Part shown: positions 1-64,000 of the stretch, piece by piece
Layout: each line of letters opens with the position of its first letter
Position numbering within the stretch: the first letter of the stretch is position 1
Notes under the pieces: model-generated
Seen by the model: only the letters and a program-made list of their open reading frames with translations
The model's database searches: none
What the model was told of the DNA's origin: nothing
Position numbers and translations under genes: made by a program
Origin: a virus
Strand: one strand, 5' to 3'
Length of the DNA: 64,000 nucleotides
Virus record (IMG/VR): IMGVR_UViG_3300045988_177018
Span: 49,928-113,927 of that record

Positions 1-129
1 TTGATTCAGGCCGGAAACACCACCGAAAGCCAACAGCAAGCTCCAGACCTTGACCCCGAGAAGGATGCGGCCACAATCCACGAACGTGAGTAGCCGTCGG
101 TAGAAACCGTGCTTGCGCCGCCAATTCGG

Positions 130-1986
130 TCAGTTCTTCCAGTTGGAGTTGCGGAAGAACTGGCAGTCGGTGCCGGAAAGCTGAGCCTTCGTCAACCAGC
201 GGGAACCATAGGAGCTGAACGAGGCGGAACCGTCCCTATTGCCCTCGCTGATGCGTATTTTCCAACCGGACGGGTCGGAGGACACCTCCTCCACCACGGC
301 CACGTGACCGCAGCCGCCACCGCCGGAGAACGGACTGCCGCTGCCCGATATTCCGTCACCGGGCTTGGGATTCGAGTCAACCGTCCAACCCGGCTTCCCC
401 TTCAGATTATTGGCGATGTCGCCGCCATTGCCCAAAACCCAAGACCAGCCCTCATTGCCGTGAATCATGGCGAGACGGTTCCACGCATACCAGACACACT
501 GGTGTCCGAACTCCAGATGCGGATAGAACACTCCCGCATCGTTCGCGCCGCAAATCCTCTGATTGCCGGAGCACATCCAAGAGAAGTCGCCATCCTTGGA
601 GGGTGCGCCTCCTACGGAACCATAGGAGGCGTCGCCGCCGTCACCGTTGCGCACGGGACAGGTGGTGTTCGAATCAGAGTCGCCGGAAGAGCCGTCTGCA
701 TCGGCTGGCGGGGCGGTGTCGAACTCCACTTCGGACGACGGCGGGAACTTGTTGTTCTGTTTGATGTATGCGATGAACTGTTGGGTAACACCCCAAACGG
801 TCGAAACATAATTGCCGTCCGTGGCATATCCCGCGTTCTTCAACTCCTGAATGTACGCGTGCGGGTCGGTGCGCTTCTGCAATGCCGCCGCATAACGGGA
901 GTTTCCGATGATGAACTTGCCATAACCTGCGAAGCCATCCTCGTCGGAATCGTAGACCGCGAAGTCACCGGTCGTGTCATAACATCCGCCCTGATTGCAT
1001 TCCTTGGTGCCCATGCTGACGGACTTCTGGCCGTTGACGGCTTTGATTCCGAAGAAGTTATGGTATTTTGTGGTCAATGTGGATGCGCCCCAAGCGCTTT
1101 CCACCGCCGACTGTCCAAGAATCGCCTCATAAGGGATGCCGTATTTCTTACCAACGTCGAATGCGGCCTGACCGTATTTGTCCGTGTACGCCTGAACGGA
1201 GTTGGTCACCGTCACATTGTCTGACGCCGTGCTCGCGGCTCCGTCGGAATCATCGGTCTGGAAGCAACATTGGGAACCGCCGTCGTCGTCGGAACCGCCG
1301 CCCCCACCGTTGAAGGAGACGCCGTTCAACCCTTTGCTGTAGTAATCCTTGGCAACCTGTTTGCGAACGTCCTCGTTCCGAGACGCCCAATTCGGCCTTT
1401 CCCATCCAGCCATCCACGCGACTGCGGCCACTTCCGGGTCGCTGGCATCATGCCACGTATCATACAGGCTGTCGTTTTTGACGGTTATTTCCGATTTCGC
1501 ATTTGACAGGTAATGGTTGTTGAAGGAACTTTTGGCTGTTGCGACGAGCATTTTTATCTGCCCATCCTCATCGGAATCAGGCGTGCCCTCCAGTCCGTTG
1601 GCGTCCATCCAAGCGCGGATTTTGCTTCGGGGAGTCCATTGTCCAAGACCGTAGCCATTATCGCCGCTGCCTCTGTCTGCCACGAAACCGGACTCGGCAT
1701 ACACGTTGCCCAGTACGCCAGCCGTTGCCGCCTTGGAGAATCCCGCCGAAGCGAACGCTTCGGCTATTTTGGTGGCGACATCGTTGGATTTGAAATCGGA
1801 AGAGGAACCGGCACCCTCGGAGTCCGAATCGTCTTTGGCGGATGTCGGAGTGCATCCGTTTGAACGTATCGACATCATGGCCGTATTGGAAACCGTGCTC
1901 ATGCTGGTCACGCCGACAGCCAACGTCAGGTCGAAGAGCAGCAGTCCGGCCATTCCCATAGCCGCCATTTTTCCGAAACTTCGCAC
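130..1986 (-). CDS. Secreted multidomain peptidoglycan hydrolase (lysozyme-like + glucosaminidase + CHAP), of the CwlT/TcpG type found in conjugation systems
   Basis: 618 aa with a hydrophobic N-terminal signal. Central FGIKA../SAVESAWG glucosaminidase-like segment. C-terminal CHAP-like Cys..His (GGGGCGHVAVVEEV). Antisense 371-aa ORF 109..1224 is a GC artefact. Confidence 0.75.
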   Translation of the reverse strand: MRSFGKMAAMGMAGLLLFDLTLAVGVTSMSTVSNTAMMSIRSNGCTPTSAKDDSDSEGAGSSSDFKSNDVATKIAEAFASAGFSKAATAGVLGNVYAESGFVADRGSGDNGYGLGQWTPRSKIRAWMDANGLEGTPDSDEDGQIKMLVATAKSSFNNHYLSNAKSEITVKNDSLYDTWHDASDPEVAAVAWMAGWERPNWASRNEDVRKQVAKDYYSKGLNGVSFNGGGGGSDDDGGSQCCFQTDDSDGAASTASDNVTVTNSVQAYTDKYGQAAFDVGKKYGIPYEAILGQSAVESAWGASTLTTKYHNFFGIKAVNGQKSVSMGTKECNQGGCYDTTGDFAVYDSDEDGFAGYGKFIIGNSRYAAALQKRTDPHAYIQELKNAGYATDGNYVSTVWGVTQQFIAYIKQNNKFPPSSEVEFDTAPPADADGSSGDSDSNTTCPVRNGDGGDASYGSVGGAPSKDGDFSWMCSGNQRICGANDAGVFYPHLEFGHQCVWYAWNRLAMIHGNEGWSWVLGNGGDIANNLKGKPGWTVDSNPKPGDGISGSGSPFSGGGGCGHVAVVEEVSSDPSGWKIRISEGNRDGSASFSSYGSRWLTKAQLSGTDCQFFRNSNWKN

Positions 1987-2069
1987 TGTGTCCGCCTTAC
2001 AAAAAACTTGGAAGAGACTTTTGCCGTCTCTTCCAAGTTAACAGAATTTTTACCGTAAGCGGAGGAAAA

Positions 2070-2840
2070 TCAGTGGAATGGTTCGAATGGGATGCTGAAC
2101 ACCATATCGTAAAGGTCTTCCACATCGCCCGCAGCGGTTTGCGCGTCGGAGAGAATCTGCTGCGGCTCCCTTTCCTCTCCCCAAAGGTCGAACAGGTCGG
2201 CAACCGTATCCACCTCCCGTTCGCTTTGACTGTTGATTGCGAATCCCAACAGTCGGCCACGGTTGAGGTCGGACAATGGTTTGCTGATTTCCCTAGACCA
2301 TTCGCAAGCTGTCTTCCACGCGTCGTCGTCCATCGTGTAATCGCCGTCCACGCCATAGGTGAGCAGGTTTCCAGCGGTGTCCTCCTGCGCGACGTCGTGA
2401 ATGACGAACATGTATTCGATGGCGAGCAGGTATTCATCCAGACTGATTTCGTCGGCGTCCCAAACATGGTTCGACGGGAAATGCAGGTAGGGGTATCGGT
2501 TCACGGTCTCGTTGCCGATTTTGTCTCCCTCATGGAGCAATGCCACAGGAAGCGTGAAAATAGGGGACAGGTATACTCTTCCCTCGACGCCGCCATGCTG
2601 GTCGGTCTCCGGAATGGCGATAATCTGCTTCATCGAATTGACGATACGGTTCACATACTTGGTGGGTTTCTCCAACAGCAACGGTCTGCCGCTGGAGAAA
2701 CCTTGGAAAGCCATGACGTCATATTTCTCCACCACTGGCGTGGTATCGAACTTCGGTGGGGACAACGGGGTCATGTTCGGCTCGTCCCTCTTTTTGCTGG
2801 GGGTCGGACGGTTCTCGCCGAAGAAATCCTTATAGCTCAC
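2070..2840 (-). CDS. Hypothetical protein, translationally coupled to the VirB4-like gene
   Basis: 256-aa ORF with ordinary composition. Its start overlaps the stop of the upstream ATPase gene by 4 nt. Confidence 0.5.
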   Translation of the reverse strand: MSYKDFFGENRPTPSKKRDEPNMTPLSPPKFDTTPVVEKYDVMAFQGFSSGRPLLLEKPTKYVNRIVNSMKQIIAIPETDQHGGVEGRVYLSPIFTLPVALLHEGDKIGNETVNRYPYLHFPSNHVWDADEISLDEYLLAIEYMFVIHDVAQEDTAGNLLTYGVDGDYTMDDDAWKTACEWSREISKPLSDLNRGRLLGFAINSQSEREVDTVADLFDLWGEEREPQQILSDAQTAAGDVEDLYDMVFSIPFEPFH

Positions 2841-5497
2841 TGTTCTTGTCCTTCCTGCGTTTCAAACGCTTGCATTGCTTTCTTCTTCTCCTCTTCACGA
2901 CGAATCTTGTCGGTCGCCGTCGTGGAGATTTCCTTCAACAGGTCCGGTGGGATGATGACCTCGACGGGTACGGGCTGTTTGCTGGAATCCTTGAAATAGG
3001 CGATGGCACCGCGAATGGTCTTGTCTTTGCCGGTCTCCTTGTCTTTGACGCGCAGACGCCTCATACCAGACCAGTTCGGGTCGTCATTCTCCTTCGTGTC
3101 GCCCATGCTCATACGGGAGCGGATACGATTGCCGGAATCCTCAATCTGCAACAGCTGCAATGCGTCTCGCGCCGGAGAATCCTGAATCGGGTCGTCCAAT
3201 GCCAGCAGAAACGCTCGACCGATACCGCCTGTCATGCCCGCGTTGATGAACTCCTTGACCTTCTGCGAGGCGAACACCGGAGTGAAACGGCGGGAACGTG
3301 CGGTACGCATCCACTCGTTCACCTTGGCGGCACCCTTGTCCTCGCCCAGAATCGCCCAAGCCTCGTCGATTCCGACCATGCCGTCTCGTTCGCTCACCGC
3401 AGCACCGGCTCCGAACACAATCATGCGGAGAACCCAACGTTGGATACGTCCGGTGACGGTGTTCTCGGCACCTCGTTCCGGAATCATGGAACGGTCGCCC
3501 GCGTTGATGAGGGTCAAGTTCTGGCTGACTCGCAACGGGGTCACATTGTCGTTGGTGCCGAAGATGAGCCTCAATGATTGGTTGGTGTTGACGCTCATCG
3601 TAACCATTTTGAACACTTTCAACGTGTCCGGATACAGATCGTATTTGGACGGGTCATCGCCCGCCTGTTGGAGTGCGCGGAAGTCCGTCGCGGCCTTGTA
3701 AAGCATCGTTCCGCAGCAACGACCGCCTCTCTTGCACCCGTAATCCAGCATCGCCTTGACGGTCAACTCGTAGGAGGTGTCGCCGTCCGGTTTGAGGATG
3801 TCGGAAATCATGATGGCGGCCATATCCTTGGCCTCCTCCTCACTGCGGAGCACGTTGTACGGGTCGAAAGTGCCATCGGCGATGTCGGAATCCATTCTGA
3901 GCACGGTACCGTTGCGGGACAGCACCGCATCCTCGAAATCGTTGCCCTCCTTCGGATTGACGAGGATGCAGGGCGTCTTGCCTTTGCCGCTACGCGAGTC
4001 AATCAGCATCCACTGCAAAAACAGGCTCACCAGCAGCATGGACTTGCCGGAGCCGGTCTCGCCAATGACCAGAATGCCCGGTCGCGTGTCCTTGTCCTGC
4101 ACCGTCGTGGTGCCCACATACACGGGCTGCCGGTTCGCTTCCGTCAATCCGACCAACGCGCCCGTCTCGTCACCGGCCTTGGCGAAACTACTCACGCCGC
4201 CCCCGGCCACGCAGGTCGCCGACCAGTGAATCTCATAAGGTGTCATACGGACAGGCGAACACGCCTGCATGCTTTTGAACGCCATCAACTGCTCGTTGGC
4301 GGTGGTCAGATTCGTGAACTCGAAGTTCTGGATGTTCTGCAACGAGTCAACGGCCATCTGCGCGTTACCGGCCACACAGGCGGCCACGCTCAAATCAATG
4401 ATGCTCGGCGGCATTTCCGGCGAATTGTAGATGGCTTTCTTATAGTCCAACCGATATTTCAAATCGGTCATGTCGGCGGACGCCTCACGCCCATGCTGGT
4501 AACGCTCCTTGATGTTCTCGTCAATCGTGCGGGCGTTACGGCGAATCGTGTCGGCGGTCACCTTGCCGGGTTCGACCTTGCCCCGGATGGACGTTCCTAC
4601 AGCGTTCGCCCCACCGGCAGTGGCGACTTCCATCAATTTCGCAATCCAAAGATTGGACGGGTCGGTGATGTCCGATTGGGCGAATTGGGTGGTTCTGGCG
4701 AAGCAGATTGACGCCGGATACTCACTGTCGATGTTCCACTGGTCGCAGTCGATTCCCTCATCGTACAGGCGTTTCGCGTTCTGGCAGACCTTGCTGTTGG
4801 GGAAGAAATGCAGATGGTCGTTCTCGGCGATGATGGGAAGGGCAGACGCGGAAGCTCGGCTCACCCACCATGTCTCCATCATCGCGACCAGCTGTTCCCG
4901 TTCGCTTTCCTCCATGACGGTGAAAGGTATGAGACCGGCGTTCAGCATGATGCGTTCGATACGGTGCGCGTCAGGCAGGTATTCCTCAAACATGGCGTAA
5001 CCGTTCGCCATAGAGAAGCTGAGCTGGTTGAATTTCGTGGTGGCTCTGCGTAGGAGGGATTGTTTGCGTCCCTTCCTTCCGTCCTCGCCGCCCAGTTTCA
5101 ACGGAACCCCGATTACGGCGAACTGCTTGCACACGTTCAGATTACGGTAATAGTACGCCTGATAGCTTTTCAAATCATCCTGCTGCATGACCGGCGGACG
5201 GTAGGGGATGGGCATGGAGCCGGTCAGCAGGTGGAATTCTCTGTATTCGCTTTTCAGAATGTCACGGTATCTCATGCCAGCCACGCTGACCTCACCGGCC
5301 AACCCGTCGAAGAACGCCATGAAACCCTGTTCGGCTTCCTTGCGTTTCGAATCACCGGCACCGTCCAACAGTGCGCTCGTCCAAGGAATCTTCGCGTACA
5401 GCCATACAGTCCTGTCCGGCGTGGCCGCTCGAAGCAGACCGTATTCACTGCCGGGACTAATGAAGCTTTCCGGACGATAGAAACCGTCTCTTGCCAT
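2837..5497 (-). CDS. Conjugal transfer ATPase, VirB4/TrsE/TcpF family
   Basis: 886 aa. Walker A VIGETGSGKSML. Walker B-like IDEAWAILG. Size and motif order typical of VirB4. Confidence 0.8.
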   Translation of the reverse strand: MARDGFYRPESFISPGSEYGLLRAATPDRTVWLYAKIPWTSALLDGAGDSKRKEAEQGFMAFFDGLAGEVSVAGMRYRDILKSEYREFHLLTGSMPIPYRPPVMQQDDLKSYQAYYYRNLNVCKQFAVIGVPLKLGGEDGRKGRKQSLLRRATTKFNQLSFSMANGYAMFEEYLPDAHRIERIMLNAGLIPFTVMEESEREQLVAMMETWWVSRASASALPIIAENDHLHFFPNSKVCQNAKRLYDEGIDCDQWNIDSEYPASICFARTTQFAQSDITDPSNLWIAKLMEVATAGGANAVGTSIRGKVEPGKVTADTIRRNARTIDENIKERYQHGREASADMTDLKYRLDYKKAIYNSPEMPPSIIDLSVAACVAGNAQMAVDSLQNIQNFEFTNLTTANEQLMAFKSMQACSPVRMTPYEIHWSATCVAGGGVSSFAKAGDETGALVGLTEANRQPVYVGTTTVQDKDTRPGILVIGETGSGKSMLLVSLFLQWMLIDSRSGKGKTPCILVNPKEGNDFEDAVLSRNGTVLRMDSDIADGTFDPYNVLRSEEEAKDMAAIMISDILKPDGDTSYELTVKAMLDYGCKRGGRCCGTMLYKAATDFRALQQAGDDPSKYDLYPDTLKVFKMVTMSVNTNQSLRLIFGTNDNVTPLRVSQNLTLINAGDRSMIPERGAENTVTGRIQRWVLRMIVFGAGAAVSERDGMVGIDEAWAILGEDKGAAKVNEWMRTARSRRFTPVFASQKVKEFINAGMTGGIGRAFLLALDDPIQDSPARDALQLLQIEDSGNRIRSRMSMGDTKENDDPNWSGMRRLRVKDKETGKDKTIRGAIAYFKDSSKQPVPVEVIIPPDLLKEISTTATDKIRREEEKKKAMQAFETQEGQEQ

Positions 5498-5819
5498 TTC
5501 GGGTCAATCGCTTTCGATTTTGTGGAATTTTTCTACATTGCTGGTTTCGACTCTAACGGCTCCAAGTGTTATAAACCTTCTAAAAACGGAAAAATCCCTC
5601 CTCTGGGATGGATGTTCGAGGAGGGATTTGTGGAACGTGATGGGGTCAAAACTAGGGAACGGCTGCGTGATTATCTCCGCGAAAACGTCCGTAGCCCCAT
5701 ACCCGATACCTGAATAATGCTGACGTCACTTGAAACTTACATGAATGTCTAAAATTTTGGCAATCAGCAGTTTTTCCATCAATTGATGTAACTTTTGCCA
5801 CGGCAAAAATTACGTTGAG

Positions 5820-5871
5820 CGACTGAATTGACACTCCCGTGGTTTCAACCACGGGAGTGTCAATTCAGTCG
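5820..5871. terminator. Perfect 23-bp inverted repeat with 6-nt loop, then T-run on minus strand
   Basis: cgactgaattgacactcccgtgg-tttcaa-ccacgggagtgtcaattcagtcg overlaps the stop of the 5865..7046 gene. aatttttg follows on the transcribed strand. Confidence 0.6.
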
Positions 5872-7046
5872 TCCAGTCCGAAGTATTCCAGCGGGTCGAA
5901 GTCCATGCTCATATACTTGCCGGGATTGTCGTCTTCGACCGGCTTGGCCGGTTTGAACGGCTTGTCGATGGGCTTCTCACCTTTTTGCTTCAGTCCGGAA
6001 TAAGCCAATCGTCTCACGGTCTTGTCTGAATCGTGGGACAGCTTTCTCAACGTATCCACGGAGGCGTTTGAGTTCACGGCGATGGCACGCTTCACATGCG
6101 GACTCCACTGGTTCGACATGTACTCCAACGTATCGGGAGTCGTGTTGGGATTACCCGCCACGTTGACGCGGGTCTGAGTCCAATCGTCGTAGGCCAAAAA
6201 GCTCAACGTAGCCGATGACGCATGGGGGTTGAACGCCACCTGCTCGCGGATAGCGCTATCCTCGCTGGAGGCCAGCCGGTGCAAATCCTTCTGGGACGTA
6301 TGCTCATGCTCCGCGATGTTTCGTTGAGTCTCGTAATCGTCCACGCGAAGACATTCGTGAAGCGTATCGGCGTCGGTCTGCCAATTGCCGGACGCGGCAC
6401 GGATGATTTTCGTCATGTCATCAGTCACGGCACCCGCCTTATGGGAGGTTGGTTCCAAAGCGTCATTCACGGCTTTTCGAATCTGTTCGGAACTCAAATC
6501 CGAACGTTTCAACGTTTCCGCACGGACGATGGCCTCATTATCGTTCAACAGTCTTTCCGTCACGTTTTTCGGAGTATGGGGATTGCCCGCCACGGCACCG
6601 CGAACCTTCCACGACTCGTCGGACGAGAGAACGTCCAGCGTGTGCGCGTCCTCGGTGTTGCGGGCCACCGCATTGCGGATTTGTGGATTGTCGTCGAACC
6701 GGCATACGTTCAACGCGGTATCGTCGGCACCGCGTTCGATTGCCGTGCAGCGAACCTTGGTGTCGTATCTGACCGATTGTTGCTCGTAATTGTACCTGTT
6801 CTCCCGCTTGTCTTTTGGCGGTTCGCCGTTCGCATTCGGGTAGGTCTCGTCCTCGTCGAATGGATGGTTGAACCCGTATTCGGTAGTGGCGAGATTGTTC
6901 AGCACGGCGGTAGGTGTCCTATCATCCAAGGCCATGTTCTCCAAATCGACCGTACTGGTTTTGGAGACGACATCCTCAATCGAAGCGCCGCCATGTTCTT
7001 TAAACCATTTGCCCAGCGGGTCTCTTGCTTGTAAAGGATTGTACAT
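5865..7046 (-). CDS. Leucine-rich-repeat-variant / HEAT-like repeat protein (paralog A)
   Basis: 393 aa with repeated VRxxAAxNPxT..TLxxL units. GGAGG SD. N-terminus RDPLGKWFKEHGG shared with the next gene. Confidence 0.65.
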   Translation of the reverse strand: MYNPLQARDPLGKWFKEHGGASIEDVVSKTSTVDLENMALDDRTPTAVLNNLATTEYGFNHPFDEDETYPNANGEPPKDKRENRYNYEQQSVRYDTKVRCTAIERGADDTALNVCRFDDNPQIRNAVARNTEDAHTLDVLSSDESWKVRGAVAGNPHTPKNVTERLLNDNEAIVRAETLKRSDLSSEQIRKAVNDALEPTSHKAGAVTDDMTKIIRAASGNWQTDADTLHECLRVDDYETQRNIAEHEHTSQKDLHRLASSEDSAIREQVAFNPHASSATLSFLAYDDWTQTRVNVAGNPNTTPDTLEYMSNQWSPHVKRAIAVNSNASVDTLRKLSHDSDKTVRRLAYSGLKQKGEKPIDKPFKPAKPVEDDNPGKYMSMDFDPLEYFGLDD

Positions 7047-7063
7047 TCCTCCTCCAATTTCTT

Positions 7064-8287
7064 TTAGTATTCGAATTGGATATCGTCGTATCCGCTATCG
7101 TCGTTGAAATCGACTCCCGCGTATTCGTCCGAAAGCCTTTGATTCTCACGGCAATGTTCAAGATTCATGACGGCCCTACGGCTGACTTTCTCGTCCTTGT
7201 CTTCGCTTAGCGTCTCCAACGTGTGAAAGCTGGTGTTCGGATTGCCCGCCACATGAAGTCTCGTCTCTGAGTCCTTCGACTGGGAGAGCCTGTCGAGCCT
7301 GTCCGGCACCGTGCAGTGTTCCGCCATGGGGCGGGTGCTGATGGTGTTGGTCATGTCGAAACGGTTCAGTATGCCCTGCGCCGACGAATCGTAGCCTAGC
7401 TTATGGAGTTTTTCGCACTGCTCGGACGAGGCGTGGTAGAGGAACTGGTCGGCCAATTTCGTCTCCGCGTCGATAGCCATGGCGGGGCATTTCATCCTGC
7501 CTTTGCTAAGGGGGAAGGTGGTTCCCGCCCTGCCGTCCGTCCATTTGCTGTGACCGGCCTCGAAGATTTGCAAGGCTGCGTCGTAGTCGCCGTTCCTAGC
7601 CGCCTCCGTGGCTATCTCCGACGCGTACGCGTCGCAGACATGCAGTTTCTCGTTGGTCTCGATATAGTCGTTGTAACCGTCCTGCCACGGTAACGGCATG
7701 GGGTCTCTCACATCGTCGTAGTCCATAAGCTCTTCGAGCCTCAGTGTTTGATGGTATCTGTTCTGCACGAGCAGGACGCTGGGATTACCGTAATCGCCTT
7801 CCTTGCAGTATTCCAGCGAACGGTTCCGACACCATGCCATGAGAGCGTAGTCGGCAATGTCCTTGTCGGCGTCGCCTTCGAGCCGTTCCAGAGTGTTGGT
7901 CGGGGTGTTGCGGTTGAGGGCCACGGCACGTTTCACATAGAAGTTGTCATCGTCCGCCATCATGTCGAGCGTCTTGCCGTCCAGTTTCGGATTGGACGCG
8001 ACTGCCGTGCGCTCCCTCACGTCGTCGCTGTACTTGAACGAGTCAAGCGTCTCGTCGCTGATGTTCGGGTTCATCAGCGCCTCCAGCCGGTTGTCCTCGT
8101 CTTTGCCGGTCTTGGCTATCTGGTCAATTACCGCTGTCGGCGTGTTTTTGGTATCGACAGCCGACTCATGCTCTTCCACATAGTTGAGATTTTTGACGTT
8201 ATCGGCAAGACTTGCCTTCGGATTGCCACCATGCGCTTTCATCCACTTGCCCAGCGGGTCGCGCGGTTCTGACGGACTGTATGCCAT
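7064..8287 (-). CDS. Leucine-rich-repeat-variant / HEAT-like repeat protein (paralog B)
   Basis: Same repeat architecture, with N-terminal PRDPLGKWMKAHGG. Start set at the second Met (GGAGG 7 nt upstream); the ORF extends to 8317. Confidence 0.65.
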   Translation of the reverse strand: MAYSPSEPRDPLGKWMKAHGGNPKASLADNVKNLNYVEEHESAVDTKNTPTAVIDQIAKTGKDEDNRLEALMNPNISDETLDSFKYSDDVRERTAVASNPKLDGKTLDMMADDDNFYVKRAVALNRNTPTNTLERLEGDADKDIADYALMAWCRNRSLEYCKEGDYGNPSVLLVQNRYHQTLRLEELMDYDDVRDPMPLPWQDGYNDYIETNEKLHVCDAYASEIATEAARNGDYDAALQIFEAGHSKWTDGRAGTTFPLSKGRMKCPAMAIDAETKLADQFLYHASSEQCEKLHKLGYDSSAQGILNRFDMTNTISTRPMAEHCTVPDRLDRLSQSKDSETRLHVAGNPNTSFHTLETLSEDKDEKVSRRAVMNLEHCRENQRLSDEYAGVDFNDDSGYDDIQFEY

Positions 8288-8358
8288 AAAAGAAAACCTC
8301 CGTTTCGCTGTAAACAACCTTACACGAAACGGAGGTGCCGTCCTTGCTGTTAATGGAA

Positions 8359-8676
8359 TTAGGCTCCTGCCTGAGCGGTGTCGTTTTTGACTACGAGCAT
8401 GTATTCGTCAACCAGTTCCTTGAGTTCCGGATTCTGTTCCGGACTGATGTCCACGCCAAGCTTCGGGTTCTTGTAGAACGCGTAATTCGGTTTCGCCGCA
8501 ATGGACAGGCTCAGGTCTTCAACCTCCCACTTGTCTCCCGTACCACGGTTCAGATTGAGGAACATGGCCCGTGCGAACCATTCCTTCCCTTCCGAGTCGG
8601 TGACTTTAATCATTGGTTGAATCTTATGGGTGATGTCGGCTGTGAGGCGTTTGCCCGGTATGATGATTTTCGGCAT
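8359..8676 (-). CDS. Hypothetical protein
   Basis: 105-aa ORF, coupled to the upstream gene. Confidence 0.45.
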   Translation of the reverse strand: MPKIIIPGKRLTADITHKIQPMIKVTDSEGKEWFARAMFLNLNRGTGDKWEVEDLSLSIAAKPNYAFYKNPKLGVDISPEQNPELKELVDEYMLVVKNDTAQAGA

Positions 8677-8677
8677 C

Positions 8678-9205
8678 TCAATCCTCCTCGTATGCGAACA
8701 TGACGTTCATATGGCTGTGCTGCAAAGCCTCTCCCAGAGGGGTTTTGCTGTGGGAGCGGTGACGGTACGCTTCGATATACCAATCCTCGAACGGGAAGTC
8801 CTCTCCGTTCTGGACTTCGCTGAGCTTCACCCAGCGGGAAGACTCTTTGGCACGCAACGCTTTCGGGGTCGTATAGCCGTCCCTATCGTCCATCCCGTGC
8901 TTGTAGTTCTCTCCGGCGTCGAACAGTTTCCCGACCAGATATTTTCCATCGGTGCGCCAGAGGATGAATCGGGAGCAGATGTCCAATGAACGGACTGAGA
9001 CGATGCTGTCGAACGGGATGATGACCTTGCCGTCGTTCTGTTCCGCATGTTTGACGATTTCGTCCAGCATGCTGTCCGCTTCGCGCCAGTTGTAGCGGAT
9101 GATGGTGTTCTTGTCGGGTTTGACGCTCGCTTTGCCGATGAGGTCGGATTCCGTGCTGATTCGCATGAATACCGCTCGTCTGTCCATGAGTGTTGTTTCC
9201 GTCAT
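8678..9205 (-). CDS. Hypothetical protein
   Basis: 175-aa ORF. A conserved promoter motif lies just upstream (9222..9242). Confidence 0.5.
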   Translation of the reverse strand: MTETTLMDRRAVFMRISTESDLIGKASVKPDKNTIIRYNWREADSMLDEIVKHAEQNDGKVIIPFDSIVSVRSLDICSRFILWRTDGKYLVGKLFDAGENYKHGMDDRDGYTTPKALRAKESSRWVKLSEVQNGEDFPFEDWYIEAYRHRSHSKTPLGEALQHSHMNVMFAYEED

Positions 9206-9221
9206 GGTATATCCTTACTCT

Positions 9222-9242
9222 TATGTGACTAATTCCAGTATA
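9222..9242 (-). promoter_or_regulatory. Conserved promoter/leader motif copy (TATACTGGAATTaGTCACA, minus orientation)
   Basis: Match to the about 17-copy motif. About 20 bp upstream of the 9205 start. Confidence 0.5.
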
Positions 9243-9265
9243 GTGGTTTGCGTAAAATATGTCCA

Positions 9266-9285
9266 AATACTGGAATCGTTCACAC
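9266..9285 (+). promoter_or_regulatory. Conserved motif copy in opposite (plus) orientation, forming an inverted pair with 9222..9242
   Basis: aaatactggaatcgttcacac. It faces into the 3' end of the minus-strand gene 9280..9813. Confidence 0.35.
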
Positions 9286-9813
9286 TTCTCGGGGGCGGAT
9301 GCGCGTAAGGACGGAACGGCGGGAAGTCGTCACCTTCCTGCGATTGCCTTCGGAATCCGCCATGGTGAGCATGGGTACCTTCCGTTCGAACACGAGAGAC
9401 AGCGGCTTGCCTTCGTCCTTACCGGCTGCGAGTTCGTACATGTCGGGGTCGAAGTCTTCCAACGGTCTCAAATCGTCCAACGCTATCCAGTATTTCGCGG
9501 GTTCCATCGACCAAGGTTTAGGACATTGGTAGAAGCTTCCCTCGTCCCATGTCCGTGGATTGTAGGGGCTTCCGAAACCGGCGACTTCGCCTATGAGCAT
9601 GAGGTCTTCGTCGTGCGCGTACAGGATGACCTGCTCCACGTTTCGCATGACTCCGATGATGCCGCATTTCCATAGGATGTGGTCGTCGTGCTGTTCGCTG
9701 AATCGGAGGTATTCCTGCATTACGGTTCGCGGTTGGAAGTATACGCGGCCTCGTCGGGGTGCGTATCCGATTCTAATCATCAGGATTTCTTTTTCATGTG
9801 TTATGCCAGTCAT
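9280..9813 (-). CDS. Hypothetical protein
   Basis: 177-aa ORF. Preferred over the overlapping plus ORF 9259..9675, which is Arg/His/Gly-rich. Confidence 0.4.
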   Translation of the reverse strand: MTGITHEKEILMIRIGYAPRRGRVYFQPRTVMQEYLRFSEQHDDHILWKCGIIGVMRNVEQVILYAHDEDLMLIGEVAGFGSPYNPRTWDEGSFYQCPKPWSMEPAKYWIALDDLRPLEDFDPDMYELAAGKDEGKPLSLVFERKVPMLTMADSEGNRRKVTTSRRSVLTRIRPREV

Positions 9814-9900
9814 GACCTCATATTACCATATGTGGACAAACCCAATATAACGCGAGAGTGTTTAAAGGTAGGCGGGGAATCAACCCCAGCACCTTGGCAA

Positions 9901-10410
9901 CTATTTTCCGATGGGAGTCAAAGCCTTGCGATATTCGACGGACAACCGGTCGAAGGAACGCTTCAAAGCCTTGGCTTCCCGCACATCCCCATCCAAATCC
10001 GTATCGCAATGCAGCAGCTTATATCCCTCCGGCTTCTTGTCCTGCAAAGCGGACAAAGCGTCCAAATCATACGATTCGTCCAATTCGCTGAACTTGGAAG
10101 CAACCTGACCGTACAGGCGGAACGCTTTATTGTATGATTCCGTCATGCTGCCGACCTGCTGGATACAGGAGTTCTCCGCTTCTATACGTGCGCGTTTCGC
10201 CTTGCCTTGGGTATCCCACCAAAGGAATGTTCCGCAACAGCAGAGGGCGATGGATACGAGCAGCGACAATACGGTAGCGACTAACCGTCTCACGCGTTTT
10301 CTGACCCAGAGTTCGCCATCCCGCACTCCGGCGGCGATGATGCCGTAGAACGACTGTTCCTCGGTGGAGGCGGGGGCTGTACGGGTTTTCTTTTTCGAAT
10401 GTCTACCCAA
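9901..10410 (-). CDS. Hypothetical membrane-anchored protein
   Basis: 169 aa with a single TM (LVATVLSLLVSIALCCCGTFLWW) after a basic N-terminus. Confidence 0.45.
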   Translation of the reverse strand: MGRHSKKKTRTAPASTEEQSFYGIIAAGVRDGELWVRKRVRRLVATVLSLLVSIALCCCGTFLWWDTQGKAKRARIEAENSCIQQVGSMTESYNKAFRLYGQVASKFSELDESYDLDALSALQDKKPEGYKLLHCDTDLDGDVREAKALKRSFDRLSVEYRKALTPIGK

Positions 10411-10416
10411 TGCGGC

Positions 10417-10809
10417 TCAATCCTCGAAATCCGGGAACGACAAATCCAAGTTCGGCTTGGCTGCCGAGCAATAAGCCGGGGAACCTTCGCAGAGGGCATG
10501 GTTCAGGATTTCCGCGAACCTGTACACCTGCCTTTTCCGTTCCGCCTCACTGCCGTGCGAGCATTCGCCTAGGGGAGTGTTCTTGAATCCGCGAGCGTCC
10601 TTTTGCGCTTTGGCGAGCATGTTGCGCAATAGTCCGGCGGACAGAGGGACGGTTTCACCTGATTTCAGTTTTCCTGATTTCAGCAATTCGTCTATGGCGT
10701 ACCTGTTGTTGGACAAGTCCCAACAACAGGTACGCCAATATCCTTCATCCTCTGGATTGTCCTTCAATGTGAGCGTGACTTGCGTGAAGGTTTCAATGGT
10801 GTGCGACAT
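10417..10809 (-). CDS. Hypothetical protein
   Basis: 130-aa ORF. Confidence 0.45.
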   Translation of the reverse strand: MSHTIETFTQVTLTLKDNPEDEGYWRTCCWDLSNNRYAIDELLKSGKLKSGETVPLSAGLLRNMLAKAQKDARGFKNTPLGECSHGSEAERKRQVYRFAEILNHALCEGSPAYCSAAKPNLDLSFPDFED

Positions 10810-10818
10810 TTTTCCCTT

Positions 10819-11088
10819 TCATTTTTTCAGCCCGTAGTAGACGACGCCGTTTGATTCTTTCGTCCGGTCGAACAGTTCGTGTCCGCGTTGTGTGTTTTCG
10901 ATGCTTCTGATTACGACTTCCGGCGCGTCGAAAATGGTCATGGGTTCCTGTCCGGTGAGTTTCGCCCACTGGTTTTGGATTACCGTGAGCGTGACTCGGC
11001 TGTTGGAGTCGAGTTGGCGGCATTGCCGTTCGTGCTGATGTTTGCGCACATAGTCGGACGCGACATCGGCCAGTGTGGTTCTAGGCAT
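10819..11088 (-). CDS. Hypothetical protein
   Basis: 89-aa ORF. Motif copy upstream at 11108..11133. Confidence 0.4.
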   Translation of the reverse strand: MPRTTLADVASDYVRKHQHERQCRQLDSNSRVTLTVIQNQWAKLTGQEPMTIFDAPEVVIRSIENTQRGHELFDRTKESNGVVYYGLKK

Positions 11089-11107
11089 GTGTTTTCCTTG
11101 ATTTTAC

Positions 11108-11133
11108 GTGAATGTGGCTAATTCCAGTATAAC
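11108..11133 (-). promoter_or_regulatory. Conserved promoter/leader motif copy
   Basis: gtgaatgtggctaattccagtataac. Confidence 0.5.
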
Positions 11134-11155
11134 AAGGAGCGTGCTACGAATGTTA

Positions 11156-11551
11156 CTATTTTTGGGAATCCCGCCGCCAAGCGCGGAAATACTCCCAAGA
11201 CGGCATATCCGCTAGAATCGCGGACGCGACCATAATCCCTGTCAGGATGGGACGAACCGTCACGTCGTCAGGATTGGAAATGGGAGCGAGCCACAGAATC
11301 GCGGAGACTCCAACAGCGAACGCGACGCTTACTATAAGCATTATGAATGGCATGGTTTTCTCCACCGGCTGTTTCGGCTTGGATTTTTTCGCCCGCTGTT
11401 TTCTGATTTTCAGAATCTTCCTGCTTGGTTTGCCATGCCGTCCGTACATGGTGGTTTCTCTATTGTTGGCGTGATTGGAGGCTAAGCGGGTGATTGACTC
11501 GGGGTCGATGACGGTGGTGAGTTCTCCTGTGTTTTCTGGTTGTGTTGGCAA
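11156..11551 (-). CDS. Hypothetical membrane protein
   Basis: 131 aa with two hydrophobic helices. Degenerate motif copy at about 11586..11598 (cccagtataac). Confidence 0.45.
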   Translation of the reverse strand: MPTQPENTGELTTVIDPESITRLASNHANNRETTMYGRHGKPSRKILKIRKQRAKKSKPKQPVEKTMPFIMLIVSVAFAVGVSAILWLAPISNPDDVTVRPILTGIMVASAILADMPSWEYFRAWRRDSQK

Positions 11552-11636
11552 GACCGACCTCTAATCCATCTGATGGTGCGAATACTCCCAGTATAACAGA
11601 ACAGGGCTTGAGGGAAAACCCATAGCCCTGTTCCCG

Positions 11637-12692
11637 TCAAAGACCGTGCTTGGTCAGATACTTATTGGAGATAATTTTAAAGCAACGGTTGCCGCCAAGC
11701 TCGTTATACAGGTCGTCGCTCAACCGTTCACCCGCTTTCGCATGCCAGACGATTCCTTCATCCAACATGTCGCGGTTCGCGTTGCCGCGCAGACCGTCCA
11801 CTTTGGCAATCATGTCCATCACATCGCCGGTCGGCTTCCACTCGGCCTCGTCCAACAGTGGGACGGCATTGTCGAGCATGGCTTTCGGCCAATCCTCGCG
11901 GTCGAGTTTCGCATTGTCATGCCATACGGCGAACACGAATGGACGATAGGAGCCAAGCTTCAACCTGTTGCTGTTGACACTTGGGCCGCACAGCTCGAAC
12001 TGGCAGACCATGCCTTTCTCCAACGCGTCAACCAATCCGGTTTTCACCGCCACTTGCATGTTCGTGCAGTCCGACTTCAGCTCCCAATTGCGAGAGTAGA
12101 CGTGTACCGTATCATCCATGTCACGGTAGATTGTGGTGCTGGTACCGTCCACTTTCACGGTTGGCGTCCACGCAATCCGTTTGATTTCATCCCAATACGC
12201 GGTGAGATTCTGCACTCGCGTAGCATCCGACTTGGAGCATGGCGCATTGAACACGCCAACCATATCCCCGCCTTTCAAAGGCGGTAGTTCCTCGAATTTC
12301 CACACGTCCGCCTGTAAGGTGATATCAGTGCCGACCGGAGTATCCTCCGGCACGCCAATAGCAGAGAGCGGCATGACCAAACCCTGACTGTATACGCCTC
12401 GCAGTCTTGCGGTCTTCAACACGTGTCCGGTGATTTCGCGTTCTTCGCCGGTAATCGTGTTGGACACTGGCACGGTGCGCTGCCCACGTTTCTGCAATTC
12501 CGCATACCGTGGGTCGTCGGCGGGCAGCATGGAGTCGATTTCGTAATAGGCCACATGGTCGCCGGGTTTCAATCCCATGTCCTTGCCGACTACGACAATC
12601 CATCCTCCGATTTTCGCTTTCTCGATACGGTCTGCATCCTTGATTGGGTACACGCCTTCAACGGCTTGCACGCTTACCATTTTTCGAACCAT
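11637..12692 (-). CDS. ATP-dependent RNA ligase family protein (nucleotidyltransferase KxDG motif)
   Basis: 351 aa. OB-like N-terminus KDADRIEKAKIGGW..GDHVAYYEIDSMLP is typical of phage/bacterial RNA ligases. Motif I KVDGT. Confidence 0.55.
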   Translation of the reverse strand: MVRKMVSVQAVEGVYPIKDADRIEKAKIGGWIVVVGKDMGLKPGDHVAYYEIDSMLPADDPRYAELQKRGQRTVPVSNTITGEEREITGHVLKTARLRGVYSQGLVMPLSAIGVPEDTPVGTDITLQADVWKFEELPPLKGGDMVGVFNAPCSKSDATRVQNLTAYWDEIKRIAWTPTVKVDGTSTTIYRDMDDTVHVYSRNWELKSDCTNMQVAVKTGLVDALEKGMVCQFELCGPSVNSNRLKLGSYRPFVFAVWHDNAKLDREDWPKAMLDNAVPLLDEAEWKPTGDVMDMIAKVDGLRGNANRDMLDEGIVWHAKAGERLSDDLYNELGGNRCFKIISNKYLTKHGL

Positions 12693-12708
12693 GTGATTTA
12701 GTTCCTTT

Positions 12709-12903
12709 CTAACTGTTGCCGTTGGATGGTTGACACTCTTCCTCGCAGTCGAGTTCCTTGCGAACGATTTCCAAAGCCACGTCTAACGCTTCGTCCCAGC
12801 CGCTGCGCCAACCGAGGACAAACGCTTCCGCCGGGGAGACTTTGCCGATGTTCGATTGGAGAAGGGAATGTATGGCCCTCTCTTTCAGCTCTTCTTCATT
12901 CAA
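12709..12903 (-). CDS. Hypothetical small protein
   Basis: 64 aa, ATGA-coupled to the upstream gene. Confidence 0.35.
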   Translation of the reverse strand: MNEEELKERAIHSLLQSNIGKVSPAEAFVLGWRSGWDEALDVALEIVRKELDCEEECQPSNGNS

Positions 12904-13526
12904 ATTTCCTGTTCCTTTCCTTTATCTGCCAATAATGCCACGGCCAACCATGCGGGCAGTGGCGTATCATGCAATTGTCTTGCTTCCTTCCGGTTTTCAG
13001 CCACGTGAAGGAACGGTGTCTTGTCTTCTGCGAGCATGTCTCCCGCGATTTTGACGGTTTTTTTCGAAGTGGACAGCAGTTGTTCCGCTTTTTCATCGCC
13101 GCCATGCCACATGATTTGGAATCGGAGGGTGGCCCACAACCATGGGTTGTCCCACGAATCTTCCGGAATGCCGTTGGCTGCGAACAGGTGGAGCAGGTGT
13201 CGCACACGTCGGGTCAGGCTTGCTTTGCTGACGGAGTATCTGCCTTGTCTGGAACCGATTTTGAACGCTTCCATGCCGGTGTTGAACGCGTTTGGATTTG
13301 TATGCTGGAGTACGCTTCCGGACAGGATGGTGTCGTTCACGGTTTCGGCGCTGGTCAGATGCCATCCGTGGCAGATGGGGCAATGGTATGCGCGTTTCTC
13401 CGTGTGTTTTGGATTGCCTCGTCCTTTGATGACGGCCAATGCGAGTTGGGCTTCCTTTTGGTTGGGGTAACGCACTTTGTTTCGGTTGAGAGTGCATTTA
13501 CCTGCGGTCTTGTATAGGCTATGCAT
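12900..13526 (-). CDS. Hypothetical zinc-finger protein (YHCPICHGWHLTS motif)
   Basis: Start set at the internal Met. The ORF extension to 13598 (MLYWGRSHK) is simply the promoter motif read in frame. Confidence 0.45.
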   Translation of the reverse strand: MHSLYKTAGKCTLNRNKVRYPNQKEAQLALAVIKGRGNPKHTEKRAYHCPICHGWHLTSAETVNDTILSGSVLQHTNPNAFNTGMEAFKIGSRQGRYSVSKASLTRRVRHLLHLFAANGIPEDSWDNPWLWATLRFQIMWHGGDEKAEQLLSTSKKTVKIAGDMLAEDKTPFLHVAENRKEARQLHDTPLPAWLAVALLADKGKEQEI

Positions 13527-13572
13527 TGTTGTTGCTCCGAATCGGGATGGCGGTCTCTTTCCGACTGTTTTT

Positions 13573-13596
13573 TTATGTGAACGCCCCCAGTATAAC
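13573..13596 (-). promoter_or_regulatory. Conserved promoter/leader motif copy
   Basis: ttatgtgaacgcccccagtataac. Confidence 0.5.
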
Positions 13597-13604
13597 ACAG
13601 TTAG

Positions 13605-13946
13605 TTAAGAAGACAAACCAACCCCCTCGTAAGCCAGCATGTCAGCCAGCCCATCCTCACCCAATGCTCGCAGCCGGTTCGCCACCCCGTATCGTTGGTT
13701 CCAACAGCGGACGAGCGTATCGGCTTCAACACCGTATGCCGCCCATAAGGTCGGCAAAAGCGAGCAAGGCTGTTCGTGGACGATTCCATAGCGGACGCCG
13801 CGCCGGAAATCGCGGTCGAACACGAGATGCACAGCGCCGTCGCAGAACGGGCATGATGCAAGATTCACCATTTTTTGGGTGGGGATGCCCGGTATTTCAA
13901 TGCCGGGAGGAACCACCCTCTCCTTTCCTTTTAAGTCTTTTTTCAT
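13605..13946 (-). CDS. Lar-family restriction-alleviation-like zinc-ribbon protein
   Basis: CPFCDG...C and C-terminal WNQRYG resemble the Lar family signature (CPFCGG ... AWNRR). The start could be 13946 or 13871. Confidence 0.4.
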   Translation of the reverse strand: MKKDLKGKERVVPPGIEIPGIPTQKMVNLASCPFCDGAVHLVFDRDFRRGVRYGIVHEQPCSLLPTLWAAYGVEADTLVRCWNQRYGVANRLRALGEDGLADMLAYEGVGLSS

Positions 13947-15465
13947 TATACGCGCATAGTGATATAATCTAATCATGTCCCAGAAGGTCGTGATAGAACG
14001 TGTTGTGATACGGGGAGCCGCCCCGTATGTGGGCATGTGCGCGGCCTCGGACGGACGGCAAATCCCCTTGTATTCGACCAACCCCGACATAGTGATGCGT
14101 TGGCTGTGCGACGGGTGGCGTTGCCGATACAACCAGTTGCGTTCCCGTAGAGCCAAATGGGATAAAAACCTTGGCATAAGCATTCCGTTGGGCGGGAAGC
14201 CGGACATGCGCTCCGACCGTCAGGTAAGACTGGAATGCTCGTGGCTCGCGGCCATCCCCGCAATGGTGCTGCAATCCCCGAACAGGATAGAGAACACGGA
14301 CTGGTGGAGCGCGAACAAACGTCGCAAAACGTTGAAGAAGAAGCATAGGAACCCGGGCATGACGCCCGGGTTCAAAAAACGGCGTGACGACCTGTATTTC
14401 GTCTGCTGGCACAACAAGGGCGCGAACGCGAACTACCGGCAGTTGAACCGGCATCACGGCGAAGTCGTCATCACCGGACAGAACCCCAGCGCATATCGTC
14501 TGGACGGCCAGCCGTGCCGGTACAGCATCCACATCCGCGTCCGCGTCAGCCAACCCATCCGCGACTATACGAGCGTCGGAGTGAACTGGACGAAACGAAC
14601 GCTCGTGTTCGTCAACGACCCGTTGCCGATAAACCGAGAACGCACCGGCGCGATGGTCGGATTGGACAGGGGTTGCGTGCATACGCTCGCCACGTCCGAC
14701 AATCGTTTCATCGACCTCCCCAAAGACCGGTTGAACCATATCGACAGGGAGATACGCCGCCGTCAGAAGGCTCAGGCGCGACGAATCGCCATGTCCGGCG
14801 AAACCGTCAAACAATACCGTCGCCACGCGAGCCGCACCTACGAGCGCACCGGTCGGGAAATCAGCCGACTGTACGCGAAGGCGCACCGCATCATAGACGA
14901 CTGGCAGCACAAGACCACCAGCATGCTCGTCCGCGAATACGACGTCATCGTATTGGAAGACCTCAACCTGCAAGGCATGAGCCGCAAAGCCAAGGCGAAA
15001 CCCGACCCGGACAGGCCGGGCGCGTTCCTACCCAACGGACAGTCGGCGAAACGTGGACTCAACCGTAGCCTACGCGCCGCAAGCCTCGCCGGAATCGTCA
15101 GCAAACTCGAATACAAGACCCGACTGACCGGACGAAACCGTCTCATACTCGTCAACCCCGCGTACACGTCGCAGACATGCAGCAAGTGCGGGCATTGCGC
15201 CAAGGAGAACCGCAAAAGCCAAGCGGACTTCGAATGCGGGCAATGCCACGCGCGCATGAACGCCGACTTGAACGCGGCCAACAACATCCTCGAACGGGGA
15301 TTGAACCATCTCCTCGGCTTGGACGAAGCCGGGCACGCCGAAACGGAGCCAGACGCCCAACCCGCCTATCGCGGGAAGGACGCTTCCGCCATGACGTGCG
15401 AAACCTCAACACGATAACGTGTTGGAATCCCGGTGTTTCAACACCGGGAGGACGTCAATTCGCAT
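13947..15465 (+). mobile_element. IS200/IS605-family element, TnpB-only (IS1341-like); boundaries approximate
   Basis: Carries a TnpB-like gene. Right-end hairpin cccggtgtttcaacaccggg at about 15431..15450. No tnpA. Confidence 0.5.
14206..15417 (+). CDS. tnpB: TnpB-like RNA-guided endonuclease (IS605 OrfB family), intact RuvC I/II/III and zinc ribbon
   Basis: GLDRG, LEDLNLQGM, NADLNAANNI, CSKCGH..CGQCH. The ORF is open from 13975 (480 aa) behind a gatataat -10. The N-terminal half is atypical for TnpB. Confidence 0.6.
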   Translation: MRSDRQVRLECSWLAAIPAMVLQSPNRIENTDWWSANKRRKTLKKKHRNPGMTPGFKKRRDDLYFVCWHNKGANANYRQLNRHHGEVVITGQNPSAYRLDGQPCRYSIHIRVRVSQPIRDYTSVGVNWTKRTLVFVNDPLPINRERTGAMVGLDRGCVHTLATSDNRFIDLPKDRLNHIDREIRRRQKAQARRIAMSGETVKQYRRHASRTYERTGREISRLYAKAHRIIDDWQHKTTSMLVREYDVIVLEDLNLQGMSRKAKAKPDPDRPGAFLPNGQSAKRGLNRSLRAASLAGIVSKLEYKTRLTGRNRLILVNPAYTSQTCSKCGHCAKENRKSQADFECGQCHARMNADLNAANNILERGLNHLLGLDEAGHAETEPDAQPAYRGKDASAMTCETSTR

Positions 15466-16132
15466 TCTCCTTCAACAGTCGTTTCACCAACGCGGGCACC
15501 TGCGTCCAATCGTCGAACGCCAGCCCCAAGCCGGATTGTTCGGCGCGGTCGCACTGGGGCAGGTTGTAGGCGTGCCGTTTGACGAGCACACGCAACCCTT
15601 TGTCCATAAGCCAGTCGAGCGCATGCGGATTGTCCTCAATGGTCAGGTCGGCGTCCAGAAACGTCTTGTCCCAGATGTGGCAGAAGCGGATTCCGCTTCC
15701 ATCACGGCGGCAGGAGTCCCTTATGGTCCACTCGAACGTTTCAGGATACGTGTCGCGCCAAAGGTCGAGATTCCAGTTCGGGGTCGCGTCCAAACCGTAG
15801 GCGTGCAGCCACCGCAGACTGTCCGTCTCATCCCGCTCGCGACTGGTGGCGAACAGGACGGAATGTCGCCGCGCCATATCGTATGCCGCGTCCAACGCGC
15901 CCGCGTAGGGGCGTTCGCGCAGATACAGGCCGAGTTCCACGGCACGCTGGTGCAATGGGAAGAACGTGTCCTCGTCTTCGAACCAGCCGTCGCATGCGAA
16001 TGAATAGTCGGACGGGTCGGGCGCGTCCGCGTAACCGTCGTAGCCCATTTGGGTCAGACAATCCTTGAACGCGGTCGTATAGTCCGCGAACGTGTTGTCC
16101 AAGTCAATGACGATGAGGGGTCTTTCAGCCAT
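15455..16132 (-). CDS. HAD-superfamily hydrolase, 5'(3')-deoxyribonucleotidase-like (DxDxT)
   Basis: N-terminal IVIDLDNTFADY nucleophile motif. 225 aa. Confidence 0.5.
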   Translation of the reverse strand: MAERPLIVIDLDNTFADYTTAFKDCLTQMGYDGYADAPDPSDYSFACDGWFEDEDTFFPLHQRAVELGLYLRERPYAGALDAAYDMARRHSVLFATSRERDETDSLRWLHAYGLDATPNWNLDLWRDTYPETFEWTIRDSCRRDGSGIRFCHIWDKTFLDADLTIEDNPHALDWLMDKGLRVLVKRHAYNLPQCDRAEQSGLGLAFDDWTQVPALVKRLLKENAN

Positions 16133-16135
16133 TCT

Positions 16136-16906
16136 TTATTCTCCTTTCCGCTTGTCCTGCCCGACCATGGCGTTGGCGTACTCGTCGGACTCGCTGATAT
16201 CAAGCGGTTGGTCAGGGAACAGAAAACGCTGCGTTTTCGTCCAAATGTCCCCGTCTACGACCGCCGACGCGACCGTCACCGACACGCAAAAGAGCACGAC
16301 GAAGACGCAGCTCGTAATGAGAGCTATGACGAAGGCGCGTTCCGGGTCCTCCAATAATGGGGGCACAGTGAACGCGAATACCGCCACCGTAAGCGCCAGA
16401 ACAACGGTCGAGGACAAGCCTCCCGCGAGAACTGCCCTTCGGGTCTCGGCGTTGGTGAGAGGACTATCACGCAGTGCGCGGAACGCGACGAACATCATGA
16501 CGGTGGCCATTCCGATGAAGGCGAGTGCCGTTATCAAGACACCCACGACGAGAATGACGCCGAGAATGACGCCGAGAGTGATGCAGAGAAAGAGACCGAG
16601 AGAGATGAGGACGCCGAGAATCACACCCCTCCAGTTCGACGCCAGCCAGCCGAAAGCGAGCTGGAACCAGTCGGTCGCAAGCGCGACACACACGCACGCG
16701 ACTCCGACCGGAATCATCGTGGCTGCGGTCAACGCCATCCACCGTGGCGGAGTGTGGCACTCCTCGTCGGACGATTCGTCGCAGAGGACTACAATATCTT
16801 CCCACCGTGGCGGAGTGTGGCGTTCCCCGTCGGTTGTCGTGCTGTTTTCTTTTCCTATATTGCCGCAATTCGGGCATGGGGATTTGAGTTCGAGGTGTCG
16901 GTTCAT
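16136..16906 (-). CDS. Hypothetical zinc-ribbon membrane protein
   Basis: 256 aa. CPNCGN near the N-terminus, in-frame HTPPRW repeat, then about 6 TM helices. Its 3' end shares about 30 bp with the neighbouring gene. Confidence 0.45.
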   Translation of the reverse strand: MNRHLELKSPCPNCGNIGKENSTTTDGERHTPPRWEDIVVLCDESSDEECHTPPRWMALTAATMIPVGVACVCVALATDWFQLAFGWLASNWRGVILGVLISLGLFLCITLGVILGVILVVGVLITALAFIGMATVMMFVAFRALRDSPLTNAETRRAVLAGGLSSTVVLALTVAVFAFTVPPLLEDPERAFVIALITSCVFVVLFCVSVTVASAVVDGDIWTKTQRFLFPDQPLDISESDEYANAMVGQDKRKGE

Positions 16907-16999
16907 TTTCAGTCCTTTTTCCGTGTTTCTCGTATCCTCGGCGTCGTAGAAGCGTGGGACGGTATTCTCCTTTCCGCCTGTCCTGCCCGACCTTGACGG

Positions 17000-17488
17000 T
17001 TACGGCACCAGCAGCCCGTAGCCGAGGTTGACTCCCAGCGTGTCGTTCAGGCACGGAATGTTCTCAGGCTCCTGAATCCTGTAAGTGAAGTCATCGGGCA
17101 TAGAGAGGGCGATGAACCGCATGATGGCGTTGGCGTACTCGTCGGACTCGCTATCGTAATTGGCGAGGTATTTGCCTTCGGACAACAAGGACGGCATCAT
17201 GTCTTCCTCGGGCACGACGCCGGTATGCGTCAGCAGGTCGTGCATCTTTTCATCGAGCCAGCACGCGCCCATGTCGGGGTTCGACCAGAGGGCGCGTTTG
17301 TCCCAGCATTTCAGCCCCAGTCCCGTGAAGTCGTTGTCACCACGGTTGAACTGGATGCCGTACTTTTTGCAACTCTTCTTGTATCCTTCCGCGATGGCGG
17401 CGACATCGTAGTTCGTCTCGTAGATTACCGGCTCGTGGACTCCGTAACCGTCTTCGGAATAGTCTCCTATTTCAAGCTTGAACAGCAT
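17000..17488 (-). CDS. Hypothetical protein
   Basis: Start at MLFKLEIG with a GGAAAGGAAG SD. The ORF extension to 17617 is unsupported. Confidence 0.45.
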   Translation of the reverse strand: MLFKLEIGDYSEDGYGVHEPVIYETNYDVAAIAEGYKKSCKKYGIQFNRGDNDFTGLGLKCWDKRALWSNPDMGACWLDEKMHDLLTHTGVVPEEDMMPSLLSEGKYLANYDSESDEYANAIMRFIALSMPDDFTYRIQEPENIPCLNDTLGVNLGYGLLVP

Positions 17489-17683
17489 GGTATGCTTCCT
17501 TTCCTTGTTGTTTGGTGATGTATTTTTCGTCCATCGAATGCGTCCCGCGCTCCATGTGAACGAGAACATGTTCTCAGCGAACAGGAGGCCGCGTATTCGC
17601 GCGGATTGTCCGACCATGGACGTGACGGTCAGGCTGACACAACGTAATGTTCCATGGCCTTCCGCCCCAGTTCGTCATGTCAA

Positions 17684-18007
17684 TCATCGAGACGCCTCGT
17701 CTCTTGGCAGGGTGTGCGCGTCGTCCATCTGTTCGAGCTGTGCGTCGGCGTCCAACTGTTCGAAATATCGGCGTCGCAATAGTGAACGGACACCGGAGTC
17801 GCTCACGGGGAGTGAGAACTGGGTGGTGCCCTGAACCTGTAAGTATCCACCCTTGGTGCGTTTGAATTCTCCCCATCCGTTCCTATTGCTGACGATTTTG
17901 ACGGTTTTGCCGTTTTCGTCGGTCGCGCTGACGGTCAGGTAGCTGCCTCGTTGTTCGACGGGCTTGTGCAGTTCGGTCAGATTGTACTTGAGTTTGATTT
18001 TGGTCAT
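17684..18007 (-). CDS. Hypothetical protein
   Basis: Start at MTKIKLK (GAGAGGA SD). The His/Arg-rich upstream ORF extension is an artefact. Confidence 0.45.
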   Translation of the reverse strand: MTKIKLKYNLTELHKPVEQRGSYLTVSATDENGKTVKIVSNRNGWGEFKRTKGGYLQVQGTTQFSLPVSDSGVRSLLRRRYFEQLDADAQLEQMDDAHTLPRDEASR

Positions 18008-18018
18008 AGTGTCCTCTC

Positions 18019-18333
18019 TTAGTTCCACTGGTCGGGTGCGAGCACCACAGTGCCGTCCGTGAGGGTGGTGATGGTGCCGTAGGTGTCTTTGTCTAATGGC
18101 AAGTCGTTGTTGGCATCGTGGATTACGACGAGTGTGCTCATGTCCATCCACTGGGAGATGTTGATGGTGTCGCGGAAGTTGGTCTGCTTGGCTTCGGTTG
18201 GCATGTAGACGAGAGCGCCGTCGTATGCGATTTTGGGGAGTCCTTCTTCTGTGCCCCAGTTGGCGACGATGGCGGTGCCGTCCTTGTAGATGATGATGCC
18301 GGATTCCTGTCCGGTGATGTCGTGCAGTTTCAT
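18019..18333 (-). CDS. Hypothetical protein
   Basis: 104-aa ORF. Confidence 0.45.
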   Translation of the reverse strand: MKLHDITGQESGIIIYKDGTAIVANWGTEEGLPKIAYDGALVYMPTEAKQTNFRDTINISQWMDMSTLVVIHDANNDLPLDKDTYGTITTLTDGTVVLAPDQWN

Positions 18334-18403
18334 GGTGTTGTGGGTCCTTTTGTGTTTGTTCGTGTTTTATTTGTCGCAAATGTCGTACATGTCCTGTCTT
18401 CTC

Positions 18404-18676
18404 CTACTCTTCGACCCACAGAACGAACATGCCCGTATCCTCCATGACGAGCGGGTCACGTTCGACTGGCAGATTGTCGCATCGGGCAAGCTGTGCGAAC
18501 GCCTTCTCCAACAGTGCGGTGCAGAGGAACGTTTTCAGCTCCCAGCCCTTATCTTCGGAGACATGGTCGGACAGTTCCAGCCGCTCGTCCACATCATCCA
18601 GAATGGACGCCCTCAAATCGGACTGTTCGACGTTGTGGCGGGCGACGCCGCCCGCCAGCCTATAACCGTAACGCAT
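18404..18676 (-). CDS. Hypothetical protein
   Basis: 90-aa ORF. Confidence 0.4.
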   Translation of the reverse strand: MRYGYRLAGGVARHNVEQSDLRASILDDVDERLELSDHVSEDKGWELKTFLCTALLEKAFAQLARCDNLPVERDPLVMEDTGMFVLWVEE

Positions 18677-18737
18677 GGGTCTACTCCTTTTTTATAGGGG
18701 GCGGTTTTTGACGAAGATGATGGTGTCTCCTCTCATA

Positions 18738-19115
18738 TCAGTCCAGCCTTTCGACCCATTCGACGTCGATGTCGCAGAAGTCCGCCGTATGGAGCAGCAG
18801 GTCCAGCTTCATGTCGTACGAGACGGGATTGTCGTAATGGTTCAGACGGTCGAGCATTTGGTCTTCGGACAGACTGAAGTCGTACTCGGAGGAGCTTTCG
18901 AAGTTGAAGCAGCATGCGGTCCAGTGGATGCCGTCATCGCTCTCGCAGGTCATCTCATCGTCGCCGTCCGACCATGAGAGGCTGATGTTCTCGGCGCAGA
19001 GCTCCACGAGTCCGATAGTCAGCGTGTTCCCGTCGAAGCGCGTGTACGGCAATGCGCCGGCCAATGCGGCTAATCCGTCACGGTACTTGGCTAAGGCATT
19101 CTCCAAGTCTTTCAT
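18738..19115 (-). CDS. Hypothetical acidic protein
   Basis: 125-aa ORF. Confidence 0.45.
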   Translation of the reverse strand: MKDLENALAKYRDGLAALAGALPYTRFDGNTLTIGLVELCAENISLSWSDGDDEMTCESDDGIHWTACCFNFESSSEYDFSLSEDQMLDRLNHYDNPVSYDMKLDLLLHTADFCDIDVEWVERLD

Positions 19116-19121
19116 GATTCC

Positions 19122-19808
19122 TCAGTCCTCGAATCTTGGCATGGTGTGCGCGGCGTCCAAGTATTCGACGCCGCCGTGAACCCAGTAGCGGGCAGTGATG
19201 GTGGCGGGGTCGTTCATTTCAGCGAACCAGTCGGCCAGCTCCTCCAAGCCCATGCCATCGGCGGTCTGCCAGAGGTCGTCGATGAACGCGTTCCAATCGG
19301 CTTGACTGGCGTCCTCGCGTTCGGACAATGCGAAATACCGTTCGCGCAACCTTTCGTCGGGGAGCACGTTGCCAGATAACTGTCCGTCCGTCAGCCACGA
19401 CCAATCGGCCACGCAGATTGCGCCCAAATCAGCTGAGGAAATCTCATAGATGCTGCTGTCCGTGCCGGGCCAGCAGCGGTCTTTGACGAAGATGATGGTG
19501 TCCATGGGTCGGCACGCCTCCTTGATGATGTCTTCCACGCCGTCCTTGTAGTCGTGGTCGTCTTCGAAGTCGTAGTACAAGCCTTCAATCAGAGGCTCCT
19601 TGTTTCGGTAGTCCTCGTCGGAGGCGTATATGGTGTACAGTGCGACCGTTGGATATTCGTCCTGCACGCCGATGGCGATGACAGGGCCGTCGCACATGAC
19701 CGTTTTAAGGGTATCGTCTTCGCGCATGCAGCTCACGATGTCAGCGTCCTCGACTTCGGGACGGGCGTACAGTTCGGACATCAGTCTGTAGAGGTTGATG
19801 TTCTGCAT
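19122..19808 (-). CDS. Hypothetical protein
   Basis: Start at MQNINLY. Upstream extension MLYWERSHK is the motif 19834..19857 read in frame. Confidence 0.45.
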   Translation of the reverse strand: MQNINLYRLMSELYARPEVEDADIVSCMREDDTLKTVMCDGPVIAIGVQDEYPTVALYTIYASDEDYRNKEPLIEGLYYDFEDDHDYKDGVEDIIKEACRPMDTIIFVKDRCWPGTDSSIYEISSADLGAICVADWSWLTDGQLSGNVLPDERLRERYFALSEREDASQADWNAFIDDLWQTADGMGLEELADWFAEMNDPATITARYWVHGGVEYLDAAHTMPRFED

Positions 19809-19833
19809 GGTGTTCTCCTTTTTCAACTGGGCT

Positions 19834-19857
19834 TTATGCGAACGCTCCCAGTATAAC
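19834..19857 (-). promoter_or_regulatory. Conserved promoter/leader motif copy
   Basis: ttatgcgaacgctcccagtataac. Confidence 0.5.
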
Positions 19858-20017
19858 ATAACAAACCTGAAGAGACAAACCACCCTATGCGTTCACCAAC
19901 AGCCTATCCAACACCGGTTTGTCAAGGGTTCACCCACCTCTAAGGCGGGTGGTGAATTGACATAATCTTATGCTATACTGGTATTCAGTCGTACTCATCA
20001 GGAACGAGGTGATTGCT

Positions 20018-20431
20018 GTGAAACTTGAATCGAATCATCATTCGGTGTTCCTCATGCATTATCATCTCGTGCTCGTCGTGAAATACCGTCGCAAAGTCTT
20101 TGATGACACGATTTCCAATCGCGCACGGGAGATTTTCGAGTACATCGCACCCAAGTACGGCATCACGTTGGAGGAATGGAATCATGACGTGGACCACGTG
20201 CATGTCCTGTTCCGCGCCCAGCCGAAGACCGAACTGTCGAAGTTCATCAACGCGTACAAGAGCGCCAGCAGCCGCCTGTTGAAACAGGAGTTCCCCGGAA
20301 TCAGATGCAAGCTTTGGAAGGAGTGTTTCTGGAGCCGTAGCTTCTGCCTGCTCACCACGGGCGGCGCACCCGTCGAGGTGATACGCAAATACATCGAGAA
20401 CCAAGGCGAGAAGAGCCGAACCCAAGCATGA
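20018..20431 (+). CDS. tnpA: IS200/IS605 Y1 (HUH) transposase TnpA
   Basis: HYHLVLVVKYRR and HVHVLF HUH motifs. GTG start at 20018 is likely; the ORF is open from 19970. Confidence 0.8.
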   Translation: MKLESNHHSVFLMHYHLVLVVKYRRKVFDDTISNRAREIFEYIAPKYGITLEEWNHDVDHVHVLFRAQPKTELSKFINAYKSASSRLLKQEFPGIRCKLWKECFWSRSFCLLTTGGAPVEVIRKYIENQGEKSRTQA

Positions 20432-21597
20432 AGACACATATCGCCGTGAGGTTCCGCGCCTATCCCACCGAAGAACAGGCACGGCTGATAGACCGCACCA
20501 TCGGCTGCGCACGCTTCGTATACAACCTCATGCTCGAAACCCGCATCGCCCACTATCAGACCACATGGGAATCATGCCGTCCCACGCCCGCCCTGTACAA
20601 GGACACGTACCCGTTCCTACGCGAAGTGGATAGCTTCGCTCTTTGCAACGCGCAACTCGCATTGGAGAAGGCGTACAAGAGGTTCTTCGAGGACAGGAAA
20701 ACAGGTTTTCCGAAGTACAAGTCGAAACGTCGGGGCAGGAAGACATACACGACGAATCTGTCCCACGGCAACATCGAATTGGATGACAAGGCAAGGAGGT
20801 TGAAACTACCCAAGCTCGGATGGTTGGCGGTCCGCCAACACAAGCGTATCCCCGACGATTGGAAACTGAAATCCGTCACCGTGGAGCATTGTCCTTCCGG
20901 AAGATACACCGCGACAATCCTTTTCGAGTACGAGACCCAAATACCCGAAAAAGTGAGGCCAGTGAAGACTGTCGGATTGGACTACGCGTCTCACGGCCTG
21001 TATGTTTCCAGTGACGGGGAGCACGCCGAATATCCGGGCTACTATCGAAAAATGCAGGACAAGCTCGCCAGAGAGCAACGCAAGCTTTCCCATATGGTCA
21101 AAGGTTCCGCCAACTGGCGTAAACAGTGCAAGCGGGTCGCCCGACTGTATGAGAAGACCGCCAATCAAAGACGCGACTACCAGCATAAGAAAGCCAACAG
21201 GATTGTCGCATCATACGATATGGTCGGCGTGGAGGCTCTGAGCATGAAAAGCATGATGAAGAAACCCGAGCCGAAACCAGACCCCGAACGTCAGGGACAT
21301 TATCTTCCCAATGGTCGCAAAGCCAGAAAAGGTTTGGCTAAAAGCACGTCGGACAACGGGTATGGCATGTTCTGCACCATGTTGGAATACAAGCTCGCCC
21401 GTCAAGGCAAACGGTTGGTTCATGTGGGCAAATGGTATCCGTCCAGCCAACTATGCTACGACTGCGGTTACAAGAATCCTCTGGTCAAGGATTTAAGTAT
21501 CCGCGAATGGGCGTGCCCATCATGTGGAGTGTTGCATGACCGTGACGTGAACGCCGCCCGGAATATTCGGGATGAGGCAATGAGAATCATCGAATAG
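20428..21597 (+). CDS. tnpB: TnpB RNA-guided endonuclease (IS605 OrfB)
   Basis: Classic N-terminus MKTHIAVRFRAYPTEEQ..RFVYN. C-terminal CYDCGY..CPSCG zinc ribbon and RuvC III (DRDVNAARNI). Confidence 0.85.
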   Translation: MKTHIAVRFRAYPTEEQARLIDRTIGCARFVYNLMLETRIAHYQTTWESCRPTPALYKDTYPFLREVDSFALCNAQLALEKAYKRFFEDRKTGFPKYKSKRRGRKTYTTNLSHGNIELDDKARRLKLPKLGWLAVRQHKRIPDDWKLKSVTVEHCPSGRYTATILFEYETQIPEKVRPVKTVGLDYASHGLYVSSDGEHAEYPGYYRKMQDKLAREQRKLSHMVKGSANWRKQCKRVARLYEKTANQRRDYQHKKANRIVASYDMVGVEALSMKSMMKKPEPKPDPERQGHYLPNGRKARKGLAKSTSDNGYGMFCTMLEYKLARQGKRLVHVGKWYPSSQLCYDCGYKNPLVKDLSIREWACPSCGVLHDRDVNAARNIRDEAMRIIE

Positions 21598-21603
21598 CAC
21601 GAC

Positions 21604-22281
21604 TCATAAATCGTGCGAACCACAGGGCATGTGGGGATAGCCTGTCGATACTGAACCCATTGGGGTTCTTGAGCAGGAAGCCCCGCCTCCACAGGCGGGG
21701 GAGAATGTCACTTCCTTCCGCATGGCCTCATACAGCATGTTCTCCTGAGTCGCGTCGGACAAGGCGCGATGCTCCTCCACGTCGCCTATACCGTAATCGC
21801 GGATGAGCGTGGCGACCTTATGGCTCGGTTTTTCAGGATGGATTTTCCGGCTCATTTCCAACGTGTCCAAAAACCGGTGAGGGAAGAAGAACATGCCGCC
21901 GTCCACGGTTTGCATGGCCGCGTCTAAGAAACGCAGGTCGAAGGTCGCGTTGTGGGCCATGATGATGGTTCTCGGGCCAAGCCAACGGTCGAATTCGCAT
22001 ATCGCCTGACTTACGTTGGGTTGTCCGATGACCATGCTGTCGTTGATTCCGGTGAGGGAGGTGATGTGTTCGGGGATATGCTGGTGCGGGTCGATTAATT
22101 GTTCGTACCTGTCCACGAGTTTCCCTTCGTGGATTTTCACGGCTCCGATTTCGATGAGTTTGGCACCGTCCGATGGTTTGAATCCGGTGGTTTCGGTGTC
22201 CACGACCGCGTAATCGTAGAGGGGTGTTTCCAGCGGGTCGATTCTTCGGGGGTCTCGGCTTTGGCGTTTATCCCAACTCAA
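21604..22281 (-). CDS. DnaQ-like 3'-5' exonuclease (DEDDh), 3' end fused to the IS right end
   Basis: VVDTETTG, HNATFD, HRALSD. The last about 37 codons are encoded by IS right-end sequence. Confidence 0.65.
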   Translation of the reverse strand: MSWDKRQSRDPRRIDPLETPLYDYAVVDTETTGFKPSDGAKLIEIGAVKIHEGKLVDRYEQLIDPHQHIPEHITSLTGINDSMVIGQPNVSQAICEFDRWLGPRTIIMAHNATFDLRFLDAAMQTVDGGMFFFPHRFLDTLEMSRKIHPEKPSHKVATLIRDYGIGDVEEHRALSDATQENMLYEAMRKEVTFSPACGGGASCSRTPMGSVSTGYPHMPCGSHDL

Positions 22282-22305
22282 CGTTAGTCTCCTTTGTAAG
22301 GAAAA

Positions 22306-22329
22306 ATGTGTGGACGCTTCTACTATAAC
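22306..22329 (-). promoter_or_regulatory. Variant copy of the conserved promoter/leader motif
   Basis: atgtgtggacgcttctactataac. Confidence 0.4.
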
Positions 22330-22331
22330 AC

Positions 22332-22601
22332 TTAAGCCGTGATGGTTTCGAGCCGACCGTCCAACACGGTTTTTACCACTTCCTCAAAATCCGTATCTTC
22401 CGGCAACAGACGGGAGTTATACAACATGCCGCACACCTTCATCAGTTCCGAATGTCCATGTGCTGTACGCCTGAAATCGCGGGTTGCACCAGCCTTGTAT
22501 GCTCGGCGCAACTGCAACGCCAACTGTTCGCGTGTGAGCGTGATGCATTCGCCTTCCTCAATGGGATAGCGTTCTTCCAATTCCTCGGTGAGAATGCTCA
22601 A
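22332..22601 (-). CDS. Hypothetical protein
   Basis: 89-aa ORF. Confidence 0.4.
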   Translation of the reverse strand: MSILTEELEERYPIEEGECITLTREQLALQLRRAYKAGATRDFRRTAHGHSELMKVCGMLYNSRLLPEDTDFEEVVKTVLDGRLETITA

Positions 22602-22636
22602 TTTTCCTGTATTCCTTTCTCTGTTTTCCTATATCT

Positions 22637-23032
22637 TTAGACGTACATGCCTTCATGCCAGCCGGACAGCAGACCCCATTCGGACAGTCTGCGATACCAT
22701 TTCTCACATTCGTCGGCTACGTTGTTCGCATACTCCAAGGTCGGGTTGACGCTGAGTAGATACTGGTAGTCGTAGGGTTGGCAGAAGCATTCGTCCAACA
22801 CGTCTATCCGCCAGTCGTGCCCATCCTTGGCGATGTGCGCATTCAGGGTTATATCGGAGTCGGTTGATACGCGTCGGCAGAGATACCAGTATCCTTTCCG
22901 ACGGTCAGTAAACCCCAGTTCTCGCATGGTCGCATCATCCAATGGACGCATGGATAATGCCGCATTGTTGTGGTGTTTCGTATAGGTGACGCCTTCGATT
23001 GAGAATCGCGGAATATTCTGTTTGCCGGACAT
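22637..23032 (-). CDS. Hypothetical protein
   Basis: 131-aa ORF. Confidence 0.45.
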   Translation of the reverse strand: MSGKQNIPRFSIEGVTYTKHHNNAALSMRPLDDATMRELGFTDRRKGYWYLCRRVSTDSDITLNAHIAKDGHDWRIDVLDECFCQPYDYQYLLSVNPTLEYANNVADECEKWYRRLSEWGLLSGWHEGMYV

Positions 23033-23051
23033 ACGTTTTTCCTATTTTGTT

Positions 23052-23468
23052 CTATGCGTTAACCAATGTCCTGTCACGTAGGCTTTCGAGTGCGTCGCGC
23101 AGAACTCCGGAGTAGTTGACGTTATTCTGTTCTCCCCACGTGTCCAACCATGCGGGGATGGTGACGTTCTTACGCACGGCTTTTTTACCATATTTGGCGG
23201 CGTAGGAGTCCATGTCAAGCATGATGATACTGACCATTGCATCGGGTTCATCAGGTTTGATGGAACGCATGTCGCTGGCTTTGGGTGCCGGATTGCCCGC
23301 CTCTAGTTCGGTGAGAACCCATCCGCTGGCCGCGTCTTCGGCCATGGATAACGCTTCGGCTAGGCTGTTGCCTCCGGTAGCGCATCCGGGGAGGTCGGGG
23401 ATTTCGACGGCGTAAGTGCCGAGGTTTTCATGGTCGGGGATGATGATGATGGGGTATGTGAGTTTCAT
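23052..23468 (-). CDS. hicB: HicB-family antitoxin
   Basis: YAVEIPDLPGCATGGNSLAEAL HicB fold signature. C-terminal DNA-binding tail. Overlaps hicA by 4 nt. Confidence 0.65.
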   Translation of the reverse strand: MKLTYPIIIIPDHENLGTYAVEIPDLPGCATGGNSLAEALSMAEDAASGWVLTELEAGNPAPKASDMRSIKPDEPDAMVSIIMLDMDSYAAKYGKKAVRKNVTIPAWLDTWGEQNNVNYSGVLRDALESLRDRTLVNA

Positions 23469-23662
23469 TTTGTTCTCTTTTCGTTGATTCCTGCTTGTTT
23501 CCAGATGGATTTGACGACGATGGGTGGTATGTCACCATTGTGTTTGGGAATGGTGACTTTGCCTTTTTTGGTCGGGTGGATGTACTGGCAGTGGCTTCCG
23601 GCTTGGCTGTAGTATTGCCAGCCGTCTGCGAGTATTCGTTTCTCGACCTGTTTGAATCTCAT
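23465..23662 (-). CDS. hicA: HicA-family mRNA interferase toxin
   Basis: ILADGW..QAGSHCQYIHP..KGKVTIPKH..IPPIVVKSIWKQAGI. The start is placed by the consensus promoter immediately upstream. Confidence 0.65.
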   Translation of the reverse strand: MRFKQVEKRILADGWQYYSQAGSHCQYIHPTKKGKVTIPKHNGDIPPIVVKSIWKQAGINEKRTK

Positions 23663-23698
23663 ACCCCATATTATACGCATTATGCGTATAATTGTCAA
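23663..23698 (-). promoter_or_regulatory. hicAB promoter (TTGACA-17-TATAAT) with a perfect 9-1-9 palindromic operator in the spacer; leaderless start
   Basis: Bottom-strand read: TTGACA attatacgcataatgcg TATAAT atggggt ATG. Palindrome tatacgcat-t-atgcgtata at 23672..23690. Confidence 0.6.
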
Positions 23699-23704
23699 GT
23701 TTAC

Positions 23705-24070
23705 TCAACTAATACTCGATGCGTCCGCACGAAAATCAACCATCGGAATACGGGAGCCAACGGAAAGTTGGCAAGCATAGGGGTCGATTGTCCTATGTTG
23801 CCAAACAACTCCGCCTGTTTTAGGCCAACCCAACCGGCCTATCCCATCCAGATAGTTCAGGATGCTCATGTGTGCCATCCACCGGCACCATCCCTTTGGG
23901 CATATCGCGTCGAACATGGGAGTGTCTTCCGCTTCCGGCCGGCAGGAGTGTCGTTGCCAAGAACGTAGGTACACGCGGTAGAGCGCGTAGTGGCCGTTCG
24001 TGGGAAGTTCCACGGTGTCGAACACGGCGCGGGTCGGGTGGTCGTCGAATCGTATTCGTCTGCCAAGCAA
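23705..24070 (-). CDS. Hypothetical protein (weak call)
   Basis: 121-aa ORF with no recognisable motif. Confidence 0.3.
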   Translation of the reverse strand: MLGRRIRFDDHPTRAVFDTVELPTNGHYALYRVYLRSWQRHSCRPEAEDTPMFDAICPKGWCRWMAHMSILNYLDGIGRLGWPKTGGVVWQHRTIDPYACQLSVGSRIPMVDFRADASSIS

Positions 24071-24071
24071 A

Positions 24072-25337
24072 CTATCCTCTCCTTTCTTCCTTTGGCTTTC
24101 TCTCCCTACTGGAGTCGGTGGAGAAAGCCAGAACGGGCGGAACGCATTGCTTCCAGTTAAGCCTTAAAGCGATAGTCAAGTCGTTCATGTTCAATGCGAA
24201 CAGTCCGGCGTTCATCATGCCGTTCAATTCGACAATGGAAACCTCATCATTAATAAGACACAGGTCGAGGACATATGCGGCGTAGCCGCAGTGTGAGAGC
24301 ATGCGTCCGGCTCTTACCGCGAACTCGCGATACCGTTCGACCAATTCAGGTTTGACTGCGACATTATCCGTCGTACCGTCGTCACGATGCTCCTGTACTT
24401 GAGGGTCGAATCTTGTATGCATGTTGTCGAGAGGGGTTTTCAACCCGATATTGCCAGCGCCGCATACGGGCTGGTCGCCTACCATGAACATGCGGTATTC
24501 ATATCGGATGTCCGCATACTGTTGGATAAGCAGTGCGTTCGGGTCGTCATCCGCCATAATGAACGCCCATTCGCCCCAGTCATGTACCTGCTGGACGAGC
24601 TGGTCAATGTCGGTGCCGGACAGTTTCAAGTTCGGCAGTCGTTTGCTCTGGTGCATGTATTTGACGAAGAAGTCGGATACTCCTTCGCTGATAAGGGAAT
24701 CGAACGCTTGACTGACATCATCCTCGTGAACCGAACTGAGTCGTGTCTTACGGTGCATGAGCATACGCACGTTCGGATTGATGGCGTACATGTCCGCTTT
24801 GGAAGGGTCGCCAATCTGGTCGATGCTTGGCACTCTCAACACCGGTCCGAAGTGAGGGAGGCCAATCAGGTCGCGGGGGTTGACGTCATCCCTGTCGCAA
24901 ATACGGACAATGGCGTCATCTCCCAGATTGCGGGTACCCCAGTAAAGACGGGCGCAGAGTTCAATCCAATCCTCTCGGTCTCCTCCTTCCGGTTGGACTT
25001 TGCCGACGTATTTTTCCCACGCGTGAATGTAATAGTCGGGGATTCCGTTCAAATTGTCCGGACATTTGAACGGTGGGACGGAAATGACCCACGGTTTTCC
25101 CATTCGTCTATCGACTCCTTTGGAATGCTTGTTTGCGTATGCGATTCCGGCTGTGAATGCTTCCGCCGCATAGTCGTGCAGGATTTCCAACTGTTTTAGA
25201 CTGAAACCATCCTCCAAATGAGGGGGCAGTTCCGGCAGGTTCTCTTCAATCTCCTGTTCGGAGACGGTATGAATGTGCAATGTTCTGCTTTCAGGGTTCG
25301 GTTGGCGGACTTTCCAATAGGGAACGTCCGCCGACAT
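24072..25337 (-). CDS. Putative ATP-grasp domain protein
   Basis: 421 aa. EYRMFMVGDQPV and YVLDLCL..VSIVELNGMMNAGLF resemble ATP-grasp C-terminal motifs. Confidence 0.4.
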   Translation of the reverse strand: MSADVPYWKVRQPNPESRTLHIHTVSEQEIEENLPELPPHLEDGFSLKQLEILHDYAAEAFTAGIAYANKHSKGVDRRMGKPWVISVPPFKCPDNLNGIPDYYIHAWEKYVGKVQPEGGDREDWIELCARLYWGTRNLGDDAIVRICDRDDVNPRDLIGLPHFGPVLRVPSIDQIGDPSKADMYAINPNVRMLMHRKTRLSSVHEDDVSQAFDSLISEGVSDFFVKYMHQSKRLPNLKLSGTDIDQLVQQVHDWGEWAFIMADDDPNALLIQQYADIRYEYRMFMVGDQPVCGAGNIGLKTPLDNMHTRFDPQVQEHRDDGTTDNVAVKPELVERYREFAVRAGRMLSHCGYAAYVLDLCLINDEVSIVELNGMMNAGLFALNMNDLTIALRLNWKQCVPPVLAFSTDSSRERKPKEERRG

Positions 25338-25358
25338 GTGTTTAGAGCTTACAAGCTC

Positions 25359-25721
25359 TTATAGTTTTCTTCGCGCCTTGTCCAAGTCTTCGACAATCGC
25401 GTCATACAGTCCGTCAACGTCCAACGATTCCAGCTTGTGCGACGGCAAATCCACGGGAGTGTATTCCCCGTCGTCGAAAACCCAATGCGCGGACGAAACC
25501 GTGTATACCCCTCCACTCCAACGGTAGGAATGTTTGCCGTTATGTTGCGAGTCTGCCACAAGGTAGTATTCGAACATCTTGCCCATGTATGGGCATTGGA
25601 ATGCGACTTCGATTCCATCCCCGAAGAGGGCGTGGGTGGCGTGCGCTCCTGTCACGTATGGGATTTCGGAGAGCTTGTCAATGAGTTTCCGGTAGGTGTC
25701 TTCGTTGATTTTCGAGTACAT
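25359..25721 (-). CDS. Hypothetical protein
   Basis: 120-aa ORF. Motif copy upstream. Confidence 0.45.
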   Translation of the reverse strand: MYSKINEDTYRKLIDKLSEIPYVTGAHATHALFGDGIEVAFQCPYMGKMFEYYLVADSQHNGKHSYRWSGGVYTVSSAHWVFDDGEYTPVDLPSHKLESLDVDGLYDAIVEDLDKARRKL

Positions 25722-25755
25722 TCTTTTTCCTTTTTCTGTATGGGTCGAACCCTTG

Positions 25756-25778
25756 TTTGTGTGGACAGTTCCAGTATA
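25756..25778 (-). promoter_or_regulatory. Conserved promoter/leader motif copy
   Basis: ttgtgtggacagttccagtata. Confidence 0.5.
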
Positions 25779-25913
25779 TCATACAAATGACAAAACTAAA
25801 AACAGCACACACCCTACTTGACCCCAGCCGAGAATTCTTGCTGGAAGATACTTTGCGACGGGGCCAGTCGAAGGACGGCTCCCTTTGACTGACCCGTGAG
25901 GTGCTGGATGGTT

Positions 25914-26747
25914 TCAGCCGTGCAACGCGGTGATGATTTCGTCAGCGGCCTTACGGACATGCTCGGCAGTGGAGCGTACAAGCTTGGGGTCAGCATCGCT
26001 CCACCCCGCCACATAGCGGATGGAATACTCGCCGGTGTCCATTCCCATGTATCTAGCCACCACATAGGCGACGCTTTCCGCCTCGGTCTCGTAGATGCCG
26101 CGATGCCGACCGTATTCACCTTCCGGCAACCCCTGATGGAGGAGCATGTGGGCCGTTTCGTGCAGGATGGTCTTGGCGTCCTGCCTCGGACTGTTCTTCG
26201 CGTTGAGCATGATTCGTCTGCTTCCATCCATCGTGGTGTAGCCTTTGACGTCCCTCCCCATCGACTCATGGCCCACCCGCCAATGTTTGGATTCGAGCCA
26301 AGCGGTCATACGTCCGACGAGGCCGAGCGCGTCTGCGCCTTCAAGCTCGGACGGCTTCATCTGCTCGATGGGGTCGGTCTGGGGCACGTCGAACACCGTC
26401 AAGATGGGATACCAGACTTTTTGGATAGGGTCGCCGTTCTCGTCTAGCTGTGGGTTGCCGTCTTCGTCCTTGACGGTTCTAGTGCTGAAGCCGAAGATTT
26501 TCATACCGTGTTCGCCTTTGCGCACGACGCGCCCGCGCGTCTGCCATTGGCGGAATCCGGCGACCAGCGACGAGTTGCCGTTCGATTGAATGAGCATTAG
26601 CAGGATGTTGTTCCAGCTGTATTGGTGGAAACGTCCCATGAAATCGAGGTAGCGCTGCCAAGTGCCGGAGTCCCGTAGTTCCTTCACGCCGGTTTCGATG
26701 TCCTTGCGCAGTTCTTCGATTCGTTCCCTGTGTTGCTTGTCTGCCAT
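25914..26747 (-). CDS. ardC: ArdC-like antirestriction protein (ssDNA-binding N-domain + HExxH metalloprotease-like C-domain)
   Basis: HQYSWNNILLMLIQ (ArdC-N/DUF1738 signature) and ILHETAHMLLH. Confidence 0.7.
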   Translation of the reverse strand: MADKQHRERIEELRKDIETGVKELRDSGTWQRYLDFMGRFHQYSWNNILLMLIQSNGNSSLVAGFRQWQTRGRVVRKGEHGMKIFGFSTRTVKDEDGNPQLDENGDPIQKVWYPILTVFDVPQTDPIEQMKPSELEGADALGLVGRMTAWLESKHWRVGHESMGRDVKGYTTMDGSRRIMLNAKNSPRQDAKTILHETAHMLLHQGLPEGEYGRHRGIYETEAESVAYVVARYMGMDTGEYSIRYVAGWSDADPKLVRSTAEHVRKAADEIITALHG

Positions 26748-26789
26748 TTCATTGTTTCTTTCGGTCGCATACGGGAGGTGCCAGCGCGG

Positions 26790-27047
26790 TCAGCAGCAGT
26801 ATTCGTTGACTGTGTTGACCAGTTCGCTCATGCTCATGCCGTACACGTCGCTGTGGCGGTGGAAGATGCTTTTGGTGAAGAGCCTTTTTTGCATGATGTC
26901 GCGGGCTTCGGCGCTTTGTGCGAGTTTCACGCTTTCAGTGAATGCGCCTGTGGGGTTGCCGTTGATTTGTTTGGCGTATTCGACTGCTTGGGCTTTGGGC
27001 ATTTTCTTGACGTTCATTGCGCCGCCGATGTAGTGGATTGCGTACAT
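26790..27047 (-). CDS. Hypothetical protein
   Basis: Start at MYAIHYIGG. The ORF is open to 27164. Confidence 0.4.
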   Translation of the reverse strand: MYAIHYIGGAMNVKKMPKAQAVEYAKQINGNPTGAFTESVKLAQSAEARDIMQKRLFTKSIFHRHSDVYGMSMSELVNTVNEYCC

Positions 27048-27073
27048 GTTGTGTGCTCCTTGGTTTTTCGACC

Positions 27074-27099
27074 TTGTGTGTGTGAACAATTCCAGTATA
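27074..27099 (-). promoter_or_regulatory. Conserved promoter/leader motif copy
   Basis: ttgtgtgtgtgaacaattccagtata. Confidence 0.55.
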
Positions 27100-27233
27100 G
27101 CATATTTGAGAGAAAGCGCAAAAGCGCCAAAAACAAAAAGCCGCGCAAACGCAAAAGCATCCACACGACTCGATATTTTTCACCACTATACGGAGGGTTG
27201 TGCGGTTGCCTCCGCCGCAGTGGGCGATGCCGG

Positions 27234-27530
27234 TTAGTCGAAGTCCGACGGTTCACCATCGAGAAAGTTATAAAACTGGTCGAAGGCATATTGCACGGTA
27301 TCCTCATAACGGCTTGGCTTCGGCTGTGCGTTCTTTTCCCGCTCTTCCTGCTCTATCAACTGGTCTATTTGGCTTTGCTCATTGCGGTGTTGCCACGCGA
27401 GAGGCTCGTTGCCTTGGGCTAGGTTCTCATACACCGTATATTCATGCCCGCGATAGCTATAGACAAGATAGACCATATGGGCGTCGTATCCGTGCCCGTG
27501 GTATTTTCTAACGAACGTCGCTTTTCGCAT
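27234..27530 (-). CDS. Hypothetical protein
   Basis: 98-aa ORF. Confidence 0.4.
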   Translation of the reverse strand: MRKATFVRKYHGHGYDAHMVYLVYSYRGHEYTVYENLAQGNEPLAWQHRNEQSQIDQLIEQEEREKNAQPKPSRYEDTVQYAFDQFYNFLDGEPSDFD

Positions 27531-27621
27531 TATTGCCCCTCTTGTGAATGGTGGGGCGTGTCTGTCATGGCACGCCCCTTTGCGTTTTGACGGATATTGC
27601 GCCGTGGGAAACCGTATGTTT

Positions 27622-27945
27622 TTAAGCTTCTACCAGCTCCCACCGGTCTCCAGCCTCTTCGTCGAATTCGCCTAATCGGAAACCATATGCGGCAAGCCTC
27701 CTGTCCGCCGTGGCCTCCCATTCGTCCTCGTCATCGCCGTATACATCTTCGACCCTCTCGGCATCGGAGTAGGAGTCGGCGCGTCCCAAGTTGATAAGCC
27801 ATTGGGAGGAGTCAGCCCCCATCCAGATGCCATTGCCGGTGATGGCATCGACGATAAGAAGCGTGTCGAATGCATCGCTCCCGTAGACGGCTATCGGCTG
27901 AACAGTGACGGTCTCGTTGGTGTTGATGTCAAGTGCGGTAAACAT
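27622..27945 (-). CDS. Hypothetical acidic protein
   Basis: Start at MFTALDIN. The ORF is open to 28104. Confidence 0.4.
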   Translation of the reverse strand: MFTALDINTNETVTVQPIAVYGSDAFDTLLIVDAITGNGIWMGADSSQWLINLGRADSYSDAERVEDVYGDDEDEWEATADRRLAAYGFRLGEFDEEAGDRWELVEA

Positions 27946-27970
27946 TTCGGCTTTGTCTTTTCTTGTGTTT

Positions 27971-27992
27971 TTGTGTGAACAATTCCAGTATA
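27971..27992 (-). promoter_or_regulatory. Conserved promoter/leader motif copy
   Basis: ttgtgtgaacaattccagtata. Confidence 0.55.
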
Positions 27993-28036
27993 CCACATGA
28001 ATGGAGACATCCCCAAATAGCACACACTCCACTTGG

Positions 28037-28963
28037 TTAAATCTCGCGCTCGGCACGCTCCCAAATCTTCCGGCGAATCTCACTGTCCTCGGAGAACATC
28101 GCACCCAACTTCAATACTTGACGAACCGCTTTGCGATAATCTTCCATACGCACACGAAGAGCCCATCGAGCTTCGCCCTTGAACGCCCGATTGATGAACG
28201 AATCCGGCATGTCTCTCATATTCTGAACCAGCTCGTAACGCTCCAGTCTGTCAGCTTCCTCCCACGCTTTCATGATGATTTCACGGGTTGCCCACCGAGG
28301 TTTAACGGCCAGCACACTGGCCACGTCTTGCGGTTTGAGTCGTTTGAGCACTTCGTCTACTTCGCTGTCATCGGACAAGAGGGCCGCTTGGGCGCGAATT
28401 CCGGTGTAGGGGCTTTCCAGCCAGTGGGACAGGCACTCTTTATTAACGTCATGGTTACGGATGACGTTGCTGACCACGCGCTCATTCTCCTCCGTGAAGA
28501 AGTTGCAGACGTCGGCTTTTTTCGCCGCGATATAACGAACCTCCCAATCCTTGTCGTGGGACAGGGCGTTCGACGTTTCCTTGTCAAGCTTGTCGTACTT
28601 GTCGAGCAGTTCCACGGCTTTCCTGCGAATCTCCGCACTCCTGTCCCGCAGGGCCACTTGGGAAAGTGCGTTGACCGGCAGGTTGTGAATATCGTATTCG
28701 CCCCAGTCGAAGTAGTAGTGTCGGAGCGTGAGCGGGAGTTCGGAGAGTTTGCCGGAGTCGAAATGCTGTCTGATGTCGGCTAGTTCCTTTTCGCCTTTTT
28801 GGGTGAGCTTCCACGTGTGTTTTTCTTCGTTGCGTTGCACCAGTCCGGCGTTGGCGAGTTTGGTGAGATTCCGGTCATCGTACGCCGCTTGGCGTTCTGG
28901 TTTGTGTTCGAAGCGGAGGAAGTCGTAGATTGCGGTTTCGTTCCAGTTGATGTTGTCGCTCAT
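28037..28963 (-). CDS. HEAT/PBS-lyase-like repeat protein
   Basis: Start at MSDNINW. Repeated ..EVR..AA../..EIRRKAVELL helical units. Confidence 0.45.
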   Translation of the reverse strand: MSDNINWNETAIYDFLRFEHKPERQAAYDDRNLTKLANAGLVQRNEEKHTWKLTQKGEKELADIRQHFDSGKLSELPLTLRHYYFDWGEYDIHNLPVNALSQVALRDRSAEIRRKAVELLDKYDKLDKETSNALSHDKDWEVRYIAAKKADVCNFFTEENERVVSNVIRNHDVNKECLSHWLESPYTGIRAQAALLSDDSEVDEVLKRLKPQDVASVLAVKPRWATREIIMKAWEEADRLERYELVQNMRDMPDSFINRAFKGEARWALRVRMEDYRKAVRQVLKLGAMFSEDSEIRRKIWERAEREI

Positions 28964-28986
28964 TTTCGTTCCTTTTGATTTCCTGT

Positions 28987-29008
28987 TTGTGTGAACAATT
29001 CCAGCATA
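28987..29008 (-). promoter_or_regulatory. Conserved promoter/leader motif copy
   Basis: ttgtgtgaacaattccagcata. Confidence 0.55.
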
Positions 29009-29027
29009 GCATAGAATAGAGAAACGC

Positions 29028-29462
29028 TCAACCACGAACCCAATCGACAAAACGTCCGAAACCATCAAACGGAACCAACGAATACAACAACCAGCCAACA
29101 AGCGCCAGCAATGCAAGCACCGCAATCGCATACACCAGCGTGCCCACGAACAAGCCAGCCAAAAACACGTTCATCTGCCGTTCGCGCAGCTCCAGCAGCT
29201 CATACCATTCGCTCTCGCACCGGTCGAATGCGTCAGCATCCATGCCGGTGCCTCCATGGGCTTGAAGCCAATCGCGTACGGTCGGCATGGGAGGCAACGG
29301 GTCGGATATGCAAGCGTGCGGCATGAGGGCGGTTTTAAGCCCTTGCCAAACGCCGTTGAAAAAGAACGAGGGAAAACGTGCGGCAGTCACCGTGCTGGAC
29401 ATCACTTTTCCACCTGTTCTCTTCGTCCGACAATCTTCTTGCCGCCCACGCTCCTCAACCAT
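29028..29462 (-). CDS. Hypothetical membrane protein
   Basis: C-terminal TM (LFVGTLVYAIAVLALLALVGWLLY). Confidence 0.4.
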   Translation of the reverse strand: MVEERGRQEDCRTKRTGGKVMSSTVTAARFPSFFFNGVWQGLKTALMPHACISDPLPPMPTVRDWLQAHGGTGMDADAFDRCESEWYELLELRERQMNVFLAGLFVGTLVYAIAVLALLALVGWLLYSLVPFDGFGRFVDWVRG

Positions 29463-30133
29463 GCCAAGCCATGACCATAGGAGACCATACCGGCTTCAAC
29501 GGTTGAATTCCGCTGGAACATGTAATGCACTTCCGCGAGTCCATTGCCCCCGCTTGTTTGCAGAACACGAATCCCATAATCCTTTTCGACTGCCTTGACC
29601 GCCATATCCCGTTCGAGTTCGTCGAACCAGCCGTAGAGCGGGAGCATGGCGAATGCGGACAATGCGCCTACGGCGATGAACCGCCAACATGTTTTCGCTC
29701 CCACCAACAATGCGATTGCCGCCACGAGAATTCCAATGACGGCGATTCCCGTCAACAGTTGACGCCATTTGCCGTTGCAGTCGTATTCGACAGGCGCGTA
29801 CGGGTTGGTGGGGACTGGTGTTGGAGGTGCGGTTTTGTTGGTTTTTCGTGTGGCGGGCTTGTAGGCTTTCGGAATGGGTTTCGGAGCGGTTTTGTTTACC
29901 GTTGGAACGGGTTTCTTGCTCGTCTTGCTGGCGATTTCGTCGGTGTTTTCAATGGACTTGTCCGCTGTTTTCGGTTTGAATTTCAATGGTGGCGCCGGTG
30001 GGTTCAGCATTTTTCGTCCCGTTTTCTTCACGATTTCTTGCAGTTCGATGGTGGTGGACGAGTCGGGTTCATCCATTGGTTTCTGACCTAACATCATGAG
30101 GTCGTTTTCCAGTGAGATATTCCGTTCCTTCAT
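29402..30133 (-). CDS. Hypothetical Pro/Lys-rich membrane protein
   Basis: Start at MKERNISL. Low-complexity KP/TP linker, then two TM helices. Confidence 0.4.
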   Translation of the reverse strand: MKERNISLENDLMMLGQKPMDEPDSSTTIELQEIVKKTGRKMLNPPAPPLKFKPKTADKSIENTDEIASKTSKKPVPTVNKTAPKPIPKAYKPATRKTNKTAPPTPVPTNPYAPVEYDCNGKWRQLLTGIAVIGILVAAIALLVGAKTCWRFIAVGALSAFAMLPLYGWFDELERDMAVKAVEKDYGIRVLQTSGGNGLAEVHYMFQRNSTVEAGMVSYGHGLAWLRSVGGKKIVGRREQVEK

Positions 30134-30216
30134 ATTTATTTTCTTTCTTTTTGTCGGATATGAGAGAGGGGAGAAGTGGTCTGGATGCCACTTCTCCCCG
30201 AGTTTTTTAGTGTAGG

Positions 30217-30525
30217 TCAGAGGATTCGGGTTCCCTTGCGGGTGACAAGCATGATTCTGTTTTCGTGACGGCTCTCGAAAACGTCCCAGTTGCCGCTCAG
30301 AACTGCCAAGCATGCGTCGCCTTTGATGAGGTTCCAACGTTCGTCGCAGTTGGATACGACGTGTTTCCAGTTGGTTGGGTTGGGCTTGCTGTGGGAGGTT
30401 TCCACGATAGCTTCATTCATGGGCTTGTCCGCGTAGGTGTGGTCGTAGGTGTTGTCTCCGGCGACCACGCTGATGGTGCCGTTGTCGTGGAAGATTGGCT
30501 GGTAGTAGGTTTTGGTGTCGTTCAT
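30217..30525 (-). CDS. Hypothetical protein
   Basis: Start at MNDTKTYY. Motif copy upstream. Confidence 0.45.
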   Translation of the reverse strand: MNDTKTYYQPIFHDNGTISVVAGDNTYDHTYADKPMNEAIVETSHSKPNPTNWKHVVSNCDERWNLIKGDACLAVLSGNWDVFESRHENRIMLVTRKGTRIL

Positions 30526-30553
30526 TCGTTCTCCTTGGTTGGCTCCGCCTGTT

Positions 30554-30575
30554 TTATGTGGACATTTCCAGTATA
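30554..30575 (-). promoter_or_regulatory. Conserved promoter/leader motif copy
   Basis: ttatgtggacatttccagtata. Confidence 0.5.
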
Positions 30576-30620
30576 GCATACGTAAAGTTCTGACTCCACA
30601 ACAAGCACGGAACATACTGG

Positions 30621-30770
30621 CTACGAGTCTTCGCCCCCATCTTCTCCGAGCGCCTGTTCAACCAACAATCTGACCGCATCGTTCCACGAGACTTCATGTC
30701 GCTCGGCATACTGCATGGTCAGCCGGTACAGTTCGGCGGGCAACATGACCACACGGTTCATGTTAGGCAT
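30621..30770 (-). CDS. Small ribbon-helix-helix-like DNA-binding protein (candidate regulator)
   Basis: MPNMNRVVMLPAELYRLTMQYAERHEVSWNDAVRLL: beta-strand then two helices, as in CopG/Arc. Confidence 0.35.
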   Translation of the reverse strand: MPNMNRVVMLPAELYRLTMQYAERHEVSWNDAVRLLVEQALGEDGGEDS

Positions 30771-30774
30771 CACG

Positions 30775-30954
30775 TCAACTCCAGAACAGGTGGGCGAGCG
30801 AGTCAGCGTCGATATACCGGCGTCGTCCGATTTTGTAGGTGCGTATGCGACCGGCATTCAGCAGGTCGTATATGTGCTGGCGTGAGCAGGAGAGGTAGGC
30901 CATCGTGTCGGCGATAGTGAGGATGGCTGGCAGTTCCTTGGCTTTGGTTCTCAT
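30775..30954 (-). CDS. Excisionase/AlpA-like helix-turn-helix DNA-binding protein
   Basis: LTIADTMAYLSCSRQHIYDLLNAGRIRTYKIGRRRYI. Confidence 0.5.
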   Translation of the reverse strand: MRTKAKELPAILTIADTMAYLSCSRQHIYDLLNAGRIRTYKIGRRRYIDADSLAHLFWS

Positions 30955-30971
30955 CGTCGTGCTTTCCTTCG

Positions 30972-31361
30972 TTAATACCGGTATTCGCAACCGGAATCCA
31001 CAAACTCGTGCTCGCCATCGCTCCACAGCACGGACACTATGGTCGAAGGGTCGTTCAGGTCGATGAAAAACGCGGCAAGCTCGTCCACTGACAAGCGGGA
31101 GAACTCCTCGCCCACAGCTTTATAGAATTCGTCCCAAGCGGCTTGGTCGGCGTCCGATTCCACGAGCGTGGAGAACCGTTCCGCCAGTTGCGTGGATGGG
31201 AGTGTGGCATGGGAGAAGCTTTCGTCCGTAATGTCGAGCCAAGCGTTCAAGCACCTGTCGGCCAGTTCGCCTACCGGAAAAGTCAGCATTCTCGTGGTAG
31301 TGCCCGTCCACTTGGTTTTCTTCAGAAAACTGACTTCGACGGCATTGGTCTTGTGTTCCAT
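30972..31361 (-). CDS. Hypothetical protein
   Basis: 129-aa ORF. Confidence 0.45.
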   Translation of the reverse strand: MEHKTNAVEVSFLKKTKWTGTTTRMLTFPVGELADRCLNAWLDITDESFSHATLPSTQLAERFSTLVESDADQAAWDEFYKAVGEEFSRLSVDELAAFFIDLNDPSTIVSVLWSDGEHEFVDSGCEYRY

Positions 31362-31392
31362 GGTCTGCGCTCCTATTCATGGCTTTCTGTTT

Positions 31393-31414
31393 TTGTGTGA
31401 ACAATTCCAGTATA
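31393..31414 (-). promoter_or_regulatory. Conserved promoter/leader motif copy with TTGACG-16-TATACT
   Basis: ttgtgtgaacaattccagtata. -35 TTGACG (bottom strand) lies 16 bp from TATACT. Confidence 0.55.
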
Positions 31415-31475
31415 TATGAATGTACGCGAACGTCAAACCAGCTTCCCACCAAGCGCTTTTTAAAGCATTATGGCG

Positions 31476-31691
31476 TCAAAGCGAACCATGTCCGCGTCTT
31501 CTCTCCGAGGCGAACTGATGGGCGACTTCATCCAGCTCTTTGGACTCCAACCCGTCCAGCACGGCGAGTGCGAACCTCACACGCTCACGGTCATCGACCG
31601 GCAACCAGATGTCGTCGGCTCCCGCGACGACGTGAATGCCCATGCCGTCGTTGTCGCTGATGTAGTCGAATCCGTTGAACTTGACGCTCAT
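31476..31691 (-). CDS. Hypothetical protein
   Basis: Start at MSVKFNGFDY. Confidence 0.35.
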   Translation of the reverse strand: MSVKFNGFDYISDNDGMGIHVVAGADDIWLPVDDRERVRFALAVLDGLESKELDEVAHQFASERRRGHGSL

Positions 31692-31707
31692 GCTTCCTCC
31701 TTTTTTC

Positions 31708-32196
31708 TCAGTCTTCCCCGTTGCCTGAACGATGCGACGTAATACGGTTCCAATGTTTTGAGTACACGTCCCATACGTTTTCGGAATCAACGTTCAGCAT
31801 TTCCTCGAAAGCGGCTTTGCCGACGTCGCTGAGACGGCTGATGTTGCGCAGAATATCCGCCACCTTGTCCGCTTCGTACAGTTTGTTCTGGCTGTCCTCC
31901 AATTCTTGAGATTGGGTGCTGGTGAGGTGTTGGAGATAGTTTTCGAGCAGTTCCCAGCCTTTGTCCGAGGATGAGATGTAGGCGGGTTTTGTGAGACGCC
32001 AGTCTTCGAGTATGTCTTCCCAAGGGTCGGTTTTGACGTCGTAGATTCCGGCGTCTTCTTCGTGGGGGAGGTTTTTGATTTGTTTCTGGTTGCCGTCTTC
32101 GTCCAAGTAGTCGATGGTGAGGTATTCGATTGTGTCGTTTCGGTCGAAGAGGTTGTGTGATGTGGTGATTTTGAGGCTGGTGATGGTCTTAATCAT
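31708..32196 (-). CDS. Hypothetical acidic protein
   Basis: 162-aa ORF. Confidence 0.45.
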   Translation of the reverse strand: MIKTITSLKITTSHNLFDRNDTIEYLTIDYLDEDGNQKQIKNLPHEEDAGIYDVKTDPWEDILEDWRLTKPAYISSSDKGWELLENYLQHLTSTQSQELEDSQNKLYEADKVADILRNISRLSDVGKAAFEEMLNVDSENVWDVYSKHWNRITSHRSGNGED

Positions 32197-32225
32197 TTTG
32201 GTTCCCTTTGTTTTCCAAGCATGTT

Positions 32226-32247
32226 TTGTGTGAACAATTCCAGCATA
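32226..32247 (-). promoter_or_regulatory. Conserved promoter/leader motif copy with TTGATG-17-TATGCT
   Basis: ttgtgtgaacaattccagcata. Confidence 0.55.
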
Positions 32248-32287
32248 ACGAGAATGTAGGGGAACATCAAATCAGCTTCCAGCCAAG

Positions 32288-32322
32288 CGCGATTTTAAAG
32301 CATTATATTTATTATATTTATT
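32288..32322. repeat. AT-rich tandem repeat (ttatatttat x3)
   Basis: Direct reading of attatatttattatatttattatatttattac. Confidence 0.6.
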
Positions 32323-32390
32323 ATATTTATTACGGCGAGGTCGCGTTCAAAATGCCGTATCTCAATTGGAAGACTGTCAAGAATTAACAA

Positions 32391-32428
32391 GAGGGGAGGC
32401 CGTGGAATCGCATGTTCCACAGCCTCCC
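32391..32428. terminator. Long GC-rich stem-loop
   Basis: gaggggaggccgtggaatcgcatgttccacagcctcccc. Confidence 0.4.
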
Positions 32429-32710
32429 CGTACAGGCGGACACATTTAACGCGCGCGCGGCGGCGCGTTGGCTCAGACCCGCGTTCAGACGGGCGGCGCT
32501 TATGGTCTCAAGGTTCGGTTCGCCCACATCCGCCTGTCATGCGTCGCGGAACGCGCTGAAGCCTTTGCTCAATGCCTTCGAACGTTCCGCGATGCGCCTC
32601 AAAGTTTGGTCGGCGGCCTGCCTGAACGTGAGCTTGCCGTCATAAGCCTTGACCAGACGACGGCCCGACAGAAACCCTAAGCCCATGGTTTGCTCCTTCC
32701 GATACGAAAA

Positions 32711-32744
32711 CAGTCGGGTCGTCTCGCATCCGACGGCCCGACTG
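32711..32744 (-). terminator. Stem-loop downstream of the flotillin gene
   Basis: cagtcgggtcgtctcgcatccgacggcccgactg. Confidence 0.45.
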
Positions 32745-32757
32745 TCAGACGGTTGGA

Positions 32758-34137
32758 CTACTCGGCGTCCTGCATGGACTTTCCGGCGGCATGTCCGGCG
32801 ACCATGCTGTTCAGCAACGCTTTCAGGTCGATGCCTAAGGATTGAGACAATCCCTCACTCAACTGGCTCACACTGTTCACCGTGTCGCCCACGAGCTTCG
32901 TGTTGTTTCCGTCGCCGTACATGGTGATGTGGTCAACCTTGGTGAGCGGTTCGGCGGCGGCTCGAATCATGTCGGGGAGAATCTGAATGTACTGTTGGGC
33001 GAGGATGTACGTGTTGTTCATCGCATTGTAGGCTTGGCCTTGGGCGCGGATTGCCTCGGCTTCGCCGACACCCTTCGCCTGTGCGGCGGAACCCTCGGCC
33101 TTGCCTTTGACCTCGGTCGCGTGTGCGTCCGCGTCGGCTGTGGATTGGATGGCCTGAGCCTCCTGCTGGCGTAGGTACAGTTCCGCGTCGGCGTGTTTTT
33201 GGGTTGTGTACATTTGCGCGTCGGCCTGCTGTTCGGCGGCGTAACGGTCGGCGTCGGCCTTCTTGCAGATGGTCGCGTTCAGTTTTTGCTCTTCGATTTC
33301 AGCGTTCTTCTGTTCGAGCACTGCCCTCTTCTCGGCGGCGGCGATTTCAGCCTCCTGCTCCTTGACCTTAAGGGTCTTGGACTGTTCGGCGCTGGTGATG
33401 CCCTTCACCGCGTCGGCCTCGGCTTGCGCCTTGTCAGCGATGGACTGGAGTTCCGCACGCTTCAGGTCGAGCTGGTTCTGGCGGACGGCCACATCCTGTT
33501 CCGCGTTGATGGACGCGAGTTTCGCGTTTCGGCTGATTTCCGCCGCCATCTCCGCGCCCATGTTGGCGATGACGCTTTGCCGGTCGGTGAAGTCCTGAAT
33601 GTTGAACGTGGTCAATTGCAGTCCGAGCCGTTCCATGTCCACACGCGCGGATTCGGCAACAGTTTCGGCAAATGTGTCCCTGTTCTCCATTAGTTCCTTC
33701 AACTCGGTCTTGCCGATGACCTCGCGAAGCTTACCTAGAAGCACCTGAGTGACGTCCTTCTCCATGCGCTCCTTGGACTGGTTGAGATAGTTCTTGGCGG
33801 CGTTCTCCAACGCTTTGACTTGTTTGCCGTTCTCGTCCACGGTCGTGGTTTCCGACGCTATCTGGAAGTTCGCCACGGCGTTCACGTCGATGAGGATGGC
33901 GTCCTTGGTAGGAATCGCCGTATCGGTTGACAGCAGGGATTGCACCGCGCCCAAGCTCAGCCAGTCCACGCGCATGATGAACGGGATGATGAACGCGCTT
34001 CCGCCTGAGACGAAGCGTCTTCCGCCCGGTCCGGTGATGACCATGACCTTGTTGGCGGGGCAGACCTTGTAGCTTGCGGTTGCGAGAAGTGCGACAAGTA
34101 CTACCGCTACCGCGCCGATAATGAGTGTTGTCGGCAT
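32758..34137 (-). CDS. Flotillin-like SPFH/band-7 membrane protein
   Basis: N-terminal TM, SPFH core, long Ala/Gln/Glu coiled coil. Confidence 0.7.
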   Translation of the reverse strand: MPTTLIIGAVAVVLVALLATASYKVCPANKVMVITGPGGRRFVSGGSAFIIPFIMRVDWLSLGAVQSLLSTDTAIPTKDAILIDVNAVANFQIASETTTVDENGKQVKALENAAKNYLNQSKERMEKDVTQVLLGKLREVIGKTELKELMENRDTFAETVAESARVDMERLGLQLTTFNIQDFTDRQSVIANMGAEMAAEISRNAKLASINAEQDVAVRQNQLDLKRAELQSIADKAQAEADAVKGITSAEQSKTLKVKEQEAEIAAAEKRAVLEQKNAEIEEQKLNATICKKADADRYAAEQQADAQMYTTQKHADAELYLRQQEAQAIQSTADADAHATEVKGKAEGSAAQAKGVGEAEAIRAQGQAYNAMNNTYILAQQYIQILPDMIRAAAEPLTKVDHITMYGDGNNTKLVGDTVNSVSQLSEGLSQSLGIDLKALLNSMVAGHAAGKSMQDAE

Positions 34138-34188
34138 GTTTTTCCTTTCTCTTTTTTGTGGGCGAACCCACTATAACAAAACTCGTTT

Positions 34189-35529
34189 TCAGACTTCGGT
34201 TCCGAAGTCTGCGGCCATGTCCGCGAACTTGGAGCATTCGCCCATGAACGCGAGGTTGAACGTGTCGGTCGGACCATTGCGATGCTTGGCGAGAATCACG
34301 TCGGCCTCGCCCGGACGTTCCTCACGGTCGTAGTATTCGGGACGATGCACGAGGAACACCATGTCCGCGTCCTGTTCGATGGAGCCGGATTCACGCAGGT
34401 CGGACAGTTCCGGTCTTTTGTCGGCACGTTGTTCCGAGTTGCGGTTCAACTGGGAGAGCACGACCACGGGGCATTGCAGTTCCTTGGCGAGCATCTTGCA
34501 TTGGCGGGAGAAGTTCGACACTTCCTGCTGGCGGTTCTCGACGTTCTTGCCTGAAGTCATGAGTTGCAGGTAGTCGATGACGACGAGTTTCAGCCCGTTG
34601 ACCTTGCGGTTCAGGGCGCGGCATTTCGCTCGGATGGTGCTCATGTTGATGATGGCGGAATCGTCAATCCACAATGGTGCGTGTTCGACGTGACGGCAGA
34701 GGTTGTCGAGCTTGTCCCAATCGTTCCGGTTCAAGTATTCGGGGTGTTGGAAGGATGCGAGCCGGATGCCTGTTTCCGCGGCGAACATGCGTTGCATGAG
34801 TTCGTGTCCGCCCATCTCCAGACTGAATATCACGGTGGGCAGGTTGTTGTGCAGTGCGGCGTTGCGGGCGAAGTCCATGCCGAGCGTGCTTTTGCCCATG
34901 CCCGGACGTCCGGCGACAATGACCATCTGTCCGGCTTGCAGTCCATGCGTCAAAGCGTCGATGTCACGGAAGCCGGTGGGCGTTCCGAAGTTGTTCGGAT
35001 GCTGTTGCATGTCGTCCAACTGTTGAAGCATTTCGTCGGACAACCGGTATGCGGTCTTCAGTTCGTCGTCTTCGTTCCGGCTTGCGTCCTCCAACTCGAA
35101 CGCGGCCTCCAAGGATTTGCGGAGCACGTCTTCGGCGGAAGCGTCGGTCACGCCGCTCATCTGCTGCAATTTTTGGCCGGTTTCGCCGATACGACGCAGG
35201 ATTGCCGCGTCCCTGACCTGTTTGACGAAATAGCCGCTGTTGCTTGTGGATGGTGCGGCGCTTACGAGCTGGGCTATGTAGTCGATGCCGCCGACCTTTT
35301 CCAACTCGCCGTTGTCCATCATGTGCGAGGACAGCATTTGCGCGTCCACACGGTTGTTTTCGGCCGCCAGTTCCTTGATGTTGTGGAAGATGGTCTGATG
35401 GTTCGGCTGGTAGAAATCATGTTCGGACAATTGTCCGATGACCTTGTCCAAGGTCTCAGGGTCTTGGAGCATGGCTCCGAGCACGACCTGTTCGGGCATG
35501 TCCTTATGGATTGGAGTGGTGTCGCTCAC
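34189..35529 (-). CDS. dnaB: Replicative DNA helicase DnaB
   Basis: GFRDIDALTHGLQAGQMVIVAGRPGMGKSTLGMDFA, and RecA-fold motifs throughout. Confidence 0.9.
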   Translation of the reverse strand: MSDTTPIHKDMPEQVVLGAMLQDPETLDKVIGQLSEHDFYQPNHQTIFHNIKELAAENNRVDAQMLSSHMMDNGELEKVGGIDYIAQLVSAAPSTSNSGYFVKQVRDAAILRRIGETGQKLQQMSGVTDASAEDVLRKSLEAAFELEDASRNEDDELKTAYRLSDEMLQQLDDMQQHPNNFGTPTGFRDIDALTHGLQAGQMVIVAGRPGMGKSTLGMDFARNAALHNNLPTVIFSLEMGGHELMQRMFAAETGIRLASFQHPEYLNRNDWDKLDNLCRHVEHAPLWIDDSAIINMSTIRAKCRALNRKVNGLKLVVIDYLQLMTSGKNVENRQQEVSNFSRQCKMLAKELQCPVVVLSQLNRNSEQRADKRPELSDLRESGSIEQDADMVFLVHRPEYYDREERPGEADVILAKHRNGPTDTFNLAFMGECSKFADMAADFGTEV

Positions 35530-35894
35530 TTGTCGGAATTCCCCTTATCCGCGATATGCTTCCAATGTTTTCTCAACTCCGCGTAGCATCGGTGCTCTTC
35601 CTCCAATCGGCTTGCCCGACCGTCGCATGGGTGGCTGGCCCAATGGTAGATGCAACGTTCGATGCGTTTGTATCCGAGGATTTCCGGTCCGAGATTGTGG
35701 CTGCGGAAGATGCTGGCGGGCTTCTCTCCCCGCAGGTATCGGAGGGTCACTTCGTCTTGGAATTCAGTGGTGAAGATAATCCACCAGCCGCGACGGGTGT
35801 TGCGCACGTCCGCGACTTCTGGTCGTTTCGCCAACTCCAAGGCTTCCTTGGAGGAGAGTTTTTTCGATAGGCTTGGTTTAGTCTTTTCAGCCAT
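35526..35894 (-). CDS. Hypothetical basic protein
   Basis: 122 aa, coupled to dnaB. Confidence 0.45.
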   Translation of the reverse strand: MAEKTKPSLSKKLSSKEALELAKRPEVADVRNTRRGWWIIFTTEFQDEVTLRYLRGEKPASIFRSHNLGPEILGYKRIERCIYHWASHPCDGRASRLEEEHRCYAELRKHWKHIADKGNSDK

Positions 35895-35913
35895 TTCTGA
35901 CGGTTCCTTTCTT

Positions 35914-37725
35914 TTAGATTGCGTCGGGGAATTGTTCGGTCGGGGAGAATTTCAGAAGCTTCACCGTCGCCCCTTCACGCCACTTGTTCCACGCCTTGAC
36001 GGTGATTCCTACGATGCGTCGGCGGCTTGTGCGGTCGCTGTGCGCTCCACGCTTGTTGATGTCGAACAGTGTGTTTCGCAACACGAGGATGGGATTCCCT
36101 TCGTCAAGGTTCGCACCGGTGGCGAGCATGTCGAAGAACCTTTCGCACGCCTCCCCGTCGATTTCGGAGAACGTCCAGTAGATGAGCGCGGCCATGCTGA
36201 CGGACATGAGATGGTTGCTTTTCGCGTAGAACGCGCTGGCCTGTCGTAGCGTGTCCTCCAATCGTGGAGTGTTCTCGATGAAAGACAACAGTTCGTTGCG
36301 GGTCGGGGAAGCGCTGTTCAGGCATGCCGCTTCGACGCCCAATTGTTCGCTTAGATAGATGGAACGGGCGACGGTGGCGAGCTGTTTAGTGTTGGAACGG
36401 CCTTGTAGTTCGAGCACGTTCGCCATGGTTCGTGTCTTGCCCGCGTCCATGGTCTCCTGTGTTTCCTCCGGCAGTCCACGGATGACGAGGGTGCGGAACG
36501 GCACGCCGGATTCGACGCAGGCGAGGAGCCTGTGCTGTCCGTCCAACAGACGTCCCGTGCTGCTGAATTTGATTGCCTCTCCGTTCATCTGCCATGCCTG
36601 TTGCGCCATGGTGCGGGCGAACAGTTCGACCTGTTTGCGGCTCACGTTGCGGTTGTTGGTGTTCGAGCCGAGCATTTCCTTCGCCATGTCGGGCGTGATG
36701 GTCTCGACTCGTCCGGTGATGGTGTCCCAATTGGTTTCGCCGGTCGTGGCGGCACGGTTTGGAGTGGCTTTCTCCACCGGTTCCTCCGGTTTCAGGTGGA
36801 TAAGCAGAGTGGTTTTCGGCTTGCCGGAATGCCGTCTGGTTTCGGCTTTCGGAGGCTTCACTTCGACCGTCTCGTATTGTTCCGTCGTGTCCGCCTGATT
36901 CGCGGCGAAGGCGTACGCGGTCATGGTGAACGCGAGCATGAACCTGTCCACCGCCCGCTTCGGCGGGAACATGCCCATCTCGTCCACGATGCGGGAGATG
37001 TTCGACGGGGTGATGTACGGGCAATGGTTGACGACCGTATCCAATCCCGTCTCGTATTCCCTCTGTCCGAAGAATACGAACGGCGCTAGGGGAGTGCGGG
37101 CCTGAGCCATGCCACGGTAGCATTGTCCGACCTCATCGTAGATTTCGTTGATTTTACGGAGTGAGGATACGGCGTCGATACCGTTCCCGTTCACGGCTTC
37201 CGAATAATCGTATCCGCTGCTTTTGAACAGGCGCTCATTGTATCGGCTGGTGTCTCGCAGTCCGGGGCATCGTCCGAAGCCGAGCGTTGTCCCGTTGCCT
37301 TTCGTACCGTCCGCTTTTTTCAGATTCCCCTTGTTGAACCAGTATGCCTCCATGTCGGCTGAGAACGGTTTCGCCGTTACCTGTTTGGTGAGGTTGCGTC
37401 CGGTCATGCGACCGAAGTATTCGCCGTCCATGTTGACGAGCACGGGAAGTCCGGTGCCGATGAAAATGTTGTCTGGAATCAGGTCGTACCATTCCGGCAT
37501 GATGTCGTGGCCGTCCATGTAGTTGAGGATTCGTCCTACGCTGGCACGGTCGATGAACACGGTGTCGGCTTTGGCGAACAGGTCGATGTCGAGGGTCAAC
37601 GCTTTGCATACGGGTTGCAGGTCATGCTGAATCATGGTCATGAACCGTGGCTCGGTTTTCATGTCTTTGCTGGACATTTCACTTCTTTCAAGTGTTTCAG
37701 CATACGGTAGGTTTTCGGAGCGCAA
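35914..37725 (-). CDS. ParB-like nuclease (ParB/Srx) domain protein with large unknown N-terminal domain
   Basis: 603 aa. LLDGQHRLLA ParB-N motif at about aa 385. Confidence 0.55.
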   Translation of the reverse strand: MRSENLPYAETLERSEMSSKDMKTEPRFMTMIQHDLQPVCKALTLDIDLFAKADTVFIDRASVGRILNYMDGHDIMPEWYDLIPDNIFIGTGLPVLVNMDGEYFGRMTGRNLTKQVTAKPFSADMEAYWFNKGNLKKADGTKGNGTTLGFGRCPGLRDTSRYNERLFKSSGYDYSEAVNGNGIDAVSSLRKINEIYDEVGQCYRGMAQARTPLAPFVFFGQREYETGLDTVVNHCPYITPSNISRIVDEMGMFPPKRAVDRFMLAFTMTAYAFAANQADTTEQYETVEVKPPKAETRRHSGKPKTTLLIHLKPEEPVEKATPNRAATTGETNWDTITGRVETITPDMAKEMLGSNTNNRNVSRKQVELFARTMAQQAWQMNGEAIKFSSTGRLLDGQHRLLACVESGVPFRTLVIRGLPEETQETMDAGKTRTMANVLELQGRSNTKQLATVARSIYLSEQLGVEAACLNSASPTRNELLSFIENTPRLEDTLRQASAFYAKSNHLMSVSMAALIYWTFSEIDGEACERFFDMLATGANLDEGNPILVLRNTLFDINKRGAHSDRTSRRRIVGITVKAWNKWREGATVKLLKFSPTEQFPDAI

Positions 37726-38285
37726 CCGGAGGGATTGTGTTCCTCCTGCCGATACTGTTCTTCGATTTCATCCCAATGTCTGACGATGGTTTCCCAGTCG
37801 GCTGACACGTCGCCCATGAGGCTCAGATACGCTCGGGCGGCGGGCACCATGTCGAACATTGCAAGTATCCGGCGTATGTCGCCGGGGTCTATCGGCGTGT
37901 CCTCGCATCCGTCTTTCCGTACGCCGTTCGCGGTCATGGTGATGCCGGTGAGTCGTTGGACGATGGCGAGGGAGCTGAGTCCCACGTCTCCGTTGGCGAG
38001 CCATTCCGAGAAGGATTCCAAGGGGAGGACTGTCGTGCAATTCATGTCCGTAATCGTTGGCGCGAGACCGGTGACGAGTCTTGTCTTCGGGACTGTCAGA
38101 ACGTATAGGGGACGTTCGTCTTTGTCGGGCATCCGCCCGTGTATGAGGTGGCCGTTGACGAATACCGTGGGTTGCTCGTCGTCGTAGATGCGGATGGTGC
38201 AGGTGTCTTCGTCCAATGTTTCAGGCTTCCATCCAGCGAAGGCTTTCGTCCATGTAGTCTCTGATTTTCCGGAGGTCTTCCGCAT
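37659..38285 (-). CDS. Hypothetical protein
   Basis: 208-aa ORF. Its 3' end overlaps the ParB-like gene start. Confidence 0.4.
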   Translation of the reverse strand: MRKTSGKSETTWTKAFAGWKPETLDEDTCTIRIYDDEQPTVFVNGHLIHGRMPDKDERPLYVLTVPKTRLVTGLAPTITDMNCTTVLPLESFSEWLANGDVGLSSLAIVQRLTGITMTANGVRKDGCEDTPIDPGDIRRILAMFDMVPAARAYLSLMGDVSADWETIVRHWDEIEEQYRQEEHNPSGCAPKTYRMLKHLKEVKCPAKT

Positions 38286-38445
38286 TGTTGACGACGACGC
38301 TGGATGCGATTCCGTCTCCGATGGTAGTGAACATGAGTTCCTTGCCGAAGGCGGTGGATTGGATGATGGTGAGCTTGTTGTCGGACTCGTTGTCGATGAC
38401 TTGCAGGGTGTTTGTATTGCCGTTGCAGTATTCGCGTGCGCTCAT
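38221..38445 (-). CDS. Hypothetical small protein (weak)
   Basis: 74-aa ORF overlapping the previous gene by 65 bp. Confidence 0.25.
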   Translation of the reverse strand: MSAREYCNGNTNTLQVIDNESDNKLTIIQSTAFGKELMFTTIGDGIASSVVVNNAEDLRKIRDYMDESLRWMEA

Positions 38446-38574
38446 TGTCTGCGTTTTTTCCTTGTCCTGTTGGCTGGTTTGTATGTGGGCGCGTCCAGCT
38501 TAACACACTATGTGGGGGTATGCAAACGGCAGCAGGTTGCGAGGTCGCGAAGTTGCGTATGGCAATACTCTTTG

Positions 38575-38596
38575 TTATACTGGAATCGTCCACAAA
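38575..38596 (+). promoter_or_regulatory. Conserved promoter/leader motif copy, plus orientation
   Basis: ttatactggaatcgtccacaaa, about 50 bp upstream of the 38646 ATG. Confidence 0.5.
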
Positions 38597-38645
38597 AAAA
38601 GGGAGCCACACACTCCCAACCACGCCAGAAAAAAAGAAGAAACCA

Positions 38646-38821
38646 TGAGCAAGCAGACGGAAAACAACATCAACCTGACATTGACACTCATCGCAATCGT
38701 CAGCGCATTCCTCATGTGGAGACAGGATTACGGCCACGTGGTCATGGCAATCACCAGCATCACGTTCCTACTCAGCTCCGCCGCACTGCTCGCTCACTTC
38801 CTCAACGGATTGGACGCCTAA
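38646..38821 (+). CDS. Small hydrophobic protein
   Basis: 58 aa with two TM helices. Confidence 0.4.
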
Positions 38822-38893
38822 CAAGAACAGAATGCCCCAGCCTGAAAAAGACTGGGGCATAGGCATGTCACCACACAGAAAAAGGCAACACAC

Positions 38894-39274
38894 ATGGAAA
38901 CCAAACCCAAAACGGAACAGAAACCGAAAACCGAACTCGACCGACTCCTAGAAAAAAACGAGCGCATGCAGGACGCGCTGCTCGACCTCAAAGACACGAT
39001 AAGCCGAATGATTGGCGAGGGCAGACTGCCGAACGACGACGAAACCCGACAGTGGCTCGAAGGAATCGACAGCAAGCTCAAAAACGAATACGCAGACCGT
39101 GACGTCCTGCTGTTCAACCATGGTTCGATGACCACGGTCGTTCCACCGGCGACGGAACGCTACCGCCCGGATTTGAACATCCGCTATCAGGAACTCGCCT
39201 CCACCATCAACGAAACGTATGCGTCCGCCGACCGCAAGTACTGGCTGGGACGTATTCAGCAAGCCGGACTGTGA
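38894..39274 (+). CDS. Hypothetical coiled-coil protein
   Basis: 126-aa ORF. Confidence 0.45.
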   Translation: METKPKTEQKPKTELDRLLEKNERMQDALLDLKDTISRMIGEGRLPNDDETRQWLEGIDSKLKNEYADRDVLLFNHGSMTTVVPPATERYRPDLNIRYQELASTINETYASADRKYWLGRIQQAGL

Positions 39275-39306
39275 ACGCAACCAAGAAGGAACCCCACGGG
39301 AGAACA

Positions 39307-39645
39307 ATGCCGGAGCCGATACAGACATACCATCCAACATTGGAAAAAACAAGGAAGCTTTTCCAACTGCGGGAAAGGCTTTGCGAGATAGCGGACGGGA
39401 AAAACGAAGGGTCAATCCCCTACGACGAAGCCAACAATCTGGCAGTCGAAGCCGTAGTGACAGCCAACGGAGGAATGCCGAAAGCGACAAGCGGTCCAAT
39501 GGTTCGTCTCTGCAAACTCTGCCGCAACGGTTGGATTCGCGAAGCGGCGGATGAAATGAAAATCGTATACCCCGACTTGGATTCTCTCGAACAGTGGAGC
39601 AATCGTCGAGACCATCGCAAGAAGGAAAGGAAGCAAAAGGGTTGA
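39307..39645 (+). CDS. Hypothetical protein, CRNGW-motif paralog 1
   Basis: ..LCKLCRNGWIREAADEMKIVYPDLD... GGGAGA SD. Confidence 0.45.
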   Translation: MPEPIQTYHPTLEKTRKLFQLRERLCEIADGKNEGSIPYDEANNLAVEAVVTANGGMPKATSGPMVRLCKLCRNGWIREAADEMKIVYPDLDSLEQWSNRRDHRKKERKQKG

Positions 39646-39713
39646 GCGAGAACGAGTCCAACAAAGAGAATAAGGGCAGGACTTCCACTCCGGCACGACC
39701 GTACGCCAACGAC

Positions 39714-39983
39714 ATGGAGGCAGTCAATCGGCTCAGAAGACAGTTGACCGCCATCTCCGCCAGCAAAGACAGTGGACTAATCACATCCGAACAGGCCAAC
39801 GCGAAAGCCGTGGAAGCCATCGGAAAGACCCGAGAAGCAAAATCGAAATACCTCCAACGCAAGCCGTTGGACTATCTGGAACGCATCTGCCGCAACGGTT
39901 GGGTCAGCGAAGCGGTAAAGAGAATTCCCGAACTCTACCCGTATCTAGACCATCCCGACCGGTGGATTCGCAAGGATGAATAG
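39714..39983 (+). CDS. Hypothetical protein, CRNGW-motif paralog 2
   Basis: ..LERICRNGWVSEAVKRIPELYPYLD... A GTG at 39594 is possible. Confidence 0.4.
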   Translation: MEAVNRLRRQLTAISASKDSGLITSEQANAKAVEAIGKTREAKSKYLQRKPLDYLERICRNGWVSEAVKRIPELYPYLDHPDRWIRKDE

Positions 39984-40216
39984 TGTTGCCTGACGAGCGT
40001 TCCCAAGTGTCACTGCTTCTCATACTGCTGTCCATTCTGAGCTTGTCCGCAATGGTTCATTACGCCCGTCTTTCCCTTGGACGCATGAGCCGTATGCCTG
40101 ATGAGGAGTCCCGTTCCGACCTGTTCAACTATCGGCTGATGACTGTGATTTCACTGTTGGTGTTGACCGTCTCGGTCGTAGCCATCATCGCGTACAACAA
40201 GTCTTTTTACCAGTGA
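39983..40216 (+). CDS. Small membrane protein
   Basis: 77 aa with two TM helices. GTG start overlapping the upstream stop. Confidence 0.4.
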   Translation: MLPDERSQVSLLLILLSILSLSAMVHYARLSLGRMSRMPDEESRSDLFNYRLMTVISLLVLTVSVVAIIAYNKSFYQ

Positions 40217-41220
40217 CCCCACGGTTTTCCACGAGGACACGTGAACCAATTCCCGAAAGGTGGAGCATATTGAACAAAACGGAGATTCTGCGTCTGGTCA
40301 AAGCCGCATGCGACGAAGACCATTTGAGATTCGCGCAGCAAATCAGATTATTGGCCGACTCCTACGAGCAGGAAAAGCCATCCGCCTCCGTTGACAGGCT
40401 GCGACGGCTAGCCGAACTGGAACAGGCGAAAGGGCAGTCATCCAATCCGAACCTGACCCCGGTGGACGGGTTGACCGAACCGCTGCCGGTATTGGACGGA
40501 ACGCACGAGCCGGTCTGGGACAAGACCGTAGAGGAGACGCTGGATGGACTCGTGGAGGAGCACCGTCATTCCGACGTATTGGTTTCGCACAATCTCACCC
40601 CACGGAACAAAATCATCCTTACCGGAGCGCCCGGCACGGGCAAGACCACGTTCACATCCATACTCGCCGAACGTCTCGGATTGCCCGGCATCGTTCTTCG
40701 TGCTGACCGTGTGATAAACAGTCAGCTCGGCAAGACCTTGAACAACATCGCATTGGTGTTCGACCGGCTCCACGCGGAACGTCGGCTTCTTTTCATCGAC
40801 GAATGCGACATGCTTCTCGCCCGTCGAGACAACGTTCAGGATGTGGCGGAGATGCGCCGCGCAACCAATTTCATGTTGCAAAAAATCGACTCGCTTCCCG
40901 ACGATTGCGTGCTCGTCTGCGCGACCAACATGACCAGTCTCATTGACCGTGCCGCATGGCGACGGTTTGACGTGAGAATCCGGTTGAACATGACGGACAA
41001 GCCCGCCTCAAGGATTATCGTCGTCCGTCGTCTTAAGGAACTGAACGTCAAATCCGATGTTCCAGCCGATTTCGACATGTCCGGCGTCAGCCCATCCCTG
41101 CTTGTCCAAACCGTAGACGGTTTGGCTCGTAACGCTTTGATTTCCGGGTCGGAGACCATTCCCACGGAAACGCTTCTCAAAGCTTTTGACTCTTTGAAAA
41201 AGGAGATTCCAAACCTGTGA
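40213..41220 (+). CDS. AAA+ ATPase (classic AAA module)
   Basis: ILTGAPGTGKTTF Walker A. LLFIDECDML Walker B. Sensor/arginine-finger region. Confidence 0.7.
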   Translation: MTPRFSTRTREPIPERWSILNKTEILRLVKAACDEDHLRFAQQIRLLADSYEQEKPSASVDRLRRLAELEQAKGQSSNPNLTPVDGLTEPLPVLDGTHEPVWDKTVEETLDGLVEEHRHSDVLVSHNLTPRNKIILTGAPGTGKTTFTSILAERLGLPGIVLRADRVINSQLGKTLNNIALVFDRLHAERRLLFIDECDMLLARRDNVQDVAEMRRATNFMLQKIDSLPDDCVLVCATNMTSLIDRAAWRRFDVRIRLNMTDKPASRIIVVRRLKELNVKSDVPADFDMSGVSPSLLVQTVDGLARNALISGSETIPTETLLKAFDSLKKEIPNL

Positions 41221-41224
41221 AAAA

Positions 41225-41554
41225 GTGGGTGAATCGTCAAAACGCCCACGCCGACGAAAAGGAAAGGCGGGTGGAATGCAAGACGATGGACAACAACGAA
41301 AACAAATACCGTCGAAGTCGCTGAAACGTTCTGACAGGCAACCGAAACTATCGGACATTGCCATGCTTGACCGTGGCTGCCAGTTGTGGATTCGTGAAGC
41401 CCGCAAGGGTAATATAACGGACACGTCCAAGACGTTGGAGCGTATCCGCTACCAGCTTCGATTGGAACGCAGGGCGTCCGGCGAGTCGGGACGAAATTCG
41501 TGCAGACCTGTTTCGGAGGATAAAAAACCTGACGTGGACGACACGTCTGAATAA
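41225..41554 (+). CDS. Hypothetical basic protein (weak)
   Basis: 109-aa ORF, possibly with a later start. Confidence 0.3.
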   Translation: MGESSKRPRRRKGKAGGMQDDGQQRKQIPSKSLKRSDRQPKLSDIAMLDRGCQLWIREARKGNITDTSKTLERIRYQLRLERRASGESGRNSCRPVSEDKKPDVDDTSE

Positions 41555-41590
41555 AAGGCGGATAGGAGGAAATTCTAGGATTTTCAGTCC

Positions 41591-41621
41591 GGTGGTTGAT
41601 ATTGACCACCGGCTTTTTTCG
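41591..41621 (+). terminator. Rho-independent terminator
   Basis: ccggtggttgatattgaccaccgg followed by cttttttcg. Confidence 0.6.
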
Positions 41622-41698
41622 TCTTCCAACCTTAACGTGGGGGTATGATTGTCTTATCGGCGGAAACCACACTCCGTCCACATCATTAAGGAGACACC

Positions 41699-42469
41699 AT
41701 GAACGAAGGAACCTACGGGTTGGAAACCATAAAAGCCGACTATCATACGATACTCGGCTACGACATCGGATACGTCACGGCGGAATCATACCCACTGTTC
41801 GCCCCATACCGTGCGAAAGACAAGCAGACATTCTCGGGACGAGTACCACGTCTGTTAAGCATCATCATCACCACGCTCGTCAACACTCCCAGCCGCGAAT
41901 GGAATGCGGAAACCAGAACCCTCACCATCGGAGAGGACTTCTTCTATCTGGCGAACAAATGCGGGTTGAACAGTGGCGGCGACGGACGAACCACGGTACA
42001 TGACCGACTGCTCATGCTCACCGAAATACAGTTCACCGACATGGATGGGAACAAGGTAACTCCCGTGTCGCATACGGACATCAGCCCGGATTTCCTGACA
42101 GTCGAGCATCGTAGAATCACATTCACGGAGCAGTTCGTCCGTATGATGACAAGAAACGTCCGCCAGCTTCCGCTGAAGTGCCTGTATCCGAACGCGGGAA
42201 GCGCCATCGGCATCGACCTGCTCGTGTTGTCCGCATTGTATTGTCCGAAAAACCATCGTCTCATCATCGAGCGTGAAGACCTTTCGTCATTGCTTCCGGC
42301 GAGCAGTCAGAGCCTTTCCACGCAAAGCCTGTTGAAGAGGTTCAAAGAGTTGAACAACAGTCAGAACGAGTGGACGTACCGGATGACGAAGCACAGTGTG
42401 ACCATCAGCCCGTTCGGCGTGTACTCGTCCGAAGATGCGATACGTTTACGTCGTAAAAACCGGTCTTGA
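41699..42469 (+). CDS. Paralog of the Rep-like protein at 56939..57880 (putative winged-helix initiator-like protein)
   Basis: Shared pattern VPRLLSIIITTL...GG...RLLMLTEIQFT vs VPRLFLLYIRTL...GG...RLLLESIKNL. Confidence 0.4.
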   Translation: MNEGTYGLETIKADYHTILGYDIGYVTAESYPLFAPYRAKDKQTFSGRVPRLLSIIITTLVNTPSREWNAETRTLTIGEDFFYLANKCGLNSGGDGRTTVHDRLLMLTEIQFTDMDGNKVTPVSHTDISPDFLTVEHRRITFTEQFVRMMTRNVRQLPLKCLYPNAGSAIGIDLLVLSALYCPKNHRLIIEREDLSSLLPASSQSLSTQSLLKRFKELNNSQNEWTYRMTKHSVTISPFGVYSSEDAIRLRRKNRS

Positions 42470-42476
42470 ATGCAAG

Positions 42477-42510
42477 AGAGGGGAGTCGGCCATCACGGTC
42501 GGCTCCCCTC
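42477..42510. terminator. Bidirectional stem-loop between convergent genes
   Basis: ggggagtcggccatcacggtcggctcccc. Confidence 0.5.
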
Positions 42511-42531
42511 AATGATATTGGAGTTGGAAAC

Positions 42532-43251
42532 TTAGATTTTCAGCTCGTCAATGACGGAAAGGTCAACTCCGTCACCCCAGTTATCGACAATCTTGCTCAG
42601 GTTCTTACGCATTCCGATGGGGGACTGGTCGTCAACCGGACGTCCGAAATTCTTCTCCGGAGCGACCGCGTTCAACACGGCGAACAGCAGGTTCGTCATA
42701 TCCTTGCCCTGCGCGAACACAAGCGTCACCTCCGCTGCAATCATGCCCGGCTCGGCGGTGGTCAATCCCTCCAAGGCGGACGTGAAATCGGAGATTCGGC
42801 GTTGGTTCTTCGGTTCGGTCAACGCGTCCAGCACGGCTTCCGGAGTGCTCTTCTTCGTGTCGGTCAACGCCTTGGCGAGGGCAATCACACGCTCATCATC
42901 CAACGATTTGATGAGGGGAATGAGCTTCTTTCCGAACTGTTCCTCGATATGCGGCATGGTTTTTTCACGAGGCTTACGGTTTGCACGAACCTTGGATTTG
43001 CCTTTCGGCTTGTCTTCCGTTTCGGTCGGCTCGTCAGTCGCGCCAACAGACTCATCGTCGGCTGGCGTCGGAGTCTCGGCTGCGGAATCCACGCCGTCCT
43101 GAACAAGCCCGGACACAGGCTGTTCCTCTTCGGCGGGAGACTGCTCCGGTTCGAAATAATTGCCGGAACCATAACCGTTGTTCTGCTCCGACTGTTGGTT
43201 GTTGTTGAAACCCCAATTGGTGAAGTCTGGCATCATACCTTCTTTCGTCAT
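42532..43251 (-). CDS. Hypothetical acidic protein
   Basis: 239-aa ORF, divergent from the operon starting at 44269. Confidence 0.45.
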   Translation of the reverse strand: MTKEGMMPDFTNWGFNNNQQSEQNNGYGSGNYFEPEQSPAEEEQPVSGLVQDGVDSAAETPTPADDESVGATDEPTETEDKPKGKSKVRANRKPREKTMPHIEEQFGKKLIPLIKSLDDERVIALAKALTDTKKSTPEAVLDALTEPKNQRRISDFTSALEGLTTAEPGMIAAEVTLVFAQGKDMTNLLFAVLNAVAPEKNFGRPVDDQSPIGMRKNLSKIVDNWGDGVDLSVIDELKI

Positions 43252-43524
43252 CCAGCGAACACTCCGGTCAGACAGGTTGTTAACAGTCGGAACGAGGTGT
43301 TCTGTATTTTCAATTTACGAGTGTAACGGCTTTCGCCATTCCAAAACAGAGAAAACGGGAAACAACCCTCCCTTCCAAGCCGGTAGGTTCCATCCGAAAA
43401 ACGGAACCAAGAGAAAGAGTCCGATGGCGGGAACGAAAAAACAGGAACGACGATTAGGGCATCGCCTGAAGAAGAACAGGGCAAGCCGTCCGCCGCGCCG
43501 GTAGGTCAGCATGAACAGCGGACT

Positions 43525-44265
43525 TCAAAAAAAGAGAGAAGAAACCACACTGAAAACAAAAATCCAAGAACACCATGCCATCAAAAAGAAGAACCAAGAA
43601 AAACAGAAAAGAAGAACCAAAAGAATAAAACCCGATAGGAAGAAGAGACCACATCAGAAGAAAAGAAGACAGCAACGACACAATCAAGAAAGAACACCGG
43701 TACAAGAGAAAAAAGAACAGAGGACAACGGCAGAACAAGAAGAACAATCCATACCGTAAATCAGGACACGACGTAACTAAAGAACCAAACGCAGAGCAAC
43801 CAGCCACCACAAGACAACAGGACAAGCGCATACGACCCAGCAGAGAAGAAAAGCAACAGCACCAAACACTCGAAGAGCATAAAGCGACAAACAAAAGAAC
43901 CACAAGGCAACAGGACGCAACAGACAAAAGCCCACACAGAAGAACAGACTGCAAAAACACTCGACAGCAAAAACGCAAACAGCAGAAGCCACGCCACATA
44001 AGACGGCAACAAACCCAGAGAAGAAAGAACCGGCACGCCAGCAACCACATCACAATCACAACAACGCCCCACACGGCCAACCAGACAACAAAAAGGTCAA
44101 TAGTCACACCAACAAGGTCAACAACAAACAAAACAAGGTAACATCAATACAGGAACAGCCAATGCAATGAAAAAGCAACAGCAGAACCAACCAAAAAACC
44201 AAATATCAAAAACTATAAATGCCAGAACTTGGACAAAACCGTGAACGTTCCGATGAAAACAACGG
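43525..44265 (+). other. About 0.74-kb T-depleted (A/C/G-only-like) tract on the top strand; non-coding
   Basis: By inspection T is far under 10% and A about half of bases on the top strand. ORFs in it are stop-codon-free artefacts. Confidence 0.7.
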
Positions 44266-44268
44266 AAC

Positions 44269-45483
44269 ATGACCCATCAGGAGGCGGTCTTATTGGAAAA
44301 ACGGACGATTTCCCTGATAATCGGCTCCGGAGGGCTACTTACGACCATTAAAAAAGCCCTCACAAGAGTCGGAAACATGCGCTGGCAGGTGCCCGCCGCA
44401 GACAACATCCAAGCTCAGGCCGACTATCTGGTCAGACACCCGGTGCCATCCGGGTTCAAAGGAATCATCTTCACCGACAGAGCAGGAAACTGGCTTCCGA
44501 TAGCGAACGCCGGTTATATCGTCTACTGGTGCGACACGGGGCAGATACCCGTGGGAGCCATGGGCATGAGCGAGCAGATGCTACGGATGAGTGTGGCTGA
44601 TTTCGCTCACGCGTATTGGGGAATCCAACTTGCCGACAAGCGTCTTGTGGTCGATATTCTCCAAAACAAAGTGAAGGAGACTGCGGTTCTCCTGCCCATC
44701 ACATCCAATACCGGAGGCGTCGGGAAAACCACCTCCAGCAGACAGCTGGCTGACCGTGCGTCACAGGCCGGACTGCGTGTCCTGCTCATCGACGGCAACA
44801 TTCGACAGTCCAGCCAACGTAGCTTCTTCGACCCGAAACAGGACAAGCCGTTGCATACGATAGCGGACTGGCGACCGGGCATGCAGGCGCAGGTCGGAGC
44901 CAATCGCGGACGCAATCTCGGAGTCCCATACGACATCTGCTTCGCACCTCCGGCAGGTATCGGAGTGGACTGGCAGATATACCGTCAGTACATTCAGGCG
45001 GCTAGGCGGTTATGGGATTTCGTGGTGCTCGACCTCGACCGAATCAGTGCGGACGACTTGGACGACAGGGAGAACATAGCCAACGGTCTGCTTCTCCCGT
45101 ATATTCAGTCTGGCGACCCTTGTCTGGTCATCGTCAAGGCCGGAAGACAGACGCAGATTGACGCGTTGAATCTGCTGACTGCGATGGCGGAGCATCATCT
45201 TCCGAAGGAACTCATCGGAATCAAAGACACGGTTCCGGTCGGACTGCAAGACTATCGGCGACTCGACTACACGCGGTACGGAACGTTCCTCGGAACCGAA
45301 TACCAGACGGTGGAGGCGAGCAACCATATCGCCAACGGTGATGTCCGATGGGATGACCCCGGGCTTGCCTTCGCACGGGAGAACATTCTCAACTGGGCGT
45401 TGCCCGACCGTGGCTTCAATCCTGACAGGTTCAATCCGAACGCGAACGACGATGACAGAAGGAAAGGTCGTGGACGCAGATGA
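44269..45483 (+). CDS. ParA/MinD-like P-loop ATPase domain protein (VirC1-like candidate)
   Basis: Deviant Walker A TSNTGGVGKTTSS in the middle of a 404-aa protein. First gene after the T-depleted tract. Confidence 0.5.
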   Translation: MTHQEAVLLEKRTISLIIGSGGLLTTIKKALTRVGNMRWQVPAADNIQAQADYLVRHPVPSGFKGIIFTDRAGNWLPIANAGYIVYWCDTGQIPVGAMGMSEQMLRMSVADFAHAYWGIQLADKRLVVDILQNKVKETAVLLPITSNTGGVGKTTSSRQLADRASQAGLRVLLIDGNIRQSSQRSFFDPKQDKPLHTIADWRPGMQAQVGANRGRNLGVPYDICFAPPAGIGVDWQIYRQYIQAARRLWDFVVLDLDRISADDLDDRENIANGLLLPYIQSGDPCLVIVKAGRQTQIDALNLLTAMAEHHLPKELIGIKDTVPVGLQDYRRLDYTRYGTFLGTEYQTVEASNHIANGDVRWDDPGLAFARENILNWALPDRGFNPDRFNPNANDDDRRKGRGRR

Positions 45484-46676
45484 CTTTCGATGACCGGTAC
45501 CTGTTTGACCCGAACGACGAGAATCTTTGGAAGACTGGAAGCATTGCCGACTGGTATAAAGGCAACGACATGTACGAAATGGAGCATCCCGGACTGTTCG
45601 CGCAAACGCACCCGTGGTTCGTAGCCAATAAACTGTTCGCGGAGACGATGGTCAAAGCGAACAGTGAACTCGTGTCAAGCATCCTTGGCGCTTTGTTCAC
45701 ATGGAAGACCTGCACGGTTGACCAGTTGCGTGCGGGACTTTCCATCAAAGGCGCTCCCGCTTTCGAACGTGAAGAGCCGAACCTGTATGGGGCGATGAAC
45801 CGTTTGGGAATCATCAACGTCGGTTTCAGTCAAGCGGAACGCCTTTACGGCAAAACCGTGAACCATGTTTGGCTGTCCCCATCGAACAGTCCACGACTCA
45901 TCAACCGTGCGATGAAAACGTATGGCATGGAGAAGTGGATGCGTGAGACGATGGCAGCTTCCTATTATGCGGGGAACCGTTTCCATGTACGCCATAACAC
46001 CTATGCGGCGCACGTGGGATTGATGCTGGCCCGCGACTCCCGCGTCAGGTTTTCCTCCGGCGACGGTTGGGGAAAATTCCGTAGCGTTGACCCACAGGCG
46101 GTTGCCGAGTCGAAAGTCGGCAAGGCGTGCGCGACCGACGTGGTCACATTGTGCCGCAACAACGTGCTTGCTGGTATCGAAATCCAAACGTCGAACAGCG
46201 AATTGGACAGGAAGATGCAGAACTGGGCGAAGATGCTCGCCTACTCTCCGATGAAACGTCGCGGTCTCATCTGCGTATGGTTGCAGATACCCAAAGCGAA
46301 CGAAGGGTATGAATCGTTCAACGCGGTGGTGCAGCGTACTCAGGGCATGACGGAAATGGTCGTAGGTAATCCGACCGTTTCGCAAAGAATGGGAGTCGCG
46401 GTCTGGGATGAATGGTTCGAGCATGGTGTTCCGACCGGCAGTTTCGGAGACTACACGGACATGAGTGGAATTCGCCGCAACATTTTCTCCGACGAGTGGA
46501 CGCAATACACTCCGCAGGTTCGTGACGTTCGCAAAGTCAGCGAATGGGGTTGGGATGTGACGCGTGACATCATAAAAAAGGATTGGGGTTGGGATGTTTC
46601 CGGTTGGACGATGCCGGAAGCATACCGTGGCGGCTTCTACGGTTTCATCGGAAAGGATTGTGATGGCCTCCACTGA
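45480..46676 (+). CDS. Hypothetical protein (candidate relaxase-like / DNA-processing protein)
   Basis: 398 aa. His cluster FHVRHNTYAAH. Sits between the ParA-like gene and the T4CP gene. Confidence 0.3.
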   Translation: MTFDDRYLFDPNDENLWKTGSIADWYKGNDMYEMEHPGLFAQTHPWFVANKLFAETMVKANSELVSSILGALFTWKTCTVDQLRAGLSIKGAPAFEREEPNLYGAMNRLGIINVGFSQAERLYGKTVNHVWLSPSNSPRLINRAMKTYGMEKWMRETMAASYYAGNRFHVRHNTYAAHVGLMLARDSRVRFSSGDGWGKFRSVDPQAVAESKVGKACATDVVTLCRNNVLAGIEIQTSNSELDRKMQNWAKMLAYSPMKRRGLICVWLQIPKANEGYESFNAVVQRTQGMTEMVVGNPTVSQRMGVAVWDEWFEHGVPTGSFGDYTDMSGIRRNIFSDEWTQYTPQVRDVRKVSEWGWDVTRDIIKKDWGWDVSGWTMPEAYRGGFYGFIGKDCDGLH

Positions 46677-47124
46677 AGAATCATTTCAACAGACACAAGA
46701 AGCGTTGGATACTGCGAGACTGGAACGGGCGCGAGCATTGCAACAGGTTCAGACATTATGCGAGACGGGACGCAGGCATTTGGTCATTCCGTTTCTGATG
46801 GCGAACATGCAACGTGTTCCCTCGTTACGGAAAATACGACTCTGGCAATTGGATTCGATAATGTTCAACACTTCCAGACGGGTTGCGAACAAAACCATCC
46901 GTATCATGCGTGAGACCATCAACGATGGTTCGAGCGTGAACGACGGGTACGTGACTTTGGGCTGGGCGTTGGAGTCGAAGGAGAAAACCGTCCGTATGAC
47001 GACGTGGCTTCTTCAATTGTCATTGCGCGAGAAGCTTTCCACTTTCCAAAAGCCGGAAGGCTTCCCATATGCGCCGTTATATCAGCAAAGCACAGACGAC
47101 CAACAGAAAGAAGGTAGCGCATGA
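46666..47124 (+). CDS. Hypothetical protein
   Basis: ORF from MASTEES, coupled to the T4CP gene. Confidence 0.4.
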   Translation, partial: ASTEESFQQTQEALDTARLERARALQQVQTLCETGRRHLVIPFLMANMQRVPSLRKIRLWQLDSIMFNTSRRVANKTIRIMRETINDGSSVNDGYVTLGWALESKEKTVRMTTWLLQLSLREKLSTFQKPEGFPYAPLYQQSTDDQQKEGSA

Positions 47125-49781
47125 GTGGCCAGAACTGGTATCAGATAACCAGAACATTGCAACAGCTTGACGCGGACGAGCAACGTTCGAAGGTGGAGAG
47201 CATTCCCGCTGAACTGGACGGTTGCACACTGCTCCTCATCAAGAAAGGCGAGGAGCCGGTCAAGGAATACATTTACGGCGACGGCGAGGGAATCATCAAC
47301 GCCGGACAGTTGGCTGGATTCGACGCGAAACTGGTCGAAGACGATGATGGGCCGGTGTTGCCGGACGGTGTGGACAGTGCGGCGCATCCTCTCGTCCCGT
47401 TCCGTGCCCGGTTGAATTCGAAAAGCAACATGGAGAAAATGCGGACGAACTATTCCGGCATTCGCACAAGCATCGAGAAGGTCATGCCGCCGGACAGTTA
47501 CGTGAGCGTCACCCTCCGCAATCAGGGATACTTCGAACAGATACGCGTCCGCAATTGGATTAGCGACGAATACAATACCGTAGAGGATTCAAGCGAACTC
47601 GCTTCGACCAACACGATGTGCGCCCGAGTGAGTTTCGGCTGTAGACAGGCTTCCCGCGACCGGCAGCTTGCGCAGAAGATTGGCCAAATCATCTGTCCGC
47701 TCATATCCAACATGTCAAGTCATACGAGCCGTCCGAAGTTCGGGCTGCTGTTCGTCGGCATGTTGCTGGAAGCGTTGTCTTTGATTTGGAGCGTGTGCGG
47801 TCTTGCAAGAGGATACGTGATGGATGGCGTGTTCCCGCTGTTTCATTCCGCTTGGGGTTTCGGCGTGGCTCTTCCACTGCTTGCTGTGACATTGGTAGCG
47901 TTCCTGCTCCTAATGCTGCTGTCATGCATTCCGTTCGTCTATCTTCCGCGACCTCAGATTGCGGGAGTGTCCGTCGCCTTCGCCTTTTACCTGCTGTTGG
48001 GGCTGCTTCCTCTCCCCACGTTCGTTCCGGTTCTTCTCATCCCTCTTCTCGTATTCGCGTTCATCCGTTGGAGGAACTGGACGTTGTGGGATGATATTTT
48101 CCAGACTCCGCGCAGATATTATGCGATTGCGAACGACCGTGGCGCGAACGATTCCGACAACCATACGCGTCTTGGCGTCAGAACGAAGGAGTCGCGCGTA
48201 TCCGCTTACGGTGCGCAGAGAACCACGTTGATTCTTCCTCCGATTATCGTAAGCTCCGTGTTCACCCCGGTCACTCAGGGAGTGGCGATGAAACAGGAAT
48301 TGCATCCCGTTCCGGAAGTGTTGGCGCATGACGGTATCTTCCTTGGGAAGGACGATACCGGACGTGACTGCTATCTCGACCCGTCGCAACTGTTCGGCGG
48401 TATCGCAATCAACGGCGAGGCCGGTTCCGGTAAGACAGTGCTCACGCATGGCATCAGCCAGTGGGCCATCAGCGCACGCGAGACCACCAGTCCGAAAATC
48501 TGGGGGCGCGACTCCCGTATCATCCACTTCTGGATGAAGGATGATACGGGAGTGAACGTGTTGGAACGTTACCGCAGACACCACGGTTTCACCAGTCCGC
48601 AACGCGTCGTCTATTTGGCCGACCCGAACAGTGTGTGCTTGGACATGCTCGGCATGAAGGACGGAAACAATGCCATGGAGACTGCGGCGAGCGTTGCCAA
48701 GACCATGCGCTACTCGTTCGACGACGGCGACATTCTCAATGATTCGCAGAACATCATCACCCAAGCGTTGACCATCGGCGTGGCGGTTGACCGTTACGTG
48801 CAGGAGGAACGCAAACGCAATCCCGACTCCAACGACGCGGGTTGGGAGAGTGAGATTGTGAAACGCTGCCATCAGCTCGAACAATCGTATCCGGGTGCGG
48901 AACAGTTGCGGATGCAGTTGAGTCCAATCGGATGGGCGGTCGTCGCATTGTGTGGCTCCGACGGTCAGGCGGGTTCCGCCAAAGCGTTGGGGCATGTGTG
49001 CCGCGCGTTGACCATGGAGTTGAAAAGCGGCTACATGTTCGACGAGATGACGTATGCTGCCCGTGCCGCCGAACAATTGTATGGCCGTCCGGATGCTGCC
49101 GGACATACGGTTCGTTCCGACCGTGACATTCTCGCCAAGACTAACGCCTCGTTGAACAAGGTCAACCAGTTCCTTCCCATCGAACACATGTTCACGGCAC
49201 GTCGCGGCAAGGTGACGTGGACGAACATTCTCGACCATGCCGGAGACTACCACATCGTTCTCGCGCCGCATGAAGGTTATTCGCTGCCGGAACGTATGGA
49301 TAAGATTCTCGGCGGATGGCTCATGTACCGTTTCTGGAACACGGTGTTCTCGCATTGCAAGGATTGGGACAAGGCTGGAAAGTGGACGATGCTCGTATGC
49401 GACGAGCTAAGTCTGCTGGCGAACGGCAATGATGGCATCATGCCCGCCTTGCGCGAGCAAGGTCGCTCGTTCGGATTGCTTCTCGTGTTCGCCACGCAGT
49501 ATCCGACGCAGTTGTCCTATGCGATGTTGGATTCGTTCATCGGCTATTCGACGTTCATCACATACAATACGACGATTCCCCGTATAGCCGACATGACGGC
49601 GAAACGTCTGACGAACAATGATGGCGAGGATGGCTGGCGTTCCGGCGCGGTCATGAACCTTCCGCGTTATGCTGCGGCTGTGCGAACGCGCACTCAGGAG
49701 CAGTTGCAGCCGACGTTCCTTGTCCATGTGAACGATTTCGATGACGGCTATCGTGATGGCGACGTGGAGGAGGACGACTAG
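47121..49781 (+). CDS. Type IV coupling protein (VirD4/TcpA/FtsK-like ATPase)
   Basis: 886 aa. TM block at about aa 200-320. Walker A GEAGSGKTVL. Walker B LVCDELSLL. Confidence 0.7.
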   Translation: MSGQNWYQITRTLQQLDADEQRSKVESIPAELDGCTLLLIKKGEEPVKEYIYGDGEGIINAGQLAGFDAKLVEDDDGPVLPDGVDSAAHPLVPFRARLNSKSNMEKMRTNYSGIRTSIEKVMPPDSYVSVTLRNQGYFEQIRVRNWISDEYNTVEDSSELASTNTMCARVSFGCRQASRDRQLAQKIGQIICPLISNMSSHTSRPKFGLLFVGMLLEALSLIWSVCGLARGYVMDGVFPLFHSAWGFGVALPLLAVTLVAFLLLMLLSCIPFVYLPRPQIAGVSVAFAFYLLLGLLPLPTFVPVLLIPLLVFAFIRWRNWTLWDDIFQTPRRYYAIANDRGANDSDNHTRLGVRTKESRVSAYGAQRTTLILPPIIVSSVFTPVTQGVAMKQELHPVPEVLAHDGIFLGKDDTGRDCYLDPSQLFGGIAINGEAGSGKTVLTHGISQWAISARETTSPKIWGRDSRIIHFWMKDDTGVNVLERYRRHHGFTSPQRVVYLADPNSVCLDMLGMKDGNNAMETAASVAKTMRYSFDDGDILNDSQNIITQALTIGVAVDRYVQEERKRNPDSNDAGWESEIVKRCHQLEQSYPGAEQLRMQLSPIGWAVVALCGSDGQAGSAKALGHVCRALTMELKSGYMFDEMTYAARAAEQLYGRPDAAGHTVRSDRDILAKTNASLNKVNQFLPIEHMFTARRGKVTWTNILDHAGDYHIVLAPHEGYSLPERMDKILGGWLMYRFWNTVFSHCKDWDKAGKWTMLVCDELSLLANGNDGIMPALREQGRSFGLLLVFATQYPTQLSYAMLDSFIGYSTFITYNTTIPRIADMTAKRLTNNDGEDGWRSGAVMNLPRYAAAVRTRTQEQLQPTFLVHVNDFDDGYRDGDVEEDD

Positions 49782-49949
49782 CTGTCAGATTCCGGCTTGA
49801 CAAGTTGAAGTGAATCCGTTCGGAACATCCAGTTTCCGGACGGATTTTTTTAGCTTAAAAACCCCGCTATAGATGGAAACAGCCGTGTAGGTTGATAGGA
49901 TGAAGAACGCAGGAGAGTTCCGTTTGGAAAAACGAAAGGGAACTCAAAA

Positions 49950-50294
49950 ATGGGTGGAACCGTCACCTTGGCTGGAAGCAGTATGGAGAACACCTATCAT
50001 AGGATGTTCGACACTATTTTGAGCAGTAGCGCGGGAACCGTGCTGACCAATATTGGTCTTGCTGCGGCAGTGATTCTCGCCCTCGGTCTTATCGGCGGTG
50101 GTATCTGCAAGGCGTTGGGACGTCAGAACAAACTCGTGCAGATGTTCTGCCCGACCATCGGTCGTGTTCTCGTCATTCTCGCAGTCGGCTTCATTCTTGC
50201 AGGCCCGACCGTCACCATTCCGGCAATCCTGAAATTGCTCGACTGGTTCGTTGACGCGTTCGGCGGCAGTGGAAAGTCTTATCTGGGAATCTGA
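49950..50294 (+). CDS. Small membrane protein (pilin/VirB2-like candidate)
   Basis: 114 aa with two long hydrophobic helices. Confidence 0.4.
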   Translation: MGGTVTLAGSSMENTYHRMFDTILSSSAGTVLTNIGLAAAVILALGLIGGGICKALGRQNKLVQMFCPTIGRVLVILAVGFILAGPTVTIPAILKLLDWFVDAFGGSGKSYLGI

Positions 50295-50399
50295 CGTCCG
50301 CAGAAGTAATGCCGGAGTGGATACATGAAAAGAACCTTTCCTATTCTGTCCCCACTCCGGTTTTCTTTTACAAGCTTTGCATACGAAAAGGGTTGAATC

Positions 50400-50822
50400 A
50401 TGAGCGACGAGGAAGACGAAGGATATAAAGGCCCATTGCATCCAAGATTGACGATGGACGACATCACCGAAGTGTCCGGCCCGGAGGAAATCGAACGGAA
50501 GAACACGTTCCAGATAACCAAGAACACCGAAGCGCGTTCCAAAACCGTGTTCTCCGTCATCGTCGGAGCATTGGTGGGCTTGGCGCTCTGCCTCATGTTC
50601 GCTCCGCTGCTTGGATACATGTTCAGCTCGTTCTTCGTACTGTTGGGCGGCGCGTTGGCCCCGTTCTTCGCAGTTGGAACCATTCGAGACCGCACCCAGC
50701 AGACACGGTGGAAAAGGGCCTTGCAGGACATGAAGAGCCGCAAGATTGAAGGACAGGTCTTCTATCCGAATTCCACCCAGCCGGAAAACATCATCGACCT
50801 TCAGGAAATGGAAATCCGTTGA
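50400..50822 (+). CDS. Small membrane protein (TcpE/VirB3-like candidate)
   Basis: 140 aa with two TM helices. Confidence 0.4.
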   Translation: MSDEEDEGYKGPLHPRLTMDDITEVSGPEEIERKNTFQITKNTEARSKTVFSVIVGALVGLALCLMFAPLLGYMFSSFFVLLGGALAPFFAVGTIRDRTQQTRWKRALQDMKSRKIEGQVFYPNSTQPENIIDLQEMEIR

Positions 50823-53800
50823 ATACAAAATATCGAGACCCAGTGAGACGGGCTGGCGGAAGGAACCTGCTCGTCATTCTGATGTTGTGCATGGTCATGA
50901 CATTGTTCGTATTACCTGACAGCGTGTTCGCCGCGCCGTCCGACGGTTCGATAACGACGGCGACATGCGCCAACGGTGGGACGGGTGGTGCGACGTCGGA
51001 CATCGCAAGCTGTCTTCCTTCCGGACGTTGGGGAAACTATGTAGGCGAAATCATTTCGCGTACCGAACCGTACAGTGGCAGTGACGTCGCGGGCTGGTTC
51101 TCCAATGTCAAGCAGACCATCAATTCGCAGATGCATGTCGTTCTTCCCAACGTTCTGATGCAGTTGACTCAGGTCTGCTGGTCATCCGCATTGTCCATCA
51201 GCCAGTTCGCCGCTTCGTTCGAACCGATGAAACAGGCTGGCGCGAACATTGACTCCGCAGTGGCCACTCTGGTAACGAGTCTGATGAACGGAGGGATTCC
51301 CGCCACCATCGCAGTGCTGGGCATCGTCGCTTGGGTTGGCGCGGCCGGATTCCAAATCGGCACCGTCAAAGAGGCAAGCAAACGAATCATCATCATGGTT
51401 CTCTGCTTCGCTTCAATCACGATACTTGGCACGGGAGCCGCGAAAACGGGGAGAAACGCCACGGAACCTGCGACCGGAAGCCCATGGTGGGTCGTGCAGA
51501 CCATCAACAACACCATCAACAAACTGTCGGTCAATCTTGACCTTGACGGCATGGCCGACGGCGATAAGAATATGATGTCCTATTACCATAGCGGCGATGG
51601 AGCAAAAACCAACTGTCAGGACTACCTGTACTACATGCATCAGGCGTATGACGAACAGGCCGCATCCTATGGCAATCAGGATACGAGCAACATCACCAAG
51701 GCCATCAACCGTATTTGGGAGGAGACGTCTCTTCGCTCGTGGGTGACCATGCAGTATGGAAACCCGCAGGCCACCGGAACATCCTCGTTCCGAATCGCGG
51801 AGAACGCGCGGCAGGGATACTGCCACGTGTTGGAAATGAAAGCCAATACGAACACCACCATCCAAAAGGATTTGACCAACAAGGCCATGTCGTTGCATAT
51901 CAGCGACCAGAGGGCTAAATGGCTGTTCTCTGTAGACGGTTGGGTTGACCCTCGTCACCCTTACTTCACCGACAAGCCGTTGGAAAGGGAGAATGCGACG
52001 TATCTCAGCCGTGCGGGAGTGTTCTGGGAGACATGCGGAACGAAACGCAATCAGGAAATCTACGCACGTTCCGGCTGGGCCACGCTCATCAACAATCTTG
52101 GCGATGCGGGAACCAAGGACATAAAGAACGGCAGCACGAAGGTACGTGTCAAGATTAACGACTTGGACAATGTGAAACCGACTAACGGTGGCACGGGGTT
52201 GATGGACGCCAAACAGAGCGGAACCGAAGCCGAGACCATTCAACAGACCACATCGGTCTGCCAGACGATTCTCAAACAGGATTCCGCAATCTTCGCCCGT
52301 AGCTCCGACATCGACAAGAATGATGACGGCGGTTACAAAGACCAGCAGAACAACACCAATTGGGGTGATTCCGCAACGGTCGGCTGGCGTTTCGACGTGC
52401 CGAACGTTTCCGGAACTTGGAGCGAAGCCAATCTTCGTGACGCTCAGGATGATTCCACCGTCACAGGCGGCGCGAAGAAAACCCTCGACTACATGTACGG
52501 GAACAACAACGTTGACACGTTGGGGGCTTGCGGAAGTCTCCTTGGCGGCATCGTCAATCTTGTGGTCTGGGGATTGTTGAGCCTTGTCCTCATCCTGACG
52601 AAGCTCATGCTGATAATGATGGCTTTGTTCCTCGTGGTCACGTTCCTCATCCAAGCGTTCCCTATAGGCGAGAAGCCGAAGAAGGCGTTGAAGAATTGGA
52701 CCGCATACACATGCCAGTTGAGTATGGTCGGCGCATTGTATGGAGCGTTGGGCGCTCTCGCCACGTTCATCTGCGGTCTGACGTTGAAGTTCACGTCCGC
52801 CAGTAGCGGCTCGTTCACCTACCAGCTGATTGCGGGGGTGAGCCCGCTGCTGGCCTTCGCGTCCATAAGCATGTTCTGCTCAAAGGTGCTGAAGTGGGGT
52901 AATCCGTTCAGCATCAACGCCCTCATGGGCATGGCCGGAGGAACCGCCATGGCTTCCGGCATCCGCACCGGCATGCGCATGATTGGACAGCACCGTATGA
53001 TGCAAGCCATGCGTGGCGGCTTCCGTCGCGGAGGCGATGGTGCCGGACGCTTGTCCACGAACGGTACCGGCGCTGGCATGGCGCATAGCGGAGCACGTCA
53101 GAGCGCGACCGTCCTGAGCAAGATGAGCCGCGCACAGCAGGAGGCGTTGTCCAACGGCGACAGGAACCTGCTGAACCGTAGTCAGAGCGAATTCGAAGCG
53201 CTCCAATCCCACGGACGCAAGAGCAGGACGTGGGCAAGAATGGACGCCAACACGGTGAGGGGAAGTCTCGCCGGTGCTCGACTCCACATGGAAGAGTCCC
53301 ACGACAAGTTCCGGCAACGGTTGAACACCGCCGCCTCCAAGTTCAAGGGAGCGGACAACACTGAAGCGTTCGCGCATCGTATCGCGCAACGTCATCCGGG
53401 CATGTCTCTCGACAAGGTTCAGCGTAGGGCGGAGATGATGAATCATCTGAACAATGCTGGACGTGCGCTTCAAGGTGCGGCCAGAGTCGCAGGGGCGGGT
53501 GCCGCAATGGGCGGAGCCGGTCTCGCGTTCGCCGTACGCGCAGCGAAGAGCGCTCCTTTGCGTAATGTCGCCGCACGCGGTGCGAAGGTAGCGGCTAAGG
53601 CCGCCGTCACCGGAGCTTTGTTCTCCAATCCGATTACCGCACCGTTGGGATTGGTCGCAGCCGGAAAGCTGGCCGCCGACCGTAACCTGCATCATGGTCT
53701 AGCGGTGGGTGCGGGAGCCGCGATGGACAAAATCCGCGACATCAGGAACGCCGCTCCCGGCAGTGTGAGGGAACGCGACCAGTGGCGTCGCAACGTGTTG

Positions 53801-54820
53801 GGCATGGCTAATGGTGACGCTCCGTTGTCGTCTCCGTTCTCCGGCACCGGTGACGGTGGTTCCGCCAATGGTGACAGTCCTATGCCTTCTCCGACAGCTC
53901 CGACTCCGAACACCCCGACCCAAACCGGTGGTGTCGGTGGCGCGTCGCCGATTCCGACTGACGCTCAGACCGAGACGATTCCGATTGACGGACAGACGGA
54001 AACGATTCCGGTGGGCACTCCAACTGAATCGGTTCCGGCCGACACTCAAGGACAACAGTCTCCGGTGTTGACCGAACAGTCCGCGTTCAATCAGGTTCGT
54101 GAGGGAATGATGGCAGATTTCACGAATAACCAGCACATGTCCCAAGAAGAAGCGGAACAAGCGTTCCAAGAGGCCGTCTCCTCCGGCGAGGTCGATAATT
54201 CCGTCCAAGCGTACATGCGCCAGAACAATCAAGCCTCTAACGAGAACGTGACCGCCCAACCTGAAGCGGACGCCAACCAGCCGGTGTACAACACCGAGAC
54301 GGGCGAGGTTGTAGGCGAGACTCTGCCGTCCGGAACAATGGACGCCGCCGTGGCCGCCGCCTCCACTTGGCAGAACGCGACCGGAAACACGACTCCGATT
54401 CCTGAATCGGTGAACAATGCGCTGCAACAGGCGTACATGCGCGAGAATCCGGTGCAGCAGTCTCCGGAGGAGCATTTGCGGATGGCGCAGGAGGAGTGGA
54501 CTAGGACGACTGGTCTTCCGGGCGATATGATGCCTGCGAGTGCGGAACGTGCCATGAATCCGAATGGAATTCAGCCGAGTAGAGAATTCACGGTTGATTC
54601 CGGTCAGACGCAACAGCAGTCTCAACCGCAGCCACAAGCTCAGGTAAGACAACAACCGTCGGTTCGAATGCAACCGCCAGCCACACCGTCTCCGACCGTC
54701 AAACCGCCGGTGGACGCCAACCCGTCAAACCTGACAGGTTTCCCCGTCGTAGGCAATCTTCGTATGAAGAAACCGCCGACCGGAGGACAGCCGACATCCA
54801 AGCCGCCGTTCATGAAGTGA
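50819..54820 (+). CDS. Large polytopic conjugation membrane protein (VirB6/TcpH-like) with disordered Pro/Thr/Gln-rich C-terminal extension
   Basis: 1333 aa. Multiple TM segments in the first about 650 aa. Low-complexity C-terminal third. Confidence 0.55.
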   Translation: MNTKYRDPVRRAGGRNLLVILMLCMVMTLFVLPDSVFAAPSDGSITTATCANGGTGGATSDIASCLPSGRWGNYVGEIISRTEPYSGSDVAGWFSNVKQTINSQMHVVLPNVLMQLTQVCWSSALSISQFAASFEPMKQAGANIDSAVATLVTSLMNGGIPATIAVLGIVAWVGAAGFQIGTVKEASKRIIIMVLCFASITILGTGAAKTGRNATEPATGSPWWVVQTINNTINKLSVNLDLDGMADGDKNMMSYYHSGDGAKTNCQDYLYYMHQAYDEQAASYGNQDTSNITKAINRIWEETSLRSWVTMQYGNPQATGTSSFRIAENARQGYCHVLEMKANTNTTIQKDLTNKAMSLHISDQRAKWLFSVDGWVDPRHPYFTDKPLERENATYLSRAGVFWETCGTKRNQEIYARSGWATLINNLGDAGTKDIKNGSTKVRVKINDLDNVKPTNGGTGLMDAKQSGTEAETIQQTTSVCQTILKQDSAIFARSSDIDKNDDGGYKDQQNNTNWGDSATVGWRFDVPNVSGTWSEANLRDAQDDSTVTGGAKKTLDYMYGNNNVDTLGACGSLLGGIVNLVVWGLLSLVLILTKLMLIMMALFLVVTFLIQAFPIGEKPKKALKNWTAYTCQLSMVGALYGALGALATFICGLTLKFTSASSGSFTYQLIAGVSPLLAFASISMFCSKVLKWGNPFSINALMGMAGGTAMASGIRTGMRMIGQHRMMQAMRGGFRRGGDGAGRLSTNGTGAGMAHSGARQSATVLSKMSRAQQEALSNGDRNLLNRSQSEFEALQSHGRKSRTWARMDANTVRGSLAGARLHMEESHDKFRQRLNTAASKFKGADNTEAFAHRIAQRHPGMSLDKVQRRAEMMNHLNNAGRALQGAARVAGAGAAMGGAGLAFAVRAAKSAPLRNVAARGAKVAAKAAVTGALFSNPITAPLGLVAAGKLAADRNLHHGLAVGAGAAMDKIRDIRNAAPGSVRERDQWRRNVLGMANGDAPLSSPFSGTGDGGSANGDSPMPSPTAPTPNTPTQTGGVGGASPIPTDAQTETIPIDGQTETIPVGTPTESVPADTQGQQSPVLTEQSAFNQVREGMMADFTNNQHMSQEEAEQAFQEAVSSGEVDNSVQAYMRQNNQASNENVTAQPEADANQPVYNTETGEVVGETLPSGTMDAAVAAASTWQNATGNTTPIPESVNNALQQAYMRENPVQQSPEEHLRMAQEEWTRTTGLPGDMMPASAERAMNPNGIQPSREFTVDSGQTQQQSQPQPQAQVRQQPSVRMQPPATPSPTVKPPVDANPSNLTGFPVVGNLRMKKPPTGGQPTSKPPFMK

Positions 54821-54923
54821 CGTCGGTTTGACCATCCGGCGTCGAATGTTTTGAAAATCTTCAGCAGCATTCGACGCCGGTTTCCCTTTCGCAAAACCTT
54901 CCGACCGTCAAGGAGATTAGAAA

Positions 54924-55277
54924 ATGGAAGAGGTAGGAAACCAAGCCGCCGATACCGCCGGGCAAACATTGGGCGACGTGCTCACCGTGTTCTTCTCATG
55001 GGTGTTCACGCCGACTGGCGCAATCCTCACACTGTTGATGATTATTATTTGCGCTGGCAGCGCCGTGTTCGCCATCTTGCAGAAAAGCACTCGCGCGTTG
55101 ATGACAGCGTTGACCATTTGCGCGTTCCTGCTGTTCGTGTGGATTATCACCGGCGTGCTGGAAGTGATGGGATTGCCGGTACGTCAGTGGATGCAGGGTG
55201 TCGCGGCTCAATTGCCGGATATCGGCTCGCTGTTCATGGAGTTCCTGCGCCGTCTGGTGTTCACCGCGACTGAATAG
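54924..55277 (+). CDS. Small membrane protein
   Basis: 117 aa with three hydrophobic helices. Confidence 0.4.
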   Translation: MEEVGNQAADTAGQTLGDVLTVFFSWVFTPTGAILTLLMIIICAGSAVFAILQKSTRALMTALTICAFLLFVWIITGVLEVMGLPVRQWMQGVAAQLPDIGSLFMEFLRRLVFTATE

Positions 55278-55507
55278 TTTTCGTCGCCGGACTTTCGGAT
55301 GCCGTGTCCGTTTTTCTGCGGGCACGGCATTTTGTTTTCCTGTTTCGCCGTTCAGCCTGTATGCCGGTTCGCCGTTTTGTCGGAACGTTGATGGAAATGG
55401 TTTTATGGTTCGGCGTGCCGACTGTTCCACGTTGTTATCCTTGATTACGAATCCATACCCCCACTATGGTTTCGTCCACACCGAAAGCCGAAAAAAGGAA
55501 CACAGGC

Positions 55508-56170
55508 ATGAGAATCAAAAACGATACGGTCATCATCACCGTCGCCATCATCAAGGGCGGTTCAGGCAAAACCACTACGGCAATGGCATTGGCCGAACTG
55601 TTGCACAAGCGCGGAGAACAAGTCACGGTCTTGGATTCCGACAACACGGGCGGCGCGACCATGTGGGAAATGTACGTCGAACAGGAAAACCGGCGACGTA
55701 AAACAGAAAACCCAGACGCGGAAGACTATCATCTCGGATTCCCCGTCATACAAACCAACGAAGCCATCCTCAACAATCCCGAACTCATCCGTGAAAAATA
55801 TTCCGGCTGGGTCATCATCGACACTCCACCATCCGACGCCGGTGTCGTACAGGCTGCGATAAACGCGGGAGACGTGGTGATAATCCCATGCCAGCCGTCC
55901 GTTTCCGATTTGACCCATGCCGGACGCACGTATGCGGCGGCACGAAACGGCATCGTCCTGTTGACCCGCGTGAAACCGCGAACGAAACTCGCCCGCAACA
56001 GCATCAGCGAACTCGACGAGGAAGGCATCGCACGATTCGAAACCGTCATCACGGAACGTGAGGCCATCAAGAACATGTATGGCACGACCGAAATCGACAA
56101 CAAGGAGTATTCCAGCGTCGTGCATGAACTCATCGACTATCTGACGGCAATCAATCTGGTGGAAGAATAA
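55508..56170 (+). CDS. parA: ParA partition ATPase
   Basis: N-terminal deviant Walker A IIKGGSGKTTTAMALA. About 220 aa. Confidence 0.75.
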   Translation: MRIKNDTVIITVAIIKGGSGKTTTAMALAELLHKRGEQVTVLDSDNTGGATMWEMYVEQENRRRKTENPDAEDYHLGFPVIQTNEAILNNPELIREKYSGWVIIDTPPSDAGVVQAAINAGDVVIIPCQPSVSDLTHAGRTYAAARNGIVLLTRVKPRTKLARNSISELDEEGIARFETVITEREAIKNMYGTTEIDNKEYSSVVHELIDYLTAINLVEE

Positions 56171-56198
56171 AACGGGAGCAGGGGAGCAGTAGACAATC

Positions 56199-56687
56199 AT
56201 GGTCAAGAACATCAGACGCAACGCCTTCGCCACGGGGTTGCAGGACAAGCGTGACATGCGCCCATTGGAGTCGCCGGAGATTGAACAATCGACGCCGGTC
56301 GTGGAACCACAGGCCGGACAGTCGATGCAGGAGCCGACGGCCATGGTCCAACCACAGGCTCCGATGGAATCGCAGAACATTCCGACAGCCGTGCAGACGC
56401 CCGTCCAGCCGGTCGTCGCACAATCCATGCCTCACAACGTGGAGCCGACACAAGCCGTTCAACAACAACCGCAACCAGCCACCGCCATTCAACCGGAAAC
56501 GCACCAGCCGCCGAAAGAGAAACGAATCGGAAGCAACGTCACCGTCGAGAACTGGCGTGCATGGAAGATGAGAAGCATCGAATACGGGACGAAACAGGCT
56601 GTCCTGTTGAACGCCGCGATGGACTACTGCTTCCAGCAGGGACATTTCGACCAGTCGCTCATCGACAAGTACGAGCAGAAGGATTAG
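56199..56687 (+). CDS. ParG-like ribbon-helix-helix centromere-binding partner
   Basis: Disordered Pro/Gln-rich N-terminus. C-terminal RHH-like KRIGSNVTVENWRAWKMRSIEYGTKQAVLLNAAMDY. Confidence 0.45.
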   Translation: MVKNIRRNAFATGLQDKRDMRPLESPEIEQSTPVVEPQAGQSMQEPTAMVQPQAPMESQNIPTAVQTPVQPVVAQSMPHNVEPTQAVQQQPQPATAIQPETHQPPKEKRIGSNVTVENWRAWKMRSIEYGTKQAVLLNAAMDYCFQQGHFDQSLIDKYEQKD

Positions 56688-56938
56688 GCTCCGGTATACT
56701 AATATCCGGATGAACAAAAGACTTCATCGAAGTCTTCCAGATGGGGCGGCGCTCACAACAGAGCGGACGCCCCATTGGTTTTTCTAACGCGGGAAGAATT
56801 TTTTAATTCCGCAGTAAAAAGGTTCTTTACATATACGCTGAGGTGGTTATGGTGTAGGCTTGCCGATAGAAAAACAAAAGCCCCGCGCTGGTGGAACAGC
56901 CGGGGCAGGGCAACCAGAGACTTAAGGAAAGTGGTTAC

Positions 56939-57880
56939 ATGGGTAATTCTATCAGACCCATCGACAGTGACAGTTATCGGTATGCTCCCTCCGTGATGTC
57001 CCAGCTCAGTTTCTTTCCCGCACGCAAACCTGACGTGAATTACATCAAGAAGACCAACGGGCGTTCCGCAATCATCATCACTCCGACTGAAGGTAAGTGG
57101 GCGTATGGTTCTGTGCCCCGATTGTTTCTTCTTTACATCCGTACTTTGACTAAAAACAAAGACTCTCGGGTCGATTTCGAAAGCATGACTGTGAACCTTG
57201 GAGGAAGCTATCGTGCCATGTGTGAAGCGATGGGTGCTTCCACCGGTGGGAAAAGCAAACGTCTTCTCCTTGAATCAATCAAGAATCTTGCTTGCACCCA
57301 TATAACATTGGAACATTGGGTGTCGGATGATAACGGCATGTATGAGAGTTTCCCGGTAGCACAGAAAGTATGTATTGATTTTGGTGGTGAGGATAAGGAA
57401 TCCTATATTACGTTCTCCCCTCAAATGTGGTCTCTGCTAATGGAGGAAGCCGTTCCTACTCAAATGTCCATCATCAGGAACATATCCAATTCTGCACTCG
57501 CTTTGGATATTTACATGTGGTTGGCTTTCCGAGCCAATAAGCTACGCTCGTGCGGAATGAAAGTCCCGTGGAAAGACCTAACCGTTCAGTTCGAGGACGA
57601 CGACTATCCGGTCAAAGAATTCAAAAGACGATTCACGACAGCCCTGAACAAAGTCAAGGAATCATGGCCTGAATTGAAGGCAAGTCTTGATGAATATGAC
57701 ATAACCATCTATCCAAGCATTTCGTCCATTCATTCCAACGGCAAGATTGTGGACGCTGTTGTTGTGGAGGAAGAATCGGATTCCTGCAACGAACCTGTAA
57801 TTAAAGCGGACGTCTCATGCAATTCGGAACAAAATGATTCATCGACAGATGATATAAGGAATGCCGCTAATCCTTTTTGA
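56939..57880 (+). CDS. Plasmid replication initiator (Rep), low-GC gene
   Basis: Iterons immediately downstream. LDIYMWLAFRA-type motif. GC clearly lower than its neighbours. Confidence 0.55.
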   Translation: MGNSIRPIDSDSYRYAPSVMSQLSFFPARKPDVNYIKKTNGRSAIIITPTEGKWAYGSVPRLFLLYIRTLTKNKDSRVDFESMTVNLGGSYRAMCEAMGASTGGKSKRLLLESIKNLACTHITLEHWVSDDNGMYESFPVAQKVCIDFGGEDKESYITFSPQMWSLLMEEAVPTQMSIIRNISNSALALDIYMWLAFRANKLRSCGMKVPWKDLTVQFEDDDYPVKEFKRRFTTALNKVKESWPELKASLDEYDITIYPSISSIHSNGKIVDAVVVEEESDSCNEPVIKADVSCNSEQNDSSTDDIRNAANPF

Positions 57881-58030
57881 CGAAAACGTGGACGATAGTA
57901 GGGATGGAAGAAATGGTTCCACTTCTTCCAACTTTCTGTGTCAAAAATTCCAATTCGAGAAAATGCCATCTCAAAAAGACTTCAAATATTTTGATTTTTT
58001 AATCAAGGTATATATTTTTGCATATTTTCT

Positions 58031-58093
58031 AGTGTGGACTTTTCCCACCAAAGTGTGGACTTTTCCCACCAAAGTGTGGACTTTTCCCACCAA
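58031..58093 (+). repeat. Iterons: 3 perfect tandem copies of agtgtggacttttcccaccaa (21 bp)
   Basis: Direct reading. Followed by caaaaggtta x3 (58136..58165) and an A+T-rich stretch to about 58330. Confidence 0.8.
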
Positions 58094-58516
58094 AAAGTGC
58101 CCTCAGCCCTACTGCCACAAGGGGTTTCAGCGCCGCAAAAGGTTACAAAAGGTTACAAAAGGTATTAATAACCCTTATATTCCCTTCTTTTTAAAAAAAC
58201 AGGTTTTTCCAAAAAGAAGCAAAAAATCAAAAAACAGAATAAAACCATTTTTCGGATTCCACGTTTGGTCAGGTCTAAACCCGCTTAAAGGGTATCCTCA
58301 ATGCTTTTAGAAAAAATCAAGTCACGTGAACGTTAGACATGTCCGAATGCTTTCGACGGAAGAGAGAAAAAGAAAAGTTCCGGAAAAAGAAAAACAGAGA
58401 AGCCGACATCGGCGGCAGACACTTTTCTGAAAACCTCGAAGACGGTGAAAACAACCTCCGATGAACGGTAGACTGGAGGATGCAAGTCAGACGAAAAACG
58501 GATTCGGAGCGGGACT

Positions 58517-59776
58517 GTGTTCGGAAACAAGAAAGACAAGAACGGCAATCAGCCGATGGGTCAGCCGAAGGCGTGGCAGAGTCCGAACAATGAGACCGAC
58601 CTGTTCGCCGACGAGAAGGAACGCAAGAACGAGATAGAACTTACCGCTTGGAAGAAGGCGTTGAAGAACACTCGGAAGTGGAAGGTTCTCATCGTCCTGT
58701 TCGTCTGCACCGGTCTGGTCGCGCCGATGATTTCCGTCCGTGCAATCAACACGTTGACCGACATGGGTTCCTACCTGACGGAGAAGTACAAGGAAATCAG
58801 CGGCGACAAGCCCGGCAAGCAGGTCGCGTTGCAATCCGTATACGGTTGGTTGGATGACGACAACGGCGCGTTCCAATACGGGTATGCGAACCTGTGGTGG
58901 AACGGTGCTACTGAAGTGGGCACTTCCACTTTGGACGGTTCCGATGGGGAGACCACCCAATATTGGAGCCACCAGATGTCCCTCACCGACAAGTCGGACG
59001 GAAGCACGAGGGACATCACCCAGCTTGTCGCCGTCACGGACGGAGTGGCTACTGCGGTGGGAACGCCGACCGTGCTGCCCAAGACCGTCACTTCGACCAG
59101 CGGCACCGACACGTATCGTCCCGACGGGTACGTTCAACTTGACCAGAACACGAGCCTGACGACCGTGGTCGGCGCGTGGGCAAAAGCGTACGTCGGCAAG
59201 GACCCCAACGCGTTGACCGTACTTGTCGGAGACCCGAACAGCGAGCACGTGTACCAGCCAGCAAGCTTGGGTTCGTATCTGAACTCGTCCATCGAATGGC
59301 TGGTGCAATGCACCAAGGACGGCAAGGTCGTTGACAAGAAGAACAAGTCCGACAATCCCGAATGGGCGGCGGCGAGCGTCAGCATCTCGTTCAAACCCTA
59401 TGAGAAGAAGGTTGACGCGAGTGCCGCGAACAATCCAAGCGCGGACATCAAGTCGGTGAGCAACGTGGATACGAGCGTCACGGTTCTTATCCACAATCCG
59501 ACCCGTGGCAGCGCGAAAATCGTTGACTGGGGTGCGGAGGGCAGTCTGACCACGTTGAAGGCGTTCAACAATGCCATCGACCGTTCTCTGATTGGCTCGT
59601 CCGGCAGTGACGACGAGGAGGATACGGCGTCCGATTCCGGTTCGTCGGATTCCGCCAACGGTGTAGGCGGCTCCGGTTCGTCCGACGTTCAGACATCCGA
59701 TAGTGGCGACGGCCAAACCCAGAATTCAGATGATGGTTCCGTCACCGGAGACCCCAATGAGGGGTCGAACGACTAA
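58517..59776 (+). CDS. Membrane-anchored extracytoplasmic protein (VirB8/TcpC-like candidate) with acidic Ser/Asp tail
   Basis: 419 aa. Single TM near aa 55-75. Confidence 0.4.
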   Translation: MFGNKKDKNGNQPMGQPKAWQSPNNETDLFADEKERKNEIELTAWKKALKNTRKWKVLIVLFVCTGLVAPMISVRAINTLTDMGSYLTEKYKEISGDKPGKQVALQSVYGWLDDDNGAFQYGYANLWWNGATEVGTSTLDGSDGETTQYWSHQMSLTDKSDGSTRDITQLVAVTDGVATAVGTPTVLPKTVTSTSGTDTYRPDGYVQLDQNTSLTTVVGAWAKAYVGKDPNALTVLVGDPNSEHVYQPASLGSYLNSSIEWLVQCTKDGKVVDKKNKSDNPEWAAASVSISFKPYEKKVDASAANNPSADIKSVSNVDTSVTVLIHNPTRGSAKIVDWGAEGSLTTLKAFNNAIDRSLIGSSGSDDEEDTASDSGSSDSANGVGGSGSSDVQTSDSGDGQTQNSDDGSVTGDPNEGSND

Positions 59777-59796
59777 TCCGAAAGGAAGAAGAAAAA

Positions 59797-59931
59797 ATGG
59801 CAGGACGCAACAAGCCCAGTGAGGGTGACAAGTTCGCCGAGTTCATCAACAGCAACGGCCCGCTGGTTGGCGCGATTATCGTGATAGCGTTCATCGTGTG
59901 CTTTGTCATCAGCGCCATCCTGAACCTTTGA
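59797..59931 (+). CDS. Small membrane peptide
   Basis: 44 aa MAGRNKPSEGDKFAEFINSNGPLVGAIIVIAFIVCFVISAILNL. Confidence 0.35.
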   Translation: MAGRNKPSEGDKFAEFINSNGPLVGAIIVIAFIVCFVISAILNL

Positions 59932-59958
59932 TGCGGAACATTTTTTTGGAGGTCTTCT

Positions 59959-60984
59959 ATGTCTAAGAAGAAAGGCGGGATGTCCGCCGGTTCCCTGCTT
60001 GGCGGCATTCTGGTCGTGTTGACGGCCATGGTGCTCATCGTGAACTTGGGATTGTGGAAGCCCATGTCGCAGATTTTCGGACTGCCGGAAATCAATGACT
60101 TGTCCCAGTTGATGCCGGGGGAGGATTCCAAGGTCAAACCTGATGTGAAACTGGGGTTGAAGGAGCCTTCCTTGAAACCGTCCGACTCCAATACGCGGAC
60201 AAACACTCCAGAAGCCACGGAAACGCCCTCAGAATCGACGCAGACGCCAAACGGGGACAATTCCTTAAGTCAGGAACAAACGGCCTCTACAAGCGTCCCT
60301 GAAGGCGCTTTAAGCCCCATCACCACGCAACAGGCGCTCGACAGGCTCTCCAACATCGAAACCGCCGTCCCCCACACCAAAGGCTACGACCGCAAAAAAG
60401 ACTTCGGCACATGGCAGAACAGCAGCCAACTATGCGGCTACGGCACCACGAGAGACTACATCCTCAAACGCGACATGTCCGACGTGACCATGGACAAGAA
60501 CTGCAAAGTCCTCACCGGAACCCTGCAAGACCCGTACACCGGCAAGACCATCAGATTCCAACGCGACACCTACGAGACCGTCGGCGGCAAGCAGAGGAAG
60601 ACCGGCGGAGACAGCATGTCCGTTCAAATCGACCACGTGGTCGCCGTCAACGACGCTTGGGCCAGCGGCCTATGGAAGGATTCACGCAAAGGTGACCGCA
60701 TCGCCTACGCGAACGACCCGGAAGTGCTCGTCGCGTCCGAAGGCGAGGCCAACAACGTCAAACAGCAGGGCGTGAACCTCGTGAGGGACGAGGCGTTGAA
60801 CGGCTCCAAGACCAAATGGCAGGACGGCACTCCAAGCGTGTGGCTTCCATCTAACAAGACGTACCAATGCTCGTACATGGCGAAGCGCGTGTACATCAAA
60901 GACAAGTACAAGCTGTCCATGAGCGGTTGGGAGAAGGCGGAGACGAAATCGTTTCTTACGCAGTGCGTTGCGGACGGGAGCTGA
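59959..60984 (+). CDS. Membrane-anchored secreted His-Me finger nuclease-like protein (DUF1524/GmrSD-C-like)
   Basis: N-terminal TM. QIDHVVAVNDAW motif. Confidence 0.5.
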   Translation: MSKKKGGMSAGSLLGGILVVLTAMVLIVNLGLWKPMSQIFGLPEINDLSQLMPGEDSKVKPDVKLGLKEPSLKPSDSNTRTNTPEATETPSESTQTPNGDNSLSQEQTASTSVPEGALSPITTQQALDRLSNIETAVPHTKGYDRKKDFGTWQNSSQLCGYGTTRDYILKRDMSDVTMDKNCKVLTGTLQDPYTGKTIRFQRDTYETVGGKQRKTGGDSMSVQIDHVVAVNDAWASGLWKDSRKGDRIAYANDPEVLVASEGEANNVKQQGVNLVRDEALNGSKTKWQDGTPSVWLPSNKTYQCSYMAKRVYIKDKYKLSMSGWEKAETKSFLTQCVADGS

Positions 60985-61277
60985 TTTGCTTGGCAATTCT
61001 CCGGTGCCGGACTTGACGTGGCTTTCTTGCCAAGAAAAAACTGTGAAGAAAATTTTTCCTGTTTTTCCGGTTCCTCGCCAGATGAATGTTCGAGGTCGTT
61101 TAATGTGTTGATTGAGACCGGGTTTTTGGCCGTTTTCCGCCATCTTGGTTTCTTCCCCGGTCTCGGCTGGGACTCCTTAGCGGGAGTGCCTTTGCGGTTC
61201 CGTCGCCCGTGTGTGGATTTTGGGGCGGCGGAACCTTTTCTGTCTCTGTTGCCGGTTTTCCAAAACAGAAGATGATG

Positions 61278-61300
61278 TTATACTGGAAACGTTCACGCAA
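61278..61300 (+). promoter_or_regulatory. Conserved promoter/leader motif copy, plus orientation
   Basis: ttatactggaaacgttcacgcaa, about 32 bp upstream of the 61332 ATG. Confidence 0.5.
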
Positions 61301-61331
61301 AAAAGGATAAGCCAAAACCAAGGAGACGAAA

Positions 61332-61703
61332 ATGAGCGACTACTTCAACAGCATCGACTACCAAATCAACCTCATGCTCGACCGCGAACAAGACCTCCAA
61401 GACGAATACGACCGGCGACTGCGGGACGTGCGCGAAGGCGTCGGGGATTACGTGCTCCTCCCCGAAGGCGACCCATGGAAACTCGACGATTACGAGCAAG
61501 ACCCCCAGCCGACCAACATCCTCGACACTTGCAGCCATGGATTCTACATCGCCGAAGGCGCGAAGACGGGAACCATGTACCACCTCAGCCCCGACCTCGG
61601 ACTGTGGGAGGCGTGCGACGACTACGAGGACATCGAGCAGATGGTCGCGGACGGCAGACCGCTCACCCAGCCCATGGACAACTCCGAATCCACGCTCGGC
61701 TGA
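61332..61703 (+). CDS. Hypothetical acidic protein
   Basis: 123-aa ORF. Confidence 0.45.
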   Translation: MSDYFNSIDYQINLMLDREQDLQDEYDRRLRDVREGVGDYVLLPEGDPWKLDDYEQDPQPTNILDTCSHGFYIAEGAKTGTMYHLSPDLGLWEACDDYEDIEQMVADGRPLTQPMDNSESTLG

Positions 61704-61746
61704 GGAATATTTTTTCAGGAACCTTCATCGTTCTCAAAATACTGCG

Positions 61747-61765
61747 TTATACTGGAACCAGCCGC
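61747..61765 (+). promoter_or_regulatory. Conserved promoter/leader motif copy, plus orientation (partial)
   Basis: ttatactggaaccagccgc. Confidence 0.4.
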
Positions 61766-61784
61766 AAACAAGGAAGGTTTCTTC

Positions 61785-62126
61785 TTGACCATCGAAACAG
61801 GCAATACGGGCAGCCAACCCCAACAACGCTCCCGCCCACGCCGAGACCTCGACACCATAGGAGGATTCCTCGACTCCTGCAAGGACGAGACGCCAATCCT
61901 TCTCTACTTCGACACCGCCGAAGGCATCCAACGCGTCCCCACGCTTCTGGGAGACCCACCCACCGTGGGACAGCTTCGACTCAACAACTATCTGCGTCCG
62001 CTTCTCATACGCGAGCGCGAACGCTACCAGATAGCCGGAACCAGCGAAACCGGTTGGGTTATCAGAATCAACAGCCGATTCGAGCCGGAAGAATATCTCA
62101 GAGAGTCGAAAGCCTTAGCCTCTTGA
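61785..62126 (+). CDS. Hypothetical protein
   Basis: 113-aa ORF with TTG start. Confidence 0.4.
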   Translation: MTIETGNTGSQPQQRSRPRRDLDTIGGFLDSCKDETPILLYFDTAEGIQRVPTLLGDPPTVGQLRLNNYLRPLLIRERERYQIAGTSETGWVIRINSRFEPEEYLRESKALAS

Positions 62127-62140
62127 ACGACCAGAACAAT

Positions 62141-62872
62141 ATGGCAGAAGGAAGCGTTCTGGCTTCCAACGGAAACCGTCGGGCAGTGCTTAAGGCCATC
62201 TTCCGCAGGGGAGTGTTGCCGCAGTGCGTCGTATACGTTTTAGGCATGTTCGTCGCGGGATGGCTCCTCGCGTATTCGAACACGCTCGCCGGAGTGTGGA
62301 GAATCGTGTTCCTCCTCCTGTCCTGCCTGAACGCCGTTACGGGAATGCATGGATTCGTCAAAGCGTGCAACAGTTGGACAACCCTCCGCGACTGCGCGTA
62401 TCCGAACATCGACGCGAACGCGGCTGAAACATGGGATTTGGCCGTGTGGCTTGCCAACAGTCCGCAGTTCGGAGGAACCCCCATTCGTGCCATGCGGCAG
62501 CAGGAATTGCGGGACGCGTTGATTGAATACGGCCCATTGTTCCAATCGCTCGCGCCGGAGGACGTCACCGTGCAGTTGAACCGGCTCGAACGGCTCATGC
62601 ACGACGTGGATTGGACGGGACAATACGTGCATGCGTTCCTGCTCTTCCGTCAAATGAAAGACTCCCATTTGAAATACTGGCGGCAGTTGGACGAAGCCTA
62701 CTGGCAGACCTTGCGAAAACTAGGCGACGGCATGCGTTTGGAGGATATGCGCGAGGACGTGCAGCTCTCCCCGCATCGCATGGTCATTTTGGATGGATTG
62801 CAGATTAACTGCGGGTCGCACGGCACCGCCGGAAAATACACGGTTGGCTATGAGGATGGCGGAGTCCTGTGA
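62141..62872 (+). CDS. Hypothetical membrane protein
   Basis: Start at MAEGSVL. The upstream Arg/Pro-rich 553-aa ORF extension from 61211 is an artefact. Confidence 0.45.
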   Translation: MAEGSVLASNGNRRAVLKAIFRRGVLPQCVVYVLGMFVAGWLLAYSNTLAGVWRIVFLLLSCLNAVTGMHGFVKACNSWTTLRDCAYPNIDANAAETWDLAVWLANSPQFGGTPIRAMRQQELRDALIEYGPLFQSLAPEDVTVQLNRLERLMHDVDWTGQYVHAFLLFRQMKDSHLKYWRQLDEAYWQTLRKLGDGMRLEDMREDVQLSPHRMVILDGLQINCGSHGTAGKYTVGYEDGGVL

Positions 62873-63186
62873 ACTATCAGATGCTACGGGACGGCAGAAG
62901 CGGACGAATATTCCTGTTCGTCAACGATTGTTGGATGCTTCGCGAGTGGTTGGCGGAGAACATCGGACTGGACGAGAACGGTTCCGTCCGACTCCGTAGG
63001 CTCGACCTGTTGGAAATGGAAGAATATTCCGCCAAGGTTATGGACAATCCCGAATCGTCCAGTGAGGAATACTGGCAAGCCAAAACCATGCATGAAGGCA
63101 TCGTCAAAACGTTCAAGGAACTATCGCCCGTCGCGCGAATCGAATACTGGGACTGTCTGAACGACACTCCCGTCAACATCCTCTGA
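62869..63186 (+). CDS. Hypothetical protein
   Basis: 105 aa, ATGA-coupled. Confidence 0.45.
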   Translation: MNYQMLRDGRSGRIFLFVNDCWMLREWLAENIGLDENGSVRLRRLDLLEMEEYSAKVMDNPESSSEEYWQAKTMHEGIVKTFKELSPVARIEYWDCLNDTPVNIL

Positions 63187-63223
63187 ACTTAGAAAAAACA
63201 CCAAACCTCCGAAAGGAACAGCA

Positions 63224-63670
63224 TTGGACGAACAATCCTCCACCCAACGTTTCCGCGTCCTCATGGCCGGTATCAGCGAAGGCGAGACCAGAATCCTGTA
63301 CAGCGTCGAAAAAGGACGGTTGACCGCCGACATCCTCAAAAGCAACATCGGCAGACGACTGCTGGATGCCGGACTCATCCGACGTAACGGACAATCAGCC
63401 CCATCCCTCACCAAGGATGGCATGCGCCTCGTGTCCACGCTCGTCCAAGGCGAGGGAGACCGTCCAATCCGACTATACGAGCGCAACAGCGAAACACTGC
63501 TCCGCCAAGCCGGACAGGGAACAGCCAACGCATACAAGGCCGGTTTCGAAAACGCCGCCGTCGAACTGCTGAACGACAAGCTGGTTCACCTCGACATCGC
63601 AACAGGCGCTCTGACGCTGCTCCCTGCGGGACGGGAACTATTGGAACGACTACTGGAACAGACGGAATGA
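63224..63670 (+). CDS. Hypothetical protein
   Basis: 148-aa ORF. Confidence 0.45.
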   Translation: MDEQSSTQRFRVLMAGISEGETRILYSVEKGRLTADILKSNIGRRLLDAGLIRRNGQSAPSLTKDGMRLVSTLVQGEGDRPIRLYERNSETLLRQAGQGTANAYKAGFENAAVELLNDKLVHLDIATGALTLLPAGRELLERLLEQTE

Positions 63671-63820
63671 ACCACTCAACGGGAGAAACACGCCAATGCC
63701 TACGCCATGGTTCCAAGCCGACACGCTGACGCTTTATGATTGGAAGACTGCCGTATTACTACTTCCTTTTACTTTCGTCGCGGTTCTCGCGGTTGTGTCC
63801 GTCTGACGGTTTCTTGGTTT

Positions 63821-63850
63821 GGGGCGGCTTTTTGCCGCCCTTTTTGTTTT
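63821..63850 (+). terminator. Rho-independent terminator
   Basis: ggggcggctttttgccgccc followed by tttttgttttt. Confidence 0.6.
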
Positions 63851-64000
63851 TGCGTTGGTGGTTTCCTAAGTCAGGAACTATAGTCAACGACCGCAATGAC
63901 GAGCATTGCGGCTTGTCCCTGTCCGGTAGTGCCAGTGAACGGCTGTAACCGTTCTCCTACCTTTAATTGACGGAACATCATAGGGTGGTTGACTGCACCC

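Follow-up and report, generated by a model that had tools for sequence, protein, structure and literature searches.

Two LRV-repeat proteins sharing an N-terminal handle beside a VirB4-like ATPase gene are probable optional cargo of a Bifidobacterium-type conjugative megaplasmid

Two adjacent genes on the minus strand were studied in a window of 64,000 nucleotides of the IMG/VR record IMGVR_UViG_3300045988_177018. Gene A (5865..7046) encodes a protein of 393 aa, and gene B (7064..8287) encodes a protein of 407 aa when counted from the ATG. The original prediction of neighbouring genes of 393 and about 407 aa is confirmed for both open reading frames. The start codon of B at 8287 is preceded by a GGAGG ribosome binding site 9 nt upstream of the ATG, and the homologues begin at the same residue. 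A hairpin of 12 bp is found upstream of B (8296..8336); its 3′ arm contains the ribosome binding site of B, and a T-run follows it. The products of the two genes are paralogues (27% identity, E = 2e-18). The assignment of gene A is based on its open reading frame, its matches to the Pfam families LRV and LRV_2, its AF2 model and the structural match to 1LRV.

The gene pair lies between two conserved neighbours, a gene of 105 aa upstream (8359..8676, minus strand) and a gene for an ATPase of 886 aa downstream (2837..5497, minus strand). The order 105-aa gene, optional B, A and ATPase is kept on the same strand in 32 of 32 related loci, so that the expected co-occurrence of the A/B family with a VirB4-like gene is borne out by position in all of them. 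The cluster around A and the ATPase gene extends to genes encoding a lysozyme/CHAP hydrolase and an FtsK/SpoIIIE protein. The ATPase matches Pfam AAA_10 with 44.2 bits (cut-off 27.5). Its matches to the VirB4/TrbE models of NCBIfam (TIGR00929 and the TrbE models) are local, reaching 25-29 bits against cut-offs of 643-1020, and for this reason the gene is named VirB4-like here. The gene pair had been placed next to a VirB4 gene. Its position upstream of an AAA_10 ATPase gene stands, but the ATPase is VirB4-like by context only. The ATPase is 63-67% identical to its counterparts in pMP7017 and the Bifidobacterium longum plasmids, and in pMP7017 a homologue of the 105-aa gene is found immediately 5′ of the ATPase gene. 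The carrier is a Bifidobacterium-type conjugative megaplasmid, distantly related to pMP7017. The close A/B family is confined to this megaplasmid lineage and is always found at the same position. No relative was returned when GTDB genomes were scanned with the ATPase or with the alignment of the A family, and megablast gave no match against phages and matched only a part of the ATPase gene among plasmids. The tblastn searches of plasmids with A and B found only generic LRV proteins, including a match on a Lactococcus plasmid that has no handle, the N-terminal peptide described below.

The spacer between A and the ATPase gene is 367 bp long. A perfect inverted repeat (5820..5871) with arms of 25 nt (5820-5844 and 5847-5871) overlaps the stop codon of A. 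The repeat is predicted to fold with -59.8 kcal/mol (z = -10.2). A U-tract was not found directly after the stem. The inverted repeat had been described as a perfect 23-bp terminator; it is perfect and folds strongly, but its arms are longer than stated, and the repeat may at most be regarded as a possible terminator. Exact copies are present only in the two closest relatives (L029 and L037). The 31-nt core of the repeat adjoins the IS200/IS605 genes tnpA and tnpB in two further loci, L008 and L009, and the repeat is probably derived from an IS200/IS605 end. A second, A/T-rich hairpin of 11-12 bp (5788..5813) is located directly downstream of it.

The products of both genes belong to the LRV family. 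Protein A scores 60.4 bits and protein B 46.5 bits against Pfam LRV (gathering cut-off 21.6), and A also exceeds the cut-off of LRV_2 (39.6 versus 27 bits). The HEAT matches of A are below the cut-offs (HEAT, 22.4 versus 23.5 bits; HEAT_2, 24.4 versus 27.7 bits), and B does not match HEAT or HEAT_2. No Pfam family other than LRV was found above its gathering cut-off in A or B. The original label of LRV/HEAT-like proteins therefore holds for its first half but not for HEAT. The repeats are also detected by self-similarity at a lag of 26 residues (A, z = 5.2; B, z = 3.7; 95th percentile of shuffled sequences, 3.3), which agrees with the predicted periodicity. In the AF2 models of A and B, helix pairs recur every 25-26 residues. 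The model of A is an all-helical solenoid with a mean pLDDT of 88.5, in which residues 96-354 form about 9-10 helix pairs, one every 26 residues or so. The best match to a solved structure in the Foldseek search with this model is 1LRV (TM 0.65 on the target). In B, a solenoid resembling 1LRV is limited to two terminal blocks, and the matches of the whole chain in the PDB are generic. The proteins had been expected to consist almost entirely of repeats, and this applies to A, which is mostly built of them, but not to B, in which they are found at both ends. Neither protein matched the PADLOC models (E <= 0.1). No structural match to A or B was found in PHROGs, and the PHROGs and NCBIfam searches gave nothing informative.

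Protein A starts with the N-terminal handle, which is followed by a stretch of about 95 aa that is specific to the family, the LRV solenoid (residues 96-354; 5985..6761, minus strand; delimited by AF2 helices, the lag of 26 and Foldseek) and an acidic tail. The tail (5868..5984, minus strand) is predicted to be disordered (pLDDT 48-61) and ends with DFDPLEYFGLDD. Protein B has the same handle and an acidic tail, and its LRV blocks are split by a central helical insert. The N-terminal block (residues 45-140; 7868..8155, minus strand) contains about 3.5 repeats, includes the Pfam LRV match at residues 92-114 and is modelled with a pLDDT of 85-95. The C-terminal block (residues 304-388; 7124..7378, minus strand) contains about 3 repeats in the AF2 model and aligns with residues 290-357 of A. 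The insert between them (residues 142-300; 7388..7864, minus strand) is modelled as long non-LRV helices. It comprises about 160 residues, is conserved in the B family and gave no match in the Pfam scan. The tail of B (7067..7123, minus strand) is acidic and aromatic, has a pLDDT of 33-43 and ends with DDSGYDDIQFEY. The end of the tail is conserved within the A family, and the tail of B is conserved within the B family. A short variant, B′ (P0169), has no central insert; its tail resembles that of B and ends with DPSGWNDTDFEW. A role of A and B as DNA mimics was considered on account of their pI of 4.7-5.1, but it is unsupported, as their neighbours on the element are equally acidic.

A third HEAT-like protein of the window had been listed as a further member of the family. 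This protein (28037-29131, minus strand) matches HEAT with 22.8 bits, which is under the cut-off of 23.5. A lag periodicity was sought in its sequence and none was found, hhalign gave a probability of 8% for its relation to the A family, and no PADLOC model matched it (E <= 0.1). Judged by these comparisons, the third protein is not related to A and B and was removed from the family.

Both proteins begin with the same short peptide, called the handle in the following. It is formed by 13 residues, YNPxx(P/A)RDPLG(K/R)W, followed by HGG. In A the handle region covers residues 2-20, YNPLQARDPLGKWFKEHGG (6987..7043, minus strand), and is recognized by its conservation in the A family and by its match to a phage motif. 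In B it covers residues 3-21, YSPSEPRDPLGKWMKAHGG (8225..8281, minus strand), and is recognized by its conservation in the B family, where it mostly reads YNPSEPRDPLGKW. Y2, P4, R8, D9, L11, G12 and W14 are the same in all of 13 A-family sequences, the overall identity of which falls to 39%, and the handle is also invariant in the single B′ variant. The N-terminal peptide originally noticed in A and B is thus present and invariant across both families. Within the window, A and B are the only open reading frames bearing the motif, and the handle is missing from all of about 130 generic LRV proteins. A phmmer search with residues 1-95 of A against 1.84 billion representatives returned the A, B and B′ families and two repeat proteins, an ankyrin protein matching 'WLLQHGGASIKE' and a large adhesin-like protein, which were rejected as spurious. 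The handle could be a cap packed on the protein instead of a free peptide, because residues 10-17 of A are helical in the AF2 model with fair confidence.

The handle is also found in other proteins, and its portable form can be written as YNPxQ(P/A)RDxxG(R/K)W. IMG/VR was scanned with the pattern YNPxQxRDxxGxW, which was found in 105 loci; the control, consisting of the same codons in reversed order, gave none. The free positions of the motif are biased, with P at position 5 in 44 of 72 contexts and R/K at position 11 in 59 of 72, and a run of glycines follows the motif in phage contexts. In 20 scanned phage open reading frames the motif comes after Portal_Mu or MuF domains. Found behind it are Zeta_toxin (5 open reading frames), ADPrib_exo_Tox (3), ART-PolyVal and PI3/PI4-kinase-like domains, and NUDIX and Acb1 domains are found within the same motif-bearing polyproteins, which carry up to three copies of the motif each. 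The gp16 protein of mycobacteriophage Barnyard starts with MAYNPLQARDRKGRWV and is encoded in the head module, adjoining a MuF-like gene. The phages bearing the motif span 37-74% G+C, which implies that any partner of the motif would be either very widespread or DNA itself. None of the 71 motif-bearing phage open reading frames has an LRV payload. The domains of head packaging that accompany the motif in phages, portal and MuF, are not found in the plasmid window. Among plasmid proteins, variants of the handle stand at the start of WP_052791205.1 of pMP7017 and of each of its 18 homologues, the most distant of which is 36% identical.

Several searches around the motif were negative. No motif-bearing open reading frame was found in 42 kb around the homologous ATPase gene of pACHL01. 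A BLAST comparison of all open reading frames of the window with those of the phage loci revealed no shared family that could be a candidate common receptor. A tblastn search of plasmids with the phage-type handle peptide gave no match, the query probably being too short to reach significance. Pfam scans of fragments of 32-42 residues around the motif identified no family. A description of the motif, searched for in several spellings, was not found in the searchable literature, and the motif is not named in the polyvalent-protein paper (PMC5512222) or in the MuF-toxin paper. Across these sequences the handle behaves as a separate, selected module and as a portable short linear motif.

Comparison of the related plasmids shows that A and B are functional but dispensable accessory genes. 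The conjugation of pMP7017 has been shown experimentally (PMC10832533, PMC8313286). In pMP7017 and the B. longum megaplasmids no LRV gene is present at this position or elsewhere, and a gene of 105/107 aa leads straight to the ATPase gene. B is missing in the loci L002-L006. In 12 relatives the middle of A is replaced by an IS200/IS605 element of 1.77 kb, and a second, independent disruption of A is found in L028 and L102; in total, insertion sequences have disrupted and destroyed A in no fewer than 14 relatives, through at least two separate events. In L004-L006 the slot also contains an AAA_16 gene, which is encoded on the other strand. Around the slot the identity is mosaic, about 76% for the 105-aa gene and 97% for the ATPase. 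The identity across relatives is 41-98% for A and 56-97% for B, compared with 97% for the ATPase. The dN/dS values are 0.12-0.18 for A, 0.32-0.40 for B and 0.03 for the ATPase. A and B thus evolve 4-10 times faster than the ATPase and are under purifying but relaxed selection. They differ from the core components of a pMP7017-type cluster in that they are not universal and in that their rate is unlike that of the machine genes. Of the roles originally proposed, that of a conjugation accessory is unlikely as a core function, because LRV genes are lacking from pMP7017, which conjugates, and from the megaplasmids of B. longum. The loss of A through insertion sequences, the optional presence of B and the fast evolution of both genes also argue against it.

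We propose that A and B probably belong to the optional cargo of the plasmid and do not form part of its transfer machine. The two genes occupy a slot of variable content, flanked by the conserved 105-aa gene and the gene of the VirB4-like ATPase, and each protein combines three modules: the handle, an LRV alpha-solenoid, which is typically a protein-binding scaffold, and a disordered acidic/aromatic tail. In phages, the handle on its glycine-rich tether heads or links modules of proteins that are carried in the capsid and enter the cell along with the DNA. The architecture, position, dispensability, selection regime and motif distribution are taken from the data. From these we infer that the handle may dock A and B to a component or a substrate of the DNA-transfer apparatus, that the proteins would travel with the DNA and act during or after transfer, and that the solenoid would bind, and probably sequester, a factor of the host or the recipient. 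The complete reading, a fast-evolving cargo with a docking handle and a binding solenoid that travels with the DNA, is put forward tentatively and with somewhat less than even confidence. The suggestion that the shared peptide is a targeting or interaction signal, or that the proteins are delivered effectors, is favoured on the sequence evidence, because the peptide is independent of LRV, heads effector modules in phages and starts an unrelated plasmid family, but the delivery itself is putative.

A and B could instead act on the donor side, as adaptors or scaffolds within the type IV secretion system (T4SS). The solenoid would then bridge the ATPase, the FtsK-like coupling protein or the cell-wall hydrolase, and the handle would plug into one T4SS partner, so that A and B tune the transfer without being transferred themselves. 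Alpha-solenoids are typical scaffolds, and the slot just upstream of the ATPase gene is invariant in the 32 loci, on the same strand and within the hydrolase-FtsK cluster. However, A and B are missing from pMP7017, which conjugates, and from the B. longum plasmids, which have the same cluster; A is often disrupted by insertion sequences; both proteins evolve much faster than the supposed partner ATPase; and a strong hairpin and the 367-bp spacer separate them from the ATPase gene in the window. We consider donor-side adaptors unlikely. It is unlikely too, though quite conceivable, that the proteins are cargo that acts inside the carrier cell and is unrelated to transfer, for example as a regulator, as a decoy for factors of the host or of phages, or as a part of a defence or anti-defence function. 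Their position would then be due only to a hot spot of recombination or insertion at the junction of the 105-aa gene and the ATPase gene, which fits the variability of the slot, with its insertion sequences, AAA_16 gene and optional B, and the mosaic identity of its flanks. The handle would bind a widespread cellular factor, as the G+C range of the phages would allow, or would be a stability element. PADLOC gave no match, however, the close family is restricted to this megaplasmid lineage and this position, and the phage motif keeps company with packaged and injected proteins and not with housekeeping genes.

It is also conceivable, but very improbable, that the handle itself does nothing in A and B. 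It would then be a conserved junction of shuffled effector cassettes, that is, a site of recombination or of proteolytic processing, and would have been carried along when the LRV gene gained a cassette head. The position of the motif between the domains of giant phage polyproteins, with up to three copies per open reading frame, fits such a junction, and processing of polyvalent proteins has been proposed by Iyer et al. 2017 (PMC5512222). Cleavage at residue 2-3 of a stand-alone protein would, however, release nothing. Moreover, the motif does not vary, although elsewhere the A sequences are as little as 39-43% identical and A and B share 27%, and the handle is kept at the N-terminus of the second plasmid family down to 36% identity.

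Four known systems come closest to A and B. The LRV protein of Azotobacter vinelandii (1LRV; PF01816, PF25591) shares the repeat family and the solenoid of alternating helices. Its repeat period is 24 residues, compared with about 26 in A and B. In contrast to this protein, A and B have no Fe-S cluster domain, carry the N-terminal handle and an acidic tail, both of them lacking in the generic LRV proteins of the searches, and are plasmid-borne beside a T4SS ATPase gene; B also has the 160-residue non-LRV insert. Effectors that are delivered with DNA by phages and conjugative elements were described by Iyer, Burroughs, Anand, de Souza and Aravind in 2017 (PMC5512222). The polyvalent, MuF and portal-fusion effectors resemble A and B in the YNPxQxRDxxG(R/K)W peptide and in that their genes belong to a mobile element equipped to deliver DNA. 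What is shared with the portal, MuF, ART, Zeta and Acb1 proteins is the short handle motif and no domain. Unlike these effectors, A and B have a single payload and lack any domain of the MuF, portal, peptidase or enzymatic kind; what they carry is a scaffold of repeats, found in 0 of 71 motif-bearing phage open reading frames, and their delivery is putative. A protein with an LPD28 domain is encoded by pMP7017. The WP_052791205.1 family (P0179-P0197) belongs to the same megaplasmid type as A and B and has the handle right after the start codon (MPWNPRQPRDPAGRW and variants). Its body of about 480-510 aa is unrelated and has no match in Pfam, NCBIfam or LRV, and its gene is located elsewhere on the plasmid, in the neighbourhood of RepA_C and PD-(D/E)XK genes. 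A comparable logic is known from the internal proteins of phage T4. They carry a short N-terminal capsid-targeting peptide in front of payloads that are unrelated to one another, are taken up into the head and enter the cell along with the DNA; the prohead protease cleaves the targeting peptide. The logic proposed for the handle is the same, but there is no sequence similarity between the two, and neither a protease nor a capsid is involved in a conjugative plasmid.

A more general possibility, which we regard as doubtful, is that the motif, together with its relatives W(N/T/D)Pxx(Q/H)(P/L)RDPxGRF, is a universal cargo handle of tailed-phage capsids and of Gram-positive conjugative T4SS, and that A and B are its first non-enzymatic solenoid cargos. 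As a tethered short linear motif it would load unrelated proteins onto the delivery machine or the travelling DNA. A and B would then be binding or decoy proteins that are sent ahead with the plasmid and neutralize a factor of the recipient.

LRV is a large family without an assigned function, and here one of its lineages is placed in a defined setting, a conjugative megaplasmid of gut bifidobacteria. The handle carries more weight than the gene pair itself, as it connects phage polyproteins of the portal and MuF types with toxin and anti-defence modules that stand alone, and also with at least three families of proteins from T4SS-bearing megaplasmids. If the handle is not a loading signal, A and B would be ordinary accessory repeat proteins. 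If it is a true loading signal, it would provide a sequence rule for proteins travelling with DNA in both infection and conjugation, it would allow early-acting effectors to be listed from metagenomes, and it could serve as a tag to send chosen proteins into bifidobacteria.

Both neighbouring LRV-repeat genes of the original prediction are real. They lie on the minus strand: gene A (5865-7046) encodes 393 aa and gene B (7064-8287) 407 aa counted from the ATG. A GGAGG sequence is located 9 nt 5′ of this ATG, and the B homologues begin at the same residue. The gap from B to A is 17 bp, and A has its own GGAGGAGGA site. A 367-bp spacer separates A from the downstream AAA_10 ATPase gene (2837-5497, 886 aa), which is followed by two further genes, one for a 256-aa protein and one for a hydrolase of 618 aa that combines lysozyme, glucosaminidase and CHAP domains. 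The small conserved genes upstream of B, encoding 105, 175 and 177 aa, have no family matches. The position upstream of the ATPase gene was predicted correctly; its assignment to VirB4 was not supported by the VirB4 and TrbE models, which gave only local matches with scores far under the cut-offs. On the basis of AAA_10 and context, the enzyme should be called VirB4-like. A 12-bp hairpin is located between the 105-aa gene and B (8296-8336); its 3′ arm holds the ribosome-binding site of B, and TTTTCTTTT follows. This hairpin could be a terminator for upstream transcription or a mask over the translation start of B.

Both proteins exceed the Pfam LRV threshold of 21.6 bits (A, 60.4 bits plus an LRV_2 match; B, 46.5 bits), and neither reaches threshold with the Pfam HEAT models. 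The expected repeat periodicity was found: BLOSUM autocorrelation peaks at lag 26 in A (z = 5.2, with a harmonic at lag 52) and in B (z = 3.7), above the 95th percentile of the shuffles (3.3). AlphaFold models A with confidence (mean pLDDT 88.5, pTM 0.79) as an all-helical solenoid with a helix pair per 25-26 residues at about residues 96-354. Among solved structures, 1LRV matches this model best (TM 0.65 on the target), and the remaining matches are generic ARM/HEAT solenoids. The model of B is weaker (mean pLDDT 77). The description of both proteins as built almost entirely of repeats holds for A and not for B, because the LRV pairs of B are confined to residues 45-140 and 304-388 around a 160-residue insert of long helices, which is kept across the B family. 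Judged from their sequence similarity (27% identity, E = 2e-18), A and B are paralogues, and they are new members of an already known repeat family. The A family, the B family and P0169, a 299-aa protein representing a short third subfamily (B′), all finish in disordered acidic and aromatic tails (DFDPLEYFGLDD, DDSGYDDIQFEY and DPSGWNDTDFEW, respectively). The net charges of A and B, -19 and -29, are ordinary for this element. Between its N-terminus and its tail P0169 has only LRV repeats, showing that the central insert of B is optional; locus L096 seems to have a gene of the B′ type upstream of A. The supposed third HEAT-like protein (28037-29131) was excluded from the group: its HEAT match is sub-threshold, it has no periodicity, and its hhalign probability against the A family is 8%.

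A perfect inverted repeat is indeed present 3′ of A. Its arms are 25 nt long (5820-5844 and 5847-5871) rather than the predicted 23 bp, and it overlaps the stop codon of A. The RNA fold is strong (-59.8 kcal/mol, z = -10), another hairpin comes after it, and no U-tract directly follows the stem. The case for a terminator is weak, although the repeat may act as one. The closest relatives in which A is intact lack the segment bearing it (~5642-5864), and exact copies occur only in two related loci, L029 and L037. A 31-nt core is identical to a hairpin beside an IS200/IS605 TnpA/TnpB pair (L008 7020-7050, L009 6576-6606). Since the spacer segment is an insertion and shares this core, the repeat is probably a remnant or derivative of an IS end.

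The element is distantly related to pMP7017, a megaplasmid of bifidobacteria that is conjugative (PMC10832533, PMC8313286). DNA-level matches of the window are limited to the ATPase gene (~74% identity to B. longum megaplasmids); the encoded protein is 63-67% identical to the ATPases of pMP7017 and the related B. longum plasmids. The homologous B. longum ATPase (L001 9099-13418, NZ_CP146883.1; matches H30-H34) is annotated as 1439 aa, and the 886-aa enzyme aligns to it in two pieces over ~4.3 kb; this alignment suggests a large insertion in the B. longum gene, possibly an intein or inserted domain. The window also contains DnaB, ParA-like, SPFH, RNA-ligase and IS200/IS605 TnpB genes. The gene with PHA02142 OB-fold and RNA-ligase domains (11637-12692, minus strand) is kept in the relative L002 and also in pMP7017, whose annotation reads "RNA ligase family protein". 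Another P-loop ATPase with the same length of 886 aa (47121-49781, plus strand) matches HerA/mad8-like and NACHT-like proteins weakly and has a similar-sized homologue in pMP7017 labelled "AAA family ATPase". No relatives of A or of the ATPase were found among GTDB species genomes, and close homologues of A (P0001-P0017) and B (P0121-P0131) come only from metagenome assemblies, with contigs up to 227 kb. Contigs of 100-217 kb from this family, including those behind L014-L112, are classed as viral in IMG/VR despite a T4SS-like cluster (for example IMGVR_UViG_3300029653_000083, 216,833 bp).

The association with the VirB4-like gene, which the original prediction proposed to look for, is genuine and one of position. 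In 32 of 32 related loci the order is constant: the 105-aa gene, optional B, A, the ATPase, the 256-aa gene and the hydrolase, with an FtsK/SpoIIIE gene farther along. B is missing from L002-L006; in the most divergent relatives, L004-L006, an opposite-strand gene for an AAA_16/AAA_22 (STAND-like) ATPase takes its place (L004 8619-9836). In pMP7017 and the B. longum plasmids the ATPase gene comes immediately after the 105/107-aa gene, and tblastn found no LRV homologues across these plasmids. In 12 IMG/VR relatives the middle of A (window 6228-6981) is replaced by a 1.77-kb IS200/IS605 element (TnpA and TnpB), and A is independently disrupted in L028 and L102. In the window, two TnpB genes of this IS family, which is common across pMP7017, lie at 13975-15417 and 20428-21597 (both plus strand). 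Identity across the related loci is 97% for the ATPase, 41-98% for A and 56-97% for B, and Nei-Gojobori dN/dS is 0.03, 0.12-0.18 and 0.32-0.40, respectively. A and B are genuine genes subject to purifying selection, yet dispensable, fast-evolving and located in a variable slot, which argues against a core part of the machine.

The shared N-terminal peptide of 13 residues, YNPxQ(P/A)RDxxG(R/K)W, here called the handle, is invariant within each family (residues 2-14 of A, 3-15 of B) even at 39-43% overall identity. P0169 shares it; all ~130 generic LRV proteins that the searches retrieved lack it. With the 28-residue peptide, tblastn matched the N-terminal residues of gp16 from mycobacteriophage Barnyard (MAYNPLQARDRKGRWV). 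This very basic 211-aa protein is encoded in the head module, two genes ahead of a MuF-like protein, and its start recurs in further phages of cluster H. The back-translated YNPxQxRDxxGxW pattern retrieved 105 IMG/VR loci, ~24 of them from the megaplasmid family and 81 phage-like (G+C 37-74%); the reversed-order codon control retrieved 0. Among 72 distinct motif contexts from the phage-like loci, the unconstrained positions are strongly biased (P at position 5 in 44, R/K at position 11 in 59), and a glycine run comes after the motif.

Pfam scans of 20 phage-like motif ORFs placed the motif C-terminal to Portal_Mu or MuF domains and ahead of Zeta_toxin (5 ORFs), ADPrib_exo_Tox (3), ART-PolyVal and PI3/PI4-kinase-like domains; the polyproteins concerned were also found to include NUDIX and Acb1 domains. 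The motif is N-terminal in stand-alone effectors and present in up to three copies in giant polyproteins, a pattern that looks like a modular cassette grammar. Such portal, MuF or Acb1 fusions include L015 3319-7695 (three copies) and L039 254-4210 (two), with a glycine-rich tether after each copy, L018 8551-13065 (one), and L103 1306-5979, where two adjoining ORFs have one copy each. The phage carriers are packaged and injected effectors of the class set out by Iyer et al. 2017 (PMC5512222), a paper that does not name the motif. None of 71 phage motif-bearing ORFs has an LRV payload, and the 42 kb around the homologous ATPase of the actinobacterial plasmid pACHL01 contain no motif-bearing ORF. 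BLAST of window ORFs against phage-locus ORFs gave no shared candidate for a handle partner.

The handle is also present in pMP7017. WP_052791205.1 (511 aa) begins with MPWNPRQPRDPAGRW, and 18 of 18 homologues, one from Parascardovia denticolens, begin with variants of it, among them WDPKKHLRDPLGRF and YNPAQPRNPIGQW, at identities down to 36%. This family of ~480-510 aa from bifidobacterial megaplasmids (L120 14075-15610 in pMP7017; P0179-P0197; L123 10001-11446) is unrelated to A and B, matches no known domain and has no homologue in the 64-kb window. The L123 member adjoins two RepA_C genes and a 1338-aa ORF. In addition, pMP7017 encodes a protein (L121 38050-39060) with LPD28, a domain that accompanies large polyvalent proteins; this independently connects the plasmid family with polyvalent effectors.

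A and B thus consist of three modules, handle, solenoid and acidic tail, and the handle is a portable motif, found otherwise on proteins that travel with DNA. We tentatively propose that the handle would dock A and B onto part of the transfer apparatus or onto the DNA itself, while the solenoid would bind a host or recipient factor. The constant place before the ATPase gene would also suit a donor-side T4SS adaptor; the lack of A and B in conjugative pMP7017 and the IS disruptions of A make this rather doubtful. The original interpretation is supported in part, its signal or effector option fitting better than its conjugation accessory role; the underlying observation was largely right after the corrections described. 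Cargo active within the carrying cell, located in a hot spot by chance, is a less likely alternative to the proposed docking. The cassette-like copies in phage polyproteins recall a junction, and the handle might be a mere relic of one; that three plasmid families keep it so strictly at their N-termini renders this improbable.

Docking through the handle, with the solenoid as the binding part, is the reading we prefer. No Pfam family covering the motif and no mention of it in the searchable literature were found, and the handle, as well as its pairing with LRV proteins, has apparently not been described before.

Follow-up and report, generated by a model that had tools for sequence, protein, structure and literature searches.

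What is the long run of small genes that separates the dnaB gene from the type IV secretion operon in this stretch of DNA, and is it the leading region of a plasmid, stocked with anti-defence genes, as the initial annotation proposed? Our analysis of the whole 64,000-nucleotide stretch (the window) identifies the run as the variable cargo region of a conjugative megaplasmid of gut Bifidobacterium. We consider it probable that the gene run is a hypervariable cargo array of a pMP7017-family megaplasmid that acts as a regulon of establishment and accessory cassettes, analogous to that of p576 and pLS20.

The presumed plasmid origin was borne out. The element is conjugative and encodes a RepA_C protein with iterons, ParA, a VirB4-like ATPase, a cell-wall hydrolase and an FtsK-like coupling protein; two FtsK/SpoIIIE-like translocases are encoded. 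Judged by sequence, its source is a divergent lineage within the pMP7017 family of Bifidobacterium megaplasmids: the backbones are syntenic, and the backbone proteins are mostly ~35-65% identical to those of pMP7017 (VirB4 66%, DnaB 54%, ParA 57%). This lineage is linked to the B. pseudocatenulatum/catenulatum group.

All genes from 38445 down to 5865 do lie on the minus strand, save three plus-strand IS200/IS605 genes, and the minus-strand run continues past 5865, across the T4SS genes, as far as position 130. Within it, an array of motif-led units spans 34175 to 5865, flanked by dnaB of the backbone on one side and by the type IV secretion operon on the other. The segment 34189..38445 (minus strand) is outside the array; this motif-less backbone head of the block holds the DnaB helicase gene (34189-35529) and ORFs of 122, 587-603, 185 and 74 aa. 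The 587-603-aa backbone protein has a DGQHR-type C-terminal domain. The ORF at 35914-37725, previously read as a ParB-like nuclease-domain protein, has no match in Pfam, NCBIfam or PDB, but does carry an LLDGQHRL motif and fall into a PHROG family of unknown function; nothing was found for the 74-aa ORF (38221-38445). At the other end of the array, a terminator-like hairpin with a T-run (5592..5629, minus strand) would insulate it from the VirB4-like operon.

We found 15 minus-strand copies of a motif (window consensus tGtTATACTGGaAttgttCACA.Aaaa), which head 15 transcription units and lie 18-40 nt upstream of the start codons (n = 15). The conservation of this promoter is beyond chance, with 12 matches at ≤3 mismatches versus 0 in 100 shuffles, but the idea that every ORF has its own copy was overstated, since 15 copies serve ~45 ORFs in units of 1 to 9 ORFs each. 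Its parts are a TTGnnn -35 element, an extended -10 element (TGnTATACT) and a conserved box of 13-20 nt, GGAATTGTTCACA, which in the form GGAATTGTTCACAyAAAA surrounds the transcription start. The promoter is predicted to be of a family-specific, sigma-A type. The box lacks the symmetry usual for the sites of dimeric repressors. Neither the motif nor its regulon is new, both having already been described for the pMP7017 family: in B. breve, a 34-bp motif of pMP7017 that overlaps the -10 element was first spotted at six highly expressed genes. Bifidobacterial chromosomes lack it, and 56 genes are predicted to be driven by its 19 copies (Dineen et al. 2024, PMC10832533). RNA-seq in the same study found several motif promoters to be highly active in the established pMP7017 host. 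We counted 24 copies in pMP7017, 15 on the plus and 9 on the minus strand, which also head a tRNA array, Sec-like genes and surface-protein regions, with ssb among the motif-driven genes.

The units, all on the minus strand, are described from the dnaB side onwards. The most degenerate motif copy (34157..34175) heads a unit encoding an SPFH/Band-7 membrane protein (32758..34137), and the copy at 32229..32247 heads 31708-32196 and 31476-31691. An exact consensus copy (31396..31414) heads a unit whose layout is like that of acr-aca operons. Its first gene (30972..31361) encodes an acidic 129-aa protein, a candidate inhibitor by inference only, whose predicted model (pLDDT 85.6; the one cassette modelled) had no structural neighbours. 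There follow a 59-aa HTH_17 (excisionase/AlpA-like) DNA-binding protein (30775..30954; precomputed Pfam PF12728), which is probably the Xis-like HTH of the initial annotation, and a 49-aa protein (30621..30770) in which we read a ribbon-helix-helix-like signature by eye. The next copies are at 30557..30575 (heading 30217-30525 and 29402-30133), at 28990..29008 (heading a 308-aa HEAT-like gene, 28037-28963) and, again with the exact consensus, at 27974..27992 (heading an acidic 107-aa gene, 27622-27945, and 27234-27530). A third exact copy (27081..27099) heads an 85-aa ORF (26790-27047) and then, as second gene of the unit, the ArdC-type anti-restriction protein (25914..26747). This protein combines an ssDNA-binding N-domain with an HExxH metalloprotease domain (motif HETAH), and both its matches, ArdcN (E 3.8e-12) and Peptidase_M78 (E 1.5e-8), are over the gathering score.

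The copy at 25760..25778 heads 25359-25721, an ATP-grasp-like gene (24072..25337) and further downstream genes. The ATP-grasp call stands on its homologues, which are annotated as R2K-clade ATP-grasp proteins and carry PF14243/PF18299 (34% identity to the pMP7017 ATP-grasp), while its own Pfam score is sub-threshold (E 1.5e-3). The HicAB pair passes Pfam thresholds; the HicA toxin gene (23465..23698) has a promoter of its own with the perfect consensus, at 23698-23670, and is followed by that of the HicB antitoxin (23052..23468). Equally firm is the DnaQ-like exonuclease (21604..22281), a DEDDh/RNase_T 3'-5' enzyme (E 6e-30) under the copy at 22309..22327; it has 225 aa here versus 194 aa in relatives, and its 3' end adjoins an IS insertion. 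The longest unit, 19859 to 15455 and originally through the Lar-like gene, is headed by the copy at 19837..19855. It includes a strongly acidic protein of 234-245 aa (19122..19859; net charge about -33), the C-terminal domain of which is paralogous to 30972-31361, and a gene previously read as a HAD phosphatase or nucleotidase (15455-16132). The latter has the DxDxT motif but no Pfam or NCBIfam match; its weak PHROG matches include polynucleotide kinase (E 2e-5), and it weakly resembles the phosphatase part of the phage enzyme. The Lar-like zinc-ribbon ORF (13605..13946), cut off from its unit by an IS insertion, is a weak call (E 0.01; 16.5 bits versus a cut-off of 28.6), and it matches the pMP7017 Lar only marginally. 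Both IS200/IS605-family elements that had been noted are present, on the plus strand, and score above Pfam thresholds: a TnpB-only element (13864..15458; tnpB 13975-15417), an insertion that separates the HAD-like from the Lar-like gene, and an element with tnpA (19970-20431) and tnpB (20428-21597) at 19907..21711, which has ~94% identity to copies from B. longum megaplasmids.

Beyond these insertions, the copy at 13576..13594 heads 12900-13526, 12709-12903 and an RNA ligase gene (11637..12692). The ligase was called correctly: it scores above the Pfam threshold, has OB and nucleotidyltransferase domains, matches PHA02142 (OB domain) and RNA_ligase, and is 61% identical to the pMP7017 homologue. 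Further copies lie at 11577..11595, at 11113..11131 (heading 10819-11088, 10417-10809 and 9901-10410) and at 9831..9849. The last one (9224-9242) forms a hairpin with an inverted partner at 9266-9284 (9224..9284; z -2.55) and heads the final unit, 9205 to 5865. Here two LRV/HEAT-repeat proteins (5865-7046 and 7064-8317; 5865..8317) mark the end of the array, a position conserved in relatives.

ArdC is the sole securely identified anti-defence gene of the array. About 30 ORFs in the array do lack any annotation, as had been noted, but a search of the unknown ORFs with HMMs (PHROGs, Pfam, PADLOC) gave no anti-defence annotation for these proposed candidates; four ORFs had PHROG matches and most had none. 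With pMP7017 the island shares just a quarter or so of its ORFs, and ~30 are accessory, having no homologue there.

The same architecture recurs in the family, where all 42 motif copies in four relatives (L015, L016, L018 and L019) are on the gene strand and the arrays of three (L016, L018 and L019) end in LRV, followed by VirB4. The motif copies are the points at which cassettes have been gained or lost and have changed places. In L010, an additional cassette that brings a motif copy of its own sits just upstream of the position of 9831..9849 and ends right before the copy that follows. The ATP-grasp gene of L016 has moved to a motif-bounded site, landing at 11577..11595. Synteny-block ends, as a raw coincidence, fall within ~65 nt of motif centres.

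Taken as a regulon, the array would be built of ~15 modules, each with promoter and box first and then one to nine small genes, and tied together by the common promoter-plus-box. It would most likely be run by a putative plasmid-encoded factor that binds the box. Expression would be coordinated and might overshoot on entry into a new host, a timing that we infer. The cargo (ArdC, the Lar-like ORF, the R2K ATP-grasp, the DEDDh exonuclease, HicAB, the acr-aca-like unit and the ~30 unknowns) resembles establishment and conflict functions, and anti-defence roles beyond ArdC are conjectural; the RNA ligase and the Pnkp-phosphatase-like HAD protein suggest RNA repair. The repeated promoters may double as boundaries for module gain, loss and shuffling between plasmids. 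Against the regulon reading, the HTH_17 and RHH-like genes are lineage-specific, with no pMP7017 homologue, whereas the motif is in both lineages. A tightly repressed model with a transient burst is unlikely because several pMP7017 motif promoters are highly active in the established host.

Could the array nevertheless be a strict leading region? Such regions adjoin oriT on the first-transferred side and are encoded on the T-strand (Samuel et al. 2024, PMC11541004). The array would then enter the recipient first and be expressed early to disarm defences, the transferred strand (the window's plus strand) being the template, and oriT would be expected immediately past the array's downstream end, to the left of ~5.9 kb. 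The array is indeed co-oriented with the downstream T4SS genes, as the F-like order of leading genes, oriT and tra predicts, and the cargo of ArdC, a toxin-antitoxin pair and numerous small unknowns is fitting. However, neither the window nor its left flank nor pMP7017 as a whole has a recognisable relaxase or oriT, and the MOB-suite verdict for the family is non-mobilizable. The one striking palindrome at the predicted oriT place derives from an IS200/IS605 end and is missing in close relatives. Frpo-like single-strand promoter hairpins are lacking at 13 of the 15 promoters, and the array has no gene for SSB, PsiB or an orphan methylase. The motif is also used on the opposite strand, in three plus-strand copies in the window and 9 of 24 in pMP7017, ssb included, and its promoters are active in an established host. 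Finally, the two FtsK/SpoIIIE-like translocases leave double-stranded transfer possible, which, if true, would make strand polarity irrelevant. This reading is thus weakened, and we regard it as unlikely.

The steady-state activity of the pMP7017 promoters would fit with ordinary accessory cargo, in which a strong promoter was copied along with gene duplications and insertions, the box is a promoter-strength or mRNA-leader element, and there is neither a dedicated regulator nor an establishment or anti-defence role. The tRNA, Sec-like and surface-protein settings of the pMP7017 motif agree with this, as does the lack of a detectable defence link for most cassettes. Yet the 13-nt box downstream of the -10 element is kept across lineages whose backbone proteins have diverged to 45-65% identity, which suggests selection on a putative binding site. 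Moreover, ArdC, the Lar homologue (in pMP7017), ssb, the RNA ligase and methylases are grouped behind the motif, and cassette turnover is high, as is typical of arms-race genes; we find this explanation rather improbable. We give very little credence to a DNA-metabolism or replication module of a phage-plasmid-type element. It could claim the DnaB with which the block opens, the exonuclease, the RNA ligase with its phage-type OB domain and the four PHROG-matched ORFs, and its list also counts the ParB-like protein and the nucleotidase. But no virion, terminase or integrase gene occurs in the window. The element does carry a T4SS together with plasmid partition and replication genes, and most array ORFs have no PHROG match.

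How does the proposed cassette regulon compare with known systems? Its unit at 31414-30621 recalls acr-aca operons in having a strong promoter, a small acidic protein and then HTH and RHH genes, but this is a likeness of layout only, with no sequence or structural similarity to known anti-CRISPR or Aca families. Proteobacterial leading-region islands (Samuel et al. 2024, PMC11541004) likewise consist of co-oriented, transposase-interrupted small genes with anti-restriction, toxin-antitoxin and many uncharacterised families. Unlike the array, where no oriT is recognisable, they adjoin oriT, are T-strand encoded and often have Frpo promoters, SSB and PsiB, whereas the window promoter is of an ordinary duplex type that is used on the other strand too. 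Also comparable is the establishment regulon of p576 and pLS20, which came to light through sequences conserved in front of ardC (Val-Calvo et al. 2021, PMC8708921). There too, ardC and several operons under common conserved promoter/operator sequences make up a regulon, on Gram-positive T4SS plasmids whose cargo is mostly unknown and differs among relatives. However, those Bacillus sequences are unrelated and from a different phylum, and in p576 the RHH protein Reg and transient derepression were demonstrated experimentally, in contrast to the steady-state activity in pMP7017. A further close system is the pMP7017 regulon itself (PMC10832533), from the same plasmid family with a syntenic backbone and the same motif architecture (ATGYTATACTGAATATGTCCACATAAAA in pMP7017 versus tGtTATACTGGAATTGTTCACAcAAAA in the window), with many copies heading small-gene units and with an RNA ligase, a HAD-like protein, an ATP-grasp and an exonuclease in both. 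As a separate lineage, the window alone has ArdC, HicAB and SPFH, whereas the pMP7017 arrays hold CRISPR-Cas I-E, a WhiB regulator and a clear Lar. The published motif was presented as a transcription-factor site dispersed over the plasmid, and cassette turnover at its copies was not described (PMC10832533); the family-wide array, and the gain, loss and shuffling of cassettes at motif copies, are new here.

The window belongs to a large conjugative plasmid. Among its genes, Pfam searches identified a RepA_C initiator (56891-57880), a VirB4/TcpF-like AAA_10 ATPase (2837-5497), a three-domain cell-wall hydrolase (130-1986) and a ParA. Positions 1-15497 are 100% identical to an 89.9-kb scaffold from a human-gut metagenome (ENA ERZ28660323 scaffold_123), on which the genes beyond the window's left edge include one for an FtsK/SpoIIIE-type coupling protein, followed by one for a second FtsK-like protein. 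When placed on this scaffold (record = window + 25963), the window runs 64 nt past the scaffold end; it probably derives from a sister assembly, or from the same plasmid circularly permuted. DNA-level matches to known plasmids were confined to IS elements. We found that the backbone proteins are collinear with those of pMP7017, a Bifidobacterium breve megaplasmid, and of its relatives in B. longum, with identities to pMP7017 in a tblastn map of 66% for VirB4, 54% for DnaB, 58% for a CpaE-like protein, 58% for an 886-aa ATPase and 57% for ParA; a 1333-aa membrane protein is 43-47% identical to its pMP7017 and B. longum relatives. This collinear block of homologous T4SS, dnaB and partition genes places the window in the pMP7017 family. 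Hundreds of metagenomic contigs have this backbone, the hydrolase alone accounting for 78 blocks. The names attached to related proteins, which lie on contigs of 190-255 kb, point to the B. pseudocatenulatum/catenulatum group. A VirB4 search of genome contigs gave no confirmed relative, and Rfam and tRNA scans of the window gave no matches.

The window Rep is 37% identical to the RepA of pMP7017, an initiator reported to be dispensable in that plasmid, and no RepB homologue was found within the window. A low-GC stretch just 3' of the RepA_C gene holds three perfect 21-bp direct repeats (AGTGTGGACTTTTCCCACCAA; 58031-58094) and a 10-bp x2.8 repeat (58136-58163), which are probably replication-origin iterons. 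Adjoining the replication and partition genes, a backbone protein (59959-60984) with a weak match to GmrSD_C/DUF1524, a His-Me finger nuclease family, is 52% identical to a DUF1524 protein of pMP7017. A further, conserved backbone block (44269-54820) encodes the CpaE/MinD-like ATPase, a 398-aa protein, the 886-aa protein (whose pMP7017 counterpart is annotated as an AAA ATPase), a pair of small membrane proteins and the 1333-aa protein. The N-terminal region of the last has weak similarity to proteins from Arthrobacter megaplasmids, including one with an A24 peptidase annotation. The block received no Pfam assignments, and may represent an uncharacterised secretion, pilus or mating-channel apparatus.

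The initial annotation described a long run of genes on a single strand. This layout is borne out and extends further: genes lie on the minus strand throughout from 38445 down to 130, the sole exceptions being three IS200/IS605 transposase genes, and orientation switches at about 38.45-38.5 kb. The domain calls made for this run divide into two groups. ArdC, HicA, HicB, the RNase_T/DEDDh exonuclease, the RNA ligase (which carries a phage-type OB domain in Pfam) and both IS elements score above Pfam thresholds, while the ATP-grasp, Lar-like, HAD and ParB-like calls rest on sub-threshold matches or motifs. The ATP-grasp protein is sub-threshold when searched alone, and its homologues are annotated as R2K ATP-grasp. 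The Lar-like ORF falls below the Lar_restr_allev threshold (16.5 bits vs a cut-off of 28.6, E 0.01), though the match covers profile positions 2-57 of 58, and it shares only 8 of 22 identities with the Lar of pMP7017. For the HAD call, the evidence is a DxDxT motif together with a weak PHROG hit to polynucleotide kinase. For the ParB-like protein (35914-37725), searches of Pfam, NCBIfam and PDB sequences gave no match to a ParB/Srx fold or to anything else, and the call comes from a DGQHR-type motif and a PHROG family without function only. What had been called an Xis-like HTH is probably the 59-aa HTH_17 gene at 30775-30954, which is present in metagenome gene calls.

The cargo part of this run is organised by a repeated promoter. 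Its 19-nt core (gene-strand sequence TATACTGGAATTGTTCACA) is present in 15 minus-strand copies between 34.2 and 9.2 kb, each 18-40 nt ahead of a start codon, and in three plus-strand copies at 38576, 61279 and 61748, for a window total of 18. The motif is strongly enriched, with 12 matches at <=3 mismatches vs 0 in 100 shuffles. When the copies are aligned, they yield the consensus tGtTATACTGGaAttgttCACA.Aaaa, an extended -10 element that usually has a TTG-type -35 at a spacing of 16-18 nt, and then an asymmetric conserved box, GGAATTGTTCACA, around the predicted start site. Because the 15 minus-strand copies define units of one to nine genes, the earlier statement that each ORF has its own promoter was overstated; ArdC, for instance, is the second gene in the unit led by the copy at 27081.

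This promoter motif is already known from pMP7017, where a 34-bp motif, AWAYATGYTATACTGAATATGTCCACATAAAAWA, overlaps the -10 element (TATACT...GTCCACA). It was first seen at six highly expressed genes, is present there in 19 copies predicted to drive 56 genes, is missing from bifidobacterial chromosomes and has been read as a transcription-factor site; its promoters are active in established pMP7017 hosts (Dineen et al. 2024, PMC10832533). In the window, the motif likewise overlaps the -10 element and precedes many genes. Rescanning pMP7017 at <=4 mismatches, we found 24 copies, split 15 to 9 between the strands and distributed all round the plasmid, with one directly 5' of ssb and one beside the repB/tRNA region. 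As to a regulator, those small proteins that are conserved in both the window and pMP7017 carried no DNA-binding signature, by eye or in Pfam. A 48-aa XRE-like ORF (32387-32527) was considered and rejected: it ends in a terminator hairpin, and it is probably a remnant, since it is sub-threshold against Pfam HTH families and is not conserved in pMP7017. The 560-bp gap 5' of the motif copy at 32229 also contains an AT-rich 9-bp tandem repeat (ATTATATTT x3.4) at 32302-32332. Within one motif-led unit, hicA has a perfect consensus promoter of its own (TTGACA-17-TATAAT, 23670-23698), so the HicAB toxin-antitoxin pair is probably expressed independently of the motif regulon.

Comparison across the family indicates that the array is retained as its contents turn over. 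Homologues in pMP7017 exist for only about a quarter of the island ORFs. We again found, in four additional lineages (ATP-grasp 93%, 77% and 60% identical), a long co-oriented array of small ORFs, with all 42 motif copies on the gene strand, and in L016, L018 and L019, the related loci that reach far enough, an LRV-repeat gene closes the array and VirB4 follows. Marker genes are arranged in different orders among the lineages. Between close relatives, differences start or stop at motif copies: locus L010 has an extra 412-bp module that opens with its own motif copy and stops just before the next one, the ATP-grasp gene of L016 lies at a site bounded by a copy of the type found at 11577, and several synteny blocks begin 14-65 nt from a motif centre. 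This coincidence of breakpoints with motif copies is suggestive. The family-wide architecture and the bounding of cassette differences by motif copies are additions to the published work. We consider the array to be best described as a promoter-led cassette array that belongs to the pMP7017-family motif regulon and represents a new divergent lineage. At one intergenic site, 9224-9284, a motif copy and an inverted partner at a distance of 23-25 nt make up an 18-19-bp hairpin, and in the related locus L007 a TnpB element (1085-2689) is inserted exactly at the equivalent hairpin; such a hairpin may be relevant to the single-strand, hairpin-guided targeting of IS200/IS605 elements.

Is the cargo an anti-defence island, as initially annotated? 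ArdC is the only secure anti-defence gene of the array. Its product (25914-26747) combines the ssDNA-binding ArdcN domain (PF08401, 46.9 bits vs a cut-off of 22.6) with a Peptidase_M78 domain (PF06114, 34.9 bits vs a cut-off of 22) that has an HExxH metalloprotease motif, HETAH in this sequence, making it a member of the ArdC family with predicted anti-restriction activity. The anti-defence flavour of the cargo, which comes from this one gene and from analogy, is plausible. In T4, RNA repair counters anticodon nucleases, and by analogy the RNA ligase and the HAD/Pnkp-phosphatase-like gene might act in RNA repair; the two are ~100 bp apart in pMP7017, and are separated by an IS insertion and a few ORFs in the window. 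The unit at 31414-30621 has an acr-aca-like layout, consisting of a motif copy, an acidic 129-aa protein (30972-31361), the HTH_17 gene and a 49-aa protein whose ribbon-helix-helix-like signature was recognised by eye. The acidic protein has about 39 homologue clusters, all without annotation, and has a fold domain in common with the strongly acidic protein at 19122-19859. Structure prediction had been suggested for each small ORF; carried out for this one, it gave a confident AlphaFold model (pLDDT 85.6, pTM 0.77) that is structurally orphan. PHROGs assigned a function to none of 17 unannotated ORFs, 15 of which had no match at all, and when ten cassettes were run through PADLOC, the exonuclease gave a generic DEDDh match and no defence-system components were detected otherwise.

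The IS insertions at 13864-15458 and 19907-21711 have remodelled neighbouring genes. The exonuclease, whose 3' end adjoins an IS, is 225 aa long in the window vs 194 aa in relatives, and the Lar-like ORF (113 aa vs 83 aa in relatives) is cut off from its promoter unit. Elsewhere in the array, a 12/24-nt tandem repeat (16536-16627) within the gene at 16136-16906 specifies an acidic repeat. The 256-aa product also has a Cys-rich segment at its N terminus and a hydrophobic stretch, and gave no family match.

An alternative is that the array is a plasmid leading region. The transferred strand enters the recipient 5'-first and a template is read 3'-to-5', so leading genes must point to oriT if the transferred strand is their template; oriT would then be expected to the left of ~5.9 kb, either in the gap that separates the array from the co-oriented T4SS genes or on the far side of those genes. 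Leading regions adjoin oriT on the first-entering side, use the transferred strand as template, are enriched in anti-defence, SSB, orphan methylase, SOS-inhibitor and toxin-antitoxin genes, and often have single-strand promoters of the Frpo/ssi type, long hairpins in which duplex -35/-10 elements are mimicked (Samuel et al. 2024, PMC11541004). In favour of this reading, the array is on the minus strand apart from the three IS genes, and ArdC and HicAB are present; the Lar-like match is weak. Several expectations specific to it fail. SSB, PsiB, methylase, ArdA and known Acr genes are lacking from the array; the motif also drives plus-strand genes, lies on both strands elsewhere and is active in established hosts. 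Single-strand promoters of the Frpo/ssi type are rejected, as template-strand ssDNA folding gave z-scores of -1.8 to +1.3, with no Frpo-like structure, at 13 of the 15 promoters; the two exceptions correspond to the inverted motif pair at 9224-9284 and a terminator hairpin. The "leading" label is thus unproven.

The search for oriT itself produced one candidate. A perfect 52-bp palindrome with 25-nt arms (5820-5871; folding z -6.6) extends over the stop codon of the final LRV-repeat gene, precisely at the place that an F-like geometry would assign to oriT. We rejected it as IS-derived because its core is 100% identical to sequence found ~100 nt 3' of TnpB genes in B. longum plasmids, the palindrome is similar to the hairpin at the right end of the TnpB element in the window itself, and the segment is missing or replaced in close relatives, the 222 bp that bear it being absent from L009 and L010. 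The palindrome looks like a symmetrised solo IS end (PATE-like). The conserved rest of the gap between array and T4SS genes holds a terminator-like hairpin only. No oriT or relaxase was recognisable in the window, its left flank or pMP7017. Pfam and NCBIfam searches of large unassigned and left-flank proteins returned no relaxase, nor did PDB sequence searches; a HUH-signature regex scan matched in antisense shadow frames only, real reading frames giving no match; searching for homologues of the 711-aa pMP7017 protein 3' of the FtsK pair returned close relatives without domains only; and no inverted repeats were found 5' of the FtsK gene. The gene annotations of pMP7017 list no relaxase, two papers on the plasmid mention neither relaxase nor oriT, and MOB-suite types the family as non-mobilizable. 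The pMP7017 family is nonetheless experimentally conjugative, and its proteins include a VirB4-like ATPase, cell-wall hydrolases and two FtsK/SpoIIIE-like translocases; given the two translocases, even single-stranded transfer is not certain. A family that conjugates with no recognisable relaxase or oriT exposes a basic gap; the way its DNA is processed, and the end that enters first, would decide whether the leading-region concept fits such Actinomycetota plasmids.

The promoter-led cassette array that we favour allows a more far-reaching proposal, which joins three ideas and which as a whole we regard as unlikely. The promoter-plus-box would be more than a regulatory site, acting as the functional unit of an integrase-free "promoter-cassette" exchange, in which homologous or template-switch recombination between ~30-bp repeats would swap ready-to-express anti-defence modules among bifidobacterial megaplasmids. 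A putative factor that binds the box would place a quarter of the plasmid under common control, as a single establishment regulon. Many dark ORFs among the ~30, such as the acidic family of 30972-31361 and 19122-19859, would encode new inhibitors directed at the restriction or CRISPR systems of Bifidobacterium. Such systems are largely the reason why bifidobacteria are hard to manipulate genetically, and bifidobacterial megaplasmids are, to our knowledge, the only known self-transmissible vectors of the genus. A catalogue of promoter-led exchanged cassettes would offer a focused search ground for inhibitors of bifidobacterial defences, and would also yield strong portable promoters.

Among known systems, the nearest functional likeness to the array is found in the establishment regulons of the Bacillus plasmids p576 and pLS20, which were recognised through conserved sequences 5' of ardC (Val-Calvo et al. 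2021, PMC8708921). A p576-type regulon has an autoregulated plasmid repressor with operators flanking the shared promoters, and is expressed transiently once transfer has taken place. No conserved regulator was found in the window, and the steady-state activity of the motif promoters in pMP7017 argues against the tight repression of a p576-type model. What the window has in common with a p576-type regulon is the shared promoter-plus-box.

Follow-up and report, generated by a model that had tools for sequence, protein, structure and literature searches.

The 64,000-nucleotide stretch of DNA analysed here (the window) was found to carry 17 strong and about five weak or degenerate copies of TGnTATACT-GGnnnn-GTYCACAYAAA, a host sigma-A promoter joined to a conserved box at its expected transcription start. 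It is moderately probable that these copies constitute a plasmid-wide set of co-regulated promoters, in which one module is reused about twenty times and the box at +1 is the control site for one trans-acting factor.

Judged from its sequence, the window is part of a conjugative megaplasmid of the Bifidobacterium catenulatum group, ~190 kb in size and related to pMP7017. Proteins encoded in the window were found as exact matches on ~190 kb B. catenulatum/pseudocatenulatum contigs, the VirB4-like protein is 67% identical to its pMP7017 counterpart, and synteny with pMP7017 spans most of the window. Homologous motif copies, 24-30 in number, were found in pMP7017, several of them before orthologous genes; they are scattered from 28 kb to 186 kb, and one precedes ssb. 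A scan of 185,579 species-representative genomes with a strict pattern returned only 6 singletons, which is the chance level, and the same pattern in IMG/VR identified >114 stretches on ~60 large contigs of the pMP7017-related plasmid family.

A first-pass annotation had reported a repeated promoter and leader sequence, and this was borne out by mismatch counts and by a position weight matrix (PWM) scan, both set against shuffled sequence. All five exact occurrences of the 14-mer GGAATTGTTCACAC are on the minus strand, within 27.0-32.3 kb, and with up to two mismatches there were 9 matches against 0.64 expected from shuffles (9 or more in 0 of 100 shuffles). The PWM scan, which that annotation had proposed, placed 17 copies in the window at or above 30 bits, separated by a clean gap from the next match at 10.9 bits; shuffled sequence gave essentially no matches at the level of the strong copies. 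In the window every copy, strong or weak, is intergenic, and the strong copies all lie in the non-coding 13% (P ~1e-15). A start codon follows 24-57 nt downstream of all copies except those at 9263 and 13771 (for the strong copies, 30-62 nt counted from the end of the -10). The minus-strand copies reported between 9.2 and 32.3 kb were recovered as 12 strong and 2 weak copies, and the four reported plus-strand copies at 9263, 38573, 61276 and 61745; two more on the minus strand were located beyond that range, at 34153 and 38480. The copies and the genes they precede are as follows (domain names for the T4SS operon and the RNA ligase are from Pfam).

9220..9245, minus strand: CAC TATACT GGAATT AGTCACATAAG; heads the T4SS operon (8678-9205, 8359-8676, LRV/HEAT proteins 7064-8287 and 5865-7046, VirB4-like 2837-5497, 2070-2840, CHAP/glucosaminidase hydrolase 130-1986); orthologous pMP7017 copy at 83814.
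9263..9288, plus strand: degenerate and inverted, CCA AATACT GGAATC GTTCACACTTC, back-to-back with 9220-9245; lacks TGn, the T at -12 (first T of the -10) and a downstream plus-strand gene, whereas relatives have intact back-to-back pairs.
9827..9852, minus strand: weak, TATATT GGGTTT GTCCACATATG; upstream of 9280-9813.
11109..11134, minus strand: upstream of 10819-11088, 10417-10809 and 9901-10410.
11573..11598, minus strand: upstream of 11156-11551.
13572..13597, minus strand: precedes 12900-13526, 12709-12903 and 11637-12692 (RNA ligase).
13771..13796, minus strand: box with no usable -10, CGCTAT GGAATC GTCCACGAACA, probably a relic; adjoins the TnpB-like ORF 13975-15417.
19833..19858, minus strand: heads eight genes, from 19122-19808 down to 15455-16132.
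22305..22330, minus strand: weak, TATAGT AGAAGC GTCCACACATT; precedes 21604-22281, which encodes a 3'-5' exonuclease homologue; the orthologous copy in pMP7017 is at 81976.
25756..25781, minus strand: precedes 25359-25721 and 24072-25280 (ATP-grasp-like).
27077..27102, minus strand: upstream of 26790-27047 and the ArdC-N/M78 peptidase (anti-restriction-like) gene 25914-26747.
27970..27995, minus strand: upstream of 27622-27945 and 27234-27530.
28986..29011, minus strand: TATGCT; upstream of 28037-28963.
30553..30578, minus strand: upstream of 30217-30525, 29402-30133 and 29028-29402.
31392..31417, minus strand: TTGACG -35; precedes 30972-31361, 30775-30954 (HTH_17) and 30621-30770 (49-aa ORF).
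32225..32250, minus strand: TATGCT, TTGATG -35; upstream of 31708-32196 and 31476-31691.
34153..34178, minus strand: TATAGT GGGTTC GCCCACAAAAA; precedes 32758-34137, an SPFH/Band-7 gene.
38480..38505, minus strand: TAAGCT GGACGC GCCCACATACA; minus arm of a divergent pair, heading 38221-38445, 37659-38216, 35914-37677, 35526-35894 and DnaB 34189-35529.
38573..38598, plus strand: plus arm of the same pair, which pMP7017 also has, at 56047/56117; upstream of 38645-38821 (small membrane protein), 38894-39274 and a long plus-strand gene run.
55459..55484, plus strand: weak, CACTAT GGTTTC GTCCACACCGA; upstream of parA 55508-56170 and its partner 56199-56687.
61276..61301, plus strand: upstream of 61332-61703.
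61745..61770, plus strand: upstream of the ORF 61785-62126.

The copies define many same-strand transcription units, as had been proposed, but these contain from one to eight or more genes and not one or two per promoter.

In the upstream half of the module, TGnTATACT and the G and G/A after it form an extended -10 promoter for host sigma-A. It is largely -35-independent, most copies relying on TGn in place of a clear -35. The TTGAYG -35 that had been attributed to several copies is clear only at 31392 and 32225, a duplicated pair with ~55 nt of upstream homology in common. Across ~225 unique copies in the family, TG at -15/-14 is present in ~80%, A at -11 in 100%, T at -7 in 99% and G at -6 in 97%. 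The box of 8-11 bp at the predicted +1 is as invariant as the -10, with each position from +1 to +7 conserved in 96-100% of copies and only C or T at +3. GTYCACAYAAA begins exactly six bases past the -10, and its first G is the expected transcription start, though we infer the exact position. The extra conserved element just past the -10 had been correctly recognised, and the homologous motif overlaps promoters mapped by RNA-seq in pMP7017, where transcription is observed directly. The description of GGAATTGTTCACAC as invariant was overstated, as only the five copies above match it exactly; the invariant part is G at -6, G/A at -5 and GTYCACA from +1 to +7. The hicA promoter in the window has a perfect TTGACA-17-TATAAT and no box, indicating that host promoters do not generally need the box.

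The units headed by the module range from anti-restriction-like and other accessory cassettes to the T4SS operon, the DnaB-ending operon, the SPFH gene and parA. Under the co-regulation model, RNA polymerase would be held or released at all of these promoters together by a single trans-acting factor, resulting in co-regulation across the whole plasmid. Because the spacing from the -10 is fixed and places the box over the start site, the box may be their common control site; that the promoters are regulated, in which direction and by which factor are the parts of the model that we infer. Plasmid-type-specific variants occur at -5 (G versus A), -3 to -1, +3 and +8, positions that RNA polymerase should ignore, and they fit either a plasmid-linked partner or shared descent. 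pMP7017 has been reported to repress at least two of its promoters in trans (PMC8313286). The motif was first found at six of the highly expressed pMP7017 genes in plasmid-bearing cells (PMC10832533), suggesting that any repression is not tight. Against a trans-acting factor, the box is asymmetric, single at each promoter and almost never seen away from a -10 (345 of 378 occurrences have one), and it is unchanged across lineages whose proteins are only 35-65% identical, which is unusual for a plasmid transcription factor and its operator.

A role in cis or at the RNA level is a serious rival, though a tentative one. The box would act as the initial transcribed sequence or mRNA 5' end (GUYCACAYAAA...) and be read by conserved host machinery, affecting promoter escape, 5'-end stability or translation with no dedicated regulator, and the module would simply be a strong, portable, -35-independent expression unit. 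The fixed spacing of box and -10 and the constancy of the box across plasmid lineages and different host species are consistent with this, as is the high expression of the six pMP7017 genes. Deviations from +1 to +7 are nearly all transitions, and +3 and +8 accept C or U, precisely the pattern expected if the RNA were read by wobble pairing or by a pyrimidine-specific mechanism. A promoter-less triple box (ATCCACA ATCCACA ...GTCCACATAAAA) is also kept in pMP7017 and its relatives, inside an operon and ~20 nt before an RBS. However, predicted leader structure was no greater than chance (mean z 0.08), there was no Rfam match, and conservation does not extend past +11 in the plasmid type of the window. 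The box also occurs in three 21-bp repeats with no following gene, and the variants at -5 and -3 to -1 are left without explanation. We know of no precedent in bacteria for a shared 5' tag of this kind.

Proteins that might bind the box, and the repeats, are located as follows.

30621..30954, minus strand: HTH_17 protein (30775-30954) and 49-aa ORF (30621-30770), accessory genes in a cassette seen in some relatives only.
56199..56687, plus strand: ParA partner in which the N-terminal 27 aa and the C-terminal strand-helix-helix region are conserved and the linker between them is variable; the C-terminal region is compatible with an RHH fold; a speculative candidate.
56891..57880, plus strand: RepA_C-family (PF04796) protein, 37% identical to pMP7017 RepA and adjoining the 21-bp repeats; a weak candidate.
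58031..58094, minus strand: tandem 21-bp repeat in three perfect copies (TTTGGTGGGAAAAGTCCACAC), with an AT-rich stretch alongside, near the RepA_C gene; a putative iteron or centromere array.

None of the HTH_17 protein, the 49-aa ORF, the RepA-like protein, the ParA partner and the XRE protein of pMP7017, all of which were tested, was tied to the box by evidence. The first-pass annotation had named the first two as candidate regulators. The HTH_17/excisionase-type domain at 30775-30954 is genuine, but the RHH call at 30621-30770 had no database support, and neither protein has a homologue in pMP7017, although the box is present in about 28 pMP7017 promoters.

The same annotation had interpreted the island as a plasmid leading region, in which the promoters would fire in a burst on entry into the recipient and then be shut off by this pair. 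The same-strand cassettes do include the ArdC-like anti-restriction gene, the RNA ligase and the exonuclease, the HTH_17 domain lies within a motif-driven unit, and in pMP7017 the motif precedes ssb and its regulon is enriched for defence and replication functions (PMC10832533). However, motif copies also stand before the T4SS operon (9220), the DnaB-ending operon (38480), the SPFH gene (34153) and parA (55459), and the motif is dispersed over the whole of pMP7017, where the box is the same although homologues of the two candidate proteins are missing. A search for an oriT or relaxase identified neither, and we consider this interpretation very unlikely.

It is also improbable, though less so, that the box represents part of an iteron or centromere site. 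In this reading, the 58031-58094 repeats and the promoters would be bound by one protein, either the RepA_C protein encoded next to the repeats or the ParA partner with its RHH-like region, much as inc18 omega or IncP KorB act, and plasmid gene expression would thereby be coupled to replication or partition. Each repeat contains GGAAAAGTCCACAC, which matches every conserved position of the box and lacks a -10; the repeats are kept in 9 relatives and come directly below the promoter copies in a box-only scan. Weak box copies are found at the parA promoters of both plasmid types (TACACT GAATGC AGTCACATA in pMP7017), and the N-tail, linker and strand-helix-helix of the ParA partner are arranged as in type Ib centromere-binding proteins. 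In pMP7017, RepA binds DNA cooperatively and is highly conserved, but replication does not depend on it (PMC8313286). However, a single repeat scores only 11.9-14.3 bits against a shuffle maximum of 18.9, and the RepA-adjacent repeats vary by lineage (GTCCACAC in the window, RGYGTCARWATTCTA in pMP7017, GCGTCCTCAAATGTC in L060) while the box is constant. The box fails the critical bases of RepB iterons, and the partner has no family matches and a low-confidence model (pLDDT 54). The link between the repeats and the promoter motif is only suggestive.

Whatever its role in expression, the 26-bp module could also serve as a shared boundary for the exchange of cassettes between plasmids by homologous recombination on a short identical sequence, which would explain the mosaic island and help to keep the copies alike. 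The window is indeed mosaic, its blocks matching many different IMG/VR contigs at 75-99% identity, and 9 of 37 distinct intergenic homology breakpoints lie ≤3 nt from a motif edge, against 1.2 expected (p 2e-6), with both edges represented. The plasmid family also carries a phage-type module of ssDNA-binding protein and PD-(D/E)XK nuclease. However, edge-exact blocks arise in part simply because a conserved motif that sits in unrelated flanks is being aligned, at a tolerance of +/-10 nt there were only 9 against 3.9 over other intergenic DNA (p 0.013), and only one pair of window copies shares longer homology, and the boundary role is considered unlikely.

The co-regulated promoter set agrees with what has been described for pMP7017. 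Dineen et al. 2024 (PMC10832533) reported a homologous 34-bp motif, absent from chromosomes, in 19 copies overlapping the -10 of promoters that were supported by RNA-seq and covered 56 genes, and proposed that it is likely to be a transcription-factor site. The motif was therefore already known, and the window copies are the pMP7017 regulon motif in the variant of B. catenulatum-group plasmids. To that description are added the rarity of the box without a -10, its presence in the 21-bp repeats, and the homology breakpoints at the motif edges.

The repeated motif claimed in the first-pass annotation is real, the exact 14-mer GGAATTGTTCACAC occurring five times in the window, always on the minus strand and between 27.0 and 32.3 kb. 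When up to 2 mismatches were allowed, 9 matches were found against 0.64 expected, and no shuffle reached 9. A 24-mer fuzzy search with an iterated weight matrix recovered the motif coordinates annotated earlier and returned 17 copies of at least 30 bits, with a clear gap below them, and about five weak copies in the 64 kb; essentially no copies were found when shuffled sequence was scanned with the same matrix. Copies that are additional to the earlier list, weaker or degraded, named by their start coordinates, were:

34153, minus strand, additional copy
38480, minus strand, additional copy
9827, 22305 and 55459, weaker copies from the weight-matrix and box scans
13771 (13771-13796), relic of a decayed copy
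9263, plus strand, degenerate copy in which TGn is missing along with the first T of the -10, with no gene downstream

On a home-made gene map in which 87% of the window is coding, all of the strong copies were intergenic (P about 1e-15). Among the intergenic gaps that measure 60 nt or more, 42 in all, 15 contain a strong copy, and the -10 of each strong copy ends 30–62 nt before a start codon, except at 9263(+). Recent duplication was rejected as the source of the similarity between copies, as extended flanks making up a longer module are shared by one pair only (31392/32225).

The aligned window copies read TGn TATACT GG(A/G)nnn GTYCACAYAAA, the final part, GTYCACAYAAA, being a box that begins at the predicted transcription start (+1). 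A position tally was made over about 225 unique copies.

Base conservation in the motif, pooled over the window, the related B. breve megaplasmid pMP7017 and IMG/VR relatives, with the tallied position ignored when copies were selected
-15/-14: TG, about 80%
-11: A, 100%
-7: T, 99%
-6: G, 97%
+1: G, 96%
+2: T, 99%
+3: C or T only
+4: C, 98%
+5: A, 97%
+6: C, 100%
+7: A, 99%
+8: C or T, plus 6% A
+9 to +11: A, 83–94%

Almost all deviations at +1 to +7 are transitions. At -8, 84% of about 237 copies have C and only 1/237 has A, making the hexamer TATACT rather than TATAAT, and this near-exclusion of A suggests a constraint beyond polymerase recognition. There is little information in the -35 region, and a generic -35/-10 scan detected the 31392 copy alone. 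Extended -10 promoters recognised by sigma-70/sigma-A have TG at -15/-14, TAnnnT and a weak or absent -35. Because of the per-position tally and the weak -35, the upstream half reads as a textbook promoter of this sigma-A class, with TGn at -15 to -13, TAnnnT including -11A and -7T, G at the start of the discriminator (-6/-5) and a pyrimidine-to-purine step from -1 to +1; transcription would start 6–8 nt 3' of the -10, at the purine. Unlike promoters of this class, the motif avoids A at -8 and adds conserved positions from +2 to +11, for which polymerase contacts do not account, and the earlier remark that conservation peaks 3' of the -10 was correct. Within the otherwise motif-driven island of minus-strand cassettes (~9.2–32.3 kb), the HicA/HicB toxin-antitoxin pair (23052-23698) has a box-less promoter, that of hicA being a perfect TTGACA-17-TATAAT (23698-23670).

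At the DNA level, the sole match of the window to annotated plasmids in PLSDB was an IS200/IS605 element (~20.0–21.7 kb) with 94% identity to Bifidobacterium longum megaplasmids, and the island itself had no near DNA match there. The VirB4-like ATPase (2837-5497) shares 63–67% identity with those of pMP7017 and five B. longum megaplasmids, the value for pMP7017 being 67%, and the DnaB and ParA proteins are 54% and 57% identical to those of pMP7017, respectively. When all window ORFs were compared with pMP7017 using tblastn, long synteny was found, spanning pMP7017 34.8–89 kb:

window 0.1–9.8 kb, equivalent to pMP7017 83–89 kb
window 34–38 kb, equivalent to pMP7017 58–60 kb
window 39–62 kb, equivalent to pMP7017 56–35 kb

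The place of the pMP7017 stretch that carries CRISPR-Cas and other cargo is taken in the window by the cassette island. Proteins identical to those of the window are present on 175–194 kb B. catenulatum/B. pseudocatenulatum contigs. The window genes, which include those for a CHAP/glucosaminidase hydrolase, an AAA_10 ATPase, DnaB, ParA, RepA_C, an RNA ligase, ArdC-N plus M78 peptidase and HicAB, fit a Gram-positive-type conjugative megaplasmid, and no capsid or terminase genes were detected in the window. At least 60 contigs of 43–217 kb belonging to this megaplasmid family (loci L012–L134) are filed as viral UViGs in IMG/VR.

Several further features of the gene content were observed. An anti-restriction-type gene encoding an ArdC N-terminal domain and an M78 (IrrE-like) peptidase (25914-26747) lies under the 27077 copy, and two neighbouring ~400-aa proteins with leucine-rich-repeat-variant/HEAT repeats are encoded within the T4SS operon (5865-8287). 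The IS200/IS605 element (TnpA plus TnpB; 19970-21597) sits between the 19833 promoter and an exonuclease cassette, and a second TnpB-like ORF (13975-15417) adjoins the decayed copy at 13771-13796. In the close relative L005, TnpB is inserted between homologues of 9280-9813 and 8678-9205.

Transcription of pMP7017 has been mapped by RNA-seq (Dineen et al. 2024; PMC10832533), and a 34-bp motif, AWAYATGY TATACT GAATATGTCCACATAAAAWA, was found over the -10 of six highly expressed genes, with 13 further copies within 60 bp of start codons (PMC10832533). The set was predicted to drive 56 genes, ~24% of the coding capacity, and the motif was proposed as a transcription-factor site and was noted to be present in pMP7017 homologues and absent from bifidobacterial chromosomes (PMC10832533). 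Among the later papers searched, none names a regulator of the motif. In a rescan of pMP7017, 24 copies at up to 7 mismatches and ~30 boxes were identified, including copies before orthologues of window genes, namely the T4SS operon, the exonuclease gene, the divergent pair by the DnaB region and two genes at 61–62 kb. The window motif has the same length and register as the pMP7017 consensus and retains every position that is invariant there. The RNA-seq support for transcription from the start predicted in the motif is all from pMP7017, and it is chiefly this literature that supports the earlier reading of a promoter joined to a shared element.

When 185,579 representative genomes were scanned with the strict 26-nt pattern TGNTATACTGNNNNNGTYCACAYAAA, which spans the -10 and the box together, 6 singleton matches were obtained, in unrelated MAGs, and as a -10 plus box pattern the motif is absent from bacterial chromosomes. 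In IMG/VR, the same pattern was found in more than 114 stretches, on ~60 contigs of 43–217 kb that are from this plasmid family but filed as viral. A -10-like hexamer stands at the fixed spacing from 345 of 378 box cores (91%) in the IMG/VR family material, and the box hardly exists on its own.

Units headed by the motif comprise from 1 to at least 8 genes, are not restricted to genes of the early-entry type, and include:

9220, head of the T4SS operon
38480, minus strand, head of an operon ending in DnaB
34153, minus strand, head of the SPFH gene
55459, weak copy, head of parA

The parA promoter of pMP7017 likewise holds a weak copy, and pMP7017 copies, which are spread over 28–186 kb, also precede ssb and the tRNA/tmRNA region. 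As the motif is spread plasmid-wide, the earlier proposal that it marks the leading region of a plasmid fits poorly. Nothing recognisable as an oriT or a relaxase gene was found, and the motif is not confined to one oriT-adjacent region, as CUP- or Frpo-type elements are. In Frpo-type elements, the single strand folds into a hairpin that mimics a promoter; the sequence of the window element reads as that of an ordinary duplex -10.

A common control site at the transcription start is the favoured explanation for the box. A DNA site that has a plasmid-linked partner is favoured by the plasmid-type-specific bases at -5 and -3 to -1, and by the presence of boxes in an array of repeats that precede no gene:

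58031-58094, three perfect tandem copies of a 21-bp repeat, each with GGAAAAGTCCACAC, which agrees with every conserved box position but has no -10

Trans-repression of other pMP7017 promoters is known (PMC8313286) and was also counted for a DNA site of this kind. A serious though less likely alternative is that the box acts in cis or at the RNA level, as it is strictly coupled to the start site (345/378), is invariant among lineages with 35–65% identical proteins, and varies only within the pyrimidines and by transitions. Two further points are in keeping with such a role: a conserved triple box, lacking a promoter, that stands ~20 nt ahead of an RBS in pMP7017, and the initial discovery of the motif at six highly expressed pMP7017 genes in plasmid-bearing cells. 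However, when the predicted leaders (24–57 nt), taken from +1 and extended by the first 21 nt of the CDS, were folded with RNA parameters, no structure beyond that of shuffles was seen (mean z 0.08). With no Rfam match, no tRNA and unstructured leaders, a structured RNA leader or known RNA family was rejected. The triple box, ATCCACA ATCCACA ACAACT GTCCACATAAAA, occurs at 60354-60383 in pMP7017 and at six IMG/VR loci, ~20 nt before the RBS of the gene 3' of the DnaB and phrog_5931-like genes.

A more specific form of action on the transcript, which we consider improbable, is that, instead of a conventional operator, the box would be a shared 5' tag, GUYCACAYAAA, on about one quarter of plasmid transcripts, to be read during or after initiation by a highly conserved partner. 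Such a partner would belong to the host machinery or be an RNA or protein of the plasmid; a possible one is the anti-box GUGUGGAC, of which the 21-bp repeats next to the rep gene contain three copies. The invariance, the variation limited to transitions and pyrimidines, the coupling to the start site, the triple box and the breakpoints at motif edges form its basis, and none of these is decisive. If true, there would be a plasmid-wide post-initiation regulon in which the tag also marks the boundaries of cassette swaps. A transcript carrying the anti-box from the repeats was rejected, as the DNA surrounding these repeats revealed neither a promoter-like nor a terminator-like site.

For the favoured control site at the transcription start, none of the candidate readers of the box is convincing. 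Two proteins had been proposed as regulators in the first-pass annotation:

30775-30954, minus strand, HTH protein
30621-30770, minus strand, 49-aa ORF described as RHH

The first is indeed of the HTH_17/excisionase type, but the RHH fold of the second found no family or PDB support. Both were found in only some relatives and have no pMP7017 homologue even at E = 10, and the pair was therefore rejected as family-wide regulators.

The 21-bp array is ~150 bp downstream of the RepA_C-family gene (56891-57880), is identical in nine IMG/VR relatives, and adjoins an AT-rich stretch and 2.8 copies of CAAAAGGTTA (57960-58030 and 58136-58163). It looks like a replication origin or a centromere, and a single 21-bp repeat scores no higher than the best match in shuffled sequence. 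In pMP7017, the RepA repeats described in the literature, RGYGTCARWATTCTA, and the bases critical to the RepB iterons, GGnCnAnnR (PMC8313286), both differ from the box. In a third RepA lineage (L060), the repeats are AAAAAGCGTCCTCAAATGTC and the promoters still have GTYCACAY. Hence, a box sequence common to promoters and repeats is seen in the window lineage and not in that of pMP7017 or L060, and RepA/RepB were set aside as unlikely to be the box binder. Rep specificity drifts while the box is constant, and the link between Rep and the box was rated as weak.

In the ParA partner (56199-56687), a variable linker joins a conserved N-terminal tail to a C-terminal strand-helix-helix that is also conserved, a layout resembling that of type Ib centromere-binding proteins. 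The protein had no family or PDB hits, and its AlphaFold model is of low confidence. The layout would be compatible with an omega/ParG-like box binder, which is speculation. The ParA partner is 61% identical to the partners in L126–L134, whose neighbouring Rep is 95% identical; the divergence is confined to the proline/glutamine-rich linker, both terminal domains being identical. In pMP7017, a perfect 12-bp palindrome, TGTGAATTCACA (41894-41905), made up of two inverted TTCACA half-boxes with GAATTC inside, precedes the weak motif-type promoter of parA by ~33 nt.

An XRE regulator of pMP7017 is encoded in a module, conserved in diverged plasmids, with a DUF2815/Enc34-type ssDNA-binding gene and a PD-(D/E)XK nuclease gene. 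The neighbouring promoter retains a good box, but that of the XRE gene itself has the most degenerate one, and as no link to the box was shown this candidate was rejected. Resemblances seen by eye to LexA/Cheo boxes, CRP half-sites and MmeI-type methylation sites were also rejected, the spacing or key bases being a misfit. CRISPR control was rejected as no spacer of the two type I-E arrays in pMP7017 (L002; 67.7–68.3 kb and 72.55–73.5 kb) matched the 34-bp motif. Two spacers in these arrays match pMP7017 itself (81718-81750 at 33/33; 4383-4411 at 28/29), and no cas3 is listed for pMP7017 in the PLSDB table. In L075 and L097, a repeat containing AATACGGCAGTCTTCCAATC is present ~30 times per locus, and is probably a CRISPR array of a type differing from those in pMP7017.

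The window is a mosaic that is 75–99% identical to pieces of IMG/VR family contigs. Comparison with these contigs gave 37 distinct intergenic ends of homology blocks, 9 of which lie within 3 nt of a motif edge, where 1.2 were expected (p 2e-6), with both edges used. At a tolerance of 10 nt, the count was 9 versus 3.9 for other intergenic DNA (p 0.013). The excess is in part a by-product of aligning a conserved motif in unrelated flanks. Cassettes are delimited at the motif, in keeping with the earlier picture of a cassette island, and the motif may play a part in cassette exchange.

The advance over the 2024 description is modest. A second plasmid lineage, diverged and with other host species, also has the motif, the invariance of the box from +1 to +8 equals that of the -10, mosaic boundaries are marked by the motif, and regulators proposed from their position are unlikely. 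Megaplasmids of the pMP7017 type have been reported in about 10% of the gut metagenomes surveyed, with infants and mothers as the main sources (PMC10832533). The expression of a large share of the plasmid genes, including those for transfer, partition, replication-helper and anti-restriction functions, appears to be organised by a single 26-bp module. The module therefore offers the most direct route to the master control of the plasmid, compact, -35-independent promoters with which to engineer Bifidobacterium, and a sequence signature for spotting fragments of the family in metagenomes.

Among known systems, the stoperators of cluster A phages such as mycobacteriophage L5, reportedly described by Brown et al. 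in 1997, are like the window box in being asymmetric, multi-copy, intergenic and in one orientation to transcription on an actinobacterial mobile element. However, stoperators are ~13 bp sites, mostly away from promoters, that stop elongation, whereas 91% of the boxes are at a -10 with fixed spacing and so do not fit the stoperator type; no L5-type repressor was seen. KorA/KorB of IncP-1 and omega of inc18 (WATCACW heptads) control global plasmid regulons through operators inside promoters, and here too one short site in many promoters ties together replication, partition, transfer and accessory genes. The parA promoter is one of those with a box, and the core TCAC(A) is similar to the omega heptad. 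Their operators are, however, palindromes or arrays of at least two heptads and are not locked to the -10 to the single base, whereas the box is asymmetric and present once per promoter, and does not qualify as an operator of this type. The CUP (conserved upstream) repeats of the IncN plasmids pKM101/R46, said to have been described by Delver and Belogurov in 1997 as ArdK-controlled, are similar in that a conserved promoter element recurs on a conjugative plasmid before a series of small genes on one strand, anti-restriction genes among them. The window motif is plasmid-wide, whereas CUP repeats occur only in a leading region that has been mapped, and their repressor is known.

The pMP7017 motif is homologous to the window motif, as are the plasmids to each other, and shares with it TGY TATACT, six bases and GTCCACAYAAA, the presence of many copies per plasmid before start codons, some of the orthologous genes served, and absence from chromosomes. 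The consensus is GGAATT-GTTCACAC in the window but GAATAT-GTCCACAT in pMP7017, conservation of the RBS-proximal leader seen in pMP7017 is not found in the window, and the hosts are B. catenulatum/pseudocatenulatum and B. breve, respectively. Given the earlier description in pMP7017, the window motif is therefore a rediscovery in a diverged sister lineage, and the window element is a member of the same motif family in a second plasmid lineage and host group.
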